Shown here piece after piece: positions 1 to 64,000 of a stretch of 64,000 nt of DNA (positions are counted from its first letter, which is position 1; every line of letters starts with the position of its first letter). Under the pieces are notes generated by a model. That model was not told where the DNA came from. It did no database searches and saw only the letters and a program-made list of their open reading frames with translations. The position numbers and the translations under genes were made by a program. The stretch covers positions 56,014 through 120,013 of the forward strand of contig DATGHL010000045.1 of NCBI GenBank assembly GCA_035308025.1, read 5' to 3'. This DNA comes from Candidatus Binataceae bacterium. GTDB taxonomy: Bacteria > Desulfobacterota > Binatia > Binatales > Binataceae.

Positions 1-1214
1 TCGAGCTGATCGCCCATATGGAGAGAGGGCAAGCCTTGGAGAAAGTAGCCGACTTGCAGGTACCATCCCTGGCGATTGTCCGGGGCTGCGCCATTGGGCA
101 TCTGCCGGTAGGTCTCAGCAAACTCGCCGCGCGCCTGAAGGTTGTCGCGCAAATACGCAAAGTCCAATCCCCAGGCATTAAACCAGAGCGCATTCTGCCA
201 CTTGCCGTCGTAAGTCGAAGCGCCCAGTTCGAGGCGGCCGAGATTGTCGTCGAGCGGCAGCGGGTAAACGCGCAGGCGCGTGCCGTAAGCGCGGCCATTG
301 GTATTGAGCGCGATGTTGTTCTGCGGGTTTAGCGTTTGGCCGACCACCGGTTGCGACAGCGCAGAATCGAAACTCGGGCCGTTGGCTATCCACGCCGTAT
401 AATCAACGTCCTGCCCGAGCTTGCCCCACTGTACCGATCCGCGAAGCTGGAGACCAATGTCGGTTGGCGGGACAATCGCCTCCGCCCCATACAGCAACGG
501 CGCCGTGATGAATCGATTGACCCACAGCGCACTCTGATCCTCGTACCAGTCACCGAAAGGCTGATCGAATATGCCCGCGTTAATTTCCAGATAATCATTT
601 AGAAAGATCTGCGCGGTCGCCACCGGTAGGGCAAAACTCGCACCCGAGCCCAGCGGCAGCGAGGCCGCGATCGAGCCTTCGAACAACATCCAGTCATTCA
701 AGCGGTAAAGCAGGATCGGCTGGAAAGCCAAAGAAAAAGTGTTCTGCGCGGTTTGGCGATCATAGATGAAGCCGCCCGCCGCATCGCCACCGATGGTGAA
801 CTGATGGAGCCCGAGGTAGCGCTCGAAAGCGCTGGCGAACTGGTCGGGCGAGGCGCCGCTGGAAATTTGCTGCTGGATCGTCTGCAGTTGCTGGGTCGTG
901 GCCGTTTGCAATTGATGATTGGTCGCCGAGAGTTGCGCCGAGTTCTGCTGCAACGTCCGATTTTGCGCGTCGAGCTGATCGAGCCGTTGCTCAAGCGCAC
1001 GAATGAGCTTTTCGTCGCTTTCGAGCCGGTCGCGTTCAGCAGCTTCATCGAGCTTCAGCTTTTGCAGTTGCCGCTGGATCGGCGCGAGGTCGCTGCCCAC
1101 GCTAAGGTCGGCCGCCAAGGCGCTACCCATGAACCCCAGCAGCGACAGGCTCGTCAGCATCAGAAAGTAGGCGCTGGTTTGTCGACGAAATCGCCGCGAC
1201 CGAGTCGTTATCAT
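1..1214 (-). CDS. outer-membrane porin-like protein with signal peptide and N-terminal coiled coil (3' end runs off the window)
   Basis: Not in the ORF track because there is no stop inside the window. My translation from ATG 1214 gives MITTRSRRFRRQTSAYFLMLTSLSLLGFMGSALAADLS (signal peptide). A Q/L/E-rich coiled-coil stretch follows (LQKLKLDEAAERDRLESDEKLIRALEQRLDQLDAQNRTLQQ). Then come Gly/aromatic alternating segments ending GWYLQVGYFLQG, as in OprO/P-type beta-barrels. The frame is open to position 1 and codon position 3 is G/C-rich. Confidence 0.55.
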   Translation of the reverse strand, partial: MITTRSRRFRRQTSAYFLMLTSLSLLGFMGSALAADLSVGSDLAPIQRQLQKLKLDEAAERDRLESDEKLIRALEQRLDQLDAQNRTLQQNSAQLSATNHQLQTATTQQLQTIQQQISSGASPDQFASAFERYLGLHQFTIGGDAAGGFIYDRQTAQNTFSLAFQPILLYRLNDWMLFEGSIAASLPLGSGASFALPVATAQIFLNDYLEINAGIFDQPFGDWYEDQSALWVNRFITAPLLYGAEAIVPPTDIGLQLRGSVQWGKLGQDVDYTAWIANGPSFDSALSQPVVGQTLNPQNNIALNTNGRAYGTRLRVYPLPLDDNLGRLELGASTYDGKWQNALWFNAWGLDFAYLRDNLQARGEFAETYRQMPNGAAPDNRQGWYLQVGYFLQGLPSLHMGDQL

Positions 1215-1475
1215 TACAAACTGGAATTTCCGTGTTGACTCTTCAATTTTAACCTGTGGGTATAGATCGAAACAATCTCCCGCGCAAGGTTTAGCCCAGT
1301 TTTGGTCCACGGTGTTTCCGGCGCAACACGAGCAGCGTTCATTCAGGTTCATTTCATTTGCGATCGATACTCTAATCGCGCAATTCTCATGTAACGTGAC
1401 GAGACCGATCACACTTCGTGGGGCGCAAGTCCTGAAGCGACGGCCGCGCGAAAGTTTCGACGGAGGGTTAGGTCA

Positions 1476-2666
1476 GTGGAAGCACCAGCAGGCGAATTCA
1501 ATTTCACCCGCCTCGAGCGGGTCATCTTCGGGGCGGGCAAAGTCGCCGGGCTGGGCCGTGAGCTCGAACGGCGGAGCCTCTCGCGCGCCGTCGTCGTCAC
1601 CGGCAAGACGCTCGGCGGCTCGAAATTGCTCGATCAGGTTACCGGAGCGCTCGGGGTCCGCTGCGCCGCGGTCTTCAAGAACGCGCAGCAGCATGTGCCG
1701 CTCGGCACGACCCGCGAGCTAATCGGAGAGATCAAGCGCGTCGGCGCCGACTGCGTGATCAGCTTTGGCGGCGGCAGCCCGATCGATACTGCGAAGGTCG
1801 CGGCTTCGGCGATCCTGACCGGCCGCGATCCGGGCGCAGCCGCGGGAGGAATCGAATTTGGCGGCGCCAACGCGCGAGTCGATACGAGCCGCGACTTTAT
1901 CCAAATCGCCCTGCCGACCACGCTCTCGGCCGGCGAATATACCCCGGTGGGCGGGGTCACCGACGAGGCCACGCTCATCAAGGGGGCGGTGGTCGATCCC
2001 CGCCTGCAGCCGCGCGTCGTGATCAACGACCCGGCCCTGACGGTCGAGACGCCGGCGTGGCTTTGGATCGCGACCGGGATGCGCGCGCTCGATCACGCGG
2101 TCGAAGCAATCTATTCGATCCGCCATCAGTTGCTGCCGGACACCTTGGCGTCGAAGGCAATTAAACTGCTGTTCGAGCATCTCCCCGCCTCAATCAACAC
2201 CAGCGGCGCGGATAGCCTGGCGCATCGCGGTTACTGCCAGATGGCGGCCTGGTTCTCGATCTTCGGCGGGATGAATACGCGCTTCGGCGTCTCCCACGCG
2301 CTGGGTCATCAGATCGGCCCCAAATGGAACGTCCCGCACGGCGTGACCTCGTGCATCATGCTGCCGCACGTGATGCGTTTCATGGCCGACATCGCCCCCG
2401 AGCGTTTCGGTCCGATCGCGGAGGGGCTCGGCGTGCGTTACGACGGGCCGAACGCCCGGTCGGTGGCGCTCGAATGCGCCGATCGCGTTGCCCAGTTCAT
2501 CGCGCAGTTCGATGTCCCGCATTCACTCAAGGCGGCCGGCGTGCCGCGCGGCGAGATGACGCAGATCGCCGCCACCGTGCTGCACGAAGTCGAGTCCGCG
2601 AAGGTGGTGGATCGTCCGGTGACGCGCGAGGAGATCGTGTCACTGCTCGAAGCTGCATACGCCTGA
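1476..2666 (+). CDS. iron-containing alcohol dehydrogenase family protein (maleylacetate reductase-like)
   Basis: GTG start 9 nt after GGAGGG; 396 aa. Motifs VVVTGKTLGGS, GGGSPIDTAK, HALGHQIG and PHGV are typical of Fe-ADH/maleylacetate reductases. Confidence 0.75.
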   Translation: MEAPAGEFNFTRLERVIFGAGKVAGLGRELERRSLSRAVVVTGKTLGGSKLLDQVTGALGVRCAAVFKNAQQHVPLGTTRELIGEIKRVGADCVISFGGGSPIDTAKVAASAILTGRDPGAAAGGIEFGGANARVDTSRDFIQIALPTTLSAGEYTPVGGVTDEATLIKGAVVDPRLQPRVVINDPALTVETPAWLWIATGMRALDHAVEAIYSIRHQLLPDTLASKAIKLLFEHLPASINTSGADSLAHRGYCQMAAWFSIFGGMNTRFGVSHALGHQIGPKWNVPHGVTSCIMLPHVMRFMADIAPERFGPIAEGLGVRYDGPNARSVALECADRVAQFIAQFDVPHSLKAAGVPRGEMTQIAATVLHEVESAKVVDRPVTREEIVSLLEAAYA

Positions 2667-2700
2667 TGCAAGCGCTGCGCGAAAGTCCGGAGGAATCGGC

Positions 2701-3096
2701 ATGAGCAATGAAACCAACAAAGAACTGGCGACAAAGTTCTGGCGCGCCTTTGCGCAAGGCGAGCTCAAGAAGGCCTTCGCGATGGCCTCCGACGAGATCA
2801 GTTGGCTGATTCCCGGCAACCTGCCGGAGCTTTCGGGCTTGCGCAAGGGCAAGGCGGAGATTGTTAAGTTTGCCCGCGTCGCGGCAAAAATGTTTCCGAA
2901 CGGCGTCACCAGCGAGATTCGCCGAGTCTATGCTGACGGCGATACCGTGCTGATCGAGATGACCAACAGCGCCAAATTTTCCAACGGCCGCGACTACACG
3001 AACGAGTACTGCTTTGTTTTTGAGATCGAGGACGGCAAGATTCGCCGCGTCCGCGAATACGTCGATACGCAGAAAGTCGTCGCGCTGACCGCCTAG
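2701..3096 (+). CDS. SnoaL/NTF2-like fold protein
   Basis: 131 aa; ATG after GGAGGAA. N-terminal ELATKFWRAFAQGE and C-terminal REYVDT pattern resemble the nuclear-transport-factor-2 family. Confidence 0.6.
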   Translation: MSNETNKELATKFWRAFAQGELKKAFAMASDEISWLIPGNLPELSGLRKGKAEIVKFARVAAKMFPNGVTSEIRRVYADGDTVLIEMTNSAKFSNGRDYTNEYCFVFEIEDGKIRRVREYVDTQKVVALTA

Positions 3097-3108
3097 TAGG
3101 GGGATCAC

Positions 3109-3483
3109 GTGGCTGAACAGAATAGCACGCCCGTCTACTGCACCTTGCCCCCAGCTGATCTACGCGAGCGAGTCGCCGAGGTTGAGCGCACTATCGCAAA
3201 AAAAATCGTCGAGGTCCGCGAGCTCGATGATGGCTACGCGTTGCGCTTCCCGGCCGAGGCCGGCATCGTCGAGGAGCTTGCACACTTCATCGACTTCGAG
3301 CGCGTGTGCTGCCGCTTTCTGAATTTCTCGCTGCGGGTGCCGGCGGGCGGCGGCCCGATCTGGCTGGAACTGACCGGCTCTGCCGAGGTTAAGAACTTCC
3401 TACGTTCGACGAAAGAACAGTGGACGTGCACAGCGCCGGATCTTCGGCGCGAGCAGAAAGCGTTCAAAGAGCTGGGCGTGTAA
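3109..3483 (+). CDS. hypothetical protein with CC motif
   Basis: 124 aa; GTG start 12 nt after the upstream stop. Good codon-3 G/C bias. Adjacent Cys pair in FERVCCRFLNF. No family recognised. Confidence 0.5.
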   Translation: MAEQNSTPVYCTLPPADLRERVAEVERTIAKKIVEVRELDDGYALRFPAEAGIVEELAHFIDFERVCCRFLNFSLRVPAGGGPIWLELTGSAEVKNFLRSTKEQWTCTAPDLRREQKAFKELGV

Positions 3484-3495
3484 GCCGCGTCGGGG

Positions 3496-4422
3496 TTACG
3501 CGGGTTTGCGGCGGGTGCTTTCGAGCAGTTTCAAGAGCGTGTAAACCGCCGCGGTCGCCGGCGCGCTGATCCCGTGACGGCGCGCTGCGCGCAGCACCGC
3601 ACCGGAGATCGCTTCGTACTCGAGGGGTTTGCCTTTTTCCAGATCCTGCAGGGTCGAAGTCTTGATCGCATACGCGTCCATCTTGCGGATTTGACCGAGC
3701 TGCCAGTCCGCCCGCTCATCAACCACCTTTGCGCCTTCAGCGCGGCCCACGGCGAGCGTCTCGAGCATCAGCGTGCGGACGAGCTCGTAACCCGCCGGAT
3801 CGTCGAGCATCTGGCCGAGGGTCGTATGCGTCAGCGCGCTCACGCTGTTGGTGCTGTTATTGCCCATCAGCTTGTACCAGCGGAGCGTCTTCAGATCGCT
3901 GGTCAGGACGCCGTAGATGCCCGCGCGTTCGAAGACCTCTTTAAGCCGCCGCGCGCGCGGCGTCTCGGTGCCATCCAGCTCGCCAAACTCGATGACACCG
4001 AGGGCGGTATGGTTGAGTTTGCCCGGTGCGGCCATATCGGCGCCGATCCGCGAATTCCCCCCCATCACGCACTCGCGCGGAAAGAAGCGGCAGAGGACCT
4101 CCTCGTTCTCGACGCCGTTCTGGATCGTCATCAGGATTCCATTAGGCGCGAGGCATCCTTTGAGCTGCTGTGCAGCCGGCTCAGTATCGTAGGATTTGAC
4201 GGCAAACAGGATGAGATCGTAGGGGGCGAACTCAAGCGGCTCGAGGGTCGCGTTCACTCTCACGTGGAAATCGCCGAGGTAGCTCTTGACCGCGAGGCCC
4301 TGCTCCTTGAGCGCGCGCAGGTTGTCACCGCGCGCACAGAGCGTCACCTCCTCGCCGGCCTGCTGCAGCTTCGCCCCATAATAAGCGCCGACTCCACCCG
4401 CACCCATGATCAGAATCTTCAT
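3496..4422 (-). CDS. panE: 2-dehydropantoate 2-reductase (ApbA/PanE family)
   Basis: 308 aa; N-terminal Rossmann motif MKILIMGAGGVGAYYG; overall ketopantoate reductase architecture. Confidence 0.65.
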   Translation of the reverse strand: MKILIMGAGGVGAYYGAKLQQAGEEVTLCARGDNLRALKEQGLAVKSYLGDFHVRVNATLEPLEFAPYDLILFAVKSYDTEPAAQQLKGCLAPNGILMTIQNGVENEEVLCRFFPRECVMGGNSRIGADMAAPGKLNHTALGVIEFGELDGTETPRARRLKEVFERAGIYGVLTSDLKTLRWYKLMGNNSTNSVSALTHTTLGQMLDDPAGYELVRTLMLETLAVGRAEGAKVVDERADWQLGQIRKMDAYAIKTSTLQDLEKGKPLEYEAISGAVLRAARRHGISAPATAAVYTLLKLLESTRRKPA

Positions 4423-4440
4423 GAGATTGTTTGTGGTTCA

Positions 4441-4483
4441 CTCCCGCGGGAGAGTCAAGCGCGAGGGTTCTCCCGCGAGAGGG
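4441..4483. promoter_or_regulatory. candidate operator in divergent promoter region
   Basis: Perfect 12-nt palindrome CTCCCGCGGGAG (4441-4452), plus a related copy CTCCCGCGAGAGGG (4470-4483). Both lie between the divergent panE-like and hydrolase genes. Confidence 0.25.
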
Positions 4484-4610
4484 AGCAAGCGTCCGGCTGG
4501 ACGGGTGGCAATGGGTCGGCTAGATTCGCGCGTATCATTGACCAGCCAGCGCGCGGTCGAGCCGAGCAGCGACTTTGCGAACTGCATGAAGAACAGTTGG
4601 AGATAAAATT

Positions 4611-5396
4611 GTGACGCCGTGGACGCAAACAACGGTCAAGGCAGCTGACGCCGAACTCGCAGTAATTCGCGGTGGGAGCGGCAAGCCGCTTTTGATCCTG
4701 CATGACGAGCTCGGATACCCGGGCTGGATGGCCTGGAACGAATGGCTCGCGGACAAACATGAGCTGATCATCCCCTTGCAGCCGGGCTTCGGCAAAACGC
4801 CGAAGCTGGACTGGGTGATGAGCTATCGCGATCTCGCCGCCTTTTACTCACAGGTGATGCGCGAGTTGAAGGCCGACCCGATTGACGTGATCGGCTTCTC
4901 CGCGGGCGGCTATCTGGCGGCGGAGATGGTGGCGGCGGACCCAAAAATTTTCTCGAAAATGGTGCTGGTCGCGCCGATGGGGATCAAGCCTGCGAACGGC
5001 CAAATCCTCGATTTCTTCGCACTGACCATCCGGCGTCATCTGCGCGCGACGGTTGCGGAGCCTGACAACACGCCTGAGTTCGGACGGATCTATGGCGGTG
5101 AGATGACGCCCGAACTGTTTGAGGCCTTCGAGGACGCGCGCACGGAAACGGCGCGGATCGGCTGGGAGCCGTACATGCACAATCCCAGCCTGCCGCATCT
5201 GCTTTACGGACCCAAGCCGCCGACTCTACTCGTGTGGGGTACGCGCGACCAGGTCGTGCCGCGCGGTTGTATCGACGCCTATCGGCAGGCGATTGTGGGG
5301 GCGCAGATCGCCGAGATCGCGGGTGCGGGCCATCGCCCGGAGATCGAGAATGAGCAGGAGTTTTCCCGCGTCGTCGGAAAGTTTCTCGCCACCTAA
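4611..5396 (+). CDS. alpha/beta-fold hydrolase
   Basis: 261 aa; GTG start after GGAGAT. GFSAGG nucleophile elbow; C-terminal GAGHRPE motif carrying the catalytic His. Confidence 0.75.
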   Translation: MTPWTQTTVKAADAELAVIRGGSGKPLLILHDELGYPGWMAWNEWLADKHELIIPLQPGFGKTPKLDWVMSYRDLAAFYSQVMRELKADPIDVIGFSAGGYLAAEMVAADPKIFSKMVLVAPMGIKPANGQILDFFALTIRRHLRATVAEPDNTPEFGRIYGGEMTPELFEAFEDARTETARIGWEPYMHNPSLPHLLYGPKPPTLLVWGTRDQVVPRGCIDAYRQAIVGAQIAEIAGAGHRPEIENEQEFSRVVGKFLAT

Positions 5397-5418
5397 CACT
5401 ATCTAAGAGAGTAGGAAC

Positions 5419-5544
5419 ATGCAGATAGGATACTTTACTGAACGGCCGTATCGGTGGCTGCCCAACACTAGCGTAGCGCGGCTGCCGCGCGTAGCGAGCA
5501 GGCGAGTCTGCGAGCTGCGTCAAGAATCTTTATTAAGAGAGTAA
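5419..5544 (+). other. diverged duplicate of the first 15 codons of the downstream LLM gene, fused to a repeat element (41-codon upstream ORF)
   Basis: 5403-5463 (TAAGAGAGTAGGAAC ATG CAG ATA GGA TAC TTT ACT GAA CGG CCG TAT CGG TGG CTG CCC) parallels 5534-5594. Both encode MQIGYFTERPYRWLP. The reading frame continues through the repeat and stops at TAA 5542-5544, 5 nt before the real ATG at 5550. Confidence 0.6.
5466..5530 (+). repeat. dispersed GC-rich intergenic repeat, copy A
   Basis: CACTAGCGTAGCGCGGCTGCCGCGCGTAGCGAGCAGGCGAGTCTGCGAGCTGCGTCAAGAATCTT. Near-identical to copies at 58686 (+) and 63007 (-). Contains the hairpin GCGCGG-CTG-CCGCGC. Confidence 0.85.
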
Positions 5545-5549
5545 GAGTC

Positions 5550-6881
5550 ATGCAGATAGGATATTTCACCGAACGGCCGTATCGCTGGTTGCCCGAGGAG
5601 GTGATTCTCAAGAATCGGGCCTTTTTTGCGGTGTCGAACTCGCACTTCGATCGCGAGAAGGCCTCCGACGACTATCACTATTATCTCGACGAGTACTGTT
5701 ACGCCGAAGATCTGGGCTTCGACGTCGTCGCCCTGAATGAGCATCACGGCAACCCCTTCTGCATGGGCAGCGTGATGAACGTCGAGGCGTCGGTGCTCGC
5801 CTATCGCACCAAGCGCGTGCGCATCGTGCTGATCGGCAATCCGCTACCGGTGCTCAAGCATCCGCTGCGGATGGCCGAGGAGCTGGCCGAGATCGATTTG
5901 ATCTCACGGGGCCGCCTGATCACTGGATGGGTGCGCGGCGCGGGCAGCGAGCAGTTTTTCAACAACGCCAATCCCGCCTACAATCGCGAGCTGTTCAACG
6001 AGGCCCACGACTTTATCGTGCAGGCCTGGACGAGGCCCGGACCGTGGCGCTACGAGGGCAAGCATTTCCATTATCGCCACGTCAATCCATGGGCGCTGCC
6101 GTATCAAAAACCGCATCCGCCGATGTGGATTCCGGGCGTGATCAGCCCCGAGACCGTGAAGTGGTGCGCGGAACATCGTTACCCTTATATCGGGCTGGGG
6201 ACGATGCTCGGGCCGACCTGCGATCTCTGGGATTACTATGCTGACGAAGCGGCCAAGCAGGGCTATCAGGCGGGACCGGAGAATTTCGGCTACCTGATTC
6301 CTACGGTCGTGGCGGAGACCGAAGAGAAGGCCCACGCGATCGCGGAGAACTTCGTGTACGGCGGCGGGCAGAATGCCTTTTCGGCGCCGGAGTTCACGAT
6401 GCCGCCCGGGTACAACTCGAAGAGCGCCATTCGGATGCTCGCGAAGCAGCCGACCGGCAGTTGGCTCGGCCTCAGCGGCGACAAGCTGGCGCAGGCTCAG
6501 CACGGCGGCGACGAGGGCGCGGTCGACTACGACGAGGTGCGGCGCAAGTTGCGCGGCGGCCTCGACAAGGTGATGCGCAATTACCAAGTGATCGCGGGGA
6601 CGCCGGCCAGCGTCACGCAGAAGGTCAAGGCGATCTTGCGCATCCTGCGCCCCGGCGTCTTCATCATGTTCAGCGTGCAGGGTCCGGTGAGCAACGAGGA
6701 TCGGCGCACGAGTATGCGTCTGTTCGCGCAAGAGGTGATGCCGGCGCTGCACGCCTACGCCAAGGAGATCGATCTGCCGGATCCGTTTCAGCGCACGCCG
6801 GGCTCAGTCGCGCTCGGCACTGGCGTCAAGCGCGCGCCGGTGGCCGATCGCGGCCCTTTGGCGGAACTCGGTCTGCGTTAA
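5550..6881 (+). CDS. LLM-class flavin/F420-dependent oxidoreductase (luciferase-like)
   Basis: 443 aa; LGFDVVALNEHHG, PLRMAEELAEIDLISRGRL and GWVRGAGSE are typical of luciferase-like monooxygenases. Confidence 0.75.
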   Translation: MQIGYFTERPYRWLPEEVILKNRAFFAVSNSHFDREKASDDYHYYLDEYCYAEDLGFDVVALNEHHGNPFCMGSVMNVEASVLAYRTKRVRIVLIGNPLPVLKHPLRMAEELAEIDLISRGRLITGWVRGAGSEQFFNNANPAYNRELFNEAHDFIVQAWTRPGPWRYEGKHFHYRHVNPWALPYQKPHPPMWIPGVISPETVKWCAEHRYPYIGLGTMLGPTCDLWDYYADEAAKQGYQAGPENFGYLIPTVVAETEEKAHAIAENFVYGGGQNAFSAPEFTMPPGYNSKSAIRMLAKQPTGSWLGLSGDKLAQAQHGGDEGAVDYDEVRRKLRGGLDKVMRNYQVIAGTPASVTQKVKAILRILRPGVFIMFSVQGPVSNEDRRTSMRLFAQEVMPALHAYAKEIDLPDPFQRTPGSVALGTGVKRAPVADRGPLAELGLR

Positions 6882-6900
6882 CTAACCCGCCTCGGATTTG

Positions 6901-6940
6901 AAACAGGCTCCGGCGCTCACGCGCGCGTCGGAGCCTGTTT
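6901..6940. terminator. bidirectional hairpin terminator between convergent genes
   Basis: AAACAGGCTCCG (6901-6912) pairs perfectly with CGGAGCCTGTTT (6929-6940). A/T runs flank both sides. Lies between the stops at 6881 (+) and 6971 (-). Confidence 0.7.
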
Positions 6941-6970
6941 CGTTAACCACAAATTTGCGATCAAATTAAA

Positions 6971-7897
6971 TTAGCGCTGATGGTAGAGCGGATGCCCGCG
7001 GAAATTCGTATGGACGCGGCTGAAATGCTCGCCCTCGAGATTCGCGAAGTATAAATCCTGCAAGCCCGGACCACCGAAGGCGCAGTTGGTCGGATGGTCG
7101 AGGCGCTCGCTTTTCGGATCATCGATGAGCATCGTCCATTTGCCGCTCTGATCCACCTTGAGGATTTGGTTGGCCGGCAGCAGAATCTTGTCCTTGGGCG
7201 GGTCTTCGGGTTTTTTCGCTTTGCCGGGCAGCGTGATGTAGAGATCGCCCGCGCTGTCGAACGCCATGCCGTCAGGAATCGCGGGAAAGTCCTTTGAGTA
7301 GATTTCCGGCTTGCCGAAGGTGCCGTCTTTTTTGAGCGCGATCCGCATACAGTCGTAGCGCGTCGATTCGAGCACATAAACGGCCTCTTCCTTCGGATCG
7401 ATCGCGGTGCCGTTGGCGACGTAAAAGCCCGTCGCGACTATCTCGCTTTTGCCGTTTTTGCGAATCACGACGAGCGCGCCCTTGGGCGACGGCGTCATTA
7501 GCTCCGGCAGGATATTGTTGATGTTGTTCGTGCTGGAGTTGGAGACAAAGAGATTGCCTTCGGCGTCATAGGTTGCAAAGTTGGGCAGGGAGAGATGGAG
7601 ATCGGCAACGCGATCAGCGACCATCGTAACCTCTCCGCTCTGCGTCACCCGCACCACGGCCTCCTTGCCGAGGTCGCAATAGATTAGATCGCCATTACGA
7701 TCCATCGTGACGCCGTTGGGAATCGAACCGCTGGGCAGCGTCGCCAGCTCAGCGACTTTGCCGTCGGGCGTGACCTTGTACATCACGCCATTGCGGCCGC
7801 CTCCGTATACACAATTATCCTTGTCGATGACGACGCCTTCGGCTTTCGAAACGCCGCGGCCGAAAACTTCAATCGCACTGACTGGAAAGGTTGTCAT
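6971..7897 (-). CDS. SMP-30/gluconolactonase/LRE-like beta-propeller protein
   Basis: 308 aa; repeated blade motifs (PNGVTMDRNGDLIY, ATYDAEGNLFVSN, ANGTAIDP, PDGMAFDSAGDLYI). RBS AAGGAGGG. Confidence 0.7.
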   Translation of the reverse strand: MTTFPVSAIEVFGRGVSKAEGVVIDKDNCVYGGGRNGVMYKVTPDGKVAELATLPSGSIPNGVTMDRNGDLIYCDLGKEAVVRVTQSGEVTMVADRVADLHLSLPNFATYDAEGNLFVSNSSTNNINNILPELMTPSPKGALVVIRKNGKSEIVATGFYVANGTAIDPKEEAVYVLESTRYDCMRIALKKDGTFGKPEIYSKDFPAIPDGMAFDSAGDLYITLPGKAKKPEDPPKDKILLPANQILKVDQSGKWTMLIDDPKSERLDHPTNCAFGGPGLQDLYFANLEGEHFSRVHTNFRGHPLYHQR

Positions 7898-7952
7898 TGT
7901 ATGACCCTCCTTGAAATTGAACCTGGCGGCGCGCTCGTTCTCCGAGTGTTCC

Positions 7953-8526
7953 TCAACTTCGCAGGGTAGACCGGATAAATCCAGTTCGGCTCACAAGGGA
8001 CAGGCAGAAGTCGGACTGCCGATGGTTCTCCACGACCGAACGGACCACCGAATGGTAGTCGTGCGGGTATGCATTCCGCTCGTTCAACCGGAAGGTCAGC
8101 GCGTCCGGCTCAGCATAGCGGCGGTCTCCGGAGGAGAGCATCTTTTGGCCCACGTACATCCCGTACCAACCGGTCAGCATGGTGTTATCTTTGCTGGTGG
8201 GGTCGACGTTCGTCAAGTTGAAGTTACCCCACATCGATTCGTAAATCCAGTGCCACCAGACCCGCCGTTGTAGATACGTCTCGACGAGATTTCGCTGCGC
8301 CTGGCCGAGATAACTGTCGAAGCTCGGCGTGTAGTGGGTGCGAACGAGGCCGGGGGTGAAGCCGAGATGATTAACCTGATAGCGAATCGCGCTGGCTGGA
8401 ACTGGTCGATGACGTCGAAGCCCTGGTATTGCCAATCGGCTGGAGTGCGCGGTCGAGCGCGTAGCGGACCGCCGGGAGCTGATCCGGCGTCATCTCACGG
8501 GCGCCGTGGGCCGGGTTGTAATCCAT
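7953..8526 (-). pseudogene. frame-shifted, 3'-truncated gene remnant (possibly linalool dehydratase/isomerase-like; family call weak)
   Basis: ATG 8526 gives [30 protein letters not shown]. The G/C-rich codon frame then shifts at about 8435 ([15 protein letters not shown]) and again at about 8388 ([13 protein letters not shown]..., the tracked ORF). A further frame change occurs near 7990 (CEPNWIYPV). The coding signal ends about 55 nt from the SMP-30 gene start. Confidence 0.6.
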
Positions 8527-8804
8527 CGATTAATTGAAGGATAAACAATACTACAGGACCAAACCGATTGTAATAGCTCCATCGCTCGATCCAGGCCGAC
8601 CGGAATGACTATACGACCATCGATTTTGCGCGAACTCAGATCACTTACCTGAGATTGCGACTACTTATAATGCTATATTTTATGCGCCCAGGCGCTGCCG
8701 AGCCTTCGATGTAGTTTTCGGAAATGCCTGCTCTCAAGCTGGCGTGCAAAATGAGTCTGGAGCTGTCACAATTATCGCAGTGACGTTCGTCAAGGAGCCT
8801 ATCT

Positions 8805-9521
8805 GTGCATTGGAGTGAGATCTCCGCTAATCCAAATCTACCTGAGGTCTTGAGGCTTCGGGCCTCTCTCTTGAGGAAAGCGCGGCGACAACCCGTTGAG
8901 AACCGAATTGCCTACCTCTGTGAAATGGCAAAGAACAAGAATGTTCTGGACGTCGGAGTGGTCAATCACATTGCTGAGAGCGCCGAAGATCCCGATTGGT
9001 TGCATGGGCGGCTTTTGGCGGTGGCAAGTCGTTGCTTCGGCGTTGATATCGCCGCGGAAGGCATTCGCAAGCTGCTCGAGAAGGGATACAACGTCGCGCT
9101 TTGCGACATCACGTCGGAGCAGGGCGAGAACATCACGGATAGATTCGACTTAATAATCTGCGGCGAGTTGATCGAGCACCTCGGGAATCCCAGCCGGCTT
9201 TTTGACGCGGCGCGTCGGCTGCTGGTACCTGGGGGCAGTTTGGTCCTGACGACGCCTAATCCATTTTATTTGGGGCGCATATTCCGGCACTTGTTCAACG
9301 CGTCGTGCGAAAATGTAGACCATGTGACGATGCTGTTTGCCTCAGGCGTTGCCGAGCTCGCGGATCGCGCGGGCCTTGAACTGAAGAGCTATCGCGGAAT
9401 CTACCCGGAGCCCGTAACTAAGAAAAGAAAGCTATTTCTGCCGGTGAAATGGATGGTGCAGGCTACGACGAATAATGAGGCGGCGTGCGAATCAATCGTC
9501 TACGAGTGCATTCGAGTATGA
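8805..9521 (+). CDS. class I SAM-dependent methyltransferase
   Basis: 238 aa; GTG after AAGGAG. Motif I variant VLDVGVVNH, acidic loop FGVDI, post-I DLIICGELIEHL, and LVPGGSLVLTTPN. Visibly lower G/C than flanking genes. Confidence 0.65.
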   Translation: MHWSEISANPNLPEVLRLRASLLRKARRQPVENRIAYLCEMAKNKNVLDVGVVNHIAESAEDPDWLHGRLLAVASRCFGVDIAAEGIRKLLEKGYNVALCDITSEQGENITDRFDLIICGELIEHLGNPSRLFDAARRLLVPGGSLVLTTPNPFYLGRIFRHLFNASCENVDHVTMLFASGVAELADRAGLELKSYRGIYPEPVTKKRKLFLPVKWMVQATTNNEAACESIVYECIRV

Positions 9522-9848
9522 CCGCGCAGACGCAGCTTGGTTTTTCTAGATCATTTATCGATCCGAACGCAAAATAATCTCGCTTGGACGGAAGTCCTCT
9601 CCAGATTCGGGCTCGGCTGGCTCACGATTCGACCTCCCTGGACGCTCGGATAATCATTCGTTTGAGTCGGCTGGAAAAGCAATGGCCGCACGGACGTGTG
9701 GCGTTGATCGGCGTCCGCGCGGCGGCCGCGATGCTCCCTGACGACGTGGACAAGGCCTAGGACAAACACGAGCTCGATCGCTGCGGCGAGCGCAAGACCC
9801 CACCTCCCTGTCCTCGTCGCGCTCAAGCCCGGGCGCGCTATCGGGTAT

Positions 9849-11006
9849 ATGACAGCAATGCGCAGGACGACAATTTCCGCGGAAAAAATCCTCGCACGGG
9901 TACTAGCAATCGGTTCAAACCCCGGCGCCGCCTCAGCCTCGATTCGCGTCGAGGGCGCAACGATCAGCGGTTTACTCGACCTCTCAGGTCTGACGATTGC
10001 CGGAACGCTGATGTTCGTCGATTGCGTCTTCGAGGAACAGCTCAGGATGCGCAGCACATCGCTTCAAGCCATTTTCTTGGGCGGTTGCGAGCTTTCGGGA
10101 CTGGAGGGCGAAGAGCTGCGCGTCGAGCAAGATCTTCAACTCTGCGAGGGCTCGCGCGTTGCTCAGCCGATCAACCTGGAGCGCGCGACGATCAGCGAAA
10201 GTCTGTCGTTCTCAGGCGCGAGTCTAGGTCCAGTGGATGGCGCGGCGCTAATAGCCAACGATATGACAATCGGTGGCCATCTGCTGCTGAGCAATGATTT
10301 CCTCGCCGCCGGCGCAGTGAGTATGCGCCGGATGCATATTGGCGGGGCGCTCTATTGTGCGCGAGGGAAGTTCATGAATCCCCGCGGTACGGCGCTCGTC
10401 CTCGACGACGCGCAGATCGAGGGCAACGTATTATTGAGTCAGGGATTCAAAGCCCGCGGCGAGGTGAGTCTCCTGCGCGCGCGGATGGGCGGTTTTCTGT
10501 ACTGCGCGCACGGCGCCTTCGAGAATCCCGGCGCGACCGCACTCGCCGCCGATAACGTTGTGATTGGGGGCCGCGCTTTTCTCGGTGAATGGTTTAACGC
10601 GAAAGGCGCGGTACTCCTCCGCGATGCGTCTATCGGGGGCGATCTCTACTGCGTCGGCGGCATCTGCCAGAATCCGGGCGGCATCGCACTTGACGCGGAA
10701 CGCATCCGCGTCGGCGGCTCAGTGCGGATGCATACGCGGTTCCTTGCACAAGGGGCGGTGCGGCTTGCCGGCGCGACGATTGGCGGGACGCTCAACTGTA
10801 CCGGTGGTCAATTCGAGAATCGTGGCGGCGTCGCGTTGACGGCCGAAGGTGCGACAGTCGGCGGTGACGTTGTGCTCGGCAGCGGCTTTCGCGCCGAAAG
10901 CTCGGTATGTTTCGATCGCGCGACGATCGGCGGCGTCCTCGACGTCAAAGACGCCCGCTGCGACGGCGTTTCGATGAAAGGTTTGCGGTTTATTGAGGCG
11001 ATCTAA
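9849..11006 (+). CDS. beta-helix-type repeat protein (about 24-residue coils, Cys ladder), function unknown
   Basis: 385 aa. Four and a half tandem repeats of about 48 aa, e.g. HIGGALYCARGKFMNPRGTALVLDDAQIEGNVLLSQGFKARGEVSLLRAR, MGGFLYCAHGAFENPGATALAADNVVIGGRAFLGEWFNAKGAVLLRDAS, IGGDLYCVGGICQNPGGIALDAERIRVGGSVRMHTRFLAQGAVRLAGAT, IGGTLNCTGGQFENRGGVALTAEGATVGGDVVLGSGFRAESSVCFDRAT. No signal peptide or TM segment. Confidence 0.7.
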   Translation: MTAMRRTTISAEKILARVLAIGSNPGAASASIRVEGATISGLLDLSGLTIAGTLMFVDCVFEEQLRMRSTSLQAIFLGGCELSGLEGEELRVEQDLQLCEGSRVAQPINLERATISESLSFSGASLGPVDGAALIANDMTIGGHLLLSNDFLAAGAVSMRRMHIGGALYCARGKFMNPRGTALVLDDAQIEGNVLLSQGFKARGEVSLLRARMGGFLYCAHGAFENPGATALAADNVVIGGRAFLGEWFNAKGAVLLRDASIGGDLYCVGGICQNPGGIALDAERIRVGGSVRMHTRFLAQGAVRLAGATIGGTLNCTGGQFENRGGVALTAEGATVGGDVVLGSGFRAESSVCFDRATIGGVLDVKDARCDGVSMKGLRFIEAI

Positions 11007-11050
11007 TACTTAATTCTCGAGTGACATAAGAGCCACTCACCCCAGTGCGG

Positions 11051-11284
11051 CTACCAGAGTGACTTTGGGCCACCGTGGTTCTCGCGGTACAACGCGGCCC
11101 CAAAGAGGCTACCCATGACCCAACCGGCGCTAAAGCCGGTGTGGACTCCGATGTACGCTCCCAAAAGCCAGGCCGCCATTGATATTACAAAAAGATAGAA
11201 CGTCGCCGCCTGAGGGCTGTCAATTATGTACCACCCGGCCACCGCAATCGCGACGACGAAGAAGGGGACGAGGACCGAAAGCAT
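11051..11284 (-). CDS. small integral membrane protein (3 predicted TM helices)
   Basis: I prefer ATG 11284, 11 nt after TAAGGAGG, over the tracked upstream start at 11326. 77 aa: MLSVLVPFFVVAIAVAGWYII..FYLFVISMAAWLLGAYIGV..GWVMGSLFGAAL. AT-richer composition. Confidence 0.5.
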   Translation of the reverse strand: MLSVLVPFFVVAIAVAGWYIIDSPQAATFYLFVISMAAWLLGAYIGVHTGFSAGWVMGSLFGAALYRENHGGPKSLW

Positions 11285-11405
11285 TAAACGTTTCGCCTCC
11301 TTAGCAAGCGCTCGCTTAGCCGCCAAACGCTAGAGAATCCGTCGAGAGGTCCATATTCCGCTCATCGATTCCCTATGAACGCGACGAAACAGCGAAATCG
11401 CACAT

Positions 11406-11807
11406 TTAGAAGTGCTTGCACCATCTCAAACACATCTGCATCGCGTCGAGCGCCCTATCTCTTGCATCGTCGAAAGCCGTCGCACTCTGAGAAGGAAGAC
11501 CCGGCACCTGAAGGAACGAATGTACTTTTCTCCATTCGTCGAAAACGCGCTTCGGAAACTCATCGCTAATCTGTCTGTTCAACCATTCCGCATGCGTCAA
11601 AAGCTCCTGAGGAGTTTGGCAACCCATCGCTCGAACTCTGTAGTCAGCGAGGAAACGGGTCGTGTCGTCGTACACGTTTCGGCGACGCTCGAACCAACGA
11701 GTAGTCCCAGTCAACATATAGCCAAGTAACGCCCCTACGACCACCGATGCGAGATTCCAAAGATGCTCCATTCGTAACCCATCGCTACGTTCGTGATGAA
11801 AGCGCAC
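11406..11807 (-). CDS. hypothetical membrane-anchored protein
   Basis: 133 aa (or 121 aa from the internal MEHLW start). One N-terminal TM (LWNLASVVVGALLGYMLTG), then a soluble domain of about 100 aa. Clearly AT-richer than the backbone. No family recognised. Confidence 0.45.
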   Translation of the reverse strand: MRFHHERSDGLRMEHLWNLASVVVGALLGYMLTGTTRWFERRRNVYDDTTRFLADYRVRAMGCQTPQELLTHAEWLNRQISDEFPKRVFDEWRKVHSFLQVPGLPSQSATAFDDARDRALDAMQMCLRWCKHF

Positions 11808-11881
11808 TCGCGGCGGATGGCGCTACCCGTGCGAATCCGACAGATAAGGGCTAGCGAAACAGTCGTATGTGTCTCTTGTCG

Positions 11882-13045
11882 TCAGAGCGAAGCGTAGGCG
11901 GCCGCGATCAGTGCGGCGGGACGGGCGTCGAGCAGCGGATCGAGCCCCATCTGATTCATCGTGTAGCCGAAGCCCAGCTTGGCGTCGGGATCTGCAAAGC
12001 CCAGCGAGCCACCCGCGCCCGGATGACCGAATGCGCGCGGATTCGGACCCATCTTGCTGTGCGGCTGCGACAGCATAAAGCCAAGGCTGAAACGCGTCGT
12101 CAGCGGCAGCACAGCGTCCTGCCCGTTCGACTGCTCGGTGTAGCAGCGCTCGATCTCCTTGGGGCCGAAGACGCGCACGCCATTGACTTCGCCGCCGCGC
12201 GCGAGCGCGCCGTATATCCGGGCGAGCGCGCGCGCATTGGCGTGACCGTTCGCTCCCGGAATCTCGGCGGCGCGCCAGGCGCGTGAGTTCGTCGTCTCCT
12301 GCAGGAAAATATTGGCCGGATTCGCGAGCGCCATCGCACCCACCGAGGCCGGATCGTTCATCATGTCAGCCAACAAGTTGACTTCGCCCGGCTTGGGATC
12401 TGGCGCGTAGATGATGTCCGTGACGCGCGCGTCGAATTCGGGACCGATCCCGATATGCGCGTCGGCGCCGAGCGGCGTGGCGATCTCCTCGCGGAAATAG
12501 GCGCCGAGGCTCTTGCCGCTGATCCGCCGCACCACTTCGCCCACCAGCCAGCCGAAGGTAATCGCGTGATAGCCGTGCCGCGTGCCCGGCTCCCACCACG
12601 GCTCCTGCCGCGCCAGTTCCGTCGTCACCTTCTCCCAGTTGAACAGATCCTCGTTCTGGAGCGGCGCTTTGATCGCCGCCAGACCCGCTTTATGGTTCAG
12701 CAGATAGCTGACCGGAATCGAGCCTTTGCCGCTCTGCGCGAACTCGGGCCAGTACTTCGCGACCGGCGCGTCGAAGTCGAGCTTGCCCTGGTCAGCGAGC
12801 CGATGCGCGCACATCGCGCACAAGCCCTTGGTGGTGGACCAGACATTGACGAGCGTGTCGCGATTCCACGGCTGCGTCCGCGCCGCGTCGGCGTGCCCGG
12901 CCCACAGATCGACGACGCAGCGCCCATCGACCACGATCGAAGCTGCCGCGCCGAACTCGCCGCGCTGCTCGAAGTTCTCAATAAAGGCATCGCGCACGCG
13001 CACGAAACGGGGATCGTATTCGCCGTTGATCGTCAAGTTCGGCAT
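11882..13045 (-). CDS. serine hydrolase, beta-lactamase/esterase (class C/EstB-like) family
   Basis: 387 aa; S-x-x-K motif in VWSTTKGL, a YLLNH (Y-x-N) motif and a C-terminal HPGAGGS box. Confidence 0.75.
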   Translation of the reverse strand: MPNLTINGEYDPRFVRVRDAFIENFEQRGEFGAAASIVVDGRCVVDLWAGHADAARTQPWNRDTLVNVWSTTKGLCAMCAHRLADQGKLDFDAPVAKYWPEFAQSGKGSIPVSYLLNHKAGLAAIKAPLQNEDLFNWEKVTTELARQEPWWEPGTRHGYHAITFGWLVGEVVRRISGKSLGAYFREEIATPLGADAHIGIGPEFDARVTDIIYAPDPKPGEVNLLADMMNDPASVGAMALANPANIFLQETTNSRAWRAAEIPGANGHANARALARIYGALARGGEVNGVRVFGPKEIERCYTEQSNGQDAVLPLTTRFSLGFMLSQPHSKMGPNPRAFGHPGAGGSLGFADPDAKLGFGYTMNQMGLDPLLDARPAALIAAAYASL

Positions 13046-13069
13046 TGTGGGCTCCCTAATGTCTTGTAT

Positions 13070-13516
13070 TTACATACCGCTAATGAGTTCCAGGATCGTG
13101 CCGTCGGGATCGCGGAAGCAGACCACGCCGATTTTCGCGCCACCCGGGCCGTCGATCTTCTTGAGCGGCGCGACAAAATCAACCTCCTTCGTCTTCAGGT
13201 CTTCGTAGGTCTTGTCGATGTCATCGACGGTGAAGGCGATTCGGCAGATTCCGAGGTTATTCAGCGTCGGGTAGGGTTTGCCCTGCGGCGGCGGGTCGAT
13301 GAACTGCACCAGATCGAGCACCGGGGCGTTGGCGTCATTGCCCAGACGCATGAAAACGCCGTGCAGCTTGCGCGCCTTGAGACCCAGCGCCTCGCCCACG
13401 CTGGGATCTTCAAGGATAAAGTCGTTGACCTTGTTGAACCCTAGCTCCTGATAGAAGCGGACCGAGCGTTCCATGTCGCTGACACAAATGTTGACGTGAA
13501 AGAGTTTTTGCAACAT
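13070..13516 (-). CDS. VOC (glyoxalase/bleomycin-resistance/dioxygenase) family protein
   Basis: 148 aa; MLQKLFHVNICVSDMERSVRFYQELGF and CFRDPDGTILELI are typical VOC beta-alpha-beta-beta-beta modules. Confidence 0.7.
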   Translation of the reverse strand: MLQKLFHVNICVSDMERSVRFYQELGFNKVNDFILEDPSVGEALGLKARKLHGVFMRLGNDANAPVLDLVQFIDPPPQGKPYPTLNNLGICRIAFTVDDIDKTYEDLKTKEVDFVAPLKKIDGPGGAKIGVVCFRDPDGTILELISGM

Positions 13517-13529
13517 CGCGGTCTCTCCT

Positions 13530-13560
13530 GCCCGGCGCGGCGGAATCCGCCGCGCCGGGC
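13530..13560 (-). other. intercistronic 14-bp perfect GC hairpin
   Basis: GCCCGGCGCGGCGG-AAT-CCGCCGCGCCGGGC lies between the amidohydrolase stop (13603) and the VOC RBS/start (13516). No U-run follows, so it is more likely an mRNA processing or stability element than an intrinsic terminator. Next to it is a 13-nt tandem duplication CAATTCAATCGCG x2 (13574-13599). Confidence 0.5.
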
Positions 13561-13602
13561 GTTACTTTGCGATCAATTCAATCGCGCAATTCAATCGCGC
13601 AC

Positions 13603-14718
13603 TCAGATGCCGTACAGCTCCGCGACGTTGTCGTGCAGCAGCCAGTTCTTTTCCTGCTCGTTGAGCCCGGCCGAATGCTTTTTCAGCAGCTCTTGCGAAT
13701 TCGGCCAGGTCGAGTCGCTGTGCGGAAAATCATTGGCCCACATCAGCCGTTGCGGATTACACATGTCCTTCATCTTGAAGGCGACCCAATCGTCCTGGAA
13801 GGTCGTGTAGATATTCTCGCGGAAATACTCGCTGGGCATCTTCGACAGCTTGTCGGCGGTCAGCCAGAAGCGATGGCGATCGTAAGCGTGGTCGAGGCGG
13901 TACATGAAATGCGGCACCCAGCCCGCATCCGCTTCGACGCATGAGATGCGCAATCGCGGATGGCGCTCGAAGACGCCGCCCAGGATGAACATCCCGATGA
14001 TGTCCTGGTTGCCGCGGATGATCGACATGAAGGAGTTCATCTTGGGCCCGCGATTGGGATTTCCGATGCCCTCCTTCGAGGTCAGAATATGGAAGCTAAG
14101 CGGCATCTTGAGGCTGACCGAGGCTTCCCAGAACTCATCGTAAATCTTGCTGTCGTAGTCCTCGATGATCGGAATTCCCGACATCATCATCCCGCGCAGA
14201 CCCATCGCCTTGGCGCGCTCGAGGTCTTTGATCCCTTCGTCGGGCGTGCGCATCGCGGTCTGCCCGAGCCCGATCAGCCGATCCGGATGGGCGCCGCAAT
14301 ACTCGGCGATCCAGAGGTTGTAGGCGTCGAAGCAGGCCTTCTTGTAATCGGCGTCGGGATGATTGCAGAGAATCATGCCGACGCTGGGATAGATGACCTC
14401 GGCGGCGACGCCGTCGCGATCCTGATCGGCCATCCGCACCTCAGGATCCCATGCGCCGCGCGGCAGATCCTCGAACTTAGCGAAGACGGCCGCAGTCGCC
14501 AGCTCCTCGGCGGATTTTCCGGCCGCGGCCACCAGGCCCATCGGGATGGTCTGTTTCATCCCCTCAACGACGTAGGTGTCGCCGCCCTTCTCCATCCAGA
14601 CCACCTTGGGCGCGGTGTCGAGGTACTTCTTGTCGATCCGCGCGGTGTAGGTGTCGGGCGGCTCCATGATGTGTGAATCGGAGGAAATGATCGGTTTCGA
14701 GATCAGTGTATTGGCCAT
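13603..14718 (-). CDS. amidohydrolase_2 (ACMSD-like metal-dependent hydrolase/decarboxylase)
   Basis: I prefer ATG 14718, after AAGGAGAG, giving MANTLISKPIISSDSHIMEPPD. The tracked start at 14877 would overlap the tonB 3' end. HxH-type SDSH motif and C-terminal WANDFPHSDSTWP. Confidence 0.75.
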   Translation of the reverse strand: MANTLISKPIISSDSHIMEPPDTYTARIDKKYLDTAPKVVWMEKGGDTYVVEGMKQTIPMGLVAAAGKSAEELATAAVFAKFEDLPRGAWDPEVRMADQDRDGVAAEVIYPSVGMILCNHPDADYKKACFDAYNLWIAEYCGAHPDRLIGLGQTAMRTPDEGIKDLERAKAMGLRGMMMSGIPIIEDYDSKIYDEFWEASVSLKMPLSFHILTSKEGIGNPNRGPKMNSFMSIIRGNQDIIGMFILGGVFERHPRLRISCVEADAGWVPHFMYRLDHAYDRHRFWLTADKLSKMPSEYFRENIYTTFQDDWVAFKMKDMCNPQRLMWANDFPHSDSTWPNSQELLKKHSAGLNEQEKNWLLHDNVAELYGI

Positions 14719-14833
14719 AAGCTTCGTCTCTCCTTTGTATCGATAGCTTTGACAGTTGCGGACACTTACTTGTAGTGCAGTCGGGCGATTGCGTAAAGCC
14801 GCGCAAGCGTGGGGAAATGGTGCGCGTGCAGAA

Positions 14834-15550
14834 CTACTCGACGGTGACCGGGATCCGAACGTCGAATTCTGAACCAACCGCGACTCCGTTTTTGTGCGCC
14901 GGCATGAAACGCCACTGGTCCAGCGTCTCGAGCAGGATTTGGTTGAGCCGCGGATTCTCGGTCGGCTTGGTCAGGGTGACGGAGGCTTGGCCGTCGTCGG
15001 CGACTTTGAAATGCGCGATCGCGACGGTGTCTATCACCGCGTCGCGTAAATCATCCGGGATAACCGGGGTCGGCTCGAAGATCGCGTGCGCCCCGTTGTT
15101 GTCAGCGCCGACGCCCGATGCAGCGTTGCTCGGCGGGGCTCCGGCACTTGGCCCTGTCGTGCTGCTGGCTGGGGCCCGGGGCTCAGTCTTGCTCTTCGCC
15201 GTGCCATTCTCCGATGGGGCGATTTCGGGCATGACCTTGGGTCTGGTCAGGTGGGCTGTCCGGGGCCGAACGATTGCGGGGTGGTGTACCACGGCGGGCA
15301 CCGGATGAGGTTGCGTCGGCGCAATCGGGGCCAGCTTGGCGGGCGGTGGTAACTCAACGATCCGCACCTCCGCGGGCGCAAGTTCGGGCGGGGGCGGCGC
15401 CGTCCCTTCCAGTAGCAGGCCGAAGGCCGCGAGCAACCCCGCCCACAAAATAACAGCGAGCGGAATAATCCACGCGATCCGCCGCCAGGGCTGGTCGAGT
15501 TCGCCGGCGGAGATCATCCGCTCGCGCGCGTTTTCGACGGTCACGCTCAA
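14834..15550 (-). CDS. tonB: TonB energy-transducer
   Basis: 238 aa; N-terminal TM (WIIPLAVILWAGLLAAFGLLL), a Pro-rich spacer (PPPPELAPAEVRIVELPPPAKLAPIAPTQPHPVP) and a C-terminal TonB domain. Its start overlaps the exbD stop by 4 nt. Confidence 0.8.
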   Translation of the reverse strand: MSVTVENARERMISAGELDQPWRRIAWIIPLAVILWAGLLAAFGLLLEGTAPPPPELAPAEVRIVELPPPAKLAPIAPTQPHPVPAVVHHPAIVRPRTAHLTRPKVMPEIAPSENGTAKSKTEPRAPASSTTGPSAGAPPSNAASGVGADNNGAHAIFEPTPVIPDDLRDAVIDTVAIAHFKVADDGQASVTLTKPTENPRLNQILLETLDQWRFMPAHKNGVAVGSEFDVRIPVTVE

Positions 15551-15948
15551 TCGCGTTTGACCGCGATCAGAAAATGCTCGACGCCGGCGCGCCGCGCCTG
15601 CAACATCGCTTCGACGACGACGCCCTCAGGCGCAGCGCCGTCGGCGTTAACGACGACCCCAGCGTCGCGACCCATCATCATTGCCTTGAGCGTGAAGGCC
15701 AGCGTCGCCATCGTGATCGGAGTCTTGTCGAGAAAGATGCGGCTGTCCTTCGTAACCGTGAGGGTGACCGGCTCCTGATGGCTCAGGTTGGGGGCGTCGC
15801 CCTGTGGCAGGTTGACCGTGATCGAGTTGAGACTCTGCATCGAGAGCGACGCCAGCATGAAGGTGACCAGCAGGAAGAACATCACATCGATCATCGGGAT
15901 GATCTCAATCCGCCCGCGACGCGACTCGCGCGACCTCACCAGCTTCAT
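15547..15948 (-). CDS. exbD: ExbD/TolR biopolymer transport protein
   Basis: I prefer the internal ATG 15948 (MKLVRSRESRRGRIEIIPMIDVMFFLLVTFML), 133 aa. ATGA overlap with the exbB stop. The tracked 272-aa N-terminal extension lies inside exbB. Confidence 0.8.
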   Translation of the reverse strand: MKLVRSRESRRGRIEIIPMIDVMFFLLVTFMLASLSMQSLNSITVNLPQGDAPNLSHQEPVTLTVTKDSRIFLDKTPITMATLAFTLKAMMMGRDAGVVVNADGAAPEGVVVEAMLQARRAGVEHFLIAVKRD

Positions 15949-16641
15949 CGCACTGCGCCGCGGCCGGCGACCACCGCGATCTCGCGATGGCTGGCAGCGG
16001 TCTCCTGCGCCTCGGTCTCCTGATCGAGCCGAATATGATCGATCAGGCGCGAGCCCAGGCGCTCGAGCTGATCGAGCGCGCGCGACTGGAGGCGCGAGAA
16101 AAAATTGAAGGCAAACAGTGCCAACAGCGCGATCAGCAAGCCGAGCGCGGTCGCGATTAGCGCCTGCGCCACGCCGGCAGTGACCTGTGTCGGCGCAACC
16201 AGGCTCGACGCGCCGATCACCCGAAATGACTGCATCATGCCGGTGATCGTGCCGAGCAGACCCATCAGCGGCGCCGCCGTCACGACGGTCTCGAGCACCC
16301 AGAGGCCGCGGCCGAGCGCCTTCTCGATGCCGCCCGCCTCGTCGCTCGCGCGGGACTCGACCCACCAGGCCGGGCGCTCGCGGTTCGCCGCGATCACCCC
16401 GAAGAAGCGTCGATAGGCGTTGCCGACATTCATGGCATTGAGCTGCGTTTCGAGTTCAGACCATGAGAAGCCGTAGGTCTCGACCAGTTCCGCAAGGCCG
16501 CGCGGCAGCCGCAGCATCCGCTGATAGCTCACGGCCCGATCAGAGGATGATCGCGATCGCCACTGCGCCCAGGAAGAGCAGCGGATAGACCATCGCGCCG
16601 CCGAATTTCAGCGCCTCCCAGGCGCCCGCCAGTTCACTCAT
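15945..16641 (-). pseudogene. exbB: MotA/TolQ/ExbB proton channel, split by one frameshift after TM1
   Basis: The tracked ORF (15945-16532) has only TM2/TM3 (LWVLETVVTAAPLMGLLGTITGM, AQALIATALGLLIALLALFAF). The missing N-terminus MSELAGAWEALKFGGAMVYPLLFLGAVAIAIIL is encoded from ATG 16641 in another frame and stops at TGA 16542-16540. Skipping 1 nt there joins it to DRAVSYQRMLRL. Confidence 0.65.
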
Positions 16642-16678
16642 CGCGCTTCACCCGTTGACGTCGAAAACTTTGGAATTT

Positions 16679-19081
16679 TCATTGAATCGAACCCTGGCGG
16701 TTGAAAAACGGGATGTACCATTTGAGCCCGCCATAGAAACTGCGGCGCGGACCAAACTGCGGCGCAAACACACCGATCCCGGAACCGCTCCGAATCGGAT
16801 AAATCCAGTCGCCCAGGTTTATCACTGCCGCTCGCGCTTCGACTTTCCCGACTGAGGTGAGCGTCAACGGTTTTACGATGCCGGCGTCGAACTGGACATA
16901 GAATGGCAGGTTGCCGGTGTTGGCGAAGCCCGAGCGCAGCCCGCTGCCGTAGATGTCGTTCAACGTGAACAGAAAGCCGCGCAGCGTATAAGTGATTCCC
17001 GCCGACTGGCTGAAGGTCTGATCGTGGTCGAGAAAGACATAGTGGGTCTTGATGAACGCCAGCTCTGGCGCGCTAAAGAGAAACTGATCGGATACTATAT
17101 CGATCCCCTGCGCGACTGAGTAGGCAAAGTTACTATAGAATGTCAGGTCCTTGAGCGGGTTCATCGAGGTGGTAAACTCGACGCCGTATTGCCGACCCTT
17201 CGCATAGTTAAATGGGGTAAACACCAGCGTGGGGCCAAACTGTCCTTCATCGAGCAGGTCAGTGGACTTCTTGTAGTAGCTGTCCAGATCAACCTTGACG
17301 TTGTGAGGCAGATTCTGCGTGATTCCCGCGTCGAAGTAGTGCGCCCGCTCCGGTGCGATATGCGTATCGGTCTTGACCATCGGCTCATTGGTCGTATCGG
17401 CGAATTTGACGAGATCCTCACCCGACACTGCGTCCAGCGGCGCCGGCGTGAAGTAGCGCGCATACCCGGCATGCAGCGCGGTTCCCTCAAACAGTTGATA
17501 GATCGCGGCGACCCGCGGGCTGAACTGATCCGAACGCGTCAGGCCGTCGTAGAGATCGAAGCGGACGCCGTAATCGAGCGTCAGTTTCTTGATTGGGCGC
17601 CACTCGTCCTGCAAATAGACGCCGTAATTCCAAGCCACCAGAGCGGTATCATCCACCACCGCCGTCGGATGGGTGCTGCTCTGGAACACTACCCCAGTGA
17701 CGGGGTTGATACCCCCGGGAAGACCAGCGCGTGATTATCAATTTCGGCGCGCTCGCCGCTGAAGTAGTAGCCGGCGCGGATCGTATGCTGCTCCGGCGCC
17801 CGAGAAGTGACGTCGCCTTGCAGCCCGCTAGCCCAATCGCCGCGGAAATCGCGCGACGCGATACCGTTGTAGATCAGATCGCCTTCGTGATCGGGATGAA
17901 AGGACAACGTCGAGTATCTCGTGAAGGCCGCCACCTGATAGTCGATCGCTGAGCCGAGCAGGCCCTGCAGCGCCAGGACACTGTAGTAATTCTGCTCGAG
18001 TTGGGTCTCGCGGATATTTGCCGAGGGAAAATTCGGCACGCCGGCCAAAGTGAACACCTGCGGCTGATCGGAATTGGCCGGGATCTGATAGTTCGAGACG
18101 TTAAACCCGCCGAACCAGCTCAACCGCGTCGTCGGGCTCAGGATATAAGAGAGATAGCCGAAACCATTGCCGATCGTGGCGAAGTCATGGATCGCCTGCG
18201 GACCCGGCGTCGGCGGTTCGAGCCCGCGGCTGTTCTGATTGTAGAAACCGGTCGCATAGTAGCTCAGCTTGCCTTGCGACCCGCCGACCTCGAAGCTCGG
18301 CAAGAGGGTGTAGCGCTGGCCGCCATACATTTCGATATCGCCGCCGTTCAGACTGTCCCCGCTTTTCGTTTGAATCTGGACAACTCCCGCCGTGTGATAA
18401 CCGTACTGCGCAGGCAGCGCGCCTTCGAGCAGTGAGATGCTCTGCGCGAAGCGCGGACTGAAGGTCTGGGAGAATCCGCTGACCACCCCTTCGGGCAATT
18501 CGACCCCATTAATCCGATATTGAATTTCGCCGTGTTCACCGCGGATGTGAATCTGTCCGAAGGAATCCTGCGCCACGCCCGGCGCCTGCAACAGTAGACT
18601 GTTGGTCGAGGTGTTGCCGCCTTGCGGCAAAGCCTGAATAGCCTGCTGGCTGAAGCGATAGACGCTGCCGCCGGTCTCAGGATTCAATCCATTACGCGCG
18701 ACCTCGAGCCTTTCGCCGCAACTTTCAGGCTCAAGGCCGCTTCGGCCTCGAGCGCGATCTCGAGCGGCTTCGCACCCCGCGCGCGCCTCGACGCTGGCCG
18801 CACCGGTGCGGAAGCCTGACTTGTTCGCGACCACGGCATAGCTCCCCGCCGCTACGTTGGCGAATCGGAAATGTCCGCTTTGATCGCTTTTGGCGCGCTG
18901 AACGATCTTGCCGTCGCCTGTCTGCAAAATCACTTCGGCGTCGGCGAGCGGCCGGCCAAGCGCGTCCTTTATGGCGCCGCTGATGATACTACTCGCGGTT
19001 GCCTCTGCCGGATGGCTGGTGGCATCGAAGATTCAGTGCGACCATCAAGGCGAGCGCCACTCCGCATTTCAGTTTCCGCAT
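16679..19081 (-). pseudogene. TonB-dependent receptor (CarboxypepD_reg-like N-domain, plug and barrel) with at least 4 frame disruptions
   Basis: The signal peptide MRKLKCGVALALMVAL starts at ATG 19081, out of frame with the mature part (DATSHPAEATASSIISGAIKD...); that shift lies within 18992-19032. A compensated +1/-1 pair sits at about 18775 and about 18710; the G/C-rich alternative frame reads AKPLEIALEAEAALSLKVAAK. A third shift falls in the C5G3 run at 17712-17719, splitting the ORFs 17689-18933 and 16679-17689. The C-terminus ends GGLKWYIPFF, as barrels do. Confidence 0.7.
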
Positions 19082-19162
19082 AAGCTCTCCAACCGCCGCG
19101 GGACGCAATACTCGCCCAGCGCCAGGCACGGGCAAAACTTCAATGATTCAGAAAGAGGGAAG

Positions 19163-19501
19163 CTACGCGGGGACGGGAGGAGCTCGGGAGGCGGGGCGTG
19201 CGATGAAGGTGGCGACCAGCTCGCCGTTAGACTCCGCGGCGATTCGATACTTCGAGATCGAAGCGTCCGCCAGCGCCGACGCGGCATTCGGGTTTGGTGG
19301 CGAGTGGAGATGAAAGGCGCAGACCGCGCAGAGGACGTCGGTCTCGGTGACGCGAGTGTTTTGCGTCAGCCCACGGCGCGGATCGTGCTGATGATAATGC
19401 GCGGCCGCAAAGGACTGCACGAGCAGAAGCAATGCCGCGCCGGCAAAAACGATGACGCGCCGGCGTCTTGAGGCGTCGTGCCCGAACCCTCTAATCATCA
19501 C
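19163..19501 (-). CDS. small exported/membrane-anchored protein with His-rich and CxxC motifs (DUF2946-like; weak call)
   Basis: 112 aa; N-terminal RRRR plus hydrophobic helix VIVFAGAALLLLVQSFAAA, then HYHQHD and CAVCAFHLH. Sits immediately upstream of the TonB-dependent receptor. Confidence 0.4.
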   Translation of the reverse strand: MMIRGFGHDASRRRRVIVFAGAALLLLVQSFAAAHYHQHDPRRGLTQNTRVTETDVLCAVCAFHLHSPPNPNAASALADASISKYRIAAESNGELVATFIARPASRAPPVPA

Positions 19502-19638
19502 GAACCGCCTTGGACGCTAGCGCAACCGGATCATCGAGGCAACGACGCGGCACGGGACCCTTCTCGCGCCGCCGCGATTCTGTAAAGCTCGTTCTGGGAG
19601 CAGGGGCGGAGCGGCTCGCAGCAGCCGGGAGAGGGTTC

Positions 19639-20820
19639 ATGATACGTGCGGGCGCAGGTTATTCGGTCGCCGCTAATCCACGGACCGCGGCAGTGGAAGC
19701 GACGCAGTCGGCGCTGCGAAATGCCGGGCTGCGCACGGCCGACGCCGTCATCTGTTTTGCCAGCAGCAAGCACGGCGGCGCTTTCCCGCTGCTGGTGCGC
19801 ACGGTAGGGGAAGTAGCCGGGACGGCCGAGGTGGCGGGCTGCGGCAGTATCGGCGTAATCGCCGGCGGCCGCGAGATCGAATCAGGTCACGGCGTCGCGG
19901 CTTTGGTGATGGGCGCCGAGGAGATTACGGTTTCGCGGTTTTTCGTGCCGCAATTACGGCAGCGCTCGCGCGAAGTCGCACTCGAACTGGCGGTGGCGGT
20001 GCGCCCGCGGCTCGGCCCGAACAATCTGCTCTGCCTCTTCGCCGACACTTACAACCTCGAACCCGAACCGTTCATCGCGACGCTCGCAGCCGAGCTGCCG
20101 GGCGTGACTCTGGTCGGCGGCGGCGCCAGCGAGGACGGCGCAATTGGCGAGACTTTTCAGTTCTGCGGCGACGTCGTCAGCTCGAATTCGGTCTCCGCGA
20201 CGCTGCTTGCCGGCGACCTTCACGTCAGCGTCGGCGCGGCGCTGGCCTGCGCACCGATTGGGCCGATCCGCCGCGTAACCGCAGCGCGCGACAATGTAAT
20301 TCTCGAACTTGACGGGCGGCGCGCCTATGACGTTTTCGCCGAAGCCGCCGGTCCCTTGATGAGTGATATTCGTCGAGCCTCGGCGTTTATGTTTCTCGGC
20401 GTGCCGGTCGCACCGGCCGCCGAACGCCTTGAGCGCGGCGCCTTTTTCGTGCGCAACATCACCGGAGTCAGCGCCGAGCATGGCGCGCTCGCCGTGGCGC
20501 ATCGGCCCGCGGTCGGCGATCGCGTGGGCTTTGTTCTGCGCGATGCCGAACGGTCGCGCAACGAACTCAAAGCGATGCTCGAAATGCTGAGCGCGCCGGG
20601 TCAGCCAAGGCCGGCTTTCGGACTCTACTTCAATTGCGTTTCGCGGGGCTCCGGACTCTACAACCTGCCGGATCACGATTCCGCCTATATCGGGCAGCAC
20701 TTCGGCGACCTTCCGATCGCCGGGCTCTTTACCGGATTCGAGATTGGGCCGCTTGCCGGCGCTGCCGGACTGCTCCAGTACAGCGGCGTGTTGGCGCTGA
20801 TCTCGGAGCCGCCGGCATGA
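19639..20820 (+). CDS. FIST-domain (FIST_N + FIST_C) sensory protein
   Basis: I prefer ATG 19639, after GGGAGAGG (MIRAGAGYSVAANPRTAAVEA); the tracked TTG start is 43 codons upstream. About 393 aa, with no output domain. Confidence 0.6.
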   Translation: MIRAGAGYSVAANPRTAAVEATQSALRNAGLRTADAVICFASSKHGGAFPLLVRTVGEVAGTAEVAGCGSIGVIAGGREIESGHGVAALVMGAEEITVSRFFVPQLRQRSREVALELAVAVRPRLGPNNLLCLFADTYNLEPEPFIATLAAELPGVTLVGGGASEDGAIGETFQFCGDVVSSNSVSATLLAGDLHVSVGAALACAPIGPIRRVTAARDNVILELDGRRAYDVFAEAAGPLMSDIRRASAFMFLGVPVAPAAERLERGAFFVRNITGVSAEHGALAVAHRPAVGDRVGFVLRDAERSRNELKAMLEMLSAPGQPRPAFGLYFNCVSRGSGLYNLPDHDSAYIGQHFGDLPIAGLFTGFEIGPLAGAAGLLQYSGVLALISEPPA

Positions 20821-21260
20821 GTCAGCTCGCGCCCAGCGGTCGCGCCGCCGGTGCGCTCTGCGAAGCGGCGGGGCGGCCACCCGAGCCTCCGCCGAAAAGA
20901 GATCCGCGGGTTTATTTCGCCGCGGAGCGAACCTTCCTGGCCTGGATCCGCACCGGATTGGCTTTAATGGGCTTCGGCTTCGTGGTCGCGCGCTTCGGGC
21001 TCTTTCTCAAGGAATTGGGCGAGACCCATCCGGAGTTTCGCATCAGTTCATTCGGCTTCTCACTCGGTCTTGGCACCGGACTGATCGTGATCGGAGTGTT
21101 CGTAAATCTTTACTCGATGCTTCATTATCGCGGTCTCCTCGCTCGCCTCAATCAGGGGCGCGAGGTCGTCGGACGTCCGTCGCTGATCGCGACGTTGGTG
21201 CCTGTGAGCCTGGCGCTGTGCGGGGTGGCGATGGCGATCTATCTGGTCGCGATACATTAA
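20817..21260 (+). CDS. DUF202/YidH-like membrane protein
   Basis: ATG 20817 overlaps the FIST stop (ATGA). RVYFAAERTFLAWIRTGLALMGFGFVVARF is the DUF202 signature. Three TM helices. Confidence 0.6.
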   Translation: MSQLAPSGRAAGALCEAAGRPPEPPPKRDPRVYFAAERTFLAWIRTGLALMGFGFVVARFGLFLKELGETHPEFRISSFGFSLGLGTGLIVIGVFVNLYSMLHYRGLLARLNQGREVVGRPSLIATLVPVSLALCGVAMAIYLVAIH

Positions 21261-21403
21261 CACCAGCGTTTCGCGGAAGAGCGAGAAGGCGAGTCCGCGC
21301 TTGCAGTCACGCGCGCGATAGTGGTTAGTTAATTCTCGATCATCACGCCGGCATCGCCGGCGTTTTTGCCCCAGGGAAAAACCATCAACGGAGGACGAGC
21401 GAC

Positions 21404-22534
21404 TTGGATTTTGGCTTTTCAGAAGAACAGGAAATGTTGCGCGACGCGGCCAAACGGTTTCTCGCCGACAATTGTTCGACCAAATTTGTCCGGCAGATGA
21501 TGGCTGACCCGACGGCTCACGACGCCGCCTTCTGGAGCAAGCTGGTCGGCCAGGGTTGGCCGGGCCTGCTGATTCCCGCGCAATATGGCGGCGCCGACGG
21601 CACGTTCCTCGATATGACGGTGATCGTCGAGGAGCTCGGCAAGGCGCTGATTCCTGGGCCATTCTTCGCCGCCGCGCTGCTCGGCGCTCCGGTCTTTCTC
21701 GAAGGCGCTTCCGACGCACTGAAGAAAGAATTTTTGCCCAAGATGGCCGAGGGCAAGTTTATCGCCACCGTCGCGATCGCCGAAGCGGCGGGGCGTTTTG
21801 ATGCCGGCGGGATCGAGCTCAAGGCAGCGAAAAAGGGCGCGGGCTATACGCTCAGCGGCGAAAAGTTCTTCGTTCCCGACGCCCAGGTCGCCGACGCGAT
21901 CGTGGTGGCGGCGCGAACAGGCTCCGGCACCGGGCAGAACGGTATCACGCTGCTATGCGTTCCGACGACGGAGAAGGGCGTCATCATCACCCAGCTCAAG
22001 ACCGTCGATATGACGCGGCGCGTATGTCATGTGAAATTCGATCAGGTTCAGGCCGACACAGTGATCGGCAAGGAAAACGAGGGCTGGACGGTGCTGGCGC
22101 GGGTGCTCGACGTCGCGACGGCGGCGCTCTCCACCGAGATGGTCGGGACAGCGCAAAAGGCGCTGGATATCGCGGTCGAGTACGCGAAAACCCGCGTTCA
22201 GTTCGGCAAGCCGATCGGTTCGTTTCAGGCGATCAAGCACAAGTGCGTCGATATGATGGTCGCAGTCGAGAACGCGCGATCGCTGGCCTATTACGCCGCC
22301 TGGACGGTTGACGAGCGCGTGCCCGAGGCCGGCACCGCGGTCCCGATGGCGAAGGCTTACGCGTCCGACATGGCGAAGAATGTCACCTCGGAGGCGATCC
22401 AGGTGCACGGCGGTATCGGCTTTACCTGGGAGCACGACATGCACCTTTATCATCGTCGCGCACTGGCGGGCGAGGCTAATCTGGGCAACGCCCCGATCCA
22501 TCGCGAGACCGTGGCGAAGTCGCTGCTGAGTTAA
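21404..22534 (+). CDS. acyl-CoA dehydrogenase
   Basis: 376 aa; TTG start (MDFGFSEEQEMLRDAAKRFL). FQAIKHKCVDM and IQVHGGIGFTWEHD are ACAD C-terminal motifs. Confidence 0.8.
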   Translation: MDFGFSEEQEMLRDAAKRFLADNCSTKFVRQMMADPTAHDAAFWSKLVGQGWPGLLIPAQYGGADGTFLDMTVIVEELGKALIPGPFFAAALLGAPVFLEGASDALKKEFLPKMAEGKFIATVAIAEAAGRFDAGGIELKAAKKGAGYTLSGEKFFVPDAQVADAIVVAARTGSGTGQNGITLLCVPTTEKGVIITQLKTVDMTRRVCHVKFDQVQADTVIGKENEGWTVLARVLDVATAALSTEMVGTAQKALDIAVEYAKTRVQFGKPIGSFQAIKHKCVDMMVAVENARSLAYYAAWTVDERVPEAGTAVPMAKAYASDMAKNVTSEAIQVHGGIGFTWEHDMHLYHRRALAGEANLGNAPIHRETVAKSLLS

Positions 22535-22553
22535 GCGCCGCTGCGAACAAAAG

Positions 22554-22586
22554 AATGGGGCGCGTCCGTAAAGGACGCGCCCCATT
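22554..22586. terminator. hairpin terminator between convergent genes
   Basis: AATGGGGCGCGTCC-GTAAA-GGACGCGCCCCATT; a perfect 14-bp stem followed by TTTG. Confidence 0.65.
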
Positions 22587-22641
22587 TGCTAGTGGCCTGA
22601 TCGACCCGGCTTCGCGGCCAGGGCCGACGTTCAGTTCGTAG

Positions 22642-23997
22642 TTAACGCATGATCATCTGAAGACCTGACGGACTGCCATACTTGACGCCGTCGAGGTATT
22701 CCTTGGGCGCGTTGATGCCGAGATAAGGCTTGATCTTCTTGTCATTGCCAAATCCCGACCAGATGGTCTGATGGCCATTCTGGAAATCCATCGCCATCGA
22801 GGAAACGCCGTCCCAGCTATGACCAAGCCCGGGTACGTTGTCCGACGCGTCGTTGTAATACGCAATTGACTTCCACAGCTTGTGGTTCGAGTCGAACAGA
22901 TCAACCCAGTTGCCATTCCAGTGCTCGCGATCCGCGTAGAGGATGCGGCTCGAATAGCAGTAGCCCGCCGCTTCGCTTGGTATGCGGGTCACGTCAGCAA
23001 TCGCATGCGGACGCTGTTCCCACGCGCCCCAACTCGGCTTCGGGAAGCCCAGCGGCATCAGGTAGCCGTCAGGGAAGATCGCGCCATCCTGATTGAAGTG
23101 CGCCAGCGTCAGCAGCTTGCGGTCGCCGAGGAAGTTACCGGTATAGATCGAGGTGCTGCCGTTGAAGCCATTGGTCTTCGCATCATCGTAAGTCCAGTCA
23201 AAGCCGAACACCGGCGAGCAGCGCGCGGTGCTGGCCAAGCGCAGTGAACGGCGCAGCGCCGGCACGAACACGTAGGTGTCCGGGAAGGGAGCCTTTTCCT
23301 GATCGGTGTAGAACAGGTTGAGCGACGCCGTGTAACGCGCCTGTTCCGGTGATTCTTCCATCAGCCACTCGGTGTACCAGGTGCCCGGGGCATAGTTCAG
23401 AGTCGTCGGAAAGTTCGGGTCAGTAATGTAGTCGCTCCAGCGATAGACCACGTCAAGCTTGGTCTGATTAACGTTGCCGTAACGATCCAGCGCCCACACC
23501 GAGCCATAATTGTCCCCGACTGCATTCACGTAAACCGCCGGCTGGTAGGCCCAGAAGGTGTTGGCGAGGATTTTCCAGCCCTTGTTGGGCTCCTGCGGAT
23601 TCGGAAAGGGCGTTCCGCCGTGATAGTTATGCATCACGTAATGGCCATTGGGTAGGACTTCTACCGTAGTCTGCGCGCCATACTTTTCGGTCGCATCCAG
23701 CCAGCTCTTCGGCAAGGCGTTATACTTCGCCGCTGCGACATCGATCTCAGCTCCGGGAGGCATTTTCCAGAAATACTTGCCCTCCCACAGCTTATCCATG
23801 CCGAGTGGCATCGCGTACTGGAACTGCTGCCAGTTGGCGGCGGTGATCTTCGTGCCGATCGGAACGTCCGCCTGAGTCGCCGATCCCTTCAGCCATGCAT
23901 CAATTTCACTGCGGTCGGTCGATTGCGACCAGCCCAGCGAGGGCAATAGGGCAATAACCAGCCCGATTGCCATTAAGCGGCCTAAACACTTCATCAT
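22642..23997 (-). CDS. secreted DUF1329-like protein (outer-membrane lipoprotein-sorting-like; moderate call)
   Basis: I prefer ATG 23997 (MMKCLGRLMAIGLVIALLPSLGWSQS, a signal peptide). About 451 aa and Trp/Tyr-rich; motifs YHGGTPFPNPQEPNKGWK and YADREHWNGNW. Confidence 0.5.
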   Translation of the reverse strand: MMKCLGRLMAIGLVIALLPSLGWSQSTDRSEIDAWLKGSATQADVPIGTKITAANWQQFQYAMPLGMDKLWEGKYFWKMPPGAEIDVAAAKYNALPKSWLDATEKYGAQTTVEVLPNGHYVMHNYHGGTPFPNPQEPNKGWKILANTFWAYQPAVYVNAVGDNYGSVWALDRYGNVNQTKLDVVYRWSDYITDPNFPTTLNYAPGTWYTEWLMEESPEQARYTASLNLFYTDQEKAPFPDTYVFVPALRRSLRLASTARCSPVFGFDWTYDDAKTNGFNGSTSIYTGNFLGDRKLLTLAHFNQDGAIFPDGYLMPLGFPKPSWGAWEQRPHAIADVTRIPSEAAGYCYSSRILYADREHWNGNWVDLFDSNHKLWKSIAYYNDASDNVPGLGHSWDGVSSMAMDFQNGHQTIWSGFGNDKKIKPYLGINAPKEYLDGVKYGSPSGLQMIMR

Positions 23998-24294
23998 ATG
24001 TCTCCCCTGTTCGGTTGAGGCCCTTGCCGAACTCTCGCGAGGTCGCGGCAAGGCAGTTTTCAGTCCCCACGAGCGCACTTTGGAGCAAGATCGGCTTTGA
24101 GGCCGCTCCGGAGGAATTTATACGGATAAAAAAAATCAACTGTCAATATCGACTTTTTCTCCTTTCGATGCCCACGCGAACCCTCCGACAATCGCATGAA
24201 CGTCGGATTAGCCTATGATCCCCTAACTCGCTGACATACGTATCGGTTCCCAGGCGTGAGAGGTAGGAAATCTTGGGGTGTCCGTCCGGGCGCG

Positions 24295-25690
24295 CTAGAA
24301 CAGTGGCAGCCTGATACCGGCCGTGATCAGTGCGCCGCTCGCGACCCCGGTCAACGCTTCGCCCGCGATCATGCCGGCCGCAATCAGAAGCCCCGGGCCC
24401 GCCTGTGCGTCGCGCTGCCGACGGAAGAGCAGCCCCCCAAGCGCACCGGCGAGAATTGTCACTCCGAGTCCGAAGGGCAGGTACAGCCCGATCGCCACCG
24501 GCATCACCGGCGTGCGCCAGCCATAGCCGCCTCGATCCAAGGCGCGATCGCTGATCAGGAGCATGGTCGCGAGCGCCGCGCCCACCGCGATCGTGCCCCA
24601 CGGCAGACCGCCGAAGAAGACGCCGTCAGCCACCTTGGCCATCAGGAAAGCCTGGGGTGCGGAGAGTGCGTGCGCGCCGGCGGCCGGCGTTCCGGCGATG
24701 CCGTAGGCGCGGATCAGCAGATTCAGAATCGGCGCCATCACGAAGGCCGAGACGGCGGCGCCGCTGAGCACCGCGATTTCGAGCGCGCGCGGCGTCGCGC
24801 GCAAATGAAACCCGGTGGCGAGATCGTGCAGGGAGTCGCCGGCCATCGCGGCCGCGACACAAACCACCGCGCCGGAGAGGATCGCGAGGCGCGGCCCGAG
24901 CGCGGCGCTCACGCCGCCCAATTTGAGCATCAGGGCGATCGCCAGCAGCACTATAATCGTCACGCCCGAGACCGGATTGTTCGAGGCTCCGACCACGCCG
25001 GTCAGATAGCCGGCGACGGCTGACGCAAAAAATCCGATCAGCACGAGCAGCAGCGCGAGCGCCACGCTGAGCCCGAGGCTGCCGCTCAAACGGTAAATGA
25101 TGACGGTGATCGCCGGCAGGCAGAGCGCGACCGCGATCGCGATGACCCGCGGCGGCAGGTCGAGGGCCTCGCGCGGGACGCGCGCCGCGGCGTCGCCTGC
25201 GCGCATCAGGCGCGAACTCTCCGCGATCCCGCCCGTGATGGAGCGGCGCAAGCGCCACAAGGTTGCCGCCCCGCCGACCACATCGCGCCGACGCCGAGAT
25301 AGCGCGTCTGTTCGTTCCAGATTTTTTGCGCGGCGGCGGCCGCCGCGAGTCCGCGCAATTCGGGATGAGTCGCGCGGGGAAGGTGAAGATCGCGCCTGCA
25401 GCGACTGCCTCGCCCGCGGAGGCGACGGTCTGGACGACGTTGTTCTCGAGCATAGTCGCGCGTCCGAGAAGGCGCAGCAGCGCCATCGAGATGACGGCTG
25501 CCGGAATGCTCGCTGAGACCGTCATGCCGGCGTAAAGCCCGAGATAGGCATTGGCCGCGCCGAGGATTAACGCGAGGATCGCGCCGAGAATGAAGGCGCG
25601 AACCGTCAGCTCGCGCTGCGCAAGCAGAGACCGTGCAGCGGGTCTAGGCGCAGGCTCGGACACGTCGCGACTATATCCGAATCGCCGCAA
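24295..25690 (-). pseudogene. OPT-family oligopeptide transporter, disrupted by two frameshifts
   Basis: The N-terminal frame (ELTVRAFILGAILALILGAANAYLGLYAGMTVSASIPAAVISMALL...AIFTFPA) is lost at about 25371. The G/C-rich middle frame reads THPELRGLAAAAAAQKIWNEQTRYLGVGAMW. A second shift at about 25279 leads into the tracked C-terminal ORF (VGGAATLWRL...NNPVSGVTIIVLL...). Confidence 0.6.
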
Positions 25691-25732
25691 GCGTGACGCG
25701 CTCGCCTGCGGCCCCAGAATCGTGTGCAGAAA

Positions 25733-26242
25733 CTACGAGGCGTGGCCCTCGCTGCCGCTCACGAGCGTGGTCGGCTGGCCCGCCTGCTTCCACCCCTTGA
25801 TACCGTCGGCCATCACACTGACGTTTTCGTAGCCGGCTTTGACCGCCCGCCGGGCGGCCTCATGCGACGCCGTTCAAAGAGTGTTCGCGCAATAGAAGAC
25901 CAGCTTCGCCTTTTTGTCTTGCGGCAGTACGGCAAGGTCGTATTTGTTGTCGGAACTCAGCAGGGTTGCGGCCGGAATCACCCCATACTCTGCGCGCGTG
26001 GAGGCGCCGTTAGCGTCATAGATGTGCACCGGCGACTTGGTATCGTTCATCATCGCCTTCAAATCGGCGACGTGGATAATCGAGAAGGTTTCGAGCGTCG
26101 GATCGTTGTCTTCATGACCCAGCAGTTGCGAGAGATCGAACGCGCGCGCCGCCGGCGCGTAGTAACCGGCCGCCAGAATCGTGAGCGCGAAGGGCGCCGC
26201 CACCGTGAGTACACGGGCGAGTCCTCGTCTGATGATGCGCAT
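25733..26242 (-). CDS. exported rhodanese-domain sulfurtransferase with in-frame UGA (candidate selenocysteine) in the active-site loop
   Basis: ATG 26242 lies 9 nt after GGGAGG, giving the signal-like MRIIRRGLARVLTVAAPFALTILAAGYYAPAARA. The tracked ORF ends at TGA 25876-25874 after LVFYCANTL. The same frame continues as TASHEAARRAVKAGYENVSVMADGIKGWKQAGQPTTLVSGSEGHAS to TAG 25735-25733, which completes the rhodanese fold. Confidence 0.65.
25841..25859 (-). promoter_or_regulatory. SECIS-like hairpin downstream of the rhodanese UGA
   Basis: RNA GGCCGCCC-GGC-GGGCGGUC; 8 bp including one G-U. The stem starts at +15 after UGA and the loop sits at +23 to +25. Confidence 0.55.
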
Positions 26243-26448
26243 AAGAGCAGACCTCCCGATCGGAGCTATCACGGGCCGCACCGGCTGCCAAGCTGACTTT
26301 TCTAGCCGCGGGAGTCAGGTGCAGAAGCGCGGGCGTGAGGATTTGAGCAAAGCTGCCGAGCATGGCAGAGTTACGGGCGCAGCAGCTTTCCGTCTCGCGA
26401 CAAAAGGCGGAAGTTCCAGGCAAGCCATAAGGTTAGGACGCATGGAGC

Positions 26449-26970
26449 GTGGCGATGAGTGACGATTTCCGCTCGCGGGCAAAGAAGCTCCCGAAGGGCA
26501 ATCTGTTCGAGGATTTCACCCTCGGCCAAGTCTTTGCGCATCACTGGGGGCGCACTTTGAATCCGAGCGACAATGCCCTCTTCACAACCCTGACGCTGAG
26601 CTACAACCCGCTCTATTTCAACGCGCCGTATGCGCGCGCGCATGGCCATCGCCAACCGGTGGTGAATCCGATGCTGGTTTTTGCAACGGTTTTCGGACTT
26701 TCGGTCGAGGATCTCAGCGAGGCGGGCGGGCTGTTCCTGGGCGTCGATAGCCTGACGTTCCATCGACCGGTCTATCCTGGGGCGACGCTTATCGCGCGCA
26801 GCACGGTGGTCGATAAGCGGGAATCGGCGAGCCGTCCCGAACACGGGATCGTGAGCTGGCATACAGAGGGCTTTTTGATTGACGAACTTGGCAATAAGTC
26901 AGACGGTGAAATTCGCGTCGTCGATTTCCGCCGCTCCAACCTGATTCCGAAGCGAGGTCCGGGCGCATGA
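26449..26970 (+). CDS. MaoC-like (R)-hydratase, mesaconyl/itaconyl-CoA hydratase-like
   Basis: 173 aa (alternative ATG at 26455). FEDFTLGQVFAHHWGRTLNPSDNALFTTLTLSYNPLYFN is a hot-dog hydratase signature. ATGA overlap with the next gene. Confidence 0.65.
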   Translation: MAMSDDFRSRAKKLPKGNLFEDFTLGQVFAHHWGRTLNPSDNALFTTLTLSYNPLYFNAPYARAHGHRQPVVNPMLVFATVFGLSVEDLSEAGGLFLGVDSLTFHRPVYPGATLIARSTVVDKRESASRPEHGIVSWHTEGFLIDELGNKSDGEIRVVDFRRSNLIPKRGPGA

Positions 26971-28121
26971 GTTATATGACCGAAGAACGCAGCATGATTC
27001 AGGATGCGGCGCGCAACTTCGCCATGAACGAAGTTCTGCCGGTCGCCAACAAGCTCGACCCGGTCGAGGGCGACATCCCGATGGAGCTGCGCAACAAGAT
27101 GGGCGAGCTCGGCTACTTCGGCATCCTGATTCCCGAGGACTACGGCGGGCTGGGGCTCGGCTGCTTCGAGTACGCGCTGGTGGCCGAGGAGCTGGCGCGC
27201 GGCTGGATGAGCGTCGCGAGCATCATCGCGCGCGGCAACGGCATCTGGGGCGACATCACGGAGGAACAGAAAAAGCTGTATTTTCCGAAGATGGCGCGCG
27301 GCGAGTTCCTCGGCGCCTTCTCGCTCTCGGAGCCCGACGCCGGCTCGGACCTCGCCAACGTCTCGTGCCGCGCGACGCGCGACGGCGACGACTACGTCAT
27401 CAACGGCACCAAGACTTGGTGCACTTTTGCCGACGGCGCCGACTTCATCCATCTGTTTGCACGGACCTCGCCGCCCGAGGGCAAGCGCCGCCATGTCGGC
27501 ATCACGCAATTCATGATCGAGAAGGAGCGCGGCAAGCTGCCGCCCGGATGCAGCGGGACGCCGATCCGCAAGATCGGCTATTTCGGTTGGCGGACCTGGG
27601 AGCTGCACTTCGACAACTGCCGCATCCCGGCCACGACGATGCTCGGCGGCGAGGGCCGCGGCTTTTACACGATGATGGCGTTTCTCGAAGTCGCCCGCGT
27701 GCATACTGCGGCGCGGGCGATCGGGCTGGCGCGCGGCTCACTCGAGGACTCGCTGGTCTATGCGACCCGTCGCTCGCAGTTCAAACGGCCGATCGCGGAA
27801 TTCCAGGCGATTCGCTTCAAACTCGCCGAGATGGCGGCGAATATCGAGGCGGCGCGCGCATTGATGTACGCCGTCGCCAGCGACGTTGACAGCAAGAAAC
27901 GCTGTGACAAGGAAGCCTCGATGGTCAAGTGGTTCGCTACTGAGATGGCGGAGCGGGTGACCAGCGACGGTTTGCAGATTCACGGCGGCTACGGCTACAC
28001 CAAGGACCTCCCGCTCGAGCGCTACTGGCGGGACGCGCGGCTGACGAAAATCTTTGAGGGGACGTCGCAAATTCAACTGCGGATCATCTCGGATCGCCTG
28101 CTCGGAGGGATGCCCGAATGA
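26967..28121 (+). CDS. acyl-CoA dehydrogenase
   Basis: 384 aa; GAFSLSEPDAGSD, YVINGTKTWCT, FQAIRFKLAEM and LQIHGGYGYTKDLPLERYWRDARL. Confidence 0.8.
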   Translation: MSYMTEERSMIQDAARNFAMNEVLPVANKLDPVEGDIPMELRNKMGELGYFGILIPEDYGGLGLGCFEYALVAEELARGWMSVASIIARGNGIWGDITEEQKKLYFPKMARGEFLGAFSLSEPDAGSDLANVSCRATRDGDDYVINGTKTWCTFADGADFIHLFARTSPPEGKRRHVGITQFMIEKERGKLPPGCSGTPIRKIGYFGWRTWELHFDNCRIPATTMLGGEGRGFYTMMAFLEVARVHTAARAIGLARGSLEDSLVYATRRSQFKRPIAEFQAIRFKLAEMAANIEAARALMYAVASDVDSKKRCDKEASMVKWFATEMAERVTSDGLQIHGGYGYTKDLPLERYWRDARLTKIFEGTSQIQLRIISDRLLGGMPE

Positions 28122-28786
28122 GTATCGAGGCGGCCGCGCTGACGGCGCGCAATAATTACTTCGAGGATTTCAACCTCGGCGACGTTTTCGAACACGCTCG
28201 CGGCAAGACCGTCGAGGGACTCGAGAACGTGCTCATCACGAATCTCGTGCTCAACACCGCCCAGGCGCACTTCAACGAGCATCTGTCGGAGTCGCTGCCG
28301 CAAAAGCATCGGATCGTTTTCGGCGGCGTCACGGCGTCGATCGTGATTGGCCTTGCGATGCAGGATACGGGCGAGAACGCGGTCGAGGAGGTCGGGCTTG
28401 ATAAGGTGCGCTTCCGCGTCCCGGTCCTGCACGGCGATACGCTCTACGCGTTTACCGAAGTCGTTGCGAAAGAAGCAGAGCCCGCCGACGCGCGCGGTCA
28501 TCGCGAAGTCGGGCTGGTCCATTTCCGCCACTGGGGAGTGAATCAGCGCAATGAGACCGTCTTCGAGGGCGAACGCACGACGCTGATCAAAAAACGCTCG
28601 TTCACGACCGACGGACTCGCCCTCCACGACGAGGTGGCGATTGCAGCGCCGGTCACACGGCGGCGTCCGGCGGCGAAAGCGCAGCGGCGTGCGGTCAAGC
28701 GCGCGCTGCCCGCGGCGATCAAGGCGCCGCGCTCGTTGAAAGGCGTCAAATTCAGGCCAAAGAACCGGCCGAAAAAACGCCGCTAA
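28118..28786 (+). CDS. MaoC-like hydratase with about 60-aa Lys/Arg-rich C-terminal tail
   Basis: 222 aa; FEDFNLGDVFEHARGKTV hot-dog domain to about residue 160. The tail is PVTRRRPAAKAQRRAVKRALPAAIKAPRSLKGVKFRPKNRPKKRR. Codon-3 G/C bias persists through the tail. Confidence 0.65.
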   Translation: MSIEAAALTARNNYFEDFNLGDVFEHARGKTVEGLENVLITNLVLNTAQAHFNEHLSESLPQKHRIVFGGVTASIVIGLAMQDTGENAVEEVGLDKVRFRVPVLHGDTLYAFTEVVAKEAEPADARGHREVGLVHFRHWGVNQRNETVFEGERTTLIKKRSFTTDGLALHDEVAIAAPVTRRRPAAKAQRRAVKRALPAAIKAPRSLKGVKFRPKNRPKKRR

Positions 28787-28820
28787 CTTCCACGCTGACT
28801 TTCCCCACGGAGAACCTGCG

Positions 28821-29723
28821 ATGCGCTTACGCCGATGCGAGCTGTCGACCCCGGGCAGTAATGAAAAGATGATCGAAAAGGCACTCGGCTCGAACGCCGA
28901 CGTGGTTTTTCTCGATCTCGAAGACGCGGTCGCGCCCAACCAGAAGGTTGAGGCGCGCGGCAAAGTGATCAAAGCGCTCAAGACCCTCGACTGGGGCAGA
29001 AAAACTCGCGCCGTCCGCATGAACAATATCGAGACCGAGTACGCCTACCAGGACGTGATCGAAGTCGCCGAGAATGCGGGCGAGCAGCTCGACGTGATCA
29101 TCATTCCGAAGGTCAAGGCGGCGCGCGACATCTTCTGGGTCGATACCCTGCTGACGCAGATCGAGACGCGGCTCAAGCGCAAGCACAAGATCGCGCTCGA
29201 ATGCCTGATCGAGGAGGTCGAGGCGCTAATCAACGTCGAGGAGATCGCGAAATCGTCGCGACGGCTGGAGGCGATTATCTTCGGGCCGGGCGATTTCAGT
29301 GCTTCGCAGGGCGTGCGGATGGGAAAGACTATCGGCGGCTCGATCACGACCTACCCGGGCGACATCTGGCACTACGCGCGCAGCAAGATCGTCGTCGCGG
29401 CGCGCGCCGCCGGCATCGAAGCGATCGACGGCCCCTATGCGGACTTCAAGAACCCGGCGGGCTATCGCGAGGAGGCGATCCGCTCGGCGACGATGGGTTT
29501 TGCGGGCAAGTGGGCGATCCATCCGAGCCAGATTGAATTAGCCAACGAGATGTTCTCGCCATCGCAAGAAGAGATCGATCGCGCGCGCCAGCTCGAAGCC
29601 GCTTACGCCAAGGCCGAAGCCGAGGGCCTCGGCGCGGTCACCTTCGACGGCGTGATGATCGACGCCGCCTCAGTGCGGATCATCCGCAACGTAATCGACA
29701 AGGCGAACCTGATCGGGCTCTGA
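28821..29723 (+). CDS. HpcH/CitE-family acyl-CoA lyase, L-malyl-CoA/beta-methylmalyl-CoA lyase-like
   Basis: 300 aa; RCELSTPGSNEKMIEKA, VFLDLEDAVAP, IIFGPGDFSAS, DGPYADFKN and GKWAIHPSQIELAN resemble Mcl/citramalyl-CoA lyases. Confidence 0.65.
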   Translation: MRLRRCELSTPGSNEKMIEKALGSNADVVFLDLEDAVAPNQKVEARGKVIKALKTLDWGRKTRAVRMNNIETEYAYQDVIEVAENAGEQLDVIIIPKVKAARDIFWVDTLLTQIETRLKRKHKIALECLIEEVEALINVEEIAKSSRRLEAIIFGPGDFSASQGVRMGKTIGGSITTYPGDIWHYARSKIVVAARAAGIEAIDGPYADFKNPAGYREEAIRSATMGFAGKWAIHPSQIELANEMFSPSQEEIDRARQLEAAYAKAEAEGLGAVTFDGVMIDAASVRIIRNVIDKANLIGL

Positions 29724-29762
29724 GCAGCGCGAGGTCAGAGAGTCTCGGCACCGCGCCCATCA

Positions 29763-31121
29763 TCACGCTTCCAGGGCATACGCATTCTCTTCGTGTTCGC
29801 TGAGGTCGAGGCCAAGTTGCTCGGCTTCGGCGTCCACGCGCAAACCGACCAAGGCGTCGGTGATCTTGAGCAGGATCAGGCTACCGCCAAAGGCAAACAA
29901 GACGCTCGCGGCGACCGCCACAACCTGAATCAGGAATTGGTGCGGATTACCATAAAAGAGCCCGTTGGCGCCCGCAGAATTGACCGCGACGTTGGCGAAG
30001 AGCCCCGTTGCCAGCGCACCCCAAATCCCGCCTACTCCATGCACTCCGACAACGTCCAGCGCGTCGTCGTAGAAAAACCACGACTTTATCCTCACAGCGC
30101 CATAGCAGAGCGCTCCGGCTATCAGGCCGATAACGATCGCGGACATCGGCCCAACAAAGCCGGAGCCGGGCGTAATTGCGACCAAACCAGCTACGGCCCC
30201 GCTCGCGGCTCCCAACACAGTCGGCTTGCCGGAAAGCCACCATTCCACGCAGATCCATGATAGCGTCGCCGCCGCTGCCCCAAGGTTGGTTGCGACAAAG
30301 GCGGAAACCGCCAGACCGTTGGCGGCAAGCGCACTGCCGGCATTGAAGCCGAACCATCCGACCCAAAGCAGCCCGGCCCCGGTTAAGGTCATCGTCAAAT
30401 TGTTTGGGTGGACCGGCTCATGCGGATAGCCGCGGCGGCGTCCGATCATCAGAACCGCGGCGAGCGCGGAAACGCCGGACGAGATGTGGACGACGGTGCC
30501 ACCCGCAAAATCGAGCGCGCCGAGTTGATGCAGCCAGCCGTCAACCGCCCACACCCAATGCGCGAGCGGGTCATATATCAGAGTGGTCCAGAGCATGCTG
30601 AAAACCACAAACCCTTTGAAAGAAATCCGCTCGGCGAAGGCCCCGGTGATCAGCGCCGGCGTAATTACAGCGAACATGCACTGAAACACCATGTAGGCCT
30701 GATGTGGAATCGTTGGCGCATACCAAGGATAAGCTTGGGTTGCGCTGACGTTCGCCAGACTCGCCCACTGCAGGCCGCCGATAAGCCCGTGCCAGGGCGA
30801 GAAGGCCAGGCTGTAGCCGAACAGCGCCCACTGCACCGAGATCAAGGCGACCAGAAAAAAGCTTTGCATGAGTGTGGCGAGGACGTTCTTGCGCCGCACC
30901 ATGCCGGCATAAAACAGCGCCAGTCCCGGCGCTGTCATCATCAGGACGAAGGCCGAAGAGGTCAGCACCCAGGCCGTGTCGCCGGCGCTGATCGACGCGA
31001 CCTGATCGGCGGCCCCGGCCGAAACGACAAAAAGCAGCGTGGTTGCGCTCACGGCGGCGACGGCGGTTACGAGTAGGGTGATTCGCGAACGCAGGCTCTT
31101 TTTTGATCTCGACATGGGCAA
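29763..31121 (-). CDS. amt: ammonium transporter
   Basis: 452 aa; DTAWVLTSSAFVLMMTAPGLALFYAGMVRRKN, FAGGTVVHISSG and DDALDVVGVHGVGGIWG are Amt signatures. No glnK is adjacent. Confidence 0.85.
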   Translation of the reverse strand: MPMSRSKKSLRSRITLLVTAVAAVSATTLLFVVSAGAADQVASISAGDTAWVLTSSAFVLMMTAPGLALFYAGMVRRKNVLATLMQSFFLVALISVQWALFGYSLAFSPWHGLIGGLQWASLANVSATQAYPWYAPTIPHQAYMVFQCMFAVITPALITGAFAERISFKGFVVFSMLWTTLIYDPLAHWVWAVDGWLHQLGALDFAGGTVVHISSGVSALAAVLMIGRRRGYPHEPVHPNNLTMTLTGAGLLWVGWFGFNAGSALAANGLAVSAFVATNLGAAAATLSWICVEWWLSGKPTVLGAASGAVAGLVAITPGSGFVGPMSAIVIGLIAGALCYGAVRIKSWFFYDDALDVVGVHGVGGIWGALATGLFANVAVNSAGANGLFYGNPHQFLIQVVAVAASVLFAFGGSLILLKITDALVGLRVDAEAEQLGLDLSEHEENAYALEA

Positions 31122-31269
31122 GGAAGGTATATTCAGCTTGGGAGCCGCTCAAGCAGTGCGCGGTTCGTTTGCGGCTCGCAGGCTGCTCGGCTTTCGAGCA
31201 GTTCGCAAATGTGCTCAAAGATTAGAACGCGATTCAACGAGGCGCGCGCAGCGCTATGAGGCTTTGACG

Positions 31270-32070
31270 ATGAGCAACGCGAAGAGCGAAAACCCGGTAT
31301 TGGTCGAGCACGAGGCGCCCCTCGGCTGGATCGTTATCAACCGTCCGGAGAAGCGCAACGCGCTGAACTTCGCGGCCTGGCGCGGCATCGTCGCGGCGAC
31401 GGAAGAACTCAACGCCGATCCGGCCGTGCGCGTGATCATCATGCGCGGCGTGTCGCGCGAGGCCTTTATCTCGGGCGCGGACATCTCCGAGTTCCCGAGT
31501 CATCGGGCAAACGCCGAGCAGGCGCGCAGCTATCGTTCGGCGCCGGGCAACGCCACCGACGCTTTGAGCCACAGCGCGAAGCCGGTGGTCGCGATGATCG
31601 CGGGCATCTGCATGGGCGGCGGACTACAAGTCGCGCTCTCCTGCGATATTCGCATCGCGGCGCGGGGGACGCGCTTCGGGATTCCGGCGGCGCGGCTGGG
31701 GCTCGCCTATCCGCTCGACGGCGTGCGCACGCTGTCGCAAATCGCGGGTCCCGCGAACGCCCGCGATATCCTCATGTCGGCGCGGACCTTCGGCGCCGAA
31801 GAGGCGCTCCAGATGGGGCTGCTCAATCGGCTGGTCGAGCCGGAAGAGCTCGAAGCGAACGTCCGCGATTACGCAACGCGCATGGCCGCCAACGCCCCGC
31901 TCACCATGGCCGCGGCGAAGGCGACGATTCGCGAAGGGTTGAAGGACGCCATTGATCAGGACCAGCAGAAGATCGCCGCGATGGTCGCGCGATGCTTCGA
32001 CAGCGAGGACTATAAGGAAGGCGTCCGCGCATTCCTCGAGAAGCGACCGCCACGCTTTTGCGGACGCTAG
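31270..32070 (+). CDS. enoyl-CoA hydratase/isomerase (crotonase) family
   Basis: I prefer ATG 31270 (MSNAKSENPVLVEHEAPLGWIVINRPEKRNALN), 266 aa. The oxyanion-hole region is ISGADISEF / GICMGGGLQVAL. Confidence 0.8.
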   Translation: MSNAKSENPVLVEHEAPLGWIVINRPEKRNALNFAAWRGIVAATEELNADPAVRVIIMRGVSREAFISGADISEFPSHRANAEQARSYRSAPGNATDALSHSAKPVVAMIAGICMGGGLQVALSCDIRIAARGTRFGIPAARLGLAYPLDGVRTLSQIAGPANARDILMSARTFGAEEALQMGLLNRLVEPEELEANVRDYATRMAANAPLTMAAAKATIREGLKDAIDQDQQKIAAMVARCFDSEDYKEGVRAFLEKRPPRFCGR

Positions 32071-32199
32071 TGGAGCCGGGGGGCGGCGGAGTCTGCGACG
32101 CGCGTAAAGGTCGATTGCCGCGCGGAGCGCGCAGGCGAGTTTTGATCGAGGCCGCGGCTCGCGGACTCGCCCGCCCCCTGGACCTGCGTCAAGATTCTT
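32068..32199 (+). repeat. dispersed GC-rich intergenic repeat, composite copy F (inverted pair)
   Basis: Starts with the TAG stop of the crotonase gene (CTAGTGGAGC). Imperfect inverted arms GGGGGCGGCGGAGTCTGCGACGCGCG and GCGGCTCGCGGACTCGCCCGCCCCC. Ends CTGCGTCAAGATTCTT, 35 nt before the P450 start. Confidence 0.75.
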
Positions 32200-32233
32200 A
32201 ATTAGTGAATTGCGGCAACGCCGGTCGAGGAAA

Positions 32234-33418
32234 ATGAGCGAACAGATTTACTTCAATCCGTGGGACGAGGGCTTCCGCGCCAATCCCTATCCGCACTACC
32301 AGGCCTTCATCGGACGGCCGCCGCAGCTCTTGAACATGTTCTTTCCGATCGCGCTGATCGGCAGCTATGCCGATGCCGTCGCGATCCTGCACGATCCCGC
32401 ACGCTTTTCGAGCGACGTGCGTCCGCTAGATCGCGTCGAGGTCTTCGGTGACGCGCCGCGGCTGCTCTTCGCCGATCCGCCGACCCATACGCGACTGCGC
32501 AAGCTGGTCAGTCGCGCCTTCACGCCGCGGCGGATCAGCGACCTCGAGCCCAAGATTCGCGAATTTACCGCCCACCTGCTCGAGCACGCCGCGGCCAAGG
32601 GTGAATTCGAACTGATGGCGGACCTCGCGGTGCCGCTGCCCGTGATGGTGATCGCGGAGATGCTCGGCGTACCGCCGGCCGACTATGAAAAGTTCAAGAC
32701 CTGGTCTGACGCGATCATCGATTCTGATAATACTCTGCCCGGGACGCCGCTGCCGCCCGTCGTGGCCGAGGCGTTTGCCGCACTGCGACATTTTTTCATC
32801 GGCGAGATCGCCAAGCGACGCCAGCGTCCGGGTCCCGATCTGGTCAGTGCGCTGGTGGCGGCGCGCGACGAGAGTGACGCGCTGAGCGAAGAGGAACTGA
32901 TCGCCTTCGTGATTCTGCTGTTGCTGGCGGGCAATGAAACCACGACCAACCTGATCGGCAACGGCATGCTCGCCCTGATGCGCCATCCCGAACAAATTGA
33001 GCGCTTGCGCGTCGATCCGAGCCTGACGCCGCGCGCGATCGAGGAGATGTTGCGTTACGATCCGCCGGCGCAGTCCGTAGTGCGCATCACGAAAGAGGAC
33101 GTCGTGATCAACGGCGTCGAGATCAAGGCGGACTCCGCAGTCTTTGTCGTGGTGGCCGCGGCGAATCGCGATCCGGCGCACTTCGCCAATCCAGAGACGT
33201 TCGACATTACGCGGCATCCGAATGACCATCTGGCGTTCGGCGACGGCATTCATTTCTGCCTGGGCGCAGCGCTGGCGCGATTGGAGGGCACGATCGCATT
33301 TACCGCGATGCTCGCGCGCTTCCCGCACTTAAGCCCGCTCGATGCCGCCCTCGAGCCGAAATACAAGGGCTCATATTTTCTGCGCGGACTCGCCGACTTG
33401 CGCGTCGCGATCGCCTGA
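32234..33418 (+). CDS. cytochrome P450
   Basis: I prefer ATG 32234, after GAGGAAA. Heme-binding FGDGIHFCLGAALARLE, EEMLRY (ExxR) and LLLAGNETT (I-helix). Confidence 0.9.
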   Translation: MSEQIYFNPWDEGFRANPYPHYQAFIGRPPQLLNMFFPIALIGSYADAVAILHDPARFSSDVRPLDRVEVFGDAPRLLFADPPTHTRLRKLVSRAFTPRRISDLEPKIREFTAHLLEHAAAKGEFELMADLAVPLPVMVIAEMLGVPPADYEKFKTWSDAIIDSDNTLPGTPLPPVVAEAFAALRHFFIGEIAKRRQRPGPDLVSALVAARDESDALSEEELIAFVILLLLAGNETTTNLIGNGMLALMRHPEQIERLRVDPSLTPRAIEEMLRYDPPAQSVVRITKEDVVINGVEIKADSAVFVVVAAANRDPAHFANPETFDITRHPNDHLAFGDGIHFCLGAALARLEGTIAFTAMLARFPHLSPLDAALEPKYKGSYFLRGLADLRVAIA

Positions 33419-33432
33419 AAGCCCACCCCCGG

Positions 33433-34758
33433 ATGGATCCGATTACCAGCCTCGAGACGGCCGCAGAGGCGGCCCGCGCAGCCCCTCGCACGCGCTTCCC
33501 TTTCATCGCGCGGCGCCTCCCGCCTTTCACGCCGCGCCAGTGGCGGGTTTTCTGGATTTCCACCACCGCCGGATATTTCGACAACTACGACAGCGCGCTG
33601 CTGAGCCTCGCGCTGAAGCAGATTCAGCAAGGCCTCGGGATCGCCGAGGCGAGCCTGGGCGCGATGTTCTCTGCGGTGCGCCTGGGCAATCTGGGCGCGA
33701 TGCTGATCGCGCCGCTCGCCGACGTCTATGGCCGCCGCCGGCTACTGCTCTATACGATTGCGGGCTACACCATCTTTACCGGCTTGAGCGCCTTTGCGCC
33801 CGGCGCGCGCAGCTTCATCGCCGCGCAGGTGCTCGCGCGGATTTTTTCCGGCAGCGAGGTGACTATCTCGCTGGTGCTTCTTGCCGAGGAGATGGACGCC
33901 GCCGTGCGCGGCTGGGCGATTGGACTGTGGGAGGCGCTCGCGATCTGTGGCTACGGCCTCGCCGCGATCGTCTTCGCATTTATCACGGTTATGCCCTTCG
34001 GCTGGCGTGGATTGTACACCTTGGCGCTGATTCCACTTTTCCTGTTGATCCCGCTTCGGCGGGCGCTGCCCGAGAGCCGGCGCTTTGATGCGGAAGTCGC
34101 AGCCGGCCGCCGCCCGCCCAGCGTCTTCGCGCCGATTGTCGCGCTCGGCAGAGCCTACCCGGGCCGCTTGGCGTCCATCGGGGGCGTCTGGTTTCTCTAT
34201 ACGCTGGGCGCATCACCCGCGAACGTCTTTATCCCCAAGTATTTGCAGGAAGTGCTGCATTGGTCGCCGGCGAATGTCTCTTCGCTCTATGTTTTCGGCG
34301 GCGCGATCGGGATTCTCGGCAGCATCGTCGCGGGCCGCGCCAGCGATCGCTTCGGGCGGCGGACGATGGGCGTGGCCTTCATGCTCGGCGGACCTGCCCT
34401 GCAACTGATGATCTATTCGGTCGGCGGCCGTTGGGTGAGCGCCTACTGGATTGCCTGGCTGTTCTGCGAACAGGCCACGATGACCATCCTTAACGCCTAC
34501 GGCACGGAGCTCTTCCCGACCTCGCAGCGCGCCGCTGCGGGCAGTGCGCTGATGGTGGCGAAGTCGGGCGGCGGCGCGATCGGCCTGATGCTCGAGACGA
34601 TCTTCTATAGTGCGGCAGGCAGCCATTGGCGGGCGATCCGCTGGTTGCTGGGTTTTTGGTTCGCCGCGGCCATCCTTATGCTAATCCTCTTTCCGGAGAC
34701 CGCCGGCCGCGAACTCGAAGCGACCGCGCCGGAGGCCGGGGACGCAACGGTAACCTGA
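33433..34758 (+). CDS. MFS transporter
   Basis: 441 aa; about 12 hydrophobic segments. PLADVYGRRR matches the MFS loop 2-3 motif, and there is a second GRASDRFGRR. Confidence 0.75.
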   Translation: MDPITSLETAAEAARAAPRTRFPFIARRLPPFTPRQWRVFWISTTAGYFDNYDSALLSLALKQIQQGLGIAEASLGAMFSAVRLGNLGAMLIAPLADVYGRRRLLLYTIAGYTIFTGLSAFAPGARSFIAAQVLARIFSGSEVTISLVLLAEEMDAAVRGWAIGLWEALAICGYGLAAIVFAFITVMPFGWRGLYTLALIPLFLLIPLRRALPESRRFDAEVAAGRRPPSVFAPIVALGRAYPGRLASIGGVWFLYTLGASPANVFIPKYLQEVLHWSPANVSSLYVFGGAIGILGSIVAGRASDRFGRRTMGVAFMLGGPALQLMIYSVGGRWVSAYWIAWLFCEQATMTILNAYGTELFPTSQRAAAGSALMVAKSGGGAIGLMLETIFYSAAGSHWRAIRWLLGFWFAAAILMLILFPETAGRELEATAPEAGDATVT

Positions 34759-34787
34759 TCGAACATGAAGCCGTTGAGCTTGTTTCG

Positions 34788-35261
34788 ATGAACTGGCTTC
34801 GACTAAAGCTGCTCGGCGCAGCTTTTTTCGGTGTTGTAGTGTGCGCGACGATCGCGGCCTGCGCAGACTCGCCGCGCGTTGCGATCGTCTCCTCCGACGG
34901 CGCGATACGCACGGTCGTGAACGTCGAGATCGCGAATACACCTTCAGAGCGCGAGCTCGGCCTGATGTACCGCCAGCATCTCGACGCCGATGCCGGCTTG
35001 CTCTTCGTTTTTCCCGCCGTCGACCACCTGACTTTCTGGATGAAAAACACGGAAATTCCGCTCGACATGATCTTCGCCGACGGTGACGGCAAAATCCTCG
35101 GCGTCGTGGAGAACGCAACGCCCTACACTGAGAATTCGCGCAGCGTCGAGGGCGACTCGCTCTACGTGCTCGAAGTTAACGGCGGCTTCGCGAAACGCTA
35201 TCACCTGCGCGTCGGCGACCGGCTCAAATTTATGAGTTTCGTGCCGAAAGCCGCCGAATAA
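34788..35261 (+). CDS. DUF192-domain secreted protein
   Basis: I prefer ATG 34788 (MNWLRLKLLGAAFFGVVVCATIAAC). GLMYRQHLDADAGLLFVF and FWMKNTEIPLDMIF are DUF192 signatures. Confidence 0.6.
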   Translation: MNWLRLKLLGAAFFGVVVCATIAACADSPRVAIVSSDGAIRTVVNVEIANTPSERELGLMYRQHLDADAGLLFVFPAVDHLTFWMKNTEIPLDMIFADGDGKILGVVENATPYTENSRSVEGDSLYVLEVNGGFAKRYHLRVGDRLKFMSFVPKAAE

Positions 35262-35381
35262 TTCCCCGTTTGTTCGCCACGGACGATGAGACTTCCCCGC
35301 GCTGGCAGCCAATTGATATAGTCCGCGCCTGCGTCGTATCCTGACGCGGCATTTCACTTTGCGGGTATCCGGGTTTAAGCG

Positions 35382-36932
35382 ATGGGTTTGAAGGAAAACG
35401 TCGAGCGCATCCAGCATCTGACGCGCCAGGCCGAACTCGGCGGCGGGGAGGAGCGCCTCAAGCGCCAGCGCGAAGGCGGTCGCATGACCGCGCGCGAGCG
35501 CGTGCTCTTTTTGCTCGATCGCGATTCCTTTGTCGAACTCGACAAATTCAAAACTCATCGCACGACCGATTTCGGGATGGGTGAGCGTAAAGTGCCGGGC
35601 GACGGTGTGGTCACAGGTTACGGCACGATCGACAGGCGCCAGGTCTGCGTTTTCTCGCAGGACTTCACGGTGCTGGGCGGGAGTCTCTCGGGCGCTTTCG
35701 CGGAAAAAGTCTGCAAGGTGATGGACCTGGCGGCGAAGGTCGGCTGTCCGGTGATCGGCTTGAACGATTCCGGCGGCGCGCGCATCCAGGAAGGGGTGAT
35801 GTCGCTGGCTGGCTACGCCGACATTTTCTTGCGCAACGTGCTGTCGTCGGGCGTTGTCCCGCAAATCTCAGCGATCATGGGACCCTGCGCCGGCGGCGCG
35901 GTCTATTCGCCCTCGATGACTGATTTCGTCGTGATGGTGCGCGACACCTCCTACATGTTTATCACCGGCCCGGACGTGATTAAGGCGACGACGCACGAGG
36001 AAGTCACGATGCAGGAATTGGGCGGCGCGGACACCCACTCGACGAAGTCCGGCGTTTGCCATCTCGAAGAAGCCGACGATGCCGGCGCGCTGCTCGCGAT
36101 CCGCGAGCTGCTCTCCTACATGCCCGCGAACAATGCCGAGGATCCCCCGTTCCGGGCTTCATCCGATGACCCCAACCGGCGCGACGAAGCCTTGGACACG
36201 CTCGTGCCCGAGAACGCCAACAAGCCCTATGACATGCGCGAGATCATTACCCGGATCGTCGATGACGGGCACTGGCTCGAGATTCAGAAGGACTGGGCGC
36301 AGAACATGCTGATCGGCTTCGCGCGGCTGGGCGGCGCGTCGGTGGGTATCGTCGCGAACCAGCCCGCCTATCTCGCCGGATGCCTCGATATCGACGCCTC
36401 GGTGAAGGGCGCGCGCTTCGTGCGCTTCTGCGATTGCTTCAACATTCCGATTATCACTTTAGTCGATGTCCCCGGTTTTCTGCCTGGCACCACACAGGAG
36501 TTCGGCGGGATTATCCGCCATGGCGCGAAGCTGCTCTATGCCTTTTGCGAAGCCACCGTGCCGAAAATCACGATCATCACGCGGAAGTCCTATGGCGGCG
36601 CCTACGTCGTGATGTCCTCGAAGCATATCCGCGGCGACTTCAACTTCGCCTGGCCCACCGCCGAGATCGCGGTGATGGGTCCCGACGGCGCCGTCAATAT
36701 CATCTTTCGCAACGAGATCCAGAATGCGACAGACGCGGTGGCGGAAAAGACCCGGCTGGTGGACGAATATCGCCAGACCTTCGCCAATCCGTTCAAAGCC
36801 GCCGAGCTGGGATACATTGACGAGGTCTTGATGCCGCGCGACACGCGACCCCGTTTGATCGCCTCGCTCAAGGCGCTGGCCAACAAGCACGACTCGAATC
36901 CGCCGCGCAAGCACGGCAATATCCCTCTGTAG
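35382..36932 (+). CDS. acyl-CoA carboxylase carboxyltransferase (beta) subunit, propionyl-CoA carboxylase/methylmalonyl-CoA carboxyltransferase type
   Basis: 516 aa; [34 protein letters not shown] and [13 protein letters not shown]. Confidence 0.85.
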
Positions 36933-36951
36933 CGAAAGCCGCCAAGAAGTA

Positions 36952-38469
36952 ATGTTCAAGCGAATTCTGATAGCAAATCGCGGCGAGATCGCGGTGCGCG
37001 TGATTCGCGCCTGCCGTGACCTCGGGATCGAGGCGGTCGCGGTTTTTTCCGAAGCCGATCGCGCGGCGCTCCATGTGCGCGAAGCCGACTACGCCGTGGC
37101 AGTCGGACCCGCTCCGGCCGCGCAGAGTTACCTCAACACGGATCGCATCCTCGACGCCGCCAAACGGACCGGCGCCGAAGCGATTCATCCGGGTTATGGC
37201 TTTTTTTCGGAAAACGCCGGCTTTGCCCGCGCCGTCGAAGCCGCCGGCATCGTCTTTATCGGCCCGCCGCCGAGCGCGATCGAAAAGATGGGCGACAAGG
37301 TCGAGGCGCGTAAGCTGATGGCCGCGGCGGGCGTGCCGGTTGTGCCCGGCTCGCCCGGCACACTCGAGACCGAAGAGCAGGTGCGCGCGGTCGCGAAAAA
37401 GATCGGCCTTCCGATCATGCTCAAAGCCGCGGCCGGCGGCGGCGGCAAGGGCATGCGGCTGGTGGAGCAGGACAAGGATTTAGCAGCGGCCGTGCGGACG
37501 GTCGCCAGCGAGGCTAAATCGTCATTCGGCGACGGCCGCTTCTATGTCGAGAAGTTCGTCAACCGCCCGCGCCATATCGAGATCCAGGTCTTCGCCGATA
37601 AGGCCGGCAACACCGTCCATCTGTTCGAGCGCGAATGTTCGATTCAGCGCCGGCATCAAAAGGTAGTCGAGGAATCGCCGTCGCCGTTCATCACGCCGGC
37701 GATGCGCTCGGCGATGGGCGAAGTCGCGGTCAAGGCGGCGCGCGCCGTGAACTATGTCGGCGCCGGCACGATCGAGTTTCTCGCCGACGCTGAGCGCAAT
37801 TTCTACTTCCTCGAGATGAACACGCGCATCCAGGTCGAGCATCCGGTCACCGAGATGGTGACGGGAATCGATCTCGTCAAGACGCAAATCGAAGTCGCGG
37901 CAGGCTTGCCCCTACCCTTCAGCCAAAGCGATTTGCGCCAGCACGGTTGGGCGCTCGAATGCCGGATTTACGCCGAGGACTCCGCCGCGGGCTTTGTTCC
38001 CGCGCCCGGACGAATCGACTCGATGACTTTTCCCGACGGCCCCGGCGTGCGCGTTGACGCCGGCGTCTATGCGGGTGCGGAGGTTTCGGTCTTTTACGAT
38101 CCGATGATCGCGAAGCTCGCGACCTGGGGCCGTGACCGTGCCGAGGCGCTCGCGCGGATGCGGCGGGCGCTTGGCGAATTCAGGATTGCCGGCGAGCTTT
38201 CGACCAACCTCGATTTCCATCAGTGGATCACCGCTCATCCGCGCTTCATCGCCGGCGATTTCGACACCAACTTCATCGCGCAGGAGTACCGCCCGCAAAC
38301 GGATGCCAAGACTGACGATCCGGTGCGCGTCAGCGCGATAATCGCCGCGGCCTTTGCCGCGCAGCGCGCCGGCAATCACACCGCCGGGGGCGCGCCGCTG
38401 GCCGCGCCCGCGACTGATACCTTCTCACCGTGGAAGATGGTCGGCCGCAGCCGCATCCTGGGGCGATAG
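36952..38469 (+). CDS. accC: biotin carboxylase subunit
   Basis: 505 aa; MFKRILIANRGEIAVRVIRACR, HPGYGFFSENA, ATP-grasp KAAAGGGGKGMR, EMNTRIQVEHPVTE. No fused BCCP domain. Confidence 0.85.
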   Translation: MFKRILIANRGEIAVRVIRACRDLGIEAVAVFSEADRAALHVREADYAVAVGPAPAAQSYLNTDRILDAAKRTGAEAIHPGYGFFSENAGFARAVEAAGIVFIGPPPSAIEKMGDKVEARKLMAAAGVPVVPGSPGTLETEEQVRAVAKKIGLPIMLKAAAGGGGKGMRLVEQDKDLAAAVRTVASEAKSSFGDGRFYVEKFVNRPRHIEIQVFADKAGNTVHLFERECSIQRRHQKVVEESPSPFITPAMRSAMGEVAVKAARAVNYVGAGTIEFLADAERNFYFLEMNTRIQVEHPVTEMVTGIDLVKTQIEVAAGLPLPFSQSDLRQHGWALECRIYAEDSAAGFVPAPGRIDSMTFPDGPGVRVDAGVYAGAEVSVFYDPMIAKLATWGRDRAEALARMRRALGEFRIAGELSTNLDFHQWITAHPRFIAGDFDTNFIAQEYRPQTDAKTDDPVRVSAIIAAAFAAQRAGNHTAGGAPLAAPATDTFSPWKMVGRSRILGR

Positions 38470-38497
38470 CCTTGGCGCGAGCAGTGAAACACTTCTG

Positions 38498-38530
38498 ATG
38501 CGGTACATCGCAACCCCACGAATAATTTGA
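38498..38530 (+). other. orphan duplicate of the BCCP gene start (10-codon remnant)
   Basis: CTGATGCGGTACATCGCAACC (38495-38515) versus CTGATGCGGTACGTTGCTACC (41392-41412). Each is preceded by GTGAAA. The remnant reads MRYIATPRII-stop. Confidence 0.6.
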
Positions 38531-38615
38531 TACCAACAAGACGGCTCGAGCGAATTAAATCAACTTCGAGCAGGAGTGCGCTCGACTGTTAATAGGGTTC
38601 AGTGAGTCGCGGCGG

Positions 38616-40145
38616 ATGCAATATGACGACATAATCGTTGGTGCCGGTTCCTCTGGTGCAGTCTTGGCTGCGCGTCTCAGTGAGGATCCGGTTCGTACGG
38701 TCCTGCTGCTTGAAGCCGGACCCGATTATCCAACAATCGGTCAGACACCGGATGATCTCCTGCACTCCTTTGCTTCGATGGCGGCCCATGATTGGGGATT
38801 AGCCGCGCAAGCGACTCCCGGTCGCGAAATCCCCTATCCGAGAGGTATGGTTACGGGTGGATCCTCGGCTGTCAACGCGACTATGGCGTTGCGCGGCACG
38901 CCACAGGATTTCGACGAATGGGTCGAATGGGGCAACGACGAGTGGAGTTTCGCGAAGGTTCTGCCATTCTATCGGAAGCTGGAAAACGACCGCGACTACT
39001 CCGGTGACTTTCACGGCACCAGTGGTCCAATCCTGATCGAGCGTTTGCCCAAACAGACCTGGCAGCCGATCGGCAGTGCTTTTTTCGAGGCCTGCCGTGC
39101 GACCGGCTTTGCCGAGGTAACAGACCACAACGATCCCGCTTCGACCGGCGTCGGTCCGACCCCGCGTAACCGTCACAACCAAGTACGCATCTCAACCGCG
39201 ATTGGCTATCTTGCTCCCGCACGCAATCGCCTTAACCTAACCATCCGTTCCGCAGTCAACGTCCACCGCGTTCTTGTCGAAAACGGGCGGGCCATCGGCG
39301 TCGAGCTTGAATGCGGTGGGGTTATCCAGCGTGTCCATGGGCTTCGCGTCACGATTTCGGCTGGCGCGATCAACTCGCCCGCTATGCTTATGCGGTCCGG
39401 TATCGGGCCTCACAATGAGCTTGAAGAACTAGGGATCAACTGCCTTCTGAACCTTGCGGGTGTTGGCAAAAACCTGATCGATCATCCGATGCTTTTTATT
39501 GCCGCCAAACCCGTTCCGGGCGTAGCGCACGATGTGGACGTTACAACACCGGTCATCGTGCGCTATACCGCCGGATCCTCTCGCGAATTCAATGACATGC
39601 AGTTAGGCGCGTACATTTTCTTCGACGAAGCGCTAATTCCTGGATTCTCGTGGCTAACCCCGCCGCCAATTGTACTTTTCACGCCGGGGCTGCAGCGTCC
39701 GCGCTCGCGCGGCCACCTTCGCTTGACCACCGCTGACCCGGACGTACCGCCTGAGATCCATATTAATTTTGTGAACGATTCAGAGGACGTCCGCAGGATG
39801 CTGGAGGGCGTTCGTATCGCTTGGCGCGTGATGCACGGGCCTCATCTGAGTCCGTATATCAAGGAGATCTTGGGGCTTACGCAGGAAATCGTCGATTCTG
39901 ATTCCGCGCTGGCGGATTTCATCCGCGACAACTGCACCACCAACTTTCATCCGGTCGCGACTGCGAGGATGGGACCCGAGAGCGATCGGATGGCGGTGGT
40001 CGATCAGTATTGCCGCGTGCATGGTGTCGAGGGTCTGCGCGTGGTCGATGCTTCCGTGATGCCGAACATCGTCCGCGCCAACACTAATCTCACTTGCATA
40101 ATGATCGGCGAGCGCGTCGCCCAGTGGATGCGCGCGCAGAAATAA
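38616..40145 (+). CDS. GMC-family FAD oxidoreductase (choline dehydrogenase-like)
   Basis: 509 aa; YDDIIVGAGSSGAVLAARLSED (FAD motif), GGSSAVNA and C-terminal HPVATARMG. Less G/C-biased codon usage than its neighbours. Confidence 0.8.
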   Translation: MQYDDIIVGAGSSGAVLAARLSEDPVRTVLLLEAGPDYPTIGQTPDDLLHSFASMAAHDWGLAAQATPGREIPYPRGMVTGGSSAVNATMALRGTPQDFDEWVEWGNDEWSFAKVLPFYRKLENDRDYSGDFHGTSGPILIERLPKQTWQPIGSAFFEACRATGFAEVTDHNDPASTGVGPTPRNRHNQVRISTAIGYLAPARNRLNLTIRSAVNVHRVLVENGRAIGVELECGGVIQRVHGLRVTISAGAINSPAMLMRSGIGPHNELEELGINCLLNLAGVGKNLIDHPMLFIAAKPVPGVAHDVDVTTPVIVRYTAGSSREFNDMQLGAYIFFDEALIPGFSWLTPPPIVLFTPGLQRPRSRGHLRLTTADPDVPPEIHINFVNDSEDVRRMLEGVRIAWRVMHGPHLSPYIKEILGLTQEIVDSDSALADFIRDNCTTNFHPVATARMGPESDRMAVVDQYCRVHGVEGLRVVDASVMPNIVRANTNLTCIMIGERVAQWMRAQK

Positions 40146-40309
40146 AACGTGGAGAAGTACAGAACGACTCAGAAAACACGTTGCTTTGATTAAACTAAAA
40201 CCGATGGAGGCAAGATGGCACACTTCCCGACAGATACCGGTGCTGATCCGCGAGCCCGTCGACTAGGGCGGTTAAGGAAGTTGCCCTACCGGACAGGCGG
40301 GAGAAAAAG

Positions 40310-41341
40310 ATGAGCGAGACGTCATCCGAGGTGGCAGCTCCCGCCGAGTTGAGCGGCATGACTCAGTTGGTCTATGGCCTGGTGACTACCCAGGCGATCT
40401 ACGTCGCGTCAAAACTGGCGATCGCTGACCTCGTCGCGGGTGCGCCCAAGACGGCTGACGAGTTGGCCGGCGCGACCAAGGCTCACGCGCCGTCGCTACT
40501 GCGCGTGCTTAGGATGCTCACCAGCGTCGGCGTCTTCTCCGAAGACGCCAGTGGGCGCTTCCATCAGACTCGACTGAGCGAACTCTTGCGCAGCGATCAC
40601 CCAAACACGATTCGTGCGCTCGCCTTGTTGGCAGGATCTCCATTCTTCCGGGGATCGACCGGGGAGCTTGAAGCGGCGGTCCTGAGCGGACGTTCCGGCT
40701 TCGAACGTCTCTTCGGAACAACTCTGTTCGAGTACTTCGGCGCGCACCCCGAGATCGCCGCCATCGCGCATGCTGGGATGACTTCAGGCTCGGCGATTGA
40801 CGCGCCTGCGGTGGTTGCAGCCTATGACTTTTCGCGCTTCGAACAAATCGTGGACATTGGCGGCGGTCGTGGCGCCCTGCTCCATGCAATCCTGGTCGCA
40901 AACCCCAACCTAAGCGGCATACTCGCCGACCAGTCGGCGGTGATCGCTGACGCGTCGGCGTTAAGAAGCGGACCGCTCGCGACTAGATGTCAGATCGTAG
41001 ACACGGATTTCTTCACCTCAGTTCCAGCGGGAGCGGACGCCTACATAATGAAGTGGATTCTTCACGACTGGAACGATGACGACGCTTCGAAGATCCTCAA
41101 AAACTGTCGGCGCGCGATTCGACCTGATGGGAAGCTCCTGATAGTTGACTCGGTCTTGAAACCCTCCAACGAACCCGACCCGGGTAAGGTAATGGACCTG
41201 ATTATGCTAGCGATGGCCCCAGGCGGCAGAGAGCGAACGGAAGCCGAGTTCGCACGACTCCTTGCTCAGGCGGGCTTTTCGCTTACACGCGTGATTCCAA
41301 CCTCGGGCGCGTTGTCGATTGTCGAGAGCCAGCCGGCGTAG
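40310..41341 (+). CDS. class I O-methyltransferase (dimerisation + Methyltransf_2, COMT/ASMT-like)
   Basis: 343 aa; SAM motif IVDIGGGRGALL, acidic DTDFF, and YIMKWILHDWNDDD. Confidence 0.75.
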   Translation: MSETSSEVAAPAELSGMTQLVYGLVTTQAIYVASKLAIADLVAGAPKTADELAGATKAHAPSLLRVLRMLTSVGVFSEDASGRFHQTRLSELLRSDHPNTIRALALLAGSPFFRGSTGELEAAVLSGRSGFERLFGTTLFEYFGAHPEIAAIAHAGMTSGSAIDAPAVVAAYDFSRFEQIVDIGGGRGALLHAILVANPNLSGILADQSAVIADASALRSGPLATRCQIVDTDFFTSVPAGADAYIMKWILHDWNDDDASKILKNCRRAIRPDGKLLIVDSVLKPSNEPDPGKVMDLIMLAMAPGGRERTEAEFARLLAQAGFSLTRVIPTSGALSIVESQPA

Positions 41342-41394
41342 CCGCAATCTCGGGCGCTAACTCCACGCGGGCGGTGAAAAGTGAAGAATCCCTG

Positions 41395-41895
41395 ATGCGG
41401 TACGTTGCTACCATCGATGGCGCTGAGCACGAGCTCGAGATCGAAGAGGTGACCGGGCATTCGCTCAGGATCACCTTGGGCGATAGTCAGTTCGAGGCCG
41501 ACGTGCGCCGCGCCGGCCATTCCGCTTTTTCGATCATCGTCGGCGATCGCGCCTTCGACCTCGAGGTGTCGCGCCAGGCCGACGAACTGGTGGTCGGTGC
41601 GCGCGGGATCGCGACGCGAGTCACGCTGCAGGACACCGCGCGGCGCGCACGGCGCGCCTCCACGCGCGAGCACGCCGGCGGCCGCGTGGAACTCAAGGCT
41701 ATGATGCCCGGCCGAGTCGTCAATCTGTTGGTCAAGGTCGGCGACGACGTCGTCGCTCAGCAGGGCGTGGTAGTGGTCGAAGCGATGAAGATGGAAAATG
41801 AACTCAAGTCGCCCAAGGCCGGCAAAGTGACGGAGATTAAAGTCGCGGCCGGCCAGACCGTCGAAAAGGGCGAGTTACTTTTGATCATCGAATAG
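41395..41895 (+). CDS. biotin carboxyl carrier / biotinyl-domain protein
   Basis: ATG 41395 (the tracked GTG 41374 is also possible). C-terminal biotinylation motif VVVEAMKMENELKSPKAGKV. Confidence 0.75.
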   Translation: MRYVATIDGAEHELEIEEVTGHSLRITLGDSQFEADVRRAGHSAFSIIVGDRAFDLEVSRQADELVVGARGIATRVTLQDTARRARRASTREHAGGRVELKAMMPGRVVNLLVKVGDDVVAQQGVVVVEAMKMENELKSPKAGKVTEIKVAAGQTVEKGELLLIIE

Positions 41896-41904
41896 GCGAT
41901 CATC

Positions 41905-43578
41905 ATGGCCGACAACGACAAAACGATCGCGCAGGCGCGCAAAGAGTGGGCGGATAAGCGCGTCGCGCCGGCGCTCAAGCGCGGCGCCGAACGGCGCGAA
42001 CGCTTCGCGACCAGCTCCGGGATCGAGGTTAAACGCGAATACGATCCCGAGGATCTGAACGGCTTCGATTTCCTCAATGAGCTCGGTTTTCCCGGCGAGT
42101 TTCCCTTCACGCGCGGCGTGCAGCCGACGATGTATCGCGGGCGGCTCTGGACGATGCGCCAGTATGCGGGTTTCGGCGACGCGGAAGAATCGAATCGCCG
42201 TTATCGCTATCTGTTCGCCAACGGGCAGACCGGCCTTTCCGTCGCCTTCGACCTGCCGACCCAGATGGGACGCGATGCGGACCATCCACTCGCCCGCGGC
42301 GAGGTTGGCCGCGTCGGCGTCGCGATCGGCTCGCTTGAGGATATGGAGACGCTGCTAGCGGAATTGCCGCTCGACAAGATCTCAACCTCGATGACGATCA
42401 ACGCGACTGCATCGATACTGCTCGCGCTGTACCTGGTCGCGGCGGAGCGCCGGGGGGTCGGTTGGGACAAGCTCAACGGCACGATCCAGAACGACATCCT
42501 GAAGGAATATATCGCGCGCGGCACTTACATTTATCCACCGCGCGGATCGATGCGCATCATCACGGATATCTTCGCCTTCGCCAGCCGCGAGGTTTCGAAC
42601 TGGAATACGATCTCGATCTCCGGCTATCACATCCGCGAAGCGGGCTCGACCGCGGCGCAGGAACTGGCCTTCACGATCGCCGATGGGATCGCCTACGTCG
42701 AGGCGGCGATCAAGGCCGGGTTGAAGGTTGACGATTTCGCCAGCCGGCTCTCATTTTTCTTCAATGTGCACAACAATTTTTTCGAGGAGATCGCGAAATT
42801 TCGCGTCGCCCGCCGCCTGTGGGCGCGAATCATGAAAGAACGCTTCGGCGCGCGCGACGAACGCTCGATGATGATGCGATTTCACGCCCAGACCGCGGGC
42901 TCGACGCTGACCGCACAGCAGCTTGATAACAACGTCGTGCGCGTGACCCTGCAGGCGCTGGCCGCGGTGCTCGGCGGCGCACAATCGCTGCACACGAACT
43001 CGCGCGACGAGGCGCTGGCGCTGCCGAGTGAAAACTCCGCGCTGCTGGCCTTGCGCACGCAGCAGGTGATCGCACATGAGTCGGACGTCGCGGACACCGT
43101 CGATCCGCTGGGCGGGTCGTACTACGTCGAGACGTTAACGTCGGAGCTGGAACGCAAAACCCTTGAATACCTCGGCAAGATCGACGATCTCGGCGGCGCC
43201 GTGGCCGCGATCGAGCGCGGCTATCCGCAGCGCGAAATCCACAACGCCGCCTTCATCTATCAGCGCGAGATCGAACTCAAGCAACGGATCATCGTCGGCG
43301 TCAACGATTTCAAGACCGGCGTCGAGCCGCCCGCCGATATCCTCAAGGTCAACCCGGCGACCGAGGAGAAGCAATGCGCGCGGCTCGCGCGGATTCGCGC
43401 GGAGCGCGATCAAGTTGCAGTGCGCGTCGCGCTGGCGCGCGTCGAAGAGACTGCGCGTGGTGACGGCAATCTGATGGCGCCGATTATCGAAGCCGTGCGC
43501 AGTTGGGCAACGCTCGGCGAGATCGCGGATGCGATGCGCGTCGTCTTCGGCGAATATCGTCCGTCCAGTGAAGTCTAG
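41905..43578 (+). CDS. methylmalonyl-CoA mutase family, catalytic (N-terminal) subunit without B12-binding domain
   Basis: 557 aa; [39 protein letters not shown] and [12 protein letters not shown]. It ends before the cobalamin-binding module. Confidence 0.85.
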
Positions 43579-43677
43579 GTGAAATTTGCCGTGGTGCTCC
43601 GGATGACGCTTTATTCCGAGCCGTTGGTCTGAAACTATTGATGCAACATTCGGTGAAGGGCGGGGTACAGCGAATCG

Positions 43678-44241
43678 ATGGGGCCACTACCAAAAGGGGT
43701 TTTTCTCACCAAGGGCGTCGGACGGCATCGCGAAAAGCTCACGGCGTTCGAGCTGTCGCTGCGCTCGGCGGGTATCGCCGAGTACAACCTGGTCCGCGTC
43801 AAATCGATCTTCCCGCCCAACTGCAAGCTGATTGCGCCCGAAGAAGGCCGGCGTTACCTGACCCCAGGGCAGATCGTTTTCGCCGTGATGAGCGACAATG
43901 CGATCGACGAGCCGCATCGCCTGATCGCCGCCTCGGTCGGGGTCGCTATCCCAGCGAATCCGGCCCATTACGGCTACCTCTCCGAGCATCACAGTTACGG
44001 TGAGCCCGAGCAGAAGGCAGGCGACTACGCGGAAGATTTGGCCGCGATGATGCTCGCAACGATCCTCGGCGTCGATTTCGATCCCAATTCAAGCTACGAC
44101 GAGCGCAAGGATGTCTGGCGGGTGTCCGACAAGATCGTCAAGACCCGTAACGTCACGCAATCCGCGATTGGCGATCGCGACGGGCTGTGGACCTCCGTAG
44201 TCGCCGCCGCGGTTTTCGTCGATCTGCCCAACGGGAAATAG
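43678..44241 (+). CDS. pdaD: pyruvoyl-dependent arginine decarboxylase
   Basis: 187 aa; FLTKGVGRHREKLTAFELSLRSAGIAEYNLVRVKSIFPP parallels the PdaD/AaxB self-cleavage region. Confidence 0.65.
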   Translation: MGPLPKGVFLTKGVGRHREKLTAFELSLRSAGIAEYNLVRVKSIFPPNCKLIAPEEGRRYLTPGQIVFAVMSDNAIDEPHRLIAASVGVAIPANPAHYGYLSEHHSYGEPEQKAGDYAEDLAAMMLATILGVDFDPNSSYDERKDVWRVSDKIVKTRNVTQSAIGDRDGLWTSVVAAAVFVDLPNGK

Positions 44242-44280
44242 GATGCCGGACGGGCGCAACGAAAGCTGCGAAGTACTGCG

Positions 44281-44310
44281 TTGACATAAGTTCGGTGCGA
44301 CGGCTATTTG
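44281..44310 (+). promoter_or_regulatory. candidate sigma-70 promoter for the SelW-like gene
   Basis: Perfect -35 TTGACA (44281-44286), 18 nt, then TATTTG (44305-44310), about 35 nt upstream of ATG 44344. Confidence 0.3.
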
Positions 44311-44343
44311 AGTCGTGATGCGGGCCGTATTACTCTTAAGAAT

Positions 44344-44577
44344 ATGGCCACCGAAATCCTCTACTGCGTACCGTGAGGCTACGAAGCTCGGGCGGCCAGT
44401 CTGGCCGCGTCGCTCAAATCGCAATTCGGCGAAGACGTTCAAATCCGGCCCGGCAAGACCGGACAGTTTGACGTTATTACCGACGGTAAGAAGATCTTCT
44501 CCAAGGCCGATACTGGGCGCTTCCCGCTGGAAGACGAAGTGGAAGCGAAGTTCGGCGCTCTTCAGTCCCGCAGGTAA
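44344..44577 (+). CDS. SelW/Rdx-family selenoprotein (CxxU)
   Basis: Missed by the ORF track. ATG 44344 gives MATEILYCVP-U(TGA 44374-44376)-GYEARAASLAASLKSQFGEDVQIRPGKTGQFDVITDGKKIFSKADTGRFPLEDEVEAKFGALQSRR-TAA. This is the classical Rdx layout: beta1-CxxU-helix, then G.FeV..dG..ifSK...g.FP. Confidence 0.8.
44392..44408 (+). promoter_or_regulatory. SECIS-like hairpin downstream of the SelW-like UGA
   Basis: RNA GCGGCCA-GUC-UGGCCGC; a perfect 7-bp stem starting at +16 after UGA, with the loop at +23 to +25. Confidence 0.65.
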
Positions 44578-44906
44578 CCTTTAATTTCACCTCGCCCGAG
44601 CCTTGACCCCGGAGTGCTTGGCTGGTTAGCATTGGCACATTCTATGCTTTAGCATCATAGGATGGTAGCTGACGACCAACCTTGTTTTACCGACGCTTCT
44701 AGGCCAGATCGGCGACCATTAGTGAGGTCGGGTGACTAAAACGGTTGTTGTGGATAACCTCCCGCCTTATCCTATGCTCTGGCTTGTATTTACCTACGCT
44801 AGGTTATATTCACGGAAAATCTGGTGCGATCGTAGGCGGAAATGTTACAATGATGTTACAGGGCTAACTCACCGAAATGGCGGCCTGACTGAAAGGGATA
44901 ATAGGC

Positions 44907-45728
44907 ATGAGCAGCGCTTCAAACCTCAATTTCCTCAACCTCATTCAGGAACTGAAAGTCTTTGGCGAATTCGCGAAATTCGCAGGCAATGCCTGGACTT
45001 GGCCACTTGGCCGCCGCAGCAAGCATCCCCGCGTCATTCTACTAATCCCCGGCTTCCTGGCGGGTGACGCGACGCTCTATCCTTTCGCCAACTGGCTGCG
45101 CTCGCAGGGCCATCGAGTCTTCTTCTCGGGCATTCTGGCAAATATCGATTGTCCGCGTCGGGCCATGGATCGGCTCGGACGCATTCTGCAGGGATTGTAT
45201 GACCGTCACGATGAGAAATTAGTGGTGATTGGCCACAGCCTCGGCGGGGTCTACGCGCGGGAATTGGCGCGGCGGGCGCCCGATCAAGTCGAACAGACGA
45301 TCCTGCTCGCGTCGCCGGTCGGCAAGGTCGGGGAGCGGACGAACCCGTTCGTCCACATGCTCGCGACCTTCACGATGAAGTCGCAGGAATTTATGCGCGG
45401 ATGTTCGGGTGATCTACGCGATGTGTGCGGCGTACATTCGCCGACGCCGCCGCCGAACGTCCCCGAAGCGATCATCTTCTCGAAAGCCGACGGCGTGGTG
45501 GACTGGAGCAGTTGCCTGGAATCGGGTCCGAACGTTGAGGCCTTCGAAGTGAACGCAACCCATTGCGGCCTGCCCTACAATCTCGACACGCTGCGTATCG
45601 TGCACGATCTGATCGAGAATGGGCAGACGCCTCGCGAGCGCAAGGCGCGCGGCGGCAAAGCCTCGGTCAACAGCAAAGTGCCGTCTATTGGCAGCAGACA
45701 CGCCAACGGCGCAGCAGCCGCCTCTTAG
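44907..45728 (+). CDS. alpha/beta hydrolase, lipase/esterase-like
   Basis: 273 aa; GHSLGG nucleophile elbow and LLIPGFLAGD. Preceded by a 330-nt AT-rich spacer. Confidence 0.65.
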   Translation: MSSASNLNFLNLIQELKVFGEFAKFAGNAWTWPLGRRSKHPRVILLIPGFLAGDATLYPFANWLRSQGHRVFFSGILANIDCPRRAMDRLGRILQGLYDRHDEKLVVIGHSLGGVYARELARRAPDQVEQTILLASPVGKVGERTNPFVHMLATFTMKSQEFMRGCSGDLRDVCGVHSPTPPPNVPEAIIFSKADGVVDWSSCLESGPNVEAFEVNATHCGLPYNLDTLRIVHDLIENGQTPRERKARGGKASVNSKVPSIGSRHANGAAAAS

Positions 45729-45760
45729 CAGGCGGTTGAAAAAAAACTTCAACTGGAAGG

Positions 45761-45875
45761 TTGACGCAGCTCGCGGACCGCTAACCTCGGCCGCGCGCGT
45801 CGCGGACTCGTTTCCCGCGATGCAGCTCGCGGACTCGTCTCCCCCGACGCAGCTCGCGGACTCGCCTGCGCTACA
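45761..45875 (-). repeat. dispersed GC-rich repeat, locus E (four tandem core copies)
   Basis: TTGACGCAGCTCGCGGACCG (45761), GCGTCGCGGACTCG (45797), GATGCAGCTCGCGGACTCG (45819) and GACGCAGCTCGCGGACTCGCCTGCG (45846). Confidence 0.75.
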
Positions 45876-46012
45876 CTTCGTTCAACCGCGACTTCTCACA
45901 CAGAATCATCCCTACTTTTGATTCGCTGTTACAGGCCACTAAGTCGTTTGGACAGAACGCAGTGGTAGCCTCTCTCTTGGTTGTGTTCCGCTTCGCTAAC
46001 CTGGTGTCTCTG

Positions 46013-46897
46013 CTAGCGTAGCGCACGATTGCGTTCGACCACCGGAGTGAAGCGCTTGATCAGATCGAGCGCATGGCCGTCGGCGGTGGCGGCGACGGTT
46101 TGCTGCGAGAGCAGGACGATGCGTTCGCAGCCGGCGTCGCGCCACCACTTGAGGTCTTCGGTGGAGGGGCCGTGCTCCTGCGGATCGACCAGCGGCGAGA
46201 TGTGGACCGCGTTTTCGTCGCGGCCTTGCTCCCTGAGGAGCTTGCGCAGCGTGGCGACGTCGCGCTTGAGCTCGGCCGGGTCCTGGATGAGCGGCATCCA
46301 GCCGTCGTAGCTGCGGGCGACGCGTTCAAGCGCCTTGGGGCCGTGCGCGCCGAGAATTACCGGCGGGCCGGGCTGCTGCACGGGCCGCGGCTCGCAGCGC
46401 AGGTTCTCAAAGCGCACCAACTCTCCGGCATAAGAGGCAGTGCCCTGGCTCCAGAGCGCGCGCATCGCTTCGATACCCTCGCGCGTGCGCTTCCAGCGTG
46501 TGCCGAACTTCGCGCCCATCGCTTCGGTTTCTTCGCGCAACCAGCCGGCGCCGATCCCAAAGAGGAAACGGCCGCCGGAAAGGAGGTCGAGGCTGGCGAC
46601 GGTTTTCGCGGTGATCAGAGTCTCGCGCTCGGGAATCAAGCAGATGCCTGTGCCGAGCTTGATCTTTTTAGTGACTGCCGCGGCGGCAGCGAGGCCGACA
46701 AAGGGGTCGGCCCAGCGGCCATAGTGTTCCGGCAGCTTGCCGTTGTCGGTGAAGGGGAAGATTGTTTTCATCGCGGCGGGAATTACCGGATGCTCGGGAA
46801 TCCAGAGCGAATCAAAACCGGCGGCCTCGGTTGCGCGCGCGATCTCCGCGATATCGCCGCCCCGCGCCGTCATCGCCGCCAAAAAACCTATTTCCAT
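46013..46897 (-). CDS. LLM-class F420-dependent oxidoreductase
   Basis: 294 aa; AGFDSLWIPEHP, SLDLLSGGRFLFGIGAGW and GPPVILGAHGPKALERVAR. Confidence 0.75.
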   Translation of the reverse strand: MEIGFLAAMTARGGDIAEIARATEAAGFDSLWIPEHPVIPAAMKTIFPFTDNGKLPEHYGRWADPFVGLAAAAAVTKKIKLGTGICLIPERETLITAKTVASLDLLSGGRFLFGIGAGWLREETEAMGAKFGTRWKRTREGIEAMRALWSQGTASYAGELVRFENLRCEPRPVQQPGPPVILGAHGPKALERVARSYDGWMPLIQDPAELKRDVATLRKLLREQGRDENAVHISPLVDPQEHGPSTEDLKWWRDAGCERIVLLSQQTVAATADGHALDLIKRFTPVVERNRALR

Positions 46898-47064
46898 TTT
46901 CGGTTTCTCTCCTGATGTTGAGTGTTAACCCGCTCGTCTTCTCCGCGTACCGATATATTGATCGGATTTGCAAGGGTGCAGCCGGCAACGAGGAGAATAA
47001 TCGCGCAACCCATGCGTAACGTACAAGGGCCTCAGCGTCGGCGAGATCGCGGCGCGAGCTAACG

Positions 47065-47162
47065 AAGAATCTTGACGCAGCTCGCGGACTCCTGACGTAG
47101 GCCGCGCGTCGCAGACTCCGCCCCCCGTGCGCGCTTTGCGCTGCTGCCGCGCTCCGCTAGCG
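47065..47162 (-). repeat. dispersed GC-rich repeat, copy D
   Basis: AAGAATCTTGACGCAGCTCGCGGACTC ... GGCCGCGCGTCGCAGACTCCGCCCCCC ... GCCGCGCTCCGCTAGCG. It combines both modules of the family, in reverse orientation. Confidence 0.8.
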
Positions 47163-47244
47163 TTGGGCGCGCGTATGCGCTTATGCTCGACGTGGCCGGC
47201 GGTTTCCGGATTAAAACCGGACGCCTGGCGAAGAGGAGGAGTGC

Positions 47245-47487
47245 ATGTCGATCATTGGTTGGATAATTCTTGGACTCATCTCGGGCTTTATCGCGAGTAA
47301 AATCGTGAACAAGAGCGGCGAAGGGTTGGTGCGCGATATATTGTTAGGCGTGGTGGGCGCGCTGGTGGGCGGCTTTCTGTTCACCCATTTGGGCGCAGCC
47401 GGCGTCTCGGGCGTAAATCTATACAGTATGTTCGTCTCAGTGATCGGCGCGATCATCGTACTGGTGGCGTATCACGCTATCGTCTAG
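47245..47487 (+). CDS. GlsB/YeaQ/YmgE-family stress membrane protein
   Basis: 80 aa; IIGWIILGLISGFIASKIV, DILLGVVGALVGGFLF. Confidence 0.7.
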   Translation: MSIIGWIILGLISGFIASKIVNKSGEGLVRDILLGVVGALVGGFLFTHLGAAGVSGVNLYSMFVSVIGAIIVLVAYHAIV

Positions 47488-47498
47488 GAGATCGGACA

Positions 47499-47696
47499 GT
47501 GACGCTGATTAATATCGTAGTCGTGCTGCTTGTGATTGGCGTTTTGCTCTGGCTGATCAATACGTACGTGCCGATGGCGGGCGGCATCAAGACGCTGCTC
47601 AACCTGGTGGTTTTCCTGGTCGTCTTGATATGGCTGCTGCAATTATTCGGGCTGATCGGGAATATTCCAGGGGTTCACATTCCGCGCTTGATGTAA
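47499..47696 (+). CDS. small two-TM membrane protein (Thivi_2564-like)
   Basis: 65 aa; GTG after GGAGAT; MTLINIVVVLLVIGVLLWLINTYVPM...VVFLVVLIWLLQLFGL. Confidence 0.5.
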   Translation: MTLINIVVVLLVIGVLLWLINTYVPMAGGIKTLLNLVVFLVVLIWLLQLFGLIGNIPGVHIPRLM

Positions 47697-47737
47697 AAGT
47701 ATCGGGCTGCGCGGACGAGTGCGGTGTGGAGGGATTT

Positions 47738-48511
47738 ATGGCAATCCGACTTCGGCAAATCTGTTTGGTTGCAGCGCAGCTTGCGCCAACGCTCACCGAC
47801 TTCAAGGAAATCTTCGGTCTTGAGGTTTGTTTTGTTGATCCGGCGGTCGCGGCGTTCGACCTCGAGAATTCGCTGATGGCGGTCGGCAGCAACTTCATCG
47901 AAGTAGTGGCGCCGATCAAGGAAAACACCGCCGCCGGCCGCTACCTCAAGCGGCGTAACGGCGATGGCGGCTACATGGTTATCTGCCAATGCGACTCGCA
48001 TGAAACTCAGGCCGCGCGGAAAGCCCGCGCCGCGGCGATGAATATTCGCGTCGCCTGGGAGCATGAGTCGTCGAGCTTCCACGCCATGCAACTCCATCCG
48101 GCGGACACCGGCGGAGCATTCTTCGAGATCGATTGGGATAAGCGCAACCAGCCCGAGGGGCACTGGGAGCCCGCAGGCGGCGACGGCTGGAGCGCGTCGC
48201 GAAACAAACCTTTGGTCAGCCACTATACCGCGGTTGAGTTACAGTCGGCCGACCCGCGCGGACTGGCCGAGCGCTGGAGCAGTATCGTCGAGACGCCTTT
48301 GCACGAGGACGCTCGCGGCCGCTTCGAGCTCCCATTCGATAACGCTAGCGTGCGTTTTGTCGAGGCGCGCGATGGCCGGGGCGAAGGGCTCAGCGGGATC
48401 GATATTGTGACAAGCGATCGCAAGCACGTGATCGCGGCGGCAGAGCGCCGCGGATATCGCACCGCGGACGATCAGGTGACTATCTGCGGCACGCGTTTTT
48501 ATCTGGCGTAA
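47738..48511 (+). CDS. VOC/glyoxalase-like domain protein
   Basis: I prefer ATG 47738 (MAIRLRQICLVAAQLAPTLTDFKEIFGL), 257 aa; FIEVVAPIKENTAAGRYLKRRNGDGGYMV. Confidence 0.55.
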   Translation: MAIRLRQICLVAAQLAPTLTDFKEIFGLEVCFVDPAVAAFDLENSLMAVGSNFIEVVAPIKENTAAGRYLKRRNGDGGYMVICQCDSHETQAARKARAAAMNIRVAWEHESSSFHAMQLHPADTGGAFFEIDWDKRNQPEGHWEPAGGDGWSASRNKPLVSHYTAVELQSADPRGLAERWSSIVETPLHEDARGRFELPFDNASVRFVEARDGRGEGLSGIDIVTSDRKHVIAAAERRGYRTADDQVTICGTRFYLA

Positions 48512-48536
48512 TACTCAGGAAAGCATTGGAAAACTG

Positions 48537-49640
48537 ATGAAAGCATTGATCGTAGGCGGCACCGGACCGACCGGTCCATTTCTGGCGCACGGACTGATCC
48601 AGCGGGGCTACAAGGTCACGATTTTCCATCGCGGCACGCACGAGATTCCGGAGATTCCGCCGGAGGTTAATCATCTGCACGGCGATCCGCATTTTCGCGA
48701 GACGATTGAGAGCGTGGTAGGAAATCGCACCTACGACGTGGTGATTGCGACGTACGGGCGGATTCGTTTCGTGGCGGAGGCTTTGGCAGGCAAGACCGCC
48801 TGCTTTATCGCGATCGGAGGGGTGCCGAGCTATCGCGGCTATTTCGAGCCGTCGGCGAATTTCCCCTCCGGCTTGCTGGTCGGCATGCCGGAAGACGCGC
48901 CGCTGGTCGCGAGCGAGCAGGAGCATCGTTTTTCGTGGCTGATCAAAAGCACCGAGGATGCGGTGCTGAAGGTTCATCCGAACGGCGTGGTCTATCGCTA
49001 CCCGTATGTGTATGGGCCGTATCAACTGATCCCGCGCGAATGGTGCATCATCCGGCGGATTCTCGACGGGCGGCGCGAGATTCTGATTCCGGACGGCGGG
49101 CTCTCGCTGATGACGCACGGCTACGCGGAAAATCTGGCGCACGCGGTGCTGCTGGCGGTCGATCAGCCGAAAGTGGCGGCTGGGCAGATCTATAATTGCG
49201 GCGACGAACAGCAGCTCTCGTTGCGGCAGGTGGTCGAGGTGATCGCACGCGAGCTGGGGCGCGAGCTCGAGGTGGTCAGTATTCCGGATTCGTTCGGGAC
49301 GTCGGCGCGTTCGATTTCGATCGGGGGCAGCGTGAACCATCGGGTGATGGATCTGTTCAAGATCAAGACGCAACTCGGCTATCGCGATCTGATTCCGGCG
49401 GTGCAGGCGATTGCGAAGACCTCGCAATGGTACGTCGCCAATCGGCCGGAGCGCGGCGGCGAGATCGAGCAGCGGCTGCAGGATCCATTCGATTACGCTG
49501 CGGAAGACAAGATCATCGCGATCCTGCGCGAAGCCGGGCGGCAAGCCGCGGCGGTCGCGACGCATACGATTGTGCCGACGCCCCATCCGTATCCCCATCC
49601 GAAAGAGCCGAACCTGGAACGCGATCATCGCAATCGCTGA
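48537..49640 (+). CDS. NAD-dependent epimerase/dehydratase (extended SDR)
   Basis: 367 aa; N-terminal MKALIVGGTGPTGPFLAHGLIQRGYKVTIFHRG. Confidence 0.7.
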   Translation: MKALIVGGTGPTGPFLAHGLIQRGYKVTIFHRGTHEIPEIPPEVNHLHGDPHFRETIESVVGNRTYDVVIATYGRIRFVAEALAGKTACFIAIGGVPSYRGYFEPSANFPSGLLVGMPEDAPLVASEQEHRFSWLIKSTEDAVLKVHPNGVVYRYPYVYGPYQLIPREWCIIRRILDGRREILIPDGGLSLMTHGYAENLAHAVLLAVDQPKVAAGQIYNCGDEQQLSLRQVVEVIARELGRELEVVSIPDSFGTSARSISIGGSVNHRVMDLFKIKTQLGYRDLIPAVQAIAKTSQWYVANRPERGGEIEQRLQDPFDYAAEDKIIAILREAGRQAAAVATHTIVPTPHPYPHPKEPNLERDHRNR

Positions 49641-49714
49641 GCGGCGGTCATCGGACGTTGGTCTTTGACAAGCAGTTGGTCACGAATCACAGCATCCGAG
49701 GGGAGGAAAGGAAG

Positions 49715-50263
49715 ATGGCCCAAGTCAGTCTGATCCCGTTTCCGCAGGTTGCTCCCGAACTTCAGGAGATCATGAGGACTTACGACAAGGAATATGCGGG
49801 TTCGGAATTTGTCCGTGCATTCGCGCATGCCCCAGAGGTCTTCAAGTCCTTCGCAAGCTACTACTTTCCGCTCATCTTCGAGACCCGCGGTAGTCTCGAT
49901 ATGCGGTTGACCGAGATGGTGCGGCTCAAGGTGGCGGAGAAGAACGACTGCGCGCTTTGAATGAACGGGCGTGTCGCCTTGGCAAGGCGACAAGGGCTGA
50001 CCGAAGAACAAATCGCGGAGTTGCGTAATTTTCGCGAGAGCAAGATTCTGACCGCGCCGGAGAAGGCCGCGGTCTGGTACGCGGAAGTGCTCGCTGGCGA
50101 TCACACACAGGCATCCGAAGCGTTATTTGATGAATTGCGCCGACATTTCACGGAGACCGAGATTATCGACCTGGGATTTCGCATCACCGCGTTCGTTGGG
50201 TATGGGCGCCTGATCCGCGCGCTCGGACTGGAACGGGGAGGAGTCTGCCCGCTGCCGGGTTGA
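49715..50263 (+). CDS. AhpD/carboxymuconolactone-decarboxylase-like selenoprotein (CxxU)
   Basis: ATG 49715 after GGGAGGAAAGGAAG. 81 codons lead to KVAEKNDCAL, then TGA 49958-49960. The tracked ORF 49961-50263 follows directly in the same frame (MNGRVALARRQGLTEEQIAELRNF...). The joined 182-residue product has the CMD-domain layout, with the TGA at the second Cys of CxxC. Confidence 0.75.
49973..49991 (+). promoter_or_regulatory. SECIS-like hairpin downstream of the AhpD-like UGA
   Basis: RNA GUCGCCUU-GGC-AAGGCGAC; a perfect 8-bp stem starting at +13 after UGA, with the loop at +21 to +23. Confidence 0.65.
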
Positions 50264-50342
50264 TCTTGCCGTCGCAGTCGGGTCGGTTGTGGTGCACCTC
50301 GACCTGCTTTGCTCGGCGGGCCCAGCGCTGTAGATTTCCGAC

Positions 50343-51764
50343 ATGAACGCGAGCGTAATCGGCGACTACGTTGATCGGCTGTGGCGCGAATCGATCGTGC
50401 CGGAACTCATCGAGTACGTCCGGATTCCGAACAAGTCGCCGGCCTTCGACAAGGAGTGGCGCGAGCACGGCTACATGGATCAGGTGGTTGCGCGCTTTGA
50501 GGCGTGGGCGCGCGCGCAGCCGATCCGGCAGATGAAGTTCGAGATCGTGCGGACCGAGAAGCGCACGCCGCTGATTCTGATCGATATTGCGGGGGACGCG
50601 GCGGCGGACCCGGGCGACAGCGTGCTGCTGTATGGCCATCTGGACAAGCAGCCGGAGATGACCGGGTGGCGCGACGGCCTGGGGCCGTGGCAGCCGGCGC
50701 TCGAAGGCGATCGGCTCTACGGACGCGGCGCAGCGGATGACGGCTACGCGATGTTCGCCTGCCTGGGCGCGATCGGCGCGCTGCAGGCCGCGGCGATGCC
50801 TCATGCGCGTTGCGTGGTGATTATCGAAGCCTGCGAGGAGAGTGGGAGCTTCGACCTGCCGCATTATATCGGGGAGCTTGGCGAGCGGATCGGCCGGCCG
50901 AGTTTGGTCGTCGGGCTCGATTCGGGCTGCGGGAATTACGATCAGCTCTGGAGCACGACGTCGCTGCGCGGGCTGGCTGGCGGGACGCTCAAGGTCGAAG
51001 TGCTGACCGAAGGGATTCACTCAGGGGCGAGCGGGATCGTGCCCGACAGCTTCCGCATCGCGCGCCAGTTGCTCAACCGAATCGAGGATGAAAAGACCGG
51101 CCGCATACTGGTTGAGGAATATCACGTCGCGATTCCGCCGGCGCGGATCAAGGAAGCGGAGACGGCGGCGGTGATTCTCAAGGACTCGATCCGCGCGGAG
51201 TTTCCGTTCGTCGACGGGGCGCGGCCGGCGTCGGAGGACATCGCGGAGTTAATCCTGAATCGCGACTGGCGGCCGGCGCTGTCGATTATCGGCGCCGACG
51301 GGATTCCGCAGATCGGCAACGCGGGCAATGTTTTGCGGCCGTCGACGACGCTTCAGCTATCGCTGCGGATTCCGCCCGGATGCGACCCCAAGCAGGCGAA
51401 CCGCAGTATGAAAGAGACCCTCGAAAAGGATCCGCCTTACGGCGCGAAGGTGAGTTTCAGCAGTAACTGGGGCGCCAGCGGATGGAATGCGCCGGCGCTC
51501 GCGCCGTGGCTGGAGAAGTCGCTCGAGGCGGGTTCACAGCGCTGGTTCGGCCGGCCGGCGGCCTACATGGGACTCGGTGGAACGATCCCATTCATGAGCA
51601 TGTTGGGCGAAAAATTTCCCGAAGCGCAATTCCTGATCAGCGGCGTGCTCGGGCCGCACTCGAACGCGCACGGTCCCAACGAATTTCTGCACGTGCCCTA
51701 TGCCCGCAAGCTGACCTGTTGCGTCGCCGAAGTGATCGCAGATCATTTCCGCCGAGCGCCCTGA
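50343..51764 (+). CDS. M20-family metallopeptidase (dipeptidase/ArgE-DapE-like)
   Basis: 473 aa; LLYGHLDKQPEM, LYGRGAADDGYA and IEACEESGS. Confidence 0.75.
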   Translation: MNASVIGDYVDRLWRESIVPELIEYVRIPNKSPAFDKEWREHGYMDQVVARFEAWARAQPIRQMKFEIVRTEKRTPLILIDIAGDAAADPGDSVLLYGHLDKQPEMTGWRDGLGPWQPALEGDRLYGRGAADDGYAMFACLGAIGALQAAAMPHARCVVIIEACEESGSFDLPHYIGELGERIGRPSLVVGLDSGCGNYDQLWSTTSLRGLAGGTLKVEVLTEGIHSGASGIVPDSFRIARQLLNRIEDEKTGRILVEEYHVAIPPARIKEAETAAVILKDSIRAEFPFVDGARPASEDIAELILNRDWRPALSIIGADGIPQIGNAGNVLRPSTTLQLSLRIPPGCDPKQANRSMKETLEKDPPYGAKVSFSSNWGASGWNAPALAPWLEKSLEAGSQRWFGRPAAYMGLGGTIPFMSMLGEKFPEAQFLISGVLGPHSNAHGPNEFLHVPYARKLTCCVAEVIADHFRRAP

Positions 51765-51833
51765 CCGCGCAAGCTGTACGGATAAGCGCCACTGTGGTTA
51801 GATCAGGCGAGAATTCAACGCACAGGATGCGAG

Positions 51834-52967
51834 GTGAACGTCTTGGACTATAACGTCATCGACGCCGACGGCCATATCTGCGAACCCCCCGATTTGTGGG
51901 AGCGCTATATCGAACCCAAGTATCGCGAAGGCTGCCCTAAGCTGATCACGCTGGCGGACGGCGAGGAGATCCTGCGGATTGAAGGCGATTACGCGATCTC
52001 GCTGAGCCGCGGCAAGCAGAAGGTAAGCTTCGGCGCGACCGGCGCCATCGGTGCGCGCGAGGGCAAGGTCAACCCGCGAATCCCGTACATCGAAGGGCGC
52101 AAGGGCGGCTTCGATCCGCACGCGCGCATCCCCGACATGGACGCGGAGGGGATCGATGCGGCGTTTCTCTACCCGAGCCTCGGGCTGTTCATGGGCGCGA
52201 CGAAAGATCCGGAATTCTCGGCGGCGGTCTGCCGCGCCTACAATCGCTGGCTCGCGGACTACTGCAAACCCTATCCGGAGCGGCTGTTCGGTGCGGCGAT
52301 GTTGCCGATGCAATCGGTCGAGGGCGCCGTCCAGGAGATGCGTTTCGCCGCAAAGGAACTGGGGTTCCGCGCCGGCTTCATCCGCCCGAATCCTTACAAC
52401 GGCCGTGTGCTGCACGACCCCGAATACGATCCGCTATGGAACGAGGCGCAAGAGCTGGGTTTCTCGATTGGTATCCACGGCGGCTCTGAGAGCGGCCAAC
52501 CGACGCTCGCGATGGATCGTTTCACGCGCGGCGGGGCCGTGCGCCACGTCGTCGCGCACACCTTCGAGATGATTGCGGCGGCGACCAGCCTGATCATGTG
52601 CGGCGTCTGCGATCGGTTTCCTAAAGTGAAGTTCGCTTTCCTGGAATCGGGCGGCGGCTGGATGGCGGGATGGCTCGATCGGATGGACCGGCACTACGAC
52701 GACGTCGGCATGAACGACACGCATCTCTCGATGCGGCCGAGTGAATTGTTCCGCCGCCAATGCTTTATCTCGTTCGAGCCAGTCGAGGGCTCGCTCAAGC
52801 ATCTGGCCGAGTATATCGGCTCGGAGAATATCCTGTGGGCGACCGATTATCCGCATCTTGACGGCTTCACCGATGCGCCCGGGATGATCAAGCGGATGGG
52901 GCTGGCGCCGGCGACCTTGCATAACGTCCTCGCGGTCGGGGCCAAGCGGTACTATAACCTGCAGTAG
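51834..52967 (+). CDS. amidohydrolase_2 (ACMSD-like), paralogue 1
   Basis: 377 aa. TTG 51843, after GAGGTG, would give MDYNVIDADGHI, matching paralogue 2. VIDADGHICEPPDLWERY; C-terminal WATDYPHLDG. Confidence 0.8.
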   Translation: MNVLDYNVIDADGHICEPPDLWERYIEPKYREGCPKLITLADGEEILRIEGDYAISLSRGKQKVSFGATGAIGAREGKVNPRIPYIEGRKGGFDPHARIPDMDAEGIDAAFLYPSLGLFMGATKDPEFSAAVCRAYNRWLADYCKPYPERLFGAAMLPMQSVEGAVQEMRFAAKELGFRAGFIRPNPYNGRVLHDPEYDPLWNEAQELGFSIGIHGGSESGQPTLAMDRFTRGGAVRHVVAHTFEMIAAATSLIMCGVCDRFPKVKFAFLESGGGWMAGWLDRMDRHYDDVGMNDTHLSMRPSELFRRQCFISFEPVEGSLKHLAEYIGSENILWATDYPHLDGFTDAPGMIKRMGLAPATLHNVLAVGAKRYYNLQ

Positions 52968-53007
52968 CTGGCGTCCTACATAATGTAGACAGAGGCGAGG
53001 AAGCAGA

Positions 53008-54138
53008 ATGGATTACAAAGTTATCGACGCCGACGGCCACATCCTGGAGCCGCCGGATTTGTGGGAACAGTATATCGAGCCCAAGTTCCGCGACGTCTGC
53101 CCCAAAGTGCTGATGAGCGACGACGGCGGTGAGCTGCTGCGGATCGAAGGCGATCGCGCGATCGACCTCGGGCGCGGGAAGCGCACGGTCAAGCTCGGCG
53201 CGCTGGGTAACTTCGGCGCGCGCGCCGGCGGCACGATGAACTCGAAGCTGATGCCTTATCTTGAGGGCAAGCGCGGCGGTTTCGATCCGCACGCGCGGAT
53301 TCCGGACATGGACGCCGAGGGGATCGACGCGGCGTTTCTCTACCCGAGCCTCGGGCTGTTCATGGGCGCGACCCAGGAGCCGGAGTTTTCCGCGGCGGTC
53401 TGCCGCGCCTACAACCGCTGGCTCGCGGACTACTGCAAGGCCTATCCGGAGCGGTTGTTCGGCGCGGCGATGATTCCGATGCAATCGATCGAGCACGCGG
53501 TGCAGGAGCTGCAATTCGCGGTCAAAGAGCTGAACTTTCGCGCGGGCTTTATCCGGCCGAATCCCTACAATGGCCGCACCCTGCACGATCGTGATTATGA
53601 TCCGTTGTGGCAGGCGGCGCAGGAGGCCGATTTCTCGATCGGCATCCACAGCGGCTCGGAGAGCGGCCAGCCGACCATCGGGTTCGATCGGTTCACGCGC
53701 GGCTTCGCCGTGCGCCACCTGGTTGCGCATACGATGGAGATGATGGCGGCAGCCGCGAGCCTGATCATGTGCGGCGTCTGCGATCGTTTCCCTGGGCTGA
53801 GGATCGCGTTTCTCGAATCGGGCGGCGGTTGGATCGCCGGATGGCTCGATCGCATGGACCGCCATTTCGACGATATCGGGATGAACGACACCGGACTATC
53901 GATGCGGCCCAGCGAACTGTTCCGCCGGCAGTGCTTCATCTCATTCGAGCCGGTCGAAGGCTCTCTCAAGCATCTGGCCGAGTACATCGGTTCGGACAAT
54001 ATCTTGTGGGCGACGGACTATCCGCACGCCGACGGCTTCCCCGACGCGCCCAACATGATCAAGCGGATGGGGCTCAAGCCCGAGACGCTCGCGAACGTGC
54101 TGGGTGGCGGCGCGAAGCGCTACTACAACTTGCACTGA
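53008..54138 (+). CDS. amidohydrolase_2 (ACMSD-like), paralogue 2 (tandem duplicate)
   Basis: 376 aa. Long stretches are identical to the upstream gene: HARIPDMDAEGIDAAFLYPSLGLFMGAT, EFSAAVCRAYNRWLADYCK, SMRPSELFRRQCFISFEPVEGSLKHLAEYIGS. Confidence 0.8.
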   Translation: MDYKVIDADGHILEPPDLWEQYIEPKFRDVCPKVLMSDDGGELLRIEGDRAIDLGRGKRTVKLGALGNFGARAGGTMNSKLMPYLEGKRGGFDPHARIPDMDAEGIDAAFLYPSLGLFMGATQEPEFSAAVCRAYNRWLADYCKAYPERLFGAAMIPMQSIEHAVQELQFAVKELNFRAGFIRPNPYNGRTLHDRDYDPLWQAAQEADFSIGIHSGSESGQPTIGFDRFTRGFAVRHLVAHTMEMMAAAASLIMCGVCDRFPGLRIAFLESGGGWIAGWLDRMDRHFDDIGMNDTGLSMRPSELFRRQCFISFEPVEGSLKHLAEYIGSDNILWATDYPHADGFPDAPNMIKRMGLKPETLANVLGGGAKRYYNLH

Positions 54139-54215
54139 CCGCAGGGAATGGCGCATCAGGCGGACAGTCTCACGAGGGCTGCCCGTTTTTGCTTCGAGAG
54201 AGCTTGGGATCCGGG

Positions 54216-54310
54216 GTCCTTATCTTGGCCGCGCCTCGCGGATTCGGCCACCCACTGAGGCGCGGCTAAAATAAGAGATGCTCCACGCGGGGCGGACTTC
54301 GCAGTTCGCC
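54216..54310 (+). repeat. degenerate copy (G) of the dispersed repeat
   Basis: GTCCTTATCTTGGCCGCGCCTCGCGGATTCGG parallels AGTCTTTATCTTGGCCGCGCGTCGCAGACTCCG at 58846. CGCGGGGCGGACTTCGCAGTTCGCC parallels the GGGGCGGAGTCTGCGACGCG module. Confidence 0.45.
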
Positions 54311-54407
54311 CGGCGGTTTTTTGTGCACCTGACATAGCGCCGCTTGACATCGGCGTCGCGACGCGGAATGAAGGTCCATCACTGCGCAAGCAGCATGGAG
54401 TATCCCG

Positions 54408-55481
54408 ATGGAATTTGCGCTTTCTTATCCGGCTCGCCCGGACGCCTGGAAGGACCTCGTAGTCGCCGAGGATCACGGCTTCACGCAATGCTGGTTCTAC
54501 GATTCGCAGATGATCTACAGCGACGTGTACGTCTGCATGGCGCTGGCGGCCGAGCGCACGAAACGGATCAAACTCGCGACCGGCGTGGCGATTCCGTCGA
54601 ACCGGATCGAGCCGGTGACAGCGCATTCGATCGCGACCATCAATCTGCTGGCGCCGGGCCGCACGGTGCTCGGGATCGGCAGCGGCTTCACCGGGCGCAA
54701 TACGATGGGGTTGCCGCCGGTGCGGCTCGAACGGATTCGCGAGTACGTCGCGATGGTGCGCAAGCTGCTGCGCGGCGAAGAGGTGATCTATCACGAGGGC
54801 AAGCGCGAGCAGCCGATTCGGTTCCTCCATCAGGACCACGGCTATATCAATCTGAAGGATCCGATTCCGATTCATCTCGCTGCGGACGGGCCGAAGGCGC
54901 TCGAGTTGACCGGTGAGATCGCAGACGGCTGGTTGACCGTGCTGTCGGATGCGGAGCGCTTCAAACAAAAATATGAGTCAGTCAAGCGCGGAGCGCAGCG
55001 CGCGGGCCGTTCATTCGATCATCTGCCAAACGCGATTTTGACTTCGGGCTGCGTGCTGCGCGACGGGGAAAAGGCCGATTCGCCGCGCGTGGTGGAGCGG
55101 ATGGGGCCGTTCGCGATGGTCTTTCTGCATGCGCTGTGGGAGGCGTCGGCGGTCGCGAGCGGCCTGCAGGGGCCGCTGCTCAAGCTCTGGGAGCGCTATC
55201 GCGATGAGCATATTCCGACGATGAAGACGCCGGCGTCCAAGCGCTACCTCGAAATGCACGAGGGCCATCTCATCTATATGCGGCCCGGCGAGGAAAAATT
55301 CGCCAATGCGGATTTGCTCGGGACGATGACGCTGACGGGACGCGGCGAGGAGCTGCGGGCGAGGGTCAAGGCGCTCGAAGCGGCGGGCGTCAAGCAGATC
55401 GCGATCCAGGTGGTGCCGCCCTTCGGACGCGAGATGATCGAGGATTTCAGCCGCGAAGTGATCGCCAAGTACCGCGCGTGA
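54408..55481 (+). CDS. LLM-class F420-dependent oxidoreductase
   Basis: 357 aa; AEDHGFTQCWFYDSQ, ATINLLAPGRTVLGIGSGF and LAADGPKALELTGEIADGW. Confidence 0.75.
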   Translation: MEFALSYPARPDAWKDLVVAEDHGFTQCWFYDSQMIYSDVYVCMALAAERTKRIKLATGVAIPSNRIEPVTAHSIATINLLAPGRTVLGIGSGFTGRNTMGLPPVRLERIREYVAMVRKLLRGEEVIYHEGKREQPIRFLHQDHGYINLKDPIPIHLAADGPKALELTGEIADGWLTVLSDAERFKQKYESVKRGAQRAGRSFDHLPNAILTSGCVLRDGEKADSPRVVERMGPFAMVFLHALWEASAVASGLQGPLLKLWERYRDEHIPTMKTPASKRYLEMHEGHLIYMRPGEEKFANADLLGTMTLTGRGEELRARVKALEAAGVKQIAIQVVPPFGREMIEDFSREVIAKYRA

Positions 55482-56662
55482 GCAGGCCGCTCGAAGGACT
55501 GCGGGTTATCGAGGTTGCGCAGATTTACGCGGGGCCCTACTGCGGCCTCCAGCTTGCGCATTTCGGCGCCGAGGTGATCAAGATCGAGCCGCCGGGCGAG
55601 GGCGAATTTCTGCGGATGCGTCCGCCGAATGCGCACGGCGCCAACGCGGGTTTCCTGATGCTCAACCCGGGTAAGAAGTCGGTGACGCTGAATCTCAAAG
55701 CGCCGCGCGGACGCGAACTGCTGCTCCGTCTGCTCGCCGGCGCGGATGTGCTCGTCGAGAACTACGCGGCAGGCGTCCTTGAGCGGCTGGGCTTCAGCTA
55801 CGACGATCTGGCGGCGCGGTTTCCGCGGCTGATCTATGCGTCGTGCAAGGGCTACGGCGCCGACAGCCGCTGGGCGAACCTTGGTGCGATGGACTTCACC
55901 GTGCAGGCAGCGTCGGGGATCATCGATATGACCGGATACGCCGATCGGCCGGGCGTCCGCGCGACGGCGGCGCTGATCGATACCAGCGCGGGGATGCATC
56001 TGGTGGCCGGCATCATGGCCGCGCTGATTGAGCGCGGACGCAGCAGCCGCGGCCGCAAGGTCGAAGTCGCGATGCTCGATGTCTGCGTACCGGCGGTCAA
56101 CGGCATGATCGCCAGCGCGCTCGATGGGAATCCGCTGCCGCGCCTGGCGAATCGGCATCCGAGCGCGTGCCCGTCGAATACCTACGCGGCCGCGGACGGC
56201 GAAATCCTGATCTACTGCCTGACCGAAGATCATTGGCGGCGCTTTGCCCGCCTGATGGACCGCGCGGATCTGCTCGATGAACCGCGCTACTGTGACCACC
56301 AGGGGCGCTACCAGATTATCGACGAAGTCGATGAGCTCGTCGGCGCCTGGGTGGCGCCGCGCAAACGTGACGAGCTGGTCGATCTTCTGATCGAGCACGG
56401 TATCCCGTGCGCGCCGGTCCGGACGATCACCGAGGTCGCGACCGATGAAGAACTCAAGTTGCGCGGTCTTTTGCGCATCGGCGAGTTTGCCGGTCACGGC
56501 GAAGTCAATGTGCTCGGGTCGGCGATCAAGCTGTCGGGTGAGGCCGGGGCAAGCGACAAACTGAGAGTGCCGGCGCTCGGCGAAGATACCGACGACATTC
56601 TGACGGAGCTGGGAGTGGCGCGGGTGGAGATCCTCGAACTGCGGCGGGACGGCGTGATTTGA
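55478..56662 (+). CDS. family III CoA-transferase (CaiB/BaiF)
   Basis: 394 aa; GTGA overlap with the upstream gene. LEGLRVIEVAQIYAGPYCGLQLAHFGAEVIKIEPP; VENYAAGVLERLGFSYDDL. Confidence 0.85.
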   Translation: MSRPLEGLRVIEVAQIYAGPYCGLQLAHFGAEVIKIEPPGEGEFLRMRPPNAHGANAGFLMLNPGKKSVTLNLKAPRGRELLLRLLAGADVLVENYAAGVLERLGFSYDDLAARFPRLIYASCKGYGADSRWANLGAMDFTVQAASGIIDMTGYADRPGVRATAALIDTSAGMHLVAGIMAALIERGRSSRGRKVEVAMLDVCVPAVNGMIASALDGNPLPRLANRHPSACPSNTYAAADGEILIYCLTEDHWRRFARLMDRADLLDEPRYCDHQGRYQIIDEVDELVGAWVAPRKRDELVDLLIEHGIPCAPVRTITEVATDEELKLRGLLRIGEFAGHGEVNVLGSAIKLSGEAGASDKLRVPALGEDTDDILTELGVARVEILELRRDGVI

Positions 56663-56706
56663 AACGCTGCGCCGGCGCGGCGCAAGGCGGATTCGGGAGG
56701 CCCAAG

Positions 56707-57390
56707 ATGAACGAGTATTTCAAGCTGGAAAAGCAGGACGGTGTCGCGACCCTGACTTTTGATCGCGACGAGAAGCGCAACCCGCTGAATGAGCACAGTA
56801 TTGCAGAGCTCGAAGCTAACCTTATCGCGGTGCGCAGCGATGCCGACGTGCGCGCACTGTTGATTACCGGCACGGGGCGCGCCTTTTGCGCCGGCGCGGA
56901 CATCTCGCGGCTCAAGGGCGTCAGTGATCCGGCGGAGCGCCATCGGCTGTTCAGCACAGCCTCGCCGCGGGCGCGGCAGGTTTTGCGCCGCACCTTGGCG
57001 ATGCTGAAGGATATCGAGCTGCCGACGGTCTCGGCGGTCAACGGATTCGCGGTCGGCGGCGGATGGTTTCTCGCGCTCGCGTGCGATCTGCGGATCGCCG
57101 TCGAGGGTGCCGAATTCTGGCTGCCGGAGGTCGATCTGGGCGCGCCCGGACCGCGCGGACCCGAGCAATGGATGGCGGCTCACGTCGGCGCCGCGCGCGC
57201 CAAGGAGATCACCTTTACCTGCCGTCACTTCAAGGCTGACGAGCTTTATCAATGGGGACTGTTGAATCGCGTGGTCAAGCGCGAAGAGCTGATGCCGGTC
57301 GCGCTTGAGCTGGCGCGCAGTCTGGCGGCGAAAAACCACGCGGCGATTGTGCAGGCGAAGGCGCAGATCAATGGATTCTTCCTGGAGTAA
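56707..57390 (+). CDS. enoyl-CoA hydratase/isomerase family
   Basis: I prefer ATG 56707, after GGGAGG (MNEYFKLEKQDGVATLTFDRDEKRNPLN). CAGADIS; NGFAVGGGWFLALACD. Confidence 0.75.
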   Translation: MNEYFKLEKQDGVATLTFDRDEKRNPLNEHSIAELEANLIAVRSDADVRALLITGTGRAFCAGADISRLKGVSDPAERHRLFSTASPRARQVLRRTLAMLKDIELPTVSAVNGFAVGGGWFLALACDLRIAVEGAEFWLPEVDLGAPGPRGPEQWMAAHVGAARAKEITFTCRHFKADELYQWGLLNRVVKREELMPVALELARSLAAKNHAAIVQAKAQINGFFLE

Positions 57391-57410
57391 CTCTGGTCGA
57401 GGTAATCGCG

Positions 57411-58106
57411 ATGCCGGATAATTTTCGCTTCGAACAGGACGGGCCGGTCACGGTCATCACCTTCAATCGTCCCGAGCGGCGCAACTGCCTGAATCTCGAA
57501 GTGCTGGGCGAGTTGGAGGATTTGATTTTTCGCGTGCGCGCGAATCGTGAGACTCGGGTGATGATCGTCACCGGCACGGGCGCAGCTTTTTCGGCCGGCG
57601 CCGATATGTCGAGCTTCAAAGGGATTACTGACCCGGCCGAGCGTGTGCGCCAGTTCGCCTCGCGCAGCGGACAAGCGCCGCGAGTGATCGGGCGTATTTT
57701 CGACACCATCCTGCGGCTCGACTGCATGACGATCGGCGCGGTCAACGGCTATGCAGTCGGCGGGGGATGGGCGTTAGCGGCGGGGCTGGATTTCCTGATC
57801 GCGGCGGAAGGCGCGCAATTCTGGGTGCCCGAAGTGGAACTTGGCGTGCCCTTCAGGGGCGGCCCCGCAGAAGTATTGGCGAAACGACTGGGACCGTGGC
57901 GCGCCAAGGAGGCGATGATTCTCTGTCGCCGCTACACGGCGTCCGAACTGTTGACGATGGGTCTGGTCAACGAAGTCACGCCGGCGGCGGAGTTGATGAA
58001 CGCGACCCGCCGTCTCGCCGAGCGGCTGTTGGCGCTGCCGGAGAAGGCCGTCTACCGCACCAAGCATGCCATCGACGGAGTTTTCGTCGGCCCCCGGCTG
58101 TACTGA
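57411..58106 (+). CDS. enoyl-CoA hydratase/isomerase family
   Basis: 231 aa; VTVITFNRPERRNCLN, FSAGADMS, NGYAVGGGWALAAGLD. A paralogue of the preceding gene. Confidence 0.75.
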   Translation: MPDNFRFEQDGPVTVITFNRPERRNCLNLEVLGELEDLIFRVRANRETRVMIVTGTGAAFSAGADMSSFKGITDPAERVRQFASRSGQAPRVIGRIFDTILRLDCMTIGAVNGYAVGGGWALAAGLDFLIAAEGAQFWVPEVELGVPFRGGPAEVLAKRLGPWRAKEAMILCRRYTASELLTMGLVNEVTPAAELMNATRRLAERLLALPEKAVYRTKHAIDGVFVGPRLY

Positions 58107-58180
58107 TTAGTATCGACAAAATCCCGTCGTGGGAGTAAGAATCCACAACGCAGTGATGCACCTCTGCGGGAGGTAATCCA

Positions 58181-58684
58181 ATGATCAAACCTGATCGAAT
58201 CGGCCACGTCGTGATCAAAGTTCGCGACATCGAGCGGTCGAAGAAGTTCTACACCGAGGTCCTGGGCCTACAGCAGATGATGGAGCTGCCGCAGCTCAAG
58301 ATGGCGTTTTTCGCCAGCAACGGCCGCGACCATCATGAGATTGCCTGCGTTGAAGTCGGGGCGGACGCCATGGGCAATCAGCCCAATCAGATCGGCCTGG
58401 TGCATATCGCCTTTCGGCTGCGCGACGAAGCTCATCTGCAGGCCGCCTACAAGGAACTCAAGGCGAATGACGCGACGATCAACTTCACGGTTGACCACGG
58501 GATCACGCGAAGCATCTATTTCCGCGATCCCGACGGCAACCAGCTCGAAGTTTATCGCGACGCTACGCCAGAAGAACTCGCGCGCAACAAGAGCAACAAG
58601 TACCTGGGGATGGACAAGCTCGACTTCGCGCCCGAAGAGCGCGGTATCGCGGAGGCTTTCGCCGCCCGCGAAGTGATGAGCTAA
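58181..58684 (+). CDS. VOC-family protein (glyoxalase/extradiol dioxygenase-like)
   Basis: 167 aa; IGHVVIKVRDIERSKKFYTEVLGL, HIAFRL, YFRDPDGNQLEVY. Confidence 0.7.
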   Translation: MIKPDRIGHVVIKVRDIERSKKFYTEVLGLQQMMELPQLKMAFFASNGRDHHEIACVEVGADAMGNQPNQIGLVHIAFRLRDEAHLQAAYKELKANDATINFTVDHGITRSIYFRDPDGNQLEVYRDATPEELARNKSNKYLGMDKLDFAPEERGIAEAFAAREVMS

Positions 58685-58685
58685 A

Positions 58686-58925
58686 CACTAGCGGAGCGCG
58701 GTTGCCGAGCGGAGCGAGCAGGCGAGTCTGCGAGCTGCGTCAAAATTCTTGATCAGCGGAGCGCGGTTGCCGGCCCCTAGGGAAGCGAAGCGAAACGAGC
58801 AAACGAGTGCGCGAGGTGCGTTCAGATAGCGTCCGATCAGGCGAGTCTTTATCTTGGCCGCGCGTCGCAGACTCCGCCGCCCCCCGGAGCTGCGTCAAAA
58901 TTCTTGATCAGCGTAGCGCGGCGCG
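58686..58925 (+). repeat. dispersed GC-rich repeat, compound locus B (three partial copies)
   Basis: Begins 2 nt after the VOC stop with CACTAGCGGAGCGCGGTTGCCGAGCGGAGCGAGCAGGCGAGTCTGCGAGCTGCGTCAAAATTCTTGATCAGCGG. Continues ...GGCGAGTCTTTATCTTGGCCGCGCGTCGCAGACTCCGCCGCCCCCCGGAGCTGCGTCAAAATTCTTGATCAGCGTAGCGCGG. The last 18 nt are the 3' end of the TcuA-like gene on the other strand. Confidence 0.85.
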
Positions 58926-60392
58926 GCCAGCCGCGGTTCCGGCGAGCCGGCCGAATACGGAGCCGGACATCAATCCGGTCCCGCCTGGATAGTTAAAGTA
59001 GAAGAGGCCGCCGACGAGTTCGCCCGCGGCGTACAGCCCGCGAATCGGGACGCCGTCGGTATTGATCACCGCGCCGTCTTCATCAATCCGCAGGCCGCCG
59101 AAGGTGAAGGTGATGCCGCAGGTGACGGCGTAAGCCTCGAAAGGCGGCGTGTCGAGCGTATTCGCCCAGTTGCTTTTTTCGAGCGTGAGGCCGCGCGTGC
59201 AGCGTCCGTCCTTGATGTTCGGATTGAACGGAACCTCCGTGCGCACCGCGGAATTATAGGCTCCGACCTCGGCGAGAAATCCTGGACCGTCGACGTCTTC
59301 GAGTTTGCGTGCGAGCGCCTCGAGGGTTTCCGCGCTGACCCGGGTCACCCGTTTGAGCCGGTATTCGTCGCGCAGCAGATGGGTCACCTTATGATCGAAA
59401 ATCTGCCAGGCGAACTGGGCGGGCTGCTCGAGGATCGCGCGGCCGTATTTCGCGTAGGTGTAGTTGCGGAAGTCCGCGCCCTCATCGACGAAGCGTCGCC
59501 CCAGCGCATTCACCATGATGCCGAAGGGATAGCTGTGCTTCTGAAAGCCGTCGCCGACGCTGAGATCGCCAAACTCCGGCGCGTTGCGATCCCAGCCCAC
59601 GGCATGGCATCCGGACCAGTTGCCGGCCGGCATCGCCGCGGCCGCGAGCGCCATCGCGATACCGTCGCCGGTGTTGAAACGGGTGCCACGCACTTTCGCG
59701 AGGTCCCAGCCCGGGCCGAGATAGCGCGTGCGCCACTCAGCGTTGGCCTCGAAGCCGCCGGAAGCGAGGACGACGGCGCGCGCGTCAAGCACGGCCGCGC
59801 GGCCTTGCATGCGTATAGCGACGCCACGGACGCCGTTATCGGAGATCATCAGCTCGCGCGCGCGGCTGGCGTAAAGCACTGCGATTCCGGCGCGGGCCGC
59901 GATCGCGTAAAGCGAATCAACCAGTCCGGGGCCACCGCCCCAAGCCTCGACCGTCAGGCCGCCCCAGAACTTGAAACGCCCATCGACCTTGAAGGCCTGC
60001 CGTCCATAAATCGGGACAAAACGGATTCCGCGCGCGCGCATCCAGAGCATCGTGTCGAAGCTCTGCGTTACTAAGGTCTCCGCGAGTTGCGGGTCGGTCC
60101 GATACTGCGTGACGCGACAGAGATCGTCGTAGAACTGATCCTGTGGATAGGCGCCGAAGTCGGTCTGAGATTTTTCCTCGTCGCTCAGATCCGGCATCAG
60201 GCGCGTCAAGTCCTCGACACCGTTGTATGCGACCCGCATCGCGCCCGCGGTGAAGCGCGAGTTGCCGCCGCGCTCGGCCTCCGGCGCAGCCTCCAGGATC
60301 AGAACCGAAGCGCCACTCTCGCGCGCCGCGAGCGCTGCGCACAGTGCCGCGTTGCCGCCGCCCACTACGATCACGTCATACGCGGTCGTCAT
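58908..60392 (-). CDS. FAD-dependent oxidoreductase, tricarballylate dehydrogenase (TcuA)-like flavoprotein
   Basis: I prefer ATG 60392 (MTTAYDVIVVGGGNAALCAALAARESGASVLILE), 494 aa. C-terminal GLYAAGELVGGLFYFNYPGGTGL. Confidence 0.7.
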   Translation of the reverse strand: MTTAYDVIVVGGGNAALCAALAARESGASVLILEAAPEAERGGNSRFTAGAMRVAYNGVEDLTRLMPDLSDEEKSQTDFGAYPQDQFYDDLCRVTQYRTDPQLAETLVTQSFDTMLWMRARGIRFVPIYGRQAFKVDGRFKFWGGLTVEAWGGGPGLVDSLYAIAARAGIAVLYASRARELMISDNGVRGVAIRMQGRAAVLDARAVVLASGGFEANAEWRTRYLGPGWDLAKVRGTRFNTGDGIAMALAAAAMPAGNWSGCHAVGWDRNAPEFGDLSVGDGFQKHSYPFGIMVNALGRRFVDEGADFRNYTYAKYGRAILEQPAQFAWQIFDHKVTHLLRDEYRLKRVTRVSAETLEALARKLEDVDGPGFLAEVGAYNSAVRTEVPFNPNIKDGRCTRGLTLEKSNWANTLDTPPFEAYAVTCGITFTFGGLRIDEDGAVINTDGVPIRGLYAAGELVGGLFYFNYPGGTGLMSGSVFGRLAGTAAGRAALR

Positions 60393-60538
60393 GAATCCAA
60401 AGTTCCATCCTGCACGCCGAGCGGTCAAGCCGGTGTATCAAACGCGCGTAGAGCATTTTTGTCGCGTTGTGGTTGTGCGATATTTGATGCGGCGTCAGCG
60501 CGATATTCTGAGTCGCGCGCGACGCGCTCGGAGGGTGC

Positions 60539-62011
60539 GTGGCAGCTTATGATGTGATCGTGGTTGGCGCCGGTAACGCCGCGCTCTCGGCAGCGGTCGC
60601 AGCGTGCGAAGCGGGCGCTGCGAAGGTGCTCGTGCTCGAGAAGGCTGCAGAGGAGTTGCGCGGGGGCAATACCTATTACAGCGGCGGCCTGCTGCGCATC
60701 GCTTTCAACCAGGCCGCCGAGATTCTCCGCCTGGCGCCGCAGGCAGATGAGTTGCCGGGCTTCATCGAGGGGCTCGAAGCTTATCCACAGGAGGCTTTCT
60801 GGGCCGACCTGCGCCGTATGACCAGCGATCGGACTGATCCCGAGCTCGCGGAAACCCTCATTTCGCAATCCTACCCGACCGCCTTGTGGATGGCGGAAAA
60901 CGGCATCCGTTTTGAGCCCGCCATCTCGCTCGGCGCGGTGCGGGTTGGCGGCGCGATCAAATGGCCGAAAGGCGCAATTCTGCGCGCCGCGAATGAAGGC
61001 GTCGGGCTGTCACGGATGTGGTTTGCGCGCGCCGGAAAAAGCGGCATCGAAGTCCGCTATCGGAGCGGCGCGATCCGGTTGATGCTCGACAGCCGCGGCC
61101 GCGTCTGCGGCGTGGTCATCCGGGATCCCGCCGGACTTCAGGAAGTTGCCGCGCGCGCCGTCGTGCTGGGATGCGGCGGCTTCGAGGCGAACATGGCGTG
61201 GCGCGCGCAATACCTCGGCCGCCCGTGGGATCATGCGAAGGTGCGCGGCACCCCGCACAATCAGGGTGACGGCTTGCGGATGGCGCTGGAGATCGGTGCG
61301 ATGCCGTGGGGACAGTGGAGCGGATGCCACGCGACGCCGATCAATGCCGCGGCACCCGCCTTCGGCGATCGTCAGCTCACCGACAAGACCAACCGCCTAT
61401 CGTATCTGTATGGTGTGATGATCAATCGTGACGGCCTACGCTTCGTCGATGAGGGCGAAGATCAGGCGCTGTTCACCTACGCCAAATTCGGCGGAGCGAT
61501 TCTGAATCAGCCCGGCGGCGTGGCCTGGCAAATCTTCGACGCCAGAGTGACCGCGCTGCTCGAACCCCGCTATGCGACCAGCGAGCCGATCGTCGCGGAG
61601 CGGCTGGAGGATCTGATCGCTAAGCTGGACGTCGATCAGGCGACCGCGCTCCGGACACTCAACGAATTCAACGCTGCCGCTGGCCGTGGTCGTTTTAATC
61701 CGGGCGAGCACGACGGCATGGCGACGCGCGAATTATCGCTGCCCAAATCCAACTGGGCGCAAAAGCTCGAGACGCCGCCGTTTTGCGCCTATCCGGTCAC
61801 GGGCGGCATCACTTTTTCGTTCGGCGGGTTGAAGATCAACGACCGCGCGCAAGTGATCGCGACCAACTGGGAGCCGATCGCTGGACTGTACGCCTGTGGC
61901 GAGATGGTCGGGGGCCTGTTTCACAACAACTATCCGGGTGGTTCGGGACTGATGTCGGGCGCGGTCTTTGGCCGGATCGCCGGGACGTCGGCGGCGCGCG
62001 ATCAAAGGTAA
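60539..62011 (+). CDS. FAD-dependent oxidoreductase, TcuA-like paralogue (divergently transcribed)
   Basis: 490 aa; GTG start. AAYDVIVVGAGNAALSAAVAACEAGAAKVLVLE; GLYACGEMVGGLFHNNYPGGSGL. Confidence 0.7.
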   Translation: MAAYDVIVVGAGNAALSAAVAACEAGAAKVLVLEKAAEELRGGNTYYSGGLLRIAFNQAAEILRLAPQADELPGFIEGLEAYPQEAFWADLRRMTSDRTDPELAETLISQSYPTALWMAENGIRFEPAISLGAVRVGGAIKWPKGAILRAANEGVGLSRMWFARAGKSGIEVRYRSGAIRLMLDSRGRVCGVVIRDPAGLQEVAARAVVLGCGGFEANMAWRAQYLGRPWDHAKVRGTPHNQGDGLRMALEIGAMPWGQWSGCHATPINAAAPAFGDRQLTDKTNRLSYLYGVMINRDGLRFVDEGEDQALFTYAKFGGAILNQPGGVAWQIFDARVTALLEPRYATSEPIVAERLEDLIAKLDVDQATALRTLNEFNAAAGRGRFNPGEHDGMATRELSLPKSNWAQKLETPPFCAYPVTGGITFSFGGLKINDRAQVIATNWEPIAGLYACGEMVGGLFHNNYPGGSGLMSGAVFGRIAGTSAARDQR

Positions 62012-62100
62012 CAAACTCCGCGATTATTTCTCTCCGCGGGATATTCCCTGGCGACGGCCGCGTTTACGCCGGACTGAGTACCCTCGAACAGATCGGGACG

Positions 62101-62862
62101 TCAGGCAGCGCCGGCGCGGCTCGGCTTTAGCGAGCGCACCGCTTCGGCGTCGCCCTCCTCGTGCAGCCTTATGCGGGCATCCTTGATCATGTAATAGCCC
62201 ATCGAAGCCGTCCACATAAAATAGGTTCCGAACAGTGTCCAGAACGAGATGAGGCCGTTCCACGCCAGCGGACCCGTCTTGAAGAACGGCATCGCGGTAA
62301 GTGGAATAAAGCTGAGGCCCGTGAATATCGCCCAACCGCTTACCCAACGCGGAAAGACCGGACGCGCACTCTGGTCTGCTAGCCCGACCAGACCGGCGGC
62401 GATCGCCTGCAGCGAAGTTACCGCATAGGTGATGTTGAACAGGATGAAACCCAGGTCGTTGAGAGTACGAATCGTGTTCGGATCCATATCCGGGCGGAAA
62501 GCCGCAGTGGCCCAGATCGCCGGACAGAACATCAGAACCCAGGCGGTCAGTATGCCGCCGCTGAGTTGAATGATCGTCAGAACCGGGCTCGAGCCCTCGA
62601 TCCGCCGCATGACGACGGTGAGCTGAGCGGTCCACGGAATCCACAGCACCGCTATCAGCGCGGCCATGCTGTTGCCGAAAAGGATCGAGTTATGATGGAG
62701 CGCAAAGTAGCCGGCAAATTCCGGCCCGGTCAGGTTCGGCGAAGCCGGCGGCAGATTGTGTCCGAAGACACCCCAGAAGATCGTAAAAAGAGCCTCGAAC
62801 AGAAAACCACTCGAGGCGGCGATCAACTGATATTTGAGATTCTGCTTCGTCGTCATTTCCAC
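62101..62862 (-). CDS. integral membrane protein, unknown function
   Basis: 253 aa (ATG 62856 is also possible, after GGGAGAG). About 6 hydrophobic segments. No family recognised. Confidence 0.55.
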   Translation of the reverse strand: MEMTTKQNLKYQLIAASSGFLFEALFTIFWGVFGHNLPPASPNLTGPEFAGYFALHHNSILFGNSMAALIAVLWIPWTAQLTVVMRRIEGSSPVLTIIQLSGGILTAWVLMFCPAIWATAAFRPDMDPNTIRTLNDLGFILFNITYAVTSLQAIAAGLVGLADQSARPVFPRWVSGWAIFTGLSFIPLTAMPFFKTGPLAWNGLISFWTLFGTYFMWTASMGYYMIKDARIRLHEEGDAEAVRSLKPSRAGAA

Positions 62863-63006
62863 TAGCTCTCCCGCGGTTTATGGAACTCGGCGCCCAAAGA
62901 GTTTCTCCAAATGATTTCGCGCCATTGGAGGCAATCGCCTCTGTTGAGTGGAGCAATACTCCAACAAGACAAAAAAGCAAGTCCCGTCGGGAGAAAGTTT
63001 TCTCGC

Positions 63007-63072
63007 TCTGAATCTGTACGCAGCTCGCGGACTCGCCTGCTCGCTTCGCGCGGCAACCGCGCTCCACTAGTG
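63007..63072 (-). repeat. dispersed GC-rich repeat, copy C
   Basis: The reverse complement, CACTAGTGGAGCGCGGTTGCCGCGCGAAGCGAGCAGGCGAGTCCGCGAGCTGCGTACAGATTCAGA, starts 4 nt after the PPOX-like gene stop. Confidence 0.85.
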
Positions 63073-63076
63073 TTTC

Positions 63077-63526
63077 TCAGTATTTACCGCCGAGTTTGGC
63101 GTGGTCCCAACTCGAGATTTTTTGCGGCACGATCTTGAGCAGGACGCGTTTCGGCGCGCTGCCGGAGGCGGCTCGCGGCGCGGCGCCGCCAGGCTGCTCG
63201 CCGGCCAGTTCGCGCATCGTGCGGGCGACGACCTCCGCATCTTCGATCAGCTCGCACATCCCGCGGATCATTACGCCGCGCAGCTCGGCGTAAGACTGCC
63301 CGCTCTCGACCATAACTGCGACCTTCGGATTGCGGCGGATATTAAGGACTTTCTGCGCCTTGCCGTAGGAGGTCATATAGATGAAGCCATCTTTAGCGAG
63401 ATAGTTCATCGCGACCACGTGCGGAAAGCCGTCATTGCCGATCGTCGCGAGCGCGGCCTTGCGCGGCTGCCGGAGAAACTCGCTCTGCTCATCCGCGGTC
63501 AATTGGATCTGTTGTCGTCGGTTCAT
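63077..63526 (-). CDS. pyridoxamine 5'-phosphate oxidase-family (PPOX-class, probably F420/FMN-binding) protein
   Basis: I prefer ATG 63526 (MNRRQQIQLTADEQSEFLRQPRKAALATIGNDGFPHVVAM), 149 aa. Confidence 0.65.
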   Translation of the reverse strand: MNRRQQIQLTADEQSEFLRQPRKAALATIGNDGFPHVVAMNYLAKDGFIYMTSYGKAQKVLNIRRNPKVAVMVESGQSYAELRGVMIRGMCELIEDAEVVARTMRELAGEQPGGAAPRAASGSAPKRVLLKIVPQKISSWDHAKLGGKY

Positions 63527-63822
63527 TTCGTGACCTTTTTCAACTACGCGACTGAAAAGGATCGCCGCCACCTGAATGGCGAGGGTGGTTAAGTCTGTCG
63601 GCCATCTTCCGTCTGTTTCGCGCCGATTTCAAACTCGCTGCGCCTCTCGCGGGCCAGCCCAAGTGACCAACAATGCGACAGCGCGTGGTTGAAATCGGGA
63701 TGACCTGCGTCGCTGCGTGTCGCTAGAGCTGCTTCGCGGGAGGGCATCATTCTTGCGGTGCGCTACCGGGTACGGGCGAGTCTTTCCGCCGCGTAACTCG
63801 AGTTGCCGGAGCGGTGATCGGA

Positions 63823-64000
63823 ATGACCGAATCCCAGAGTGTCGGATGCGCTTTCGCCGATGACGGCCGCGTGGACGAGCAGCTTGCCGCGGAGATCTGT
63901 CTCCTGCGCGCCGAGCGGGTGCGTCTGAGCGCGGAGCTTGAGCAGGCGCAGGGCTTCCAGCGCATTTTCGACGCCTGCACCACCGCGATCAGCGTCCACA
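63823..64000 (+). CDS. partial CDS (5' end only), possibly a coiled-coil/PAS sensor N-terminus
   Basis: Not in the ORF track (no stop in the window). ATG 63823 gives MTESQSVGCAFADDGRVDEQLAAEICLLRAERVRLSAELEQAQGFQRIFDACTTAISVH. Strong codon-3 G/C bias. Confidence 0.4.
   Translation, partial: MTESQSVGCAFADDGRVDEQLAAEICLLRAERVRLSAELEQAQGFQRIFDACTTAISVH

Follow-up and report, generated by a model that had tools for sequence, protein, structure and literature searches.

The rhodanese gene described here contains an in-frame TGA codon, and we are highly confident that this codon is a genuine selenocysteine codon of a translated selenoprotein gene. The gene is located on a 64-kb stretch of DNA (called the window below) from an uncultured soil bacterium of the family Binataceae (phylum Binatota). 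Its product is a member of the rhodanese fold with an atypical active site. It presents an uncatalogued form of a known selenoprotein class, namely a rhodanese with selenocysteine at position +5 and with the catalytic cysteine retained. The evidence comes mainly from comparison with related genomes, and it is these comparative data that raise the pattern as a whole above chance.

Reading frame and codon comparison

Up to the TGA, the open reading frame on the minus strand ends in KLVFYCANTL. As the initial annotation had claimed, translation continued in the same frame gives TASHEAARRAVKAGYENVSVMADGIKGWKQAGQPTTLVSGSEGHAS followed by a TAG stop, no frameshift being needed, and the rhodanese domain runs on beyond the TGA (PF00581, with U read as C). 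Two other features named there are also in place: the GGGAGG ribosome binding site in front of the gene and the G/C-rich bias of third codon positions, which persists across the TGA (GC3 0.74 before, 0.89 after). In both protein and DNA alignments, homologues are co-linear with the 169-codon reading and share its C-terminus. Coordinates of all features are listed in Table 1.

Table 1. Features of the rhodanese locus and of the second UGA-containing gene, in window coordinates
Feature	Position	Strand	Details and basis
Rhodanese gene, very probably a selenoprotein gene	25733..26242	-	169 codons and stop; ATG 26242-26240, TAG 25735-25733; translation
In-frame TGA, codon 123, very probably read as selenocysteine	25874..25876	-	Aligned codons; loop position +5
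Shine-Dalgarno-like GGGAGG	26252..26257	-	9 nt 5' of ATG; sequence read
Predicted Sec-type signal peptide, residues 1-34 (MRIIRRGLARVLTVAAPFALTILAAGYYAPAARA|FD)	26141..26242	-	Basic n-region, hydrophobic core, AxA in alignment
Rhodanese homology domain, residues 59-154	25781..26068	-	PF00581
TGC codon, Cys118, canonical catalytic cysteine	25889..25891	-	Aligns with active-site Cys of 6mxv and YgaP
SECIS-like hairpin GGCCGCCC-GGC-GGGCGGUC	25841..25859	-	Fold; within codons for E-A-A-R-R-A-V
OPT-family transporter gene remnant	24295..25690	-	Downstream of rhodanese gene; 433-nt internal deletion and frame change
Second UGA gene, AhpD/CMD-like, NDCAL-U (CxxU)	49715..50263	+	TGA 49958-49960; Pfam CMD

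The aligned codon was compared in the window and in 30 species-level genomes (Binataceae and "delta proteobacterium" metagenome-assembled genomes, MAGs). It is TGA in 20 copies, TGC or TGT in 15 copies, and TAA or TAG in none; beyond the window, the TGA is present in 19 copies spread over 18 genomes. Full-length homologues with cysteine in the TGA column were indeed found, reading FYCANT[LQH]C[TMI]ASHEAARRA and extending to the same C-terminus. A sequencing or assembly error for TGC or TGT might be suspected, as the window comes from a metagenome assembly and the neighbouring OPT gene carries frameshifts in several related MAGs. The probability of such an error is nevertheless negligible. Only TGA or TGC/TGT occurs across the 30 other genomes, which excludes both a sequencing error and a private nonsense mutation. 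The 122-residue product is moreover called on separate assemblies (a JGI 117-kb contig, a Logan SRR5579863 contig and a 255-kb contig), and the hairpin specific for the selenocysteine forms co-varies with the TGA. The candidate selenocysteine reading of the initial annotation, for which TGC or TGT in place of TGA would have been fatal, is upheld by the further TGA copies.

If the TGA were a true stop, the gene would be a pseudogene or would code for a truncated protein of 122 residues, with the downstream frame untranslated. Gene callers do annotate the TGA forms in this way, as hypothetical proteins of 114-122 residues; TGA serves as a normal stop in this genome, and the OPT neighbour is clearly disrupted in the window. 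Such a stop is contradicted by the recurrence of TGA, and never of TAA or TAG, at one column across species. Purifying selection acts on the frame downstream of the TGA as strongly as it does in the cysteine forms: post-UGA dN/dS is 0.16 in selenocysteine forms (pS 0.61, pN 0.18) and 0.154 in cysteine forms. Judged by the AF2 model of a homologue, termination after 122 residues would leave the rhodanese fold without the helix and its last strands. Conservation of the hairpin described below is confined to TGA forms. A true stop is extremely improbable, and the comparative data can be regarded as having effectively refuted it.

Short proteins without a Pfam match make up about 30 of the 120 best database clusters, and each of the 24 short homologues inspected stops at FYC[AT][ND][TSW][LH], one residue before the TGA column. 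An annotation correction follows for the gene itself and for at least 24 of these database homologues, which have been miscalled as short hypothetical proteins. Selenocysteine and cysteine forms are interleaved on the tree, and Fitch parsimony requires at least nine switches between them. Two loci (L014 and L017) carry an intact selenocysteine copy in tandem with a cysteine copy. A third locus, L015, was rejected as such a pair; its selenocysteine copy is 5'-truncated and lies beside an integrase remnant.

SECIS-like hairpin and decoding of UGA

The 8-bp hairpin noticed earlier downstream of the TGA was confirmed. Pairing begins at the 15th nucleotide after the UGA, which leaves a spacer of 14 nt. 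In the window sequence its folding energy is -15.8 kcal/mol, and the single-sequence fold is unexceptional at local G+C (60-nt z = -0.40; local 27-nt z = -2.7). The stem is formed by the codons that specify the invariant peptide AARRA, GCC GCC CGG CGG GCG.

The two kinds of homologues differ sharply in these codons. Nucleotide entropy, summed over the three positions of each codon, amounts to 0.67, 0, 0.54, 0 and 0 bits for codons +6 to +10 of selenocysteine forms, compared to 0.92, 1.33, 2.11, 1.28 and 0.41 bits in cysteine forms, while synonymous sites flanking the hairpin vary equally in both. Correspondingly, pS of the hairpin codons is 0.064 in selenocysteine forms against 0.468 in cysteine forms. 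Stem pairing is preserved in 142 of 160 cells in the former and in 86 of 120 in the latter, and mean hairpin energy is -12.5 versus -6.4 kcal/mol (Mann-Whitney p = 2e-5). All these statistics treat the copies as independent of kinship. The apical loop is GGC or GUC in 20/20 selenocysteine forms; GCC is its commonest sequence in cysteine forms. Since the stem is nearly invariant, support for an RNA structure comes from this contrast and not from compensatory changes.

Bacterial SECIS elements of the E. coli fdhF type are hairpins within the coding region, situated at a short fixed distance past the UGA and bearing a G-containing apical loop. The present hairpin resembles the fdhF element in its location inside the coding region, in its start 15 nt after the UGA and in its G(G/U)C loop. 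It differs in that the loop has 3 nt (5 if the closing pair opens) and is not GGUC, and in that there is no obvious bulged U. Searches of Rfam gave no match for the whole window at gathering thresholds or for positions 25700-25950 at E<=10, a negative result that may carry little weight. We propose that UGA-123 is translated as selenocysteine and that the hairpin would serve as a bacterial SECIS for SelB and Sec-tRNA(Sec), carried by the synonymous positions of invariant A-A-R-R-A.

Readthrough of the UGA without selenocysteine, either by hairpin-stimulated near-cognate Trp or Cys or by a lineage-specific reassignment, would need no selenocysteine machinery, and none was detected in the window or in related loci. 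In tblastn searches with E. coli SelA, SelB and SelD, the window and the 30 loci gave no genuine match, two matches to machinery queries being rejected as IF-2 (L019) and ThiL (L020). ARAGORN predicted no tRNA genes in the window; in the related loci it gave tRNA-Met and tRNA-Leu and nothing else. Genes selA, selB and selD and tRNA-Sec are thus absent from the 64 kb of the window and from about 560 kb of related loci. Such readthrough could also be favoured by a homologue of the second UGA gene (P0126, CMD-like), which has Trp at the corresponding column. In the rhodanese family, on the other hand, all non-TGA forms carry Cys and never Trp. TGA is the commonest stop among long open reading frames of the window (16 of 33), and as it ends about half of them, the code has not been reassigned. 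The position of the hairpin and its G-containing loop also fit a bacterial SECIS, as judged by E. coli fdhF and the bSECISearch criteria. Finally, the same arrangement is found twice in the window, in thiol-redox families that are unrelated to each other, one of them belonging to a recognised selenoprotein class (PMC13188914). Readthrough without selenocysteine is therefore very improbable.

This second gene emerged from a survey of other in-frame TGAs in the window, in which a strict GC3 filter left no candidates and a relaxed filter left seven. Five of the seven, that is all besides the rhodanese and the CMD-like gene, have no recognisable motif at the TGA. The AhpD/CMD-like protein matches TIGR00778 above its cut-off and, weakly, (seleno)protein models. 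A hairpin of 9 bp with a GGC loop is present at 49972-49992 and starts at the 12th nucleotide after the UGA. Cysteine forms of this family carry CRLC, and TGA recurs in the homologues at two loci (L035 and L036), whose stems show compensatory changes. AhpD-like CxxU proteins are the recognised class mentioned above. A second gene with a selenocysteine/cysteine pair and a similar hairpin indicates that the organism decodes selenocysteine. Together, the two genes indicate that Binataceae, members of the candidate phylum Binatota, use this amino acid.

The rhodanese family provides a natural experiment: close relatives switch between selenocysteine and cysteine, and the SECIS is confined to the synonymous positions of a peptide that does not vary. 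Sequence requirements of the SECIS, as well as costs and benefits of selenocysteine versus cysteine, could be read off from it. Functional impact is still speculative.

Predicted export, active-site loop and possible role

The N-terminus probably acts as a signal peptide of the general Sec type, with ARA|FD at its end, and the first 41 residues are disordered in the AF2 model of a homologue. The signal-like RR peptide reported in the initial annotation does exist in the window protein, but it is not conserved: homologues have RK, QR, SR, TR and similar pairs at this site. A Tat signal is therefore unsupported, and export by the Tat route was rejected for lack of a conserved twin-arginine motif (S/T-R-R-x-F-L-K). 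The mature product would be an exported protein of approximately 135 residues with a single rhodanese domain.

The domain matches PF00581 with E 5.5e-10 (40 bits, gathering cut-off 22.2), and essentially all PDB fold matches listed are rhodanese-fold proteins. In the AF2 model of the cysteine homologue P0002, strand 105-109 is followed by loop C110-T116 and helix 117-127, with pLDDT above 90 in the domain core. Residues C110, C115, S118 and H119 of this homologue are invariant in the family. The UGA does lie in the catalytic loop, as was first noted, but selenocysteine is not the catalytic residue: the position of Cys118 is invariant across the family, and U123 falls in the column of the R in CGGGFRS and in CQAGKRT. 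Arg or Lys at +5 of the motif CxxGxR(S/T) is typical of thiosulfate sulfurtransferases. This basic loop residue is absent here, the Arg column of C-A-N-T-L-U-T being occupied by U or Cys.

We propose that the protein would act as a periplasmic redox-active (reductase-like) rhodanese, and not as a transferase of the thiosulfate:cyanide type. In the loop C118-A-N-T-L-U123-T, selenocysteine would be placed just before the N-terminus of the next helix, at the position held by cysteine in sister species. Cys118 may accept sulfane sulfur, or else a different chalcogen or an electrophile, and U123 may then resolve the loaded Cys118, giving an intraloop selenenylsulfide. This S-Se redox chemistry of the Cys118/U123 pair is put forward tentatively, as a possibility to which we give somewhat less than even weight.

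Alternatively, with genuine selenocysteine insertion, C-x4-U-x3-H may not be a centre of sulfur transfer or redox chemistry but a periplasmic binding site for soft metals or metalloids (Cu, Hg, As, Se, Te), which might be exchanged with the OPT transporter. Such a site would be in keeping with the transport of metal chelates by OPT/YSL proteins of other organisms, with the invariance of the Cys, Cys/Sec, Ser and His residues, with the loss of the basic loop residues through which classical rhodaneses bind thiosulfate, and with a Fur/PerR-family regulator gene that follows the OPT gene at six loci. Predicted metal-binding selenoproteins also exist (PMC13188914). Nevertheless, no metal-binding family was matched, and the first Cys occupies exactly the rhodanese catalytic position in a six-residue loop of sulfurtransferase type. 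The best of the weak family matches is the rhodanese domain of TsoB, a protein that by its NCBIfam name resembles a rhodanese/DsbD fusion. As DsbD proteins are modules for electron transfer between thiols and disulfides, this match points to redox chemistry. Metal binding is considered unlikely.

In 21 of 30 related loci the rhodanese gene is followed, on the same strand, by a gene for an OPT-family transporter. This transporter would be the ancestral partner of the rhodanese; a functional link is suggested by this co-directional arrangement. In the window only a remnant is left, matching Pfam OPT profile positions 1-93 and 318-620 on two frames. The deletion was mapped by tblastn and blastn against intact orthologues. 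Disruption of the OPT gene here may mean that the locus is in decay or that the link to OPT is dispensable.

A more elaborate version of the redox proposal, which we consider doubtful in its entirety, is a two-chalcogen periplasmic rhodanese with a Cys-S-Se-Sec cycle. Together with OPT, it would move across the inner membrane, or reduce, thiol-peptide persulfides or Se/Te adducts, for example glutathione-type conjugates. Selenocysteine and cysteine copies kept in tandem, as at the two loci above, would then form a selenium-dependent backup. Synonymous changes in A-A-R-R-A alone would be enough to turn the SECIS on or off, which would explain the nine or more selenocysteine/cysteine conversions in one family.

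Relationship to known rhodanese proteins

Rhodanese selenoproteins are known, as the initial annotation stated. Its description of the C-x4-U form as unusual has to be tempered, because five rhodanese selenoprotein forms are already catalogued, including TsoB with UxxxxU (PMC13188914). In the collection of papers searched, there was no match for the motif string CxxxxU and no paper on Binatia together with selenocysteine.

The nearest relative known is TsoB with its U-x4-U rhodanese domain, listed as "rhodanese form 5" with UxxxxU (Haft & Tolstoy 2025, in PMC13188914). Its model NF045694 is the best NCBIfam match of our protein (E 1.3e-12), with profile positions 101-158 aligned to residues 103-160, that is the loop and the following helix; the score of 46.6 bits lies below the cut-off of 805. 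Both proteins have two chalcogen residues spaced x4 within a rhodanese domain. TsoB differs in its first position, which is selenocysteine instead of cysteine, as far as profile and listed motif, the only bases of this comparison, can tell. Its profile has 572 positions including, by name, a DsbD-like part, whereas our protein has 169 residues with one rhodanese domain and a signal peptide. The neighbourhoods also differ, with OPT here and tso genes for TsoB.

The LYCAU-type rhodanese-related (seleno)protein is "form 3" with CxU (PMC13188914), and a UxU variant of it is present in Olavius symbionts (PMC1976440). Like our protein, the LYCAU type is a stand-alone rhodanese which keeps the catalytic Cys and carries selenocysteine shortly after it in the loop, at +2 and not at +5; its model NF041203 gave 32.3 bits, below the cut-off of 115. 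Forms 1, 2 and 4, with UxxS and UxxG motifs, originate from Kryukov & Gladyshev 2004 and from the Sargasso/GOS surveys (tabulated in PMC13188914). They too are PF00581 selenoproteins, and U-T-A-S of our protein formally reads UxxS as form 1. Form 1 (WP_010941598.1) could be set beside our protein by its tabulated motif only, so that the selenocysteine columns may or may not coincide; no Geobacter-like sequence is among the homologues listed. The UxxG forms fit selenocysteine at the catalytic CxxG position, unlike the protein described here.

Two further likenesses concern exported rhodaneses. TIGR03865, the PQQ-dependent catabolism-associated CXXCW motif protein, which we take to be a small exported rhodanese-like protein, is matched weakly (E 1.5e-9, 37.9 bits, cut-off 128.05) over the same loop and helix. 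It shares a two-Cys motif, judging by its name, but differs in motif spacing, and no PQQ or ABC-transport neighbourhood is found at our locus. Sud, the polysulfide-sulfur transferase of Wolinella, and E. coli PspE are single rhodanese domains exported by the Sec route that handle periplasmic sulfane sulfur. They resemble our protein in being exported (as predicted here) single rhodanese domains, but have a single Cys and no selenocysteine in place of the Cys and selenocysteine pair. The structure of Sud (PDB 1qxn) is matched with TM 0.59 at about 12% sequence identity.

The rhodanese gene and its Sec/Cys column

The rhodanese gene of the window is very probably a genuine selenoprotein gene. 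The initial annotation had proposed it as a candidate for a selenocysteine (Sec) rhodanese, and this proposal is supported by a column shared between Sec and Cys, by selection downstream of the UGA and by conservation of a hairpin in Sec forms only. As claimed, the TGA lies inside the rhodanese fold and the frame is open beyond it: once the TGA is taken as Cys, the match to Pfam Rhodanese (PF00581) extends over residues 59-154 and so bridges the stop (E 5.5e-10, 40 bits vs 22.2). The G/C-rich third-position bias does continue past the TGA (GC3 0.89 after vs 0.74 before), and both the ribosome-binding GGGAGG and the GC hairpin 15 nt downstream of the UGA are in place. These features are present, but the window hairpin by itself folds unremarkably for a 62% G+C genome (z = -0.40 for 60 nt, z = -2.7 for 27 nt), so that their significance had to be judged by comparison.

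Features of the two UGA-containing genes and the adjoining transporter remnant (window positions)
Feature	Position	Strand	Basis or remark
Shine-Dalgarno-like GGGAGG	26257-26252	-	9 nt before ATG 26242
Rhodanese ORF, first part, MRIIRRGLARV...KLVFYCANTL	ATG 26242 to TGA 25876-25874	-	sequence read and translation
Rhodanese ORF past TGA, same frame, TASHEAARRAVKAGYENVSVMADGIKGWKQAGQPTTLVSGSEGHAS	to TAG 25735-25733	-	translation
Hairpin GGCCGCCC-GGC-GGGCGGUC	25859-25841	-	first paired base is 15th nt after UGA; -15.8 kcal/mol
OPT remnant, profile positions 1-93 and 318-620, different frames	24295-25690; junction near 25373/25374	-	433-nt deletion
AhpD/CMD-like gene, ...VAEKNDCAL-U-MNGRVALARRQG, CxxU	49715-50263; TGA 49958-49960	+	TGA scan, translation
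CMD-like gene hairpin, 9 bp, GGC loop	49972-49992	+	starts at 12th nt after UGA

A search with the window protein, its U replaced by C, retrieved 228 relatives in two length classes. Full-length relatives of ~160 residues, named "rhodanese-related sulfurtransferases", carry Cys at the TGA column (FYCANT[LQH]-C-[TMI]ASHEAARRAVKAGY), in keeping with the initial proposal. The class of 114-122 residues, named "hypothetical proteins" in NCBI records, has no Pfam match and ends ...FYC[AT][ND][TSW][LH], one residue before the Cys column, in 24/24 sequences read. One genome per species was then scanned, giving 30 loci, all from Candidatus Binataceae or MAGs labelled delta-/proteobacterium except L028, a short contig binned as Stellaceae. 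This contig (JBKQTR010000237.1) is identical to the Binataceae locus L002 in rhodanese N-terminus and upstream ORF coordinates, and is probably a mis-binned Binataceae contig.

Read in DNA, with tandem paralogues counted, the Sec column holds TGA in 20 copies; the other 15 have TGC/TGT, and neither TAA nor TAG occurs among these 35. The frame of every TGA copy runs on into xASHEAARRA..AGY..V.VM.DGI.GW..AG.P. In the post-UGA region of Sec forms pS is 0.61, pN 0.18 and dN/dS 0.16, indistinguishable from the 0.154 of Cys forms, so the region is translated. The 122-residue call recurs in separately assembled data, namely a JGI 117-kb contig and a Logan run. Sequencing error, private nonsense mutation and pseudogene are all excluded. 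Reassignment of TGA was rejected, since TGA is the commonest terminator of the window's long high-GC3 ORFs (16/33).

The nucleotide 5' of the UGA (window 25877) is T in 19/20 Sec forms vs 3/15 Cys forms, the preceding codons of Sec forms being CTT, CAT, CGT, TAT and, once, CAC. Such a T may be needed as context for inserting Sec, or against RF2.

The hairpin after the UGA

By the standard of bSECISearch and of the E. coli fdhF element, the spacing between UGA and hairpin is what a bacterial SECIS should have. Codons +6 to +10 encode the peptide A-A-R-R-A, without variation in Sec and Cys forms alike, which makes a controlled test possible. Sec forms spell these codons GCC GCC CGG CGG GCG almost without exception, with per-codon nucleotide entropies (three codon positions summed) of 0.67, 0, 0.54, 0 and 0 bits; the mixed codons of Cys forms give 0.92, 1.33, 2.11, 1.28 and 0.41, and synonymous sites beside them vary equally in both. 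Pairwise synonymous divergence at the five hairpin codons is 0.064 in Sec forms vs 0.468 in Cys forms, and 0.61 in both downstream outside these codons. Scored over the eight stem positions, 142/160 cells are paired in Sec forms vs 86/120 in Cys forms, and mean hairpin energy is -12.5 vs -6.4 kcal/mol (Mann-Whitney p = 2e-5, phylogenetically uncorrected). All 20 Sec forms have a GGC (17) or GUC (3) loop; the commonest loop in Cys forms is GCC. Codon usage and pairing show RNA-level selection, which is present only with the UGA codon.

The stem is too conserved for much covariation, and in one locus (L021) its register is shifted, with a bulged C. Rfam returned no match for the hairpin, a negative that may mean little, depending on its bacterial SECIS models. 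One Cys form (TGT; L008, 10340-10400) retains a perfect 8/8 hairpin with GGC loop (-15.0 kcal/mol), as though Sec had only recently given way to Cys or a SECIS were pre-adapted here.

A second UGA gene and Sec/Cys switching

No tRNA-Sec, selA, selB or selD was found in the 64-kb window or ~560 kb of related loci; the two tblastn matches in this search proved to be IF-2 and ThiL. A scan of the window for further in-frame TGAs with coding-like flanks yielded a second candidate selenoprotein gene, the CMD-like gene. Its protein matches Pfam CMD and TIGR00778 above cut-offs and, weakly, several NCBIfam "(seleno)protein" models; among selenoproteins, AhpD-like CxxU proteins form an acknowledged class (PMC13188914). 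The motif reads C-R-L-C in full-length homologues, and dozens of other homologues are called only as a ~100-residue ORF starting right after the TGA; the downstream half of the window gene is itself called separately as such a 100-residue ORF (P0131). Two orthologues read in DNA, L035 (4.6-Mb contig) and L036 (Binataceae MAG), both have TGA, and the hairpin has undergone compensatory substitutions with the GGC loop kept: GUCGCCUU/AAGGCGAC, GUUGCUUU/AAAGCAAC, UUUGCCUU/AAGGCAA. That one window holds two unrelated thiol-redox genes sharing the UGA-spacer-hairpin-GGC design is good, if indirect, evidence for a working Sec system in this organism. The UGA context is CTT-TGA-A in the window and L035, and CTC-TGA-C in L036. 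In one full-length homologue, P0126, the Sec/Cys column is occupied by Trp (NDCFLW), the residue that a change of TGA to TGG would give.

On a neighbour-joining tree, rough because the sequences are short, Sec and Cys forms of the rhodanese are interleaved, and Fitch parsimony requires at least 9 changes. Two loci, L014 (9333-9899, 10001-10489) and L017 (9376-9900, 10001-10489), hold a full-length Sec paralogue (FYCHNQH-U-MASHEAARRAIKAGY), with a signal peptide of its own, directly upstream of a Cys paralogue and then the OPT transporter gene; this tandem may be a selenium-dependent isoform pair. The Sec copy of locus L015 (9505-9840) is 5'-truncated, beside a tyrosine-recombinase remnant. As the codons of Ala (GCN) are complementary to those of Arg (CGN), A-A-R-R-A can gain or lose a SECIS by synonymous changes alone, which plausibly explains the frequent switching. 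In L022 (~9480-9900) and L027 (~9400-9880), a more divergent Cys-Cys paralogue (VFYCRN[AT]ACKAAD...), from which the hairpin is absent, stands in tandem upstream of the main copy.

Protein, known relatives and gene neighbourhood

Residues 1-34 comprise a basic n-region, a hydrophobic core and an ARA|FD site. Of the signal-like RR N-terminus noted initially, the signal pattern is conserved among homologues; the RR is not, being RK, QR, SR and similar there. Since the pattern is conserved but RR variable, export would proceed via the general Sec pathway rather than Tat. In an AlphaFold model of the Cys homologue P0002 (72% identical to the window protein; 52-sequence alignment), pLDDT exceeds 90 in the domain core, the chain ahead of residue 42 is disordered, and the motif falls between strand 105-109 (LVFYC) and helix 117-127. 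The PDB fold matches listed are essentially all rhodanese-fold (RPA3614, 6mxv, BH2092, Alr3790, GlpE, YgaP and Sud, a periplasmic polysulfide transferase).

Because Cys118 aligns in sequence with the catalytic Cys of solved rhodaneses, and U123 with the Arg of CGGGFRS and CQAGKRT, Sec takes the place of the canonical +5 arginine beside the helix N-terminus, not of the nucleophile. Family-invariant residues include C110, A111, C115, S118 and H119 of P0002, and N112 is conserved in >=90%. The loop alignment and these residues suggest a two-chalcogen redox loop, in which a persulfide, or some other adduct, would be borne by Cys118 and then resolved by Sec123 as a selenenylsulfide; the protein would then be a reductase-like rhodanese, not a thiosulfate:cyanide transferase. 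Binding of a soft metal or metalloid by C-x4-U-x3-H is a live alternative to this redox loop.

Selenoproteins with a rhodanese domain were known already from the earliest selenoproteome surveys of prokaryotes. A 2026 review describes five forms: UxxS, UxxG (two forms), CxU (NF041203) and TsoB UxxxxU (NF045694) (PMC13188914; also PMC9312934, PMC1976440, PMC1088965, PMC2398784). The best NCBIfam match of the window protein is the TsoB rhodanese region (46.6 bits, cut-off 805), and TIGR03865 PQQ_CXXCW (37.9, cut-off 128) and NF041203 (32.3, cut-off 115) also score below cut-offs; membership in all three families was rejected. Like TsoB, the protein has two chalcogens spaced x4, but it is stand-alone, apparently exported and has Cys as the first of the two; from the CxU form it is set apart by its Sec column. 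A form already described, for instance form 1 (UxxS) or TsoB, may share this Sec column. The literature searched contained neither the string CxxxxU nor a paper treating Binatia and selenocysteine together. New is a C-x4-U, seemingly exported, OPT-linked form; rhodanese selenoproteins as such are already known. For the specialist this is a useful yet unsurprising addition, and the main wider interest lies in the unusually clean contrast of Sec vs Cys and SECIS on vs off.

An OPT-family transporter gene of ~610 codons follows the rhodanese on the same strand in 21/30 loci, usually within ~50-150 nt (the copy of L012 matches TIGR00733, E 3.5e-154); upstream lie, divergently, a mesaconyl-CoA-hydratase-like MaoC gene and an acyl-CoA dehydrogenase gene. 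Since a single family supplied all loci, shared descent may account for part of this synteny. Relative to loci L003 and L004, the deletion in the window OPT is clean and internal and is accompanied by a frame change, the gene being either a pseudogene or an assembly collapse. With it broken, the rhodanese is retained without its usual neighbour; the closest relative, L001, has no OPT gene downstream. A gene for a DUF1329 (LolA-like) exported protein (22642-24078, minus strand), with no NCBIfam match, adjoins the remnant. In one clade (L018, L020, L021, L023, L024, L026) the OPT gene is followed, ~2.3-3.0 kb downstream of the rhodanese start, by a Fur/PerR-family regulator (PF01475; best NCBIfam match PerR, below cut-off), which hints at metal- or peroxide-responsive control.

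Follow-up and report, generated by a model that had tools for sequence, protein, structure and literature searches.

Three in-frame UGA codons with downstream hairpins in a 64-kb Binatia window point to ordinary bacterial selenoprotein genes

Three genes in the 64-kb stretch of DNA analysed here (the window), which comes from an uncultured Binatia (Binataceae-like) soil bacterium, each contain an in-frame TGA that is followed by a short hairpin. The question raised by this locus is whether these TGAs are selenocysteine (Sec) codons served by SECIS elements and whether the likeness of the hairpins reflects a lineage-specific template and a selenoprotein-rich genome, as the original prediction had proposed. 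The features concerned are given below, with offsets counted from the first base after the TGA as +1.

25733..26242, minus strand: candidate rhodanese-domain selenoprotein gene, 169 codons including Sec, plus stop
25876-25874, minus strand: putative rhodanese Sec codon (UGA), in frame and flanked on either side by strong coding potential
25841..25859, minus strand: putative rhodanese SECIS hairpin, GGCCGCCC-GGC-GGGCGGUC; stem from +15, loop +23 to +25
44344..44577, plus strand: candidate SelW/Rdx-family selenoprotein gene, 77 codons including Sec; motif YC-VP-U
44374..44376, plus strand: putative SelW-like Sec codon (UGA), at the CxxU position
44392..44408, plus strand: putative SelW-like SECIS hairpin, GCGGCCA-GUC-UGGCCGC; stem from +16, loop +23 to +25
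49715..50263, plus strand: candidate AhpD/carboxymuconolactone-decarboxylase (CMD)-family selenoprotein gene, 182 codons including Sec; motif C-AL-U
49958..49960, plus strand: putative AhpD-like Sec codon (UGA), TGA in most homologous loci
49972..49992, plus strand: putative AhpD-like SECIS hairpin, U-GUCGCCUU-GGC-AAGGCGAC-A; stem from +13, loop +21 to +23

Each of the three hairpin strings had one exact match, at 25841-25859 (minus strand), 44392-44408 (plus strand) and 49973-49991 (plus strand), so the proposed coordinates and offsets were correct for all three genes. The common layout is a UGA, a spacer of 12-15 nt and a GC-rich hairpin of 7-9 bp within the coding sequence that carries a G[G/U]C triloop, the AhpD stem being the one that extends to 9 bp. 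The hairpins share this shape, not their sequence. Their description as perfect GC stems was accurate for complementarity, which is complete, but not for composition, since one G.U pair occurs in the rhodanese stem, one A-U in SelW and two U-A in AhpD. Coding sequence lies on either side of all three TGAs, and each TGA stands in for a redox cysteine, in a C-x4-U motif of the rhodanese and in CxxU motifs of the SelW/Rdx and AhpD/CMD proteins; as predicted, none of the three is a formate dehydrogenase. The Pfam models Rhodanese (E=5.5e-10, residues 59-154), Rdx (E=3e-17) and CMD (E=6e-12) each match across the TGA of the respective gene. The NCBIfam matches of the three proteins were (seleno)protein models, among which TIGR02174 (CXXU_selWTH) is above its cut-off (55.1 bits for the SelW-like protein against 34.2). 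In full-length homologues the TGA aligns with a Cys of CxxC or C-x4-C, and many public homologue proteins are fragments that end or start exactly at the TGA.

The rhodanese carries an RR motif in its N-terminal signal peptide and is probably exported. In the read-through translation its active-site loop is FYC118-ANTL-U123; in alignment with solved rhodaneses, C118 falls on the catalytic Cys and U123 on the Arg closing the C-x4-R loop. Its full-length Cys homologues have C-ANTL-C. TGA was found at the Sec site in six distinct orthologous sequences and TGC or TGT in four Cys forms; the truncated forms carried TGA in every case (6/6). The core GCCGCCC-G[G/U]C-GGGCGGU is invariant in the six Sec forms, synonymous sites included: GCC GCC CGG CGG GCG GTC is fixed, and neighbouring synonymous sites vary. 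In the four Cys forms the AARRAV peptide is unchanged but written in synonymous codons, which break the stem. Public annotation of this contig has no call for the SelW-like gene. TGA occupied the CxxU position in 76 of 80 related metagenome SelW loci, the other four being unresolved by the regular expression. Across 65 distinct sequences, 91% of the stem cells were paired, compared with 28-44% when the partners were slid, and the changes seen were one compensatory pair and several G.U changes. Compensatory change is nearly absent from the rhodanese and SelW stems, and the support for these two stems is therefore conservation, not covariation. SelW orthologue loops were GUC or GUU; the closing C of the loop is therefore not required.

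The AhpD-like gene was cut by public gene calls into pieces of 81 and 100 aa, and its Cys homologues have C-RL-C at the aligned position. Of 80 homologous loci taken from GTDB genomes, 77 had TGA at the Sec site (at least 15 Binatia genomes contributed two paralogues), and the three loci with TGC lacked the hairpin. Five of the eight stem pairs showed compensatory changes on both sides, with 92% of the cells paired (30 distinct sequences); the covariation score was 0.325 against 0.126 in shuffles, and 0 of 500 shuffles reached 0.325. In all, the in-frame UGAs stand at Cys positions, both the UGA and the downstream reading frame are conserved, and the hairpins either covary or are frozen at synonymous sites, linked to the presence of the UGA. 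With TGA and hairpin thus kept in relatives, the reading of the three TGAs as selenocysteine codons with SECIS hairpins was upheld, and we put the probability that the window holds three ordinary bacterial selenoprotein genes from Binataceae-like Binatia at about 0.9. Actual Sec insertion at the three UGAs and SelB binding would be expected by analogy with known systems.

The specificity of the pattern was assessed with a strict geometry (a GNC triloop that starts between +20 and +25, on a stem of 7 bp or more), which was derived from the same three sites it is tested on. It occurred at 25 of 17,933 in-frame codons in the window (0.14%; any triloop, 1.0%). The original prediction had called for a comparison with shuffled sequence. 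In any frame and on both strands, TGA plus the pattern gave 6 matches in the window, whereas 100 dinucleotide shuffles gave 1.06 +/- 1.0 and never as many as 6, and the geometry followed none of the 28 ordinary TGA stops; the pattern is thus beyond chance, with the geometry taken from these very sites. A looser SECIS-like hairpin was found after 25 of 63 ordinary stops in the window. No Rfam family matched at the three sites, even at E<=10.

Could the TGAs instead be real stops, produced by nonsense mutations or in naturally split genes, with hairpins that are by-products of Ala/Arg/Leu-rich helices? The GCN, CGN and CUN codons of such helices are mutually complementary, the peptides encoded at the hairpins (AARRAV, AASLAA and VALARR) are of a kind whose DNA readily turns out palindromic, and public gene callers do read the TGAs as stops. 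The folding energies of the 45 nt after each UGA (z-scores of -0.66, -0.84 and, for AhpD, -2.5) are unremarkable for GC-rich DNA (the window is 62% GC) and do not discriminate. However, dozens of genomes keep the TGA, and the frame after it is conserved at the protein level; the rhodanese Cys forms with the identical peptide form no hairpin, the AhpD stem has compensatory changes, and truncation would cost each protein half of its domain and half of its redox motif. The AhpD TGA in the window directly precedes an ATG, but in its orthologues the next codon varies (ATG, CTG, ATT, ATC, ATA, AAG, AGG, CAG or CGC) and is mostly no start codon, and independent re-initiation there is therefore not conserved. 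We consider real stops very improbable. Sequencing or assembly errors, or an alternative code that reads TGA as Trp or Gly, are less credible still. The Sec position does carry W in one public homologue (P0006) and G in another (P0186), but these residues are best explained by the code-4 and code-25 translations of the source pipelines, and the same sequence was recovered in independent assemblies (JGI, ENA and Logan). Moreover, TGA ends about 28 other well-supported genes among the 63 other predicted genes in the window, so the genome uses the standard code.

The reading as selenoprotein genes leaves the matter of a Binatia-specific SECIS template (a fixed spacing, a stem of 7-8 bp and a G-N-C triloop) with narrowed SelB specificity, together with an unusually large redox selenoproteome, which we regard as unlikely. 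In its favour, the AhpD, second AhpD paralogue, rhodanese and SelW genes from Binatia or 'delta' MAGs with a resolvable hairpin all carry G[G/U][C/U] triloops whose first base lies at +21 to +23. Within the AhpD family, GGC triloops are found in Binatia and 'delta' MAGs and GGUC, AGUU or AGGU tetraloops from +18 in Gammaproteobacteria, the GGUC-type tetraloop lying 3 nt nearer to the UGA than the Binatia triloop; this split is a hint of lineage differences, confounded with gene phylogeny. The comparison covers only four gene families, and the split coincides with gene subfamily. The E. coli fdhF SECIS, a SelB-binding stem-loop with a GGUC tetraloop at +19 to +22, also differs: a bulged U breaks its short upper stem, and its lower helix is long and starts from the UGA, whereas the window elements have unbroken 7-9 bp stems and triloops that start 2-4 nt further downstream. 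Both have a loop of G followed by G or U about 20 nt after the UGA and would presumably share the mechanism of SelB tethering. Against a template, the geometry is a minimal case of the general consensus as set out in PMC13188914, where the bacterial SECIS has a loop of 3-9 nt, mostly G[G|U]N, 16-37 nt after the UGA, and where the bSECISearch model (Zhang and Gladyshev 2005) is summarised as allowing an upper stem of 4-16 bp. Judged by that summary, the window hairpins, which also sit within coding sequence shortly after the Sec-UGA, agree with every numerical criterion of the published model, as predicted: 3-nt loops starting with G and then G or U, 7-9 bp stems, a UGA-loop gap of 20-22 nt and an MFE far under -7.5 kcal/mol. 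They represent its simplest form, free of bulges and internal loops and with a loop of the minimum permitted size, and nothing in them falls outside the model as summarised there. A GGC triloop is also predicted for a Synergistota selD (PMC13326102), a related 'delta' MAG has a DsbA-like Sec gene with a GUGC tetraloop, and the GUU loops of SelW depart from strict GNC. A covariance model, which the original prediction had suggested building, was trained on the AhpD SECIS and did not detect the rhodanese or SelW site. The idea of a lineage-specific template was therefore not borne out. As for a large selenoproteome, three Sec genes within 64 kb favour it, but the largest known selenoproteomes have 50-63 genes per genome (PMC13326102), and three in 64 kb can therefore not be extrapolated to the genome. 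No further Sec genes were found in the window. Scans of the related loci (L004-L083, about 1.5 Mb) gave, beyond the target gene itself, only four more Sec genes, which belong to two families, and one AhpD-related Sec gene in a gammaproteobacterial locus, and none in loci labelled Binatia. The three genes are not syntenic in other genomes, and SelW was not seen near AhpD in any other fetched genome; with so few additional Sec genes, the proposal of a selenoprotein-rich genome goes further than these data. The predicted absence of selA, selB, selC and selD from the window was confirmed by search. In neither the window nor 1.76 Mb of fetched related loci did the searches find tRNA-Sec, SelA, SelB or SelD, and the Sec machinery of the lineage is therefore inferred.

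UGA replaces one cysteine of a redox pair in each gene, and on the model of the E. coli and Moorella systems the in-gene hairpin 12-15 nt after it would act as the SECIS element. [quoted passage not shown] The predicted products are a secreted rhodanese with Sec as the sixth residue of the C-x4-R active-site loop, a CxxU thiol oxidoreductase of the SelW/Rdx type and a CxxU peroxidase-related protein of the AhpD/CMD type.

These are known kinds of selenoprotein, and the find is correct yet ordinary: neither the protein families nor the hairpin rule is new. The SelW-like protein shows no difference of note from known bacterial SelW-like selenoproteins (SELENOW-like, Pfam Rdx PF10262, TIGR02174), with which it shares a CxxU near the N-terminus and a small Rdx fold; for the Campylobacter-type equivalog NF041051 it scores 72 bits, under the cut-off of 88. 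The AhpD-like protein has the same CMD fold as the known AhpD-like/CMD-like CxxU selenoproteins (PF02627, TIGR01926, NF053654 and related), a family already on the list of known prokaryotic selenoproteins, and likewise has CxxU in place of the CxxC of Cys homologues. It stays under the cut-off in each of the specific NCBIfam selenoprotein models (NF053654, 58 bits against 310; TIGR01926, 46 against 81.8), and the Binatia and gammaproteobacterial AhpD subfamily is therefore outside the curated equivalogs. This subfamily is mis-annotated as two fragments. Five forms of rhodanese-like selenoproteins have been listed, with UxxS, UxxG, CxU, UxxG and, in TsoB, UxxxxU (PMC13188914). The window rhodanese resembles them in its domain and in having the predicted Sec in or beside the active-site loop; the rhodanese domain of TsoB is its best NCBIfam match (E=1.3e-12), and the UxxxxU spacing equals that of C118-x4-U123. 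It differs in that the catalytic residue is still Cys, with Sec at the sixth loop position only, and in being a stand-alone single domain with a signal peptide and no DsbD fusion. C-x4-U is absent from the five listed forms, and a full-text literature search for 'CxxxxU' found nothing. U123 probably forms a selenenylsulfide with the catalytic Cys118, and the C-x4-U rhodaneses may be a subfamily not yet listed.

Each of the three genes carries an in-frame TGA that is followed by a hairpin within the coding sequence. String search and translation through the TGAs gave the following open reading frames (ORFs) and hairpins, with offsets counted from the first base after the TGA (+1) and U standing for selenocysteine (Sec):

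26242..25733, minus strand: rhodanese ORF, 169 residues, ...LVFYCANTL-U-TASHEAARRAVKAGY...
25841-25859, minus strand: rhodanese hairpin, stem of 8 bp from +15, loop GGC at +23 to +25
44344..44577, plus strand: SelW ORF, 77 residues, MATEILYCVP-U-GYEARAASLAASLK...
44392-44408, plus strand: SelW hairpin GCGGCCA-GUC-UGGCCGC, stem of 7 bp from +16, loop GUC at +23 to +25
49715..50263, plus strand: AhpD ORF, 182 residues, ...KVAEKNDCAL-U-MNGRVALARRQGL...
49973-49991, plus strand: AhpD hairpin, stem of 8-9 bp from +13, loop GGC at +21 to +23

Each hairpin string quoted in the original prediction occurs exactly once in the window, and its positions and its stem and loop offsets were exact for all three genes. 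The stems had been described as short, perfect and made of GC pairs; they are indeed perfectly complementary and GC-rich, but one G.U pair is present in the rhodanese stem and one or two A-U pairs in those of SelW and AhpD. In the published consensus for bacterial SECIS elements (bSECIS), an apical loop of 3-9 nt sits on an upper stem of 4-16 bp, a G is found in the first two loop positions (mostly G[G/U]N), the spacing from UGA to loop is 16-37 nt and the minimum free energy (MFE) is at or below -7.5 kcal/mol (PMC13188914). The three hairpins begin 12-15 nt past the TGA, the UGA-to-loop spacing is 22 nt in rhodanese, 22 nt in SelW and 20 nt in AhpD, and the MFE of the 45 nt after the UGA is about -20.3, -17.8 and -17.9 kcal/mol, respectively (range -16.8 to -20.3). 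The expected agreement with the bacterial SECIS rule was therefore found for loop, stem, spacing and energy in all three elements, which are a minimal form of the published bSECIS model. Selection on the structure that is tied to the UGA, a further bSECIS criterion, was found as covariation in AhpD, as conserved pairing in SelW and as a contrast between Sec and Cys forms in rhodanese.

Hairpins are common in the window because of its G+C content of 62%: perfect triloop hairpins of at least 7 bp number about 100 per strand, and 15-18 of these have a GNC loop. Folding energy was rejected as a discriminator, since the three sites could not be separated from the background by it. Among random in-gene positions, the MFEs after the three TGAs rank at the 4th to 16th percentile; when compared with dinucleotide shuffles, the sites have z-scores of -0.66, -0.84 and -2.5 (the last for AhpD), weak for two of the three. 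A loose SECIS descriptor (stem of at least 6 bp, loop of 3-8 nt, loop start at +12 to +35) matched after 25 of the 63 ordinary stops and is useless by itself in so GC-rich a window. A strict geometry (stem of at least 7 bp, G-N-C triloop, loop start at +20 to +25) was found at 25 of the 17,933 in-frame codons in predicted genes (0.14%, compared with 1.0% for any triloop) and after none of the 28 ordinary TGA stops in the window; it was defined from the same three sites, so independent evidence was needed. When a TGA followed by this pattern was counted in any frame on both strands, six matches were obtained in the window against 1.06 +/- 1.0 in 100 shuffles, none of which reached six. Together with its absence after ordinary stops, this bears out the view that the pattern is hard to explain by chance. 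The six matches are the three Sec sites and three other TGAs, one at 46234 (+) and two on the minus strand (27399 and 27402) that precede the same hairpin. These additional matches are antisense or out of frame and make the false-positive rate of the pattern alone visible. Rfam gave no match at gathering thresholds across the window and none at the three sites even at E<=10; these elements are not captured by Rfam.

The independent evidence was sought in relatives. A protein search with AhpD gave full-length Cys homologues of about 190 aa with roughly 60% identity, carrying C-R-L-C against C-A-L-U in the window, and also dozens of fragments of ~100 aa that start directly past the TGA. Among 80 AhpD loci sampled from one-per-species genomes, the Sec codon is TGA in 77 and TGC in three, and the hairpin is absent from all three TGC forms. 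The stem arms of the window gene, GUCGCCUU/AAGGCGAC, are replaced in relatives by paired substitutions such as GUCGCUUU/AAAGCGAC, GUUGCUUU/AAAGCAAC, UUGCCUU/AAGGCAA, UCGCGCU/AGCGCGA and UUGCCCU/AGGGCAA, and by AUGCCUC/GAGGCAU in a further paralogue; the loop is GGC in every one of these, the window included. In 30 distinct sequences, both partners have changed in five of the eight pairs, 92% of the stem cells are paired (40-59% with slid partners), and covariation scores 0.325, compared with 0.126 for shuffles, with 0 of 500 shuffles reaching the observed value. Re-initiation past a genuine TGA stop would be another reading of this gene, and the codon that follows the TGA in the window is ATG. 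In other loci this codon is CTG, ATT, ATC, ATA, AAG, AGG, CAG or CGC, and because of this variation re-initiation is ruled out as a conserved alternative to a Sec codon.

In SelW, TGA is present at the CxxU position in 76 of 80 related metagenome loci, the other four being unresolved by the search pattern. The hairpin GCGGCCA-GU[C/U]-UGGCCGC is nearly invariant. In 65 distinct sequences, 91% of the stem cells are paired (28-44% when slid), and the changes comprise several G.U replacements and one compensatory pair, so that the signal is conservation, including at synonymous sites, and not strong covariation. About one sequence in four has a GUU loop, which means that the closing C is not required.

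Full-length rhodanese Cys forms read FYCANTL-C-TASHEAARRAV, while other public rhodanese proteins are truncated at FYCAN-x-x, and both kinds occur within Binataceae. In six distinct Sec forms, the TGA is followed by the invariant GCC GCC CG[G/U] CGG GCG GUC, with variation at flanking synonymous sites. Four distinct Cys forms encode the identical AARRAV peptide by other codons (GCG GCC CGC CGG GCG GUA; GCG GCC AGG CGG GCG GUC; GCA GCU CGG CGC GCG GUC; GCC GCC CGG CGC GCG GUC), and the stem is broken in all four. The hairpin is thus present in 6/6 Sec forms and 0/4 Cys forms with the same peptide. This contrast is the cleanest evidence for selection at the RNA level on the hairpin, acting only where UGA is present. 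Only one synonymous change (CGC instead of CGG) and TGT in place of TGA separate one Cys-form locus (L183) from the Sec-form hairpin, and the sequence of this locus is close to a 'pre-SECIS'. This suggests that the step between Cys and Sec is small in the rhodanese family. Interconversion within Binataceae may have required one TGY-to-TGA change and 1-3 synonymous changes that complete such a 'pre-SECIS'.

TGA also terminates about 28 of the 63 other predicted genes in the window, which indicates the standard code. The conservation of the TGAs, the covariation or pairing of the stems and the Sec/Cys hairpin contrast support the core claim well, and we put the probability that the three TGAs are Sec codons, each with its own SECIS, at about 0.9. 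The comparison with relatives supports ordinary bacterial selenocysteine decoding as the likely route. The steps of this decoding are established in E. coli and Moorella. If the same scheme applies to the window, the hairpins would bind SelB and direct selenium-dependent read-through of the UGA, with the tRNA reaching the A site as a competitor of release factor 2.

The three genes are new, mis-annotated Binatia members of known selenoprotein families with canonical minimal SECIS elements. Pfam searches, run with U replaced by C, matched Rhodanese (residues 59-154, across the TGA; 40 bits, gathering threshold 22.2), Rdx (the SelW/SelT/SelH fold) and CMD (PF02627, the AhpD-type fold; 45.8 bits, threshold 23), and the AhpD Sec aligned to the second Cys of CxxC. 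The best NCBIfam matches of the three proteins were all (seleno)protein models. The SelW protein exceeded the cut-off of TIGR02174 CXXU_selWTH (55.1 against 34.2 bits); its motif YC-VP-U-GY (residues 8-11) places CxxU at the junction of the N-terminal beta-strand and helix as in the Rdx family. The rhodanese and AhpD proteins fell below the cut-offs of all specific NCBIfam models: rhodanese scored 32 bits with NF041203 (cut-off 115) and 46.6 with NF045694 (cut-off 805), and AhpD 58.1 with NF053654 (YciW-related; cut-off 310) and 46.1 with TIGR01926 (peroxidase-related; cut-off 81.8). The AhpD protein is related to the latter two families and is not a member of either.

The window is a metagenome contig that matches JGI 3300027867 Ga0209167_10000065 and is also found in three other assemblies; the nearest genomes with the AhpD gene are Candidatus Binatia/Binataceae metagenome-assembled genomes (MAGs) at 75-81% amino-acid identity. 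In the public gene calls for the window's own contig (L001, loci 4281-4947 and 9755-10303), SelW is uncalled and AhpD is cut into ORFs of 81 aa and 100 aa, and the public rhodanese protein (P0066, 122 aa) ends at the TGA. All three genes are thus mishandled in the public calls for this contig, as they are in dozens of Binatia genomes. NCBI names of orthologues include 'hypothetical protein' and 'partial'. Exactly at the Sec position, a SelW homologue (P0186) carries G and an AhpD homologue (P0006) carries W, which look like TGA translated under code 25 and code 4, respectively, by the depositing pipelines. A literature search for selenoproteins of Binatia, Binatota or Desulfobacterota_B found nothing relevant.

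Rhodanese-like selenoproteins have been reported in five forms, namely UxxS, UxxG, CxU, UxxG and TsoB UxxxxU (PMC13188914). The stand-alone rhodanese of the window differs from all of these listed motifs in being C-x4-U with Cys still at the catalytic position, and a text search of the literature for 'CxxxxU' gave no match; it may therefore be an uncatalogued selenoprotein subfamily. In an alignment with solved rhodanese domains, C118 falls on the catalytic Cys and U123 on the Arg that closes the C-x4-R loop. The Sec may thus replace the loop-closing residue and is best seen, from this alignment, as a putative resolving partner of the catalytic Cys with which it would form a selenenylsulfide. 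A signal peptide at the N-terminus, in which an RR is conserved and an A-x-A motif marks the cleavage site, suggests export of the protein. Downstream of rhodanese, an OPT oligopeptide transporter gene (24295-25690, minus strand) is broken: one ORF corresponds to Pfam OPT positions 1-95 and a second, in another frame, to positions 318-620, while the gene is intact at orthologous loci, with about 600 aa. Either the gene has lost an internal segment, with a frameshift near 25370, or the region is misassembled. Divergently upstream lies an operon for a MaoC hydratase, an acyl-CoA dehydrogenase, a second MaoC and an HpcH-HpaI lyase (26449-29723, plus strand), and the MaoC/acyl-CoA dehydrogenase operon is kept beside both Sec-form and Cys-form rhodanese loci.

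The original prediction had also regarded the shared geometry as a lineage-specific SECIS template, and this could not be established. The elements are the minimal form of the general bSECIS, and their GGC triloop is known outside the lineage, being the canonical SECIS given for a Synergistota selD (PMC13326102). A covariance model built from the AhpD SECIS found its own site in the window (72.5 bits), and the rhodanese and SelW sites were absent among its 29 matches at E<=10; what the three share is therefore shape and not a sequence template. A DsbA/thioredoxin-like gene with YSDYL-U-PWC (UxxC) was observed at +7045 of L042, an AhpD locus from a related MAG labelled delta proteobacterium, followed by ACGCGACC-GUGC-GGUUGCGU, a tetraloop SECIS at +22. 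Its GUGC tetraloop counts against the shared geometry as a lineage-specific template.

Within the AhpD family, the GGC triloop stands at +21 in 65/65 loci from Binatia, 'delta' and allied MAGs. Two AhpD-like paralogues distant on the chromosome, both with TGA and a GGC-triloop hairpin, are present in at least 15 Binatia genomes (L005-L023 paired with L051-L077). Three 'delta' MAGs (L027 +10834, L033 -9602, L042 +10880) have a third such Sec paralogue (HNACTL-U-RGAVYASAR), no more than ~0.6 kb from the first, and its hairpin, AUGCCUC-GGC-GAGGCAU, is also at +21. In contrast, a GGUC, AGUU or AGGU tetraloop is found at +18 in 12/12 TGA loci from Gammaproteobacteria/Pseudomonadota MAGs (L053, L056, L059, L064, L066, L068, L071, L072, L076, L078, L079 and L081). 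The gammaproteobacterial hairpin is 3 nt nearer the UGA than that of Binatia, and its loop is mostly GGUC, as in E. coli fdhF, whose hairpin, extracted for comparison, has a bulged stem and its GGUC loop at +19 to +22. The AhpD family thus presents SECIS re-positioning between phyla. This contrast does point to lineage effects, but the split in loop type coincides with gene subfamily and is thus not assignable to SelB specificity. Two modestly novel readings, together given a rather low probability, are that the putatively secreted C-x4-U rhodanese forms an undescribed subfamily and that Binatia SelB recognises only the minimal triloop SECIS. If SelB were so restricted, it would explain the differently placed GGUC tetraloop of the same AhpD family in Gammaproteobacteria.

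A selenoprotein-rich genome, as originally proposed, was not established either. Coding potential across TGAs and a scan of uncovered regions gave no Sec gene in the window beyond the three, the other candidates being antisense to strong genes or ordinary gene boundaries. The three genes are in separate transcription units; in 80/80 genome loci, neither SelW nor rhodanese occurs in the 10 kb flanks of AhpD, and the three are not neighbours in any other fetched genome. The AhpD loci (L004-L083) were scanned by pattern with coding potential and by coding potential alone. Outside the target gene, four more Sec genes were found, namely three copies of the adjacent AhpD paralogue in the three 'delta' MAGs and the DsbA-like gene, besides one AhpD-related CFYUT gene in a gammaproteobacterial locus. 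No extra Sec gene was found in any locus labelled Binatia by these scans, whose sensitivity is limited, since they recover only two of the window's own three. The density of three Sec genes per 64 kb is clearly local and does not extrapolate to the genome. For comparison, the largest known selenoproteomes have 50-63 genes (PMC13326102). In metagenomes, the SelW-like and AhpD-like families count among the most abundant selenoproteins (PMC2398784). As the original prediction had stated, no selenocysteine machinery is present in the window: tblastn with E. coli SelA, SelB and SelD and ARAGORN for tRNA-Sec (selC) gave no hit there or in 1.76 Mb of fetched loci.

These genes leave the understanding of selenocysteine decoding unchanged, and their main value lies in annotation and in the Sec/Cys contrast of the rhodanese family. 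The rhodanese pairs with identical peptide illustrate cleanly, in natural sequences, that only a few changes lie between a Cys gene and a Sec gene. With the corrected annotation, selenium use becomes part of the physiology of Binatia, an uncultured lineage that is widespread in soil.

Follow-up and report, generated by a model that had tools for sequence, protein, structure and literature searches.

Results

A predicted selenoprotein gene lies behind an arginine decarboxylase gene

The window analysed here is a stretch of 64,000 nucleotides from a Candidatus Binataceae genome (GCA_035308025.1, contig DATGHL010000045.1). On its forward strand, a short gene for a selenoprotein W (SelW)-like protein of the Rdx family follows the gene for a pyruvoyl-dependent arginine decarboxylase (Table 1). 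The frame starts with an ATG at 44344-44346, passes through ten sense codons to an in-frame TGA at codon 11, and closes with a TAA at 44575-44577. With the TGA read as U, the product is MATEILYCVPUGYEARAASLAASLKSQFGEDVQIRPGKTGQFDVITDGKKIFSKADTGRFPLEDEVEAKFGALQSRR. The preliminary description of this DNA had proposed this start, a TGA ten codons on and an N-terminus reading MATEILYCVP-U, and each of these details is found in the sequence. An independent Logan assembly of the source run matches positions 43867-45800 with 0 differences, and sequencing error is no serious option, since 80 orthologues are concordant.

The 77-residue frame is absent from the table-11 listing of open reading frames (ORFs). 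Shown in its place is an 89-aa ORF in a different frame (offset 1), exactly the wrong-frame ORF that the preliminary description had expected ORF finders to report.

The order of the genes for methylmalonyl-CoA mutase (PF01642), the arginine decarboxylase and the SelW-like protein (41905-44577) recurs in 73-75 of the 80 related loci, which may reflect lineage-specific synteny only. In the window, the decarboxylase stop is separated from the promoter-like boxes described below by about 60 extra intergenic bases.

Table 1. Features of the SelW-like locus (window positions) and Sec decoding genes elsewhere in the genome (contig:positions).
Feature	Position	Strand	Remarks
Pyruvoyl-dependent arginine decarboxylase, upstream neighbour	43678..44241	+	PF01862, 190.6 bits; directly upstream in 75/80 loci
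Putative -35-like box TTGAGT	44308..44313	+	TTG conserved at -35 to -33 from the A of the ATG across loci
Spurious 89-aa table-11 ORF	44315..44584	+	wrong frame; chance open frame in 62% G+C DNA
Putative -10-like box TACTCT	44331..44336	+	7 nt before the ATG; 17-nt spacer to the -35-like box
SelW-like / Rdx-family predicted selenoprotein CDS, 77 residues	44344..44577	+	ATG ... UGA (predicted Sec, codon 11) ... TAA
Putative redox motif Cys8-Val-Pro-Sec11 (TGC GTA CCG TGA)	44365..44376	+	aligns with the CxxC of Rdx proteins
Predicted Sec-encoding UGA codon	44374..44376	+	TGA in 79/79 sequences analysed; the sole tRNA with a UCA anticodon is tRNA-Sec
Candidate bacterial SECIS hairpin GCGGCCA-GUC-UGGCCGC	44392..44408	+	7-bp stem; apical loop GUC (G44399, U44400)
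selA	C12:32156-33487		551 bits
selB	C22:66111-68003		371 bits
selD	C22:68140-69066		384 bits; directly behind selB
tRNA-Sec, one copy	C12:186862-186957		Rfam 70.3 bits; ARAGORN anticodon TCA

The product belongs to the Rdx family

Searched with U entered as C, the protein scores 63 bits against the Rdx profile PF10262 (cut-off 22.6), with residues 4-67 on profile positions 3-69 of 74, and 55.1 bits against TIGR02174, CXXU_selWTH (cut-off 34.2). The Rdx-family pattern noted in the preliminary description, which had regarded missing Rdx similarity as an argument against itself, is thus recovered by both profiles. The NCBIfam equivalog NF041051 (SelTWH_Campy) is missed at 72.3 bits (cut-off 88), so the gene is placed only in the broader subfamily, outside NF041051.

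Of the proteins with a solved structure, human MIEN1/C17orf37 (2ljk; E 1.1e-11) matches the sequence best, ahead of bacterial SelW-related proteins. In the alignments to 2ljk, 2oka and 2obk, U11 falls on the second Cys of the CxxC motif, and both C8 and position 11 are invariant across an alignment of 41 orthologues. The AlphaFold2 model built from these orthologues has a mean pLDDT of 90.1 and a thioredoxin-like order of elements, b1-a1-b2-b3-b4-a2 (E3-7, H14-28, E32-36, E42-46, E49-53, H65-76), which places the CxxU motif between the first strand and the first helix. Foldseek superimposes the model on 2ojl, 2fa8, 2p0g and 2obk with TM scores of 0.86-0.90 and an rmsd of 1.1-1.3 Å. All of the top 22 matches belong to the Rdx family (SelW-related proteins, SAV_2001, MIEN1), and thioredoxins appear only at E>0.02.

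These results bear on the 89-aa ORF, which could be considered the real gene at this position if the Rdx similarity were irrelevant. While it is the only ORF of at least 60 aa that a standard ORF finder returns on the forward strand here, it has no Pfam match, against 63 bits for the Rdx frame. Its frame, moreover, contains one to four stops in 75 of 79 related loci and is open in only 4. We therefore regard a genuine 89-aa gene as vanishingly improbable.

At 77 aa, the protein of the window is a short form, as seen when its end (44545-44577) is compared with L021-L093; most orthologues have about 98-116 aa. The longer ones carry a C-terminal tail rich in Pro, Lys and Glu, e.g. ...ALKEGREPAPVEEKKPEGF...

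The in-frame TGA is conserved among relatives

A scan of species-representative genomes yielded 80 related loci, nearly all from metagenome-assembled genomes (MAGs) labelled Binataceae/Binatus or 'delta proteobacterium', together with two from Burkholderiales. In all 80, a TGA stands at codon 11, preceded by MATEILYC or near variants of it. It is the sole stop of the SelW-like frame in 77 of 79 orthologous loci, and the frame downstream of it runs on to a normal stop. Codons 2-8 show synonymous variation under a fixed peptide, with four different codons each for Ala2 and Thr3. This argues that selection acts on the protein over the ten codons ahead of the TGA, and that these are read in one frame with the downstream domain. 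Across the phylum, 62 of a sample of 301 genomes contain a match, and exactly one in-frame TGA is present in 55 of the 60 full-length matches.

This pattern is difficult to reconcile with a TGA that acts as a true stop, in which case the locus would be the decayed remnant of an Rdx gene, or would yield no more than a downstream fragment. Gene callers do agree with such a reading, and relatives are annotated as 56-58-aa proteins that start past the TGA. Against it stand the ten preceding codons, kept at the amino-acid level with synonymous changes over 80 loci, and the recurrence of the same 'stop' in every one of these loci and in the 55 full-length matches of the phylum sample. In addition, the window has no ATG, GTG or TTG start just past the TGA, because Leu20 is encoded by CTG, and in the AlphaFold2 model a truncated product would be without strand 1 and the CxxU motif. 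Termination at this TGA is thus very improbable, and a readthrough product with Sec at position 11 is the reading that we follow below.

Two of the loci, L094 and L098, lose the frame after GQF, from about codon 42 on (...GQFERPGRRPP...). They are either pseudogenes or carry single-base indel errors in the assemblies.

The wider family also includes Cys forms, to which the preliminary description had suggested a comparison. Among 50%-identity representatives, the motif was found in 120, of which 90 have CxxC, 22 CxxW and 3 CxxG. The U of the Sec forms aligns with the second Cys of the CxxC proteins, and a close Cys-form relative, P0017, is 55% identical and begins with MATQILYCGIC. Five Cys forms (P0024, P0034, P0040, P0086 and P0091) keep the peptide R-A-A-S-L-A, which is encoded by the hairpin in the Sec forms. 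This peptide may be a fossil SECIS that was left by a recent Sec-to-Cys conversion.

A conserved hairpin follows the TGA

The preliminary description had pointed to a hairpin 16 nt after the TGA, with a perfect 7-bp stem and a GUC loop. It lies exactly there, with its first base the 16th nucleotide after the TGA, and the same stretch also codes for Ala17-Ala-Ser-Leu-Ala-Ala22. On its own, the 17-nt hairpin folds with -12.0 kcal/mol (z = -3.4), a value reached by 0 of 200 shuffles. When the 67 nt or 42 nt that follow the UGA are folded, the z-scores are unremarkable in this GC-rich context (62% G+C), at -0.18 and -0.81. As only the 17-nt hairpin stands out, it is the comparative data, not the folding energy, that carry the case for a SECIS element.

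An alignment of 81 sequences covers the region between the TGA and +60 nt. In the 7-bp stem, 98% of the cells are paired; if the 3' partners are shifted by 1-3 columns, the share is 29-47%. Two stem pairs show compensatory double changes, from G-C to C-G and from C-G to G-C, and the G and U of the loop are invariant. Because the hairpin is so conserved, the covariation is modest, with 4 double-change cells in 560 among sequences that are related.

The hairpin overlaps the conserved peptide of helix 1 and the sequences are related, so part of its conservation is at the protein level. The codon entropies of Ala17, Ala18, Ser19, Leu20 and Ala21 are 0.39, 0.10, 0.00, 0.74 and 0.81 bits, compared with 1.6-1.8 bits for other conserved Ala residues, and for Ser19, all 77 sequences use AGT out of six possible codons. 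Synonymous variation is thus suppressed at codons 17-21, exactly over the hairpin.

The published model of the bacterial SECIS calls for a loop of 3-9 nt, a stem of 4-16 bp, a G in the first two loop positions, a distance of 16-37 nt from UGA to loop and an energy of at most -7.5 kcal/mol (PMC13188914). The hairpin agrees with all of these constraints: its GUC loop of 3 nt, the lower limit of the model, sits on a 7-bp stem 22 nt past the UGA, and its energy is the -12.0 kcal/mol given above. The SECIS check suggested in the preliminary description thus has a positive outcome, both in the agreement of the hairpin with the published model and in its conservation with compensatory changes. An Rfam scan of 43500-45500 at permissive E-values gave no match to a SECIS family and only a chance snoRNA match. 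Genome-wide, the core CCAGTYTGG at 15-24 nt after a TGA was found in the SelW-like gene and otherwise in chance matches only.

The genome encodes a complete Sec decoding pathway

The preliminary description had also counted a lack of Sec decoding genes as an argument against its reading. In the genome assembly (57 contigs, 3.63 Mb, 96.8% completeness), selA, selB, selD and a tRNA-Sec are all present (Table 1). The selD gene has an in-frame TGA of its own (...RCKAAG*AGKLGP), at what we take to be the catalytic Cys/Sec position of SelD, which suggests that SelD is itself a selenoprotein in this genome. One EF-Tu-like match flagged with '1 TGA' proved to be an ordinary tuf gene, where the TGA is the normal stop.

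TGA is the commonest terminator of long open frames in this genome (621 of 1279), the tRNA-Trp has the anticodon CCA, and no tRNA besides tRNA-Sec reads UGA. A variant genetic code is thereby excluded. The same findings weigh against the idea that the TGA of the SelW-like gene is decoded as one of the standard amino acids Trp, Gly or Cys, be it through a variant code or by near-cognate suppression. What speaks for it are public relatives that have W or G here, namely the CxxW and CxxG representatives counted above and P0002 (G). These letters are most simply explained as gene-caller output, and we infer that the CxxW and CxxG forms contain the same TGA, translated under tables 4 or 25. Moreover, the only tRNA with a UCA anticodon is tRNA-Sec, the Sec pathway is complete, and the putative SECIS is found at the canonical distance. 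A standard residue at position 11 therefore has only a very slight chance of being correct, and Sec is the preferred assignment.

Two further genes of the window contain in-frame TGAs. One encodes a rhodanese-like protein (...YCANTLU...; window position 25876, reverse strand), the other an AhpD/CMD-like protein (...NDCALU...; 49958, forward strand). Behind each of these TGAs lies a perfect hairpin, rich in GC and with a 3-nt loop that begins with G, at a distance like that in the SelW-like gene.

Promoter-like boxes abut the start codon

Upstream of the SelW-like gene, two sequences resemble the -35 and -10 boxes of a promoter and stand just ahead of the ATG. The arrangement TTG-N20-TAnnnT-N6/7-ATG occurs in 59 of 81 loci, compared with 0.09% at random anchors in the same loci; the loci are related. 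A Shine-Dalgarno-like site is absent in 55 of the 59 loci with the boxes and present in 18 of the 22 without them, and the two features are thus almost mutually exclusive. The arrangement fits an mRNA that begins with the A of the ATG, which makes a leaderless transcript plausible.

By a stricter consensus promoter scan, the boxes of the window are not called, and the sole match lies at 44603-44632, downstream of the gene. Genome-wide, a TAnnnT 6-7 nt before candidate ATGs is in weak excess (51 and 64 cases, against about 40), and by that crude test leaderless initiation appears to be no general habit of this genome. Of the transcript data, one soil RNA run shares 8% of words, with contigs that come from relatives. 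Over the SelW-like gene, this run has a single piece, in which 34 nt match the SECIS region inside unrelated sequence.

Discussion

A likely route from UGA to a Sec-containing oxidoreductase

Considering the conserved frame, the TGA fixed among relatives, the structured element behind it and the decoding genes in the same genome, we are highly confident that the SelW-like gene is real and that its UGA is correctly read as Sec; the actual insertion of Sec is what we infer from the sequences.

In the mechanism that we propose, translation would start at the AUG at 44344, and the ribosome would meet the UGA at 44374. The hairpin at 44392-44408, whose loop lies 22 nt past the UGA, would act as a SECIS that tethers SelB-GTP-Sec-tRNA(Sec) to the ribosome. 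Selenocysteine would then be inserted in place of termination, and translation would continue to the UAA at 44575. The predicted product is a small protein with a thioredoxin-like Rdx fold, in which Cys8-x-x-Sec11 is located where strand 1 meets helix 1. Judged by analogy to other Rdx proteins, this pair most likely cycles between the selenol/thiol and selenenylsulfide states, and the protein would serve as a thiol-dependent oxidoreductase.

How the transcript begins is a separate question. In the leaderless model, 6-7 nt separate the end of the -10 box from the ATG, and transcription would start at or next to the A of this codon. In that case, the UGA would be recoded no more than 30 nt from the 5' end, and the SECIS would span nucleotides +49 to +65 of the transcript. 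We tentatively suggest that the SelW-like gene has its own promoter and a leaderless mRNA in most Binataceae, including the one studied here, and that a minority has swapped this arrangement for a Shine-Dalgarno leader; judging from the upstream sequences, we rate this proposal at somewhat below an even chance. If it is true, the mRNA would offer a naturally occurring case in which to test recoding by SelB and SECIS on leaderless transcripts initiated by 70S ribosomes, a subject on which our literature search found no paper. The promoter at the ATG is the only possibly new element of the locus that might interest specialists or repay further work.

Consequences for annotation and for selenium use in Binataceae

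The value of the present analysis lies in the correction of an annotation and in the record of selenium use in Binataceae. The preliminary description had called the gene unannotated. This is true of the ORF listing of the window, where the gene is missed; the closest public relative, in contrast, is annotated, but as a truncated 58-aa 'Rdx family protein' (GCA_050736355.1, L100:745-921). There, the annotated start is a TTG inside the SECIS, while the true ATG, the CxxU and the TGA are found in frame 57 nt upstream (ATG-...-TGC-GTC-CCG-TGA). With a start inside the SECIS, the catalytic CxxU is lost from the annotated protein. Dozens of Binataceae MAGs probably contain the same truncation error.

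Together with a Sec-containing SelD and the two other redox genes with in-frame TGAs, the SelW-like gene would mark this uncultured, widespread and little-studied soil lineage as a regular selenium user, which bears on the redox physiology of these bacteria and on the trace-element ecology of soils. In our literature search, no paper was found that links Binatia or Binatota with selenoproteins.

Comparison with known systems

The SelW-like CxxU family of selenoproteins has been known since 2005. It was the most abundant selenoprotein family in the survey of the Sargasso Sea, with 48 genes (PMC1088965), is also listed in surveys of bacterial selenoproteomes (PMC1794560), and appears as PF10262 / CxxU, 'predicted with high confidence', in Table 1 of a 2026 review (PMC13188914). 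The family has few Cys homologues in organisms that decode Sec (PMC1088965, PMC1794560, PMC13188914), which matches the single TGA in 55 of 60 full-length sequences of our phylum sample.

The hairpin likewise resembles known elements. Its apical A-G-U-C-U fits the commonest form of the consensus bacterial SECIS, N1-G-[G/U]-N-N2 with N1 and N2 paired (bSECISearch model; PMC13188914 Fig. 2A). Compared with this consensus, the predicted Binataceae hairpin is very compact, with its perfect 7-bp stem and 3-nt loop. The SECIS of E. coli fdhF reportedly contains a bulged U, and the Binataceae hairpin is without one.

Among proteins of known structure, human MIEN1/C17orf37 (Rdx12, 2ljk) has the same fold (TM 0.76) and shares the signatures C-x-P-C/U-G-[FY]-E and G-x-F-[ED]-[VI] ... 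F-S-K ... G-x-F-P. It differs in being eukaryotic and longer (117 aa in the solved chain) and in having CxxC, with Cys instead of Sec. The Cys-type bacterial proteins 2fa8 (Agrobacterium), 2p0g (Vibrio), 2obk and 2oka (Pseudomonas) and 2ojl (Bordetella) have a backbone nearly identical to the predicted one, with the CxxC in the same place. However, these crystal structures have Cys for Sec, are 27-33% identical in sequence and are without the SelW/MIEN1-like signature F-S-K / G-R-F-P. Mammalian selenoprotein W (2npb) is a CxxU protein of the same Rdx family and fold class. Its similarity is weaker (E 0.09, TM 0.65), and it has a eukaryotic SECIS in the 3' UTR rather than a hairpin within the reading frame.

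The closest counterparts are thus the other bacterial SelW-like CxxU proteins, which are members of the same Pfam/TIGRFAM family, have an N-terminal CxxU and about 75-100 aa, and are encoded with a G-containing, small-loop SECIS after the UGA. From these, the Binataceae orthologue group is set apart by its invariant MATEILYC N-terminus, by its fixed synteny behind the pyruvoyl arginine decarboxylase and, in most members, by a promoter-like box that abuts the ATG. Taken together, the family, the motif and the type of SECIS are textbook knowledge in bacterial selenoproteomics and imply no new mechanism, and the Binataceae gene adds another member to a long-known bacterial family.

Follow-up and report, generated by a model that had tools for sequence, protein, structure and literature searches.

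Gene organization of the locus

In the 64,000-nucleotide stretch of Candidatus Binataceae DNA analyzed in this study (hereafter, the window), two open reading frames abut in one frame at a TGA codon (49958–49960), which is immediately followed by an ATG at 49961. Direct reading gave ...LKVAEKNDCAL as the residues preceding this TGA. The region from 49715 to 50263 is one gene unit, not two, and its features, all on the forward strand, are listed below.

49700–49714, +: purine run GGGGAGGAAAGGAAG, Shine-Dalgarno-like, read directly from the sequence and abutting the start codon
49715–50263, +: one uninterrupted gene of 182 codons (81 + Sec + 100), encoding a candidate selenoprotein of the AhpD/CMD family, with the CMD domain spanning the internal TGA
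49715, +: start ATG of the coding sequence
49913–49915, +: codon GAG for Glu67, equivalent to the proton-relay residues Glu36 of PA0269 and Glu118 of M. tuberculosis AhpD
49949–49951, +: codon TGC for Cys79, with which the C-A-L-U redox motif begins
49958–49960, +: in-frame TGA, codon 82, the proposed Sec codon (U82) at the position of the second Cys of CxxC
49970–49972, +: codon CGT for Arg86, at +4 from Sec, the position of the relay His in classical AhpD-like proteins
49972–49992, +: SECIS-like hairpin inside the coding sequence with a perfect 9-bp stem, UGUCGCCUU-GGC-AAGGCGACA (5′ arm, 49972–49980; GGC loop, 49981–49983; 3′ arm, 49984–49992)
50246–50248, +: codon for Cys178 of an invariant C-terminal Cys-Pro-Leu, retained in a clade without Cys79
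50261–50263, +: terminal stop TGA of the coding sequence

The abutting frames, the start at ATG 49715 behind a ribosome-binding site, and a joined product of 182 residues had been proposed in the original prediction, and all three were borne out: the 81, 1, and 100 residues were counted in the sequence, and the full-length homologues all aligned from the Met encoded by this ATG. The real upstream gene occupies 48537–49640, and the 5′ part of the open reading frame 49196–49960 overlaps it out of frame; the portion of this reading frame upstream of 49715 is therefore a noncoding artefact. A promoter and terminator scan found nothing.

A single CMD domain across the TGA

When the joined protein was searched with U read as C, the Pfam CMD profile (PF02627) matched with 45.8 bits against a cut-off of 23, and the match covered residues 40–120, corresponding to profile positions 1–79 of 84, straight through the TGA. 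The two halves searched separately scored 16.2 and 17.5 bits, each under the cut-off. The sole NCBIfam model passed was TIGR00778 (AhpD core domain), with 30.1 versus a cut-off of 27.8. TIGR01926 (peroxidase-related enzyme) and NF053654 (YciW-related (seleno)protein) gave full-length matches that were sub-threshold, with 46.1 versus 81.8 and 58.1 versus 310, respectively, and sub-threshold matches were also obtained with NF041047 (GSU3128; 22.7 versus 110) and NF041238 (CFYUT; 19.4 versus 175). Judged by these profile scores, the 182-residue protein is homologous to the AhpD-related (seleno)protein families of NCBIfam and to TIGR01926, and is a member of none of them. The CMD-domain layout expected for the joined product was confirmed in that a single domain extends over both halves, which match this one CMD/AhpD domain rather than unrelated families.

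Conservation of the TGA codon and its Cys counterparts

One genome per species was scanned by tblastn, and 80 loci were recovered; most came from Candidatus Binatia MAGs, closed chromosomes among them, and some came from Gammaproteobacteria. The codon aligned to the TGA at 49958 was TGA in 77 loci and TGC (Cys) in the other three, and the matches spanned residues 1–180 through the TGA in 79 of the 80. The nearest locus, in a Candidatus Binataceae MAG, was 81% identical. Many Binatia genomes had two TGA paralogues (for example, L018 and L043 in OX638322.1), and a third, adjacent paralogue accompanied L022 and L028. In one paralogue clade (L072 and L076), Sec and the C-terminal Cys were kept and Cys79 was absent (SSAKP-U). 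One orthologue, L001, had an extra TAG at codon 67, and this locus may be damaged or mis-assembled.

A search of 5.8 billion proteins yielded 10 full-length homologues with approximately 60% identity and approximately 50 proteins of 100–110 amino acid residues that comprised the C-terminal half only, several of them starting with MNGRVALA..., right behind the TGA. At the TGA column, nine of the 10 full-length homologues had Cys (C-R-L-C), and one had "W"; the DNA of the latter has TGA at this column and was translated under another code. In PA0269, an AhpD-like protein of P. aeruginosa and the best match among solved structures, C-A-Y-C-V-N-M-H aligned with C-A-L-U-M-N-G-R. Among representative sequences, many clusters at ≤50% identity consisted of fragments that ended at residue 81 or started at residues 84–85; because these clusters are broken at the TGA column, the Sec forms are numerous and diverse.

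The Cys-containing orthologues whose search had been suggested were found as nine full-length proteins and three genomic loci, and the placement of the TGA at the second Cys of CxxC held in all of them as well as in the CAYC motif of PA0269. The UGA is conserved, with a Cys/Sec pair at the CxxC motif, and the pattern of this column goes far beyond what chance would give. Of 78 Sec forms, only 42 have a possible start codon directly behind the TGA, and the other 36 have ATT, ATC, CTG, AAG, CAG, AGG, ATA, or CTA there. A start for the 3′ half is thus not conserved, and the reading as two open reading frames fails.

A constrained hairpin downstream of the UGA

A perfect stem after the TGA was present as predicted; its dimensions were revised from 8 bp beginning 13 nt after the TGA to 9 bp beginning 11 nt after it, and the eight pairs without the outer U-A begin at 12 nt. 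Folding suggested that a weaker lower stem reaches approximately 49966–49999. According to the bSECIS model (PMC13188914), a bacterial SECIS has a loop of 3–9 nt with G in its first two positions, a stem of 4–16 bp, a UGA-to-loop distance of 16–37 nt, and an MFE no higher than −7.5 kcal/mol. The hairpin in the window is within all four limits, with a 9-bp stem, a GGC loop that begins 20 nt after the UGA, and a stem-only energy of −12.4 kcal/mol. All 78 Sec forms passed when the geometry and the MFE of the region were scored separately, and 58 of the 78 failed the energy criterion under strict scoring of the bulge-free stem only, the stem-only energy in most orthologues being approximately −6.3 to −6.6 kcal/mol. 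Two of the three Cys-form controls also contained some hairpin that passed the model, which on its own therefore discriminates poorly in this G+C-rich DNA. Rfam searches of the window at gathering thresholds and of the local region at E ≤ 10 returned no SECIS family; their only match, a flavivirus stem-loop, was dismissed as chance.

Because the bSECIS model is permissive, covariation and register specificity provide the stronger evidence. Among 40 distinct Binatia-type sequences, covariation was found for pairs 18–32 (UA/CG), 21–29 (CG/UA/GC), and 22–28 (UA/CG), with 27 double-change cells, and the observed level was reached in 0 of 500 shuffles. The helix was 92% paired, compared with 33–55% when the partners were slid by 1–3 columns, and the apex U-GGC-A was invariant in these Binatia-type sequences. 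The changes in the 5′ arm were synonymous (Val/Phe third, Ala third, and Leu first codon positions), and the partner changes in the 3′ arm altered the amino acid (Arg/Lys/Ala and Arg/Gln). The gammaproteobacterial orthologues had another hairpin of 7 bp with a GGUC, AGUU, or AGGU loop, shifted by approximately 2.5 nt, which showed compensatory variants of its own. Sec forms had 7–8 of 8 pairs (Binatia register) or 7 of 7 (gammaproteobacterial register), compared with 1–3 of 8 and 4–5 of 7, respectively, in Cys forms. As an RNA structure, the hairpin is under constraint and specific to UGA forms.

Similar to the SECIS of the E. coli fdhF type and to bSECIS elements, the hairpin lies within the coding sequence, its stem starts 11 nt after the UGA, and its apical loop is small; U-GGC-A fits N1-G-[G/U]-N-N2, and the distance of 20 nt is within 16–37 nt. 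Its sequence is unrelated to that of the E. coli fdhF SECIS, and it has a GGC triloop rather than the GGUC loop, which is used by gammaproteobacterial orthologues.

Fold, active-site residues, and the Arg subfamily

An AF2 model was generated for the Cys orthologue P0002, which is 59% identical to the 182-residue protein. The model (pLDDT 77, pTM 0.74) was all-helical with nine helices, and in it C79 and C82 cap helix 80–92 at its N-terminus. Foldseek searches with this model returned Bmp8, PA0269, 2prr, Atu0492, D. radiodurans AhpD, and mlr4105 with TM scores of 0.6–0.7; PA0269 was the best PDB sequence match (E ~1e-14), with TM scores of up to 0.76–0.81 when normalized to the target. E. coli YnjA, an AhpD-like protein of 182 residues, had no detectable tblastn similarity to the window or to the orthologue loci.

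The helix-turn-helix active-site motif is shared with PA0269 (PDB 2ijc, 2o4d, and 7xw1) and M. tuberculosis AhpD. Glu36 and Cys48 of PA0269 are kept as Glu67 and Cys79, the second Cys (Cys51) is replaced by Sec82, and two further residues are changed: Tyr50 (His132 in AhpD) to Leu81 and His55 (His137 in AhpD) to Arg86. The protein also differs from both in an extra N-terminal segment of approximately 40 residues and in the invariant C-terminal Cys-Pro-Leu, of which Cys178 is a possible third redox residue. In AhpD-like proteins, the proton relay consists of Glu, Cys, His/Tyr, Cys, and His, and both Cys residues and the His are reported to be invariant and essential (PMC3141380). Since the relay His is Arg and the Tyr/His is Leu in the present protein, AhpD-type peroxidase chemistry should not simply be assumed.

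Glu67 was Glu in 79 of the 80 loci (TAG in L001) and in 106 of 111 diverse representatives, Cys79 was kept in 78 loci, and Arg86 was Arg in all 80, including the three Cys forms; of the 77 Sec loci, 74 had the complete residue set E/C/L/U/R. Among the 111 representatives, 93 had CxxCxxxR and three had CxxCxxxH. The Arg in place of His at +4 was therefore correctly noticed in the original prediction and is not the deviation that it was taken for, and it is no consequence of Sec, because Cys forms and 93 of 111 relatives carry it as well. The E...CxxU/CxxxR proteins are a large uncharacterized CMD subfamily without a solved structure and without a specific NCBIfam model.

Genomic context and a second selenoprotein candidate

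The neighbors in the window encode NAD-epimerase-like, M20 peptidase, and Amidohydro_2 proteins, which did not recur beside the orthologues, and the nearby genes are catabolic (amidohydrolases, luciferase-like monooxygenases, and CoA-transferase). De novo clustering of neighbors revealed only clade-specific genes (SDR, Leu/Phe-tRNA transferase, APH kinase, and acyl-CoA dehydrogenase). Neither a conserved operon partner around the 80 loci nor, among their recurrent neighbors or the neighbors in the window, a gene for AhpC/peroxiredoxin was found, and the gene differs in the latter respect from those of classical AhpD peroxidases. Since synteny is not conserved, no function can be inferred from the context.

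A scan across the window for a TGA combined with a G-loop hairpin and an open frame identified a second, unrelated candidate; a GC3-based scan for read-through TGAs gave off-frame noise only and missed both candidates.

26242–25733, −: candidate gene for a secreted rhodanese-like selenoprotein (start ATG at 26242; internal TGA, 25876–25874; stop TAG, 25735–25733)

In the predicted product, a signal peptide precedes a rhodanese domain, and the motif at the TGA is FYC-ANTL-U-TAS. The joined domain scored 40.0 bits over profile positions 3–102 of 102, and the N-terminal part alone scored 15.2. The TGA column was Cys in 11 of 11 full-length homologues, truncated relatives annotated as "hypothetical proteins" ended exactly at ...CAN(T/S/W)L, and two syntenic orthologues retained the TGA and the hairpin GCCGCCC-GGC-GGGCGGU. 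The loop of the rhodanese-gene hairpin is GGC, 22 nt after the UGA. This second apparent Cys/Sec pair offers independent, indirect support for the use of Sec in the organism. Stems with a GGC apex were found in four places in Binatia, namely in the present gene, in two paralogue types, and in the rhodanese gene; that these four unrelated stems share an apical-loop determinant, as expected if one SelB reads all of them, is suggested by this agreement.

Proposed function and alternative explanations

The region 49715–50263 is, on the comparative evidence, very probably a selenoprotein gene. We assign a probability of roughly 0.88 to the full reading, in which it is a single gene for an oxidoreductase of the AhpD/CMD fold whose UGA is read as Sec through SelB recruitment by the hairpin, with chemistry carried out by Sec82 and Cys79. 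During translation, UGA 49958 would be decoded as selenocysteine, the hairpin at 49972–49992 recruiting SelB with Sec-tRNA(Sec) through its U-GGC-A apex in competition with release factor 2. Cys79-Ala-Leu-Sec82 would constitute the active site, whose counterpart in the P0002 model caps the N-terminus of a helix. The nucleophilic attack on an oxidized substrate would be made by the selenolate of Sec82, which would next form a selenenylsulfide with Cys79 and then be reduced again by an external thiol system. In place of the Glu/His proton relay of AhpD, the protein would use Glu67 and Arg86, and these two residues would tune the nucleophile. We propose a generic role as a thiol/selenol oxidoreductase with moderate confidence, and the default guess for the substrate, by analogy with AhpD-like relatives, would be a peroxide or a disulfide-type oxidant.

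An alternative, which we consider improbable though not negligible, keeps the selenoprotein and makes it a small-molecule reductase, for example one that carries out reductive dehalogenation of the Bmp8 type, instead of an AhpC-coupled or peroxide-reducing AhpD. The tetrabromopyrrole debrominase Bmp8 (6ohi and 6ohj) was the top Foldseek match (TM ~0.64), has a similar length (approximately 187 residues) and the CMD fold, and has been proposed to dehalogenate by oxidizing its own cysteines to a disulfide (PMC5577590), a cysteine-based two-electron reductive chemistry that may be counted as a further likeness. The exchange of the relay His for Arg all through the subfamily, the lack of ahpC or a conserved redox partner nearby, and the catabolic neighbors would also agree with such a role. 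However, the identity to Bmp8 is only 18–19%, AhpD-like structures match equally well, no bmp cluster surrounds the gene, and nothing points to a halogenated substrate; the neighbors say little because synteny is not conserved.

Far less likely is a selenium-free read-through of the UGA, with Trp, Cys, or Gly inserted by near-cognate decoding and the hairpin acting only as a generic stimulator. When E. coli SelA, SelB, and SelD served as tblastn queries, no selA, selB, or selD was detected in the 64-kb window or in approximately 0.8 Mb of related loci, ARAGORN found no tRNA-Sec in the window or the 80 loci, and one public gene caller gave Trp for the TGA of an orthologue. The absence of sel genes and tRNA-Sec is uninformative because the sample comprised only the window and approximately 0.8 Mb; as the machinery was not seen, we infer the actual insertion of Sec at UGA 49958 instead of observing it. 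Among the long open reading frames of the window, TGA was the commonest ordinary stop (30 of 56), and this gene ends with it as well; there is thus no genome-wide reassignment of TGA. Against selenium-free decoding stand this normal use of TGA as a stop, the UGA in place of a catalytic CxxC Cys, which is the classic Cys/Sec signature, the small G-rich apical loop of the SelB type at the canonical distance, the GGC apex common to four different Binatia stems, and the established existence of CxxU AhpD-like selenoproteins (PMC1088965 and PMC2398784).

A broken or split gene, either a nonsense pseudogene or two open reading frames of 81 and 100 residues coupled at TGA-ATG, as the public gene calls, the ATG directly after the TGA in the window, and the additional TAG of L001 might suggest, is effectively refuted: a pseudogene would not account for a nonsense codon that occupies the same column, between conserved flanks, in 77 loci of two phyla (Binatia and Gammaproteobacteria), neither half is a complete domain, no 3′ start is conserved, and the hairpin evolves by compensatory changes.

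Relation to known selenoproteins and implications

Unlike its occurrence in this lineage, the class to which the preferred reading assigns the gene is not new, since the Sargasso Sea selenoproteome published in 2005 (PMC1088965) already included AhpD-like selenoproteins of the CxxU type along with CMD-domain ones. AhpD-like 1 (COG2128) and AhpD-like 2 (pfam02627) were abundant in the GOS survey of 2008 (PMC2398784), and a 2026 review lists selenoprotein entries under TIGR01926 and PF02627 (PMC13188914). AhpD-like/CMD selenoproteins are also present in BSepDB, and NCBIfam holds several AhpD-related "(seleno)protein" models. Compared by their descriptions, the surveyed families and the present protein share the CMD/AhpD fold, the CxxU motif, a hairpin directly 3′ of the UGA, Cys homologues, a length of approximately 180 residues, and a full-length sub-threshold match to TIGR01926; the present gene differs in belonging to the subfamily with Arg for the relay His and to the lineage Binatia. 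Current understanding is not overturned by a member of a class that has been catalogued for twenty years.

What is new here is the lineage, the absence of an equivalog model that captures the protein, and the uniform mis-annotation of the Sec forms as fragments. Public gene calls split the gene into open reading frames of 81 and 100 amino acid residues, and the Sec forms of the clade were half-length or split in public databases, often labelled "hypothetical protein" or given the family name on a half product, with one Trp read-through; no Sec form annotated at full length was found among the public proteins and gene calls searched. Because of this mis-annotation, too few selenoproteins are counted in Binatia and in some Gammaproteobacteria; with a dedicated model that combines E...CxxU/CxxxR and the hairpin, the annotation of dozens of genomes would be corrected.

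The phylum Binatia is uncultured and known from MAGs. In the literature searched, no paper linking Binatia/Binatota with selenocysteine was found. The present gene, along with the rhodanese-like candidate, indicates that Binatia probably use selenocysteine; if true, Binatia would be a lineage whose use of selenium had not been reported before and whose SECIS elements follow a GGC-triloop design of their own. A bolder proposal, which we put forward only tentatively and regard as doubtful, is that the E...C-x-x-(U/C)-x-x-x-R proteins form a branch in which the His relay of AhpD is replaced by Arg, that they are almost obligate selenoproteins in Binatia, with 2–3 paralogues per genome, and that their chemistry is distinct from that of AhpD. 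The natural Sec/Cys series and the Arg-for-His variant would be useful for studying nucleophile activation in the AhpD fold. In the clade without Cys at −3 from Sec (SSAKP-U), the retained C-terminal Cys-Pro hints at a different resolving partner and at a chemistry unlike that of AhpD, such as a Bmp8- or deiodinase-like reduction of small molecules.

A rhodanese-like candidate selenoprotein

The window also carries a rhodanese-like gene, which, judged from its sequence, is a candidate for a second selenoprotein gene, unrelated to the AhpD-like one.

Features of the rhodanese-like gene and its downstream region (window coordinates)
26242-25733, minus strand: rhodanese-like selenoprotein candidate; signal peptide and rhodanese-like domain with an in-frame TGA
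25876-25874, minus strand: in-frame TGA, motif FYC-ANTL-U-TAS
25859-25841, minus strand: hairpin of 8 bp with a GGC loop, the loop starting 22 nt past the UGA
24295-25281 and 24626-25690, minus strand: two long overlapping ORFs directly 3' of the rhodanese-like gene

The rhodanese domain crosses the TGA, scoring 40.0 bits for the joined product versus 15.2 bits for the N-terminal part alone, and the TGA column was occupied by Cys in all 11 full-length homologues (11/11). The TGA was kept in two syntenic orthologues, and the protein is cut to 122 aa in public gene calls. At the place corresponding to the downstream ORF pair, the orthologous locus L085 has one OPT-family transporter gene; a frameshift, or an artefact of ORF calling, may account for the pair in the window.

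AhpD-like paralogues and orthologues

Some genomes that bear the label 'delta proteobacterium' have, right beside the orthologue of the main gene, a third AhpD-like paralogue that is more divergent; these neighbours are adjacent selenoprotein paralogues.

Third AhpD-like paralogue, …VAVHNACTL-U-RGAVYASARH…
L022:5528-6160, plus strand
L028:4279-5001, minus strand

The hairpin of the third paralogue is AUGCCUC-GGC-GAGGCAU, with a UGA-to-loop distance of 20 nt. Second copies (codons around 5244) were found at L072 and L076, in genomes also holding the orthologous loci L042 and L019. Sec and the hairpin are kept in this paralogue clade, in which Ser-Ser-Ala-Lys-Pro-U replaces Asn-Asp/Glu-Cys-x-Leu-U, leaving no Cys at position -3. 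The C-terminal Cys (GGPCP) is still present and may serve as an alternative resolving residue.

The closest orthologue of the main gene, L001 from a Binataceae MAG (81% identity), contains an additional in-frame TAG (L001:2127-2129) at the invariant Glu67 codon, which is GAG elsewhere. Either the TAG stems from an error in sequencing or assembly, or this copy is decaying.

Among the 78 Sec-form sequences, the base immediately following the Sec UGA (window 49961 and equivalents) was A 66 times and C 12 times; G and U did not occur there (0/78). This bias may reflect selection on stop-codon context (weak RF2 termination) or merely the encoded amino acids.

Gene neighbourhood and comparison with E. 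coli

The main gene lies among typical catabolic genes, none of which (window 44907-57390) is conserved as a neighbour of the selenoprotein gene in other genomes.

Neighbours of the main gene and the E. coli reference
Window 44907-57390: two Amidohydro_2, two luciferase-like monooxygenases, family III CoA-transferase, enoyl-CoA hydratase, M20 peptidase, alpha/beta hydrolase
L086:516-1064: E. coli K-12 ynjA, 182-aa 'AhpD-like domain-containing protein'

A tblastn search with YnjA detected no similarity in the window or the fetched loci. In E. coli, one operon encodes both YnjA and YnjE, a rhodanese-type sulfurtransferase; AhpD-like and rhodanese-like families are likewise paired in the window, approximately 24 kb apart.
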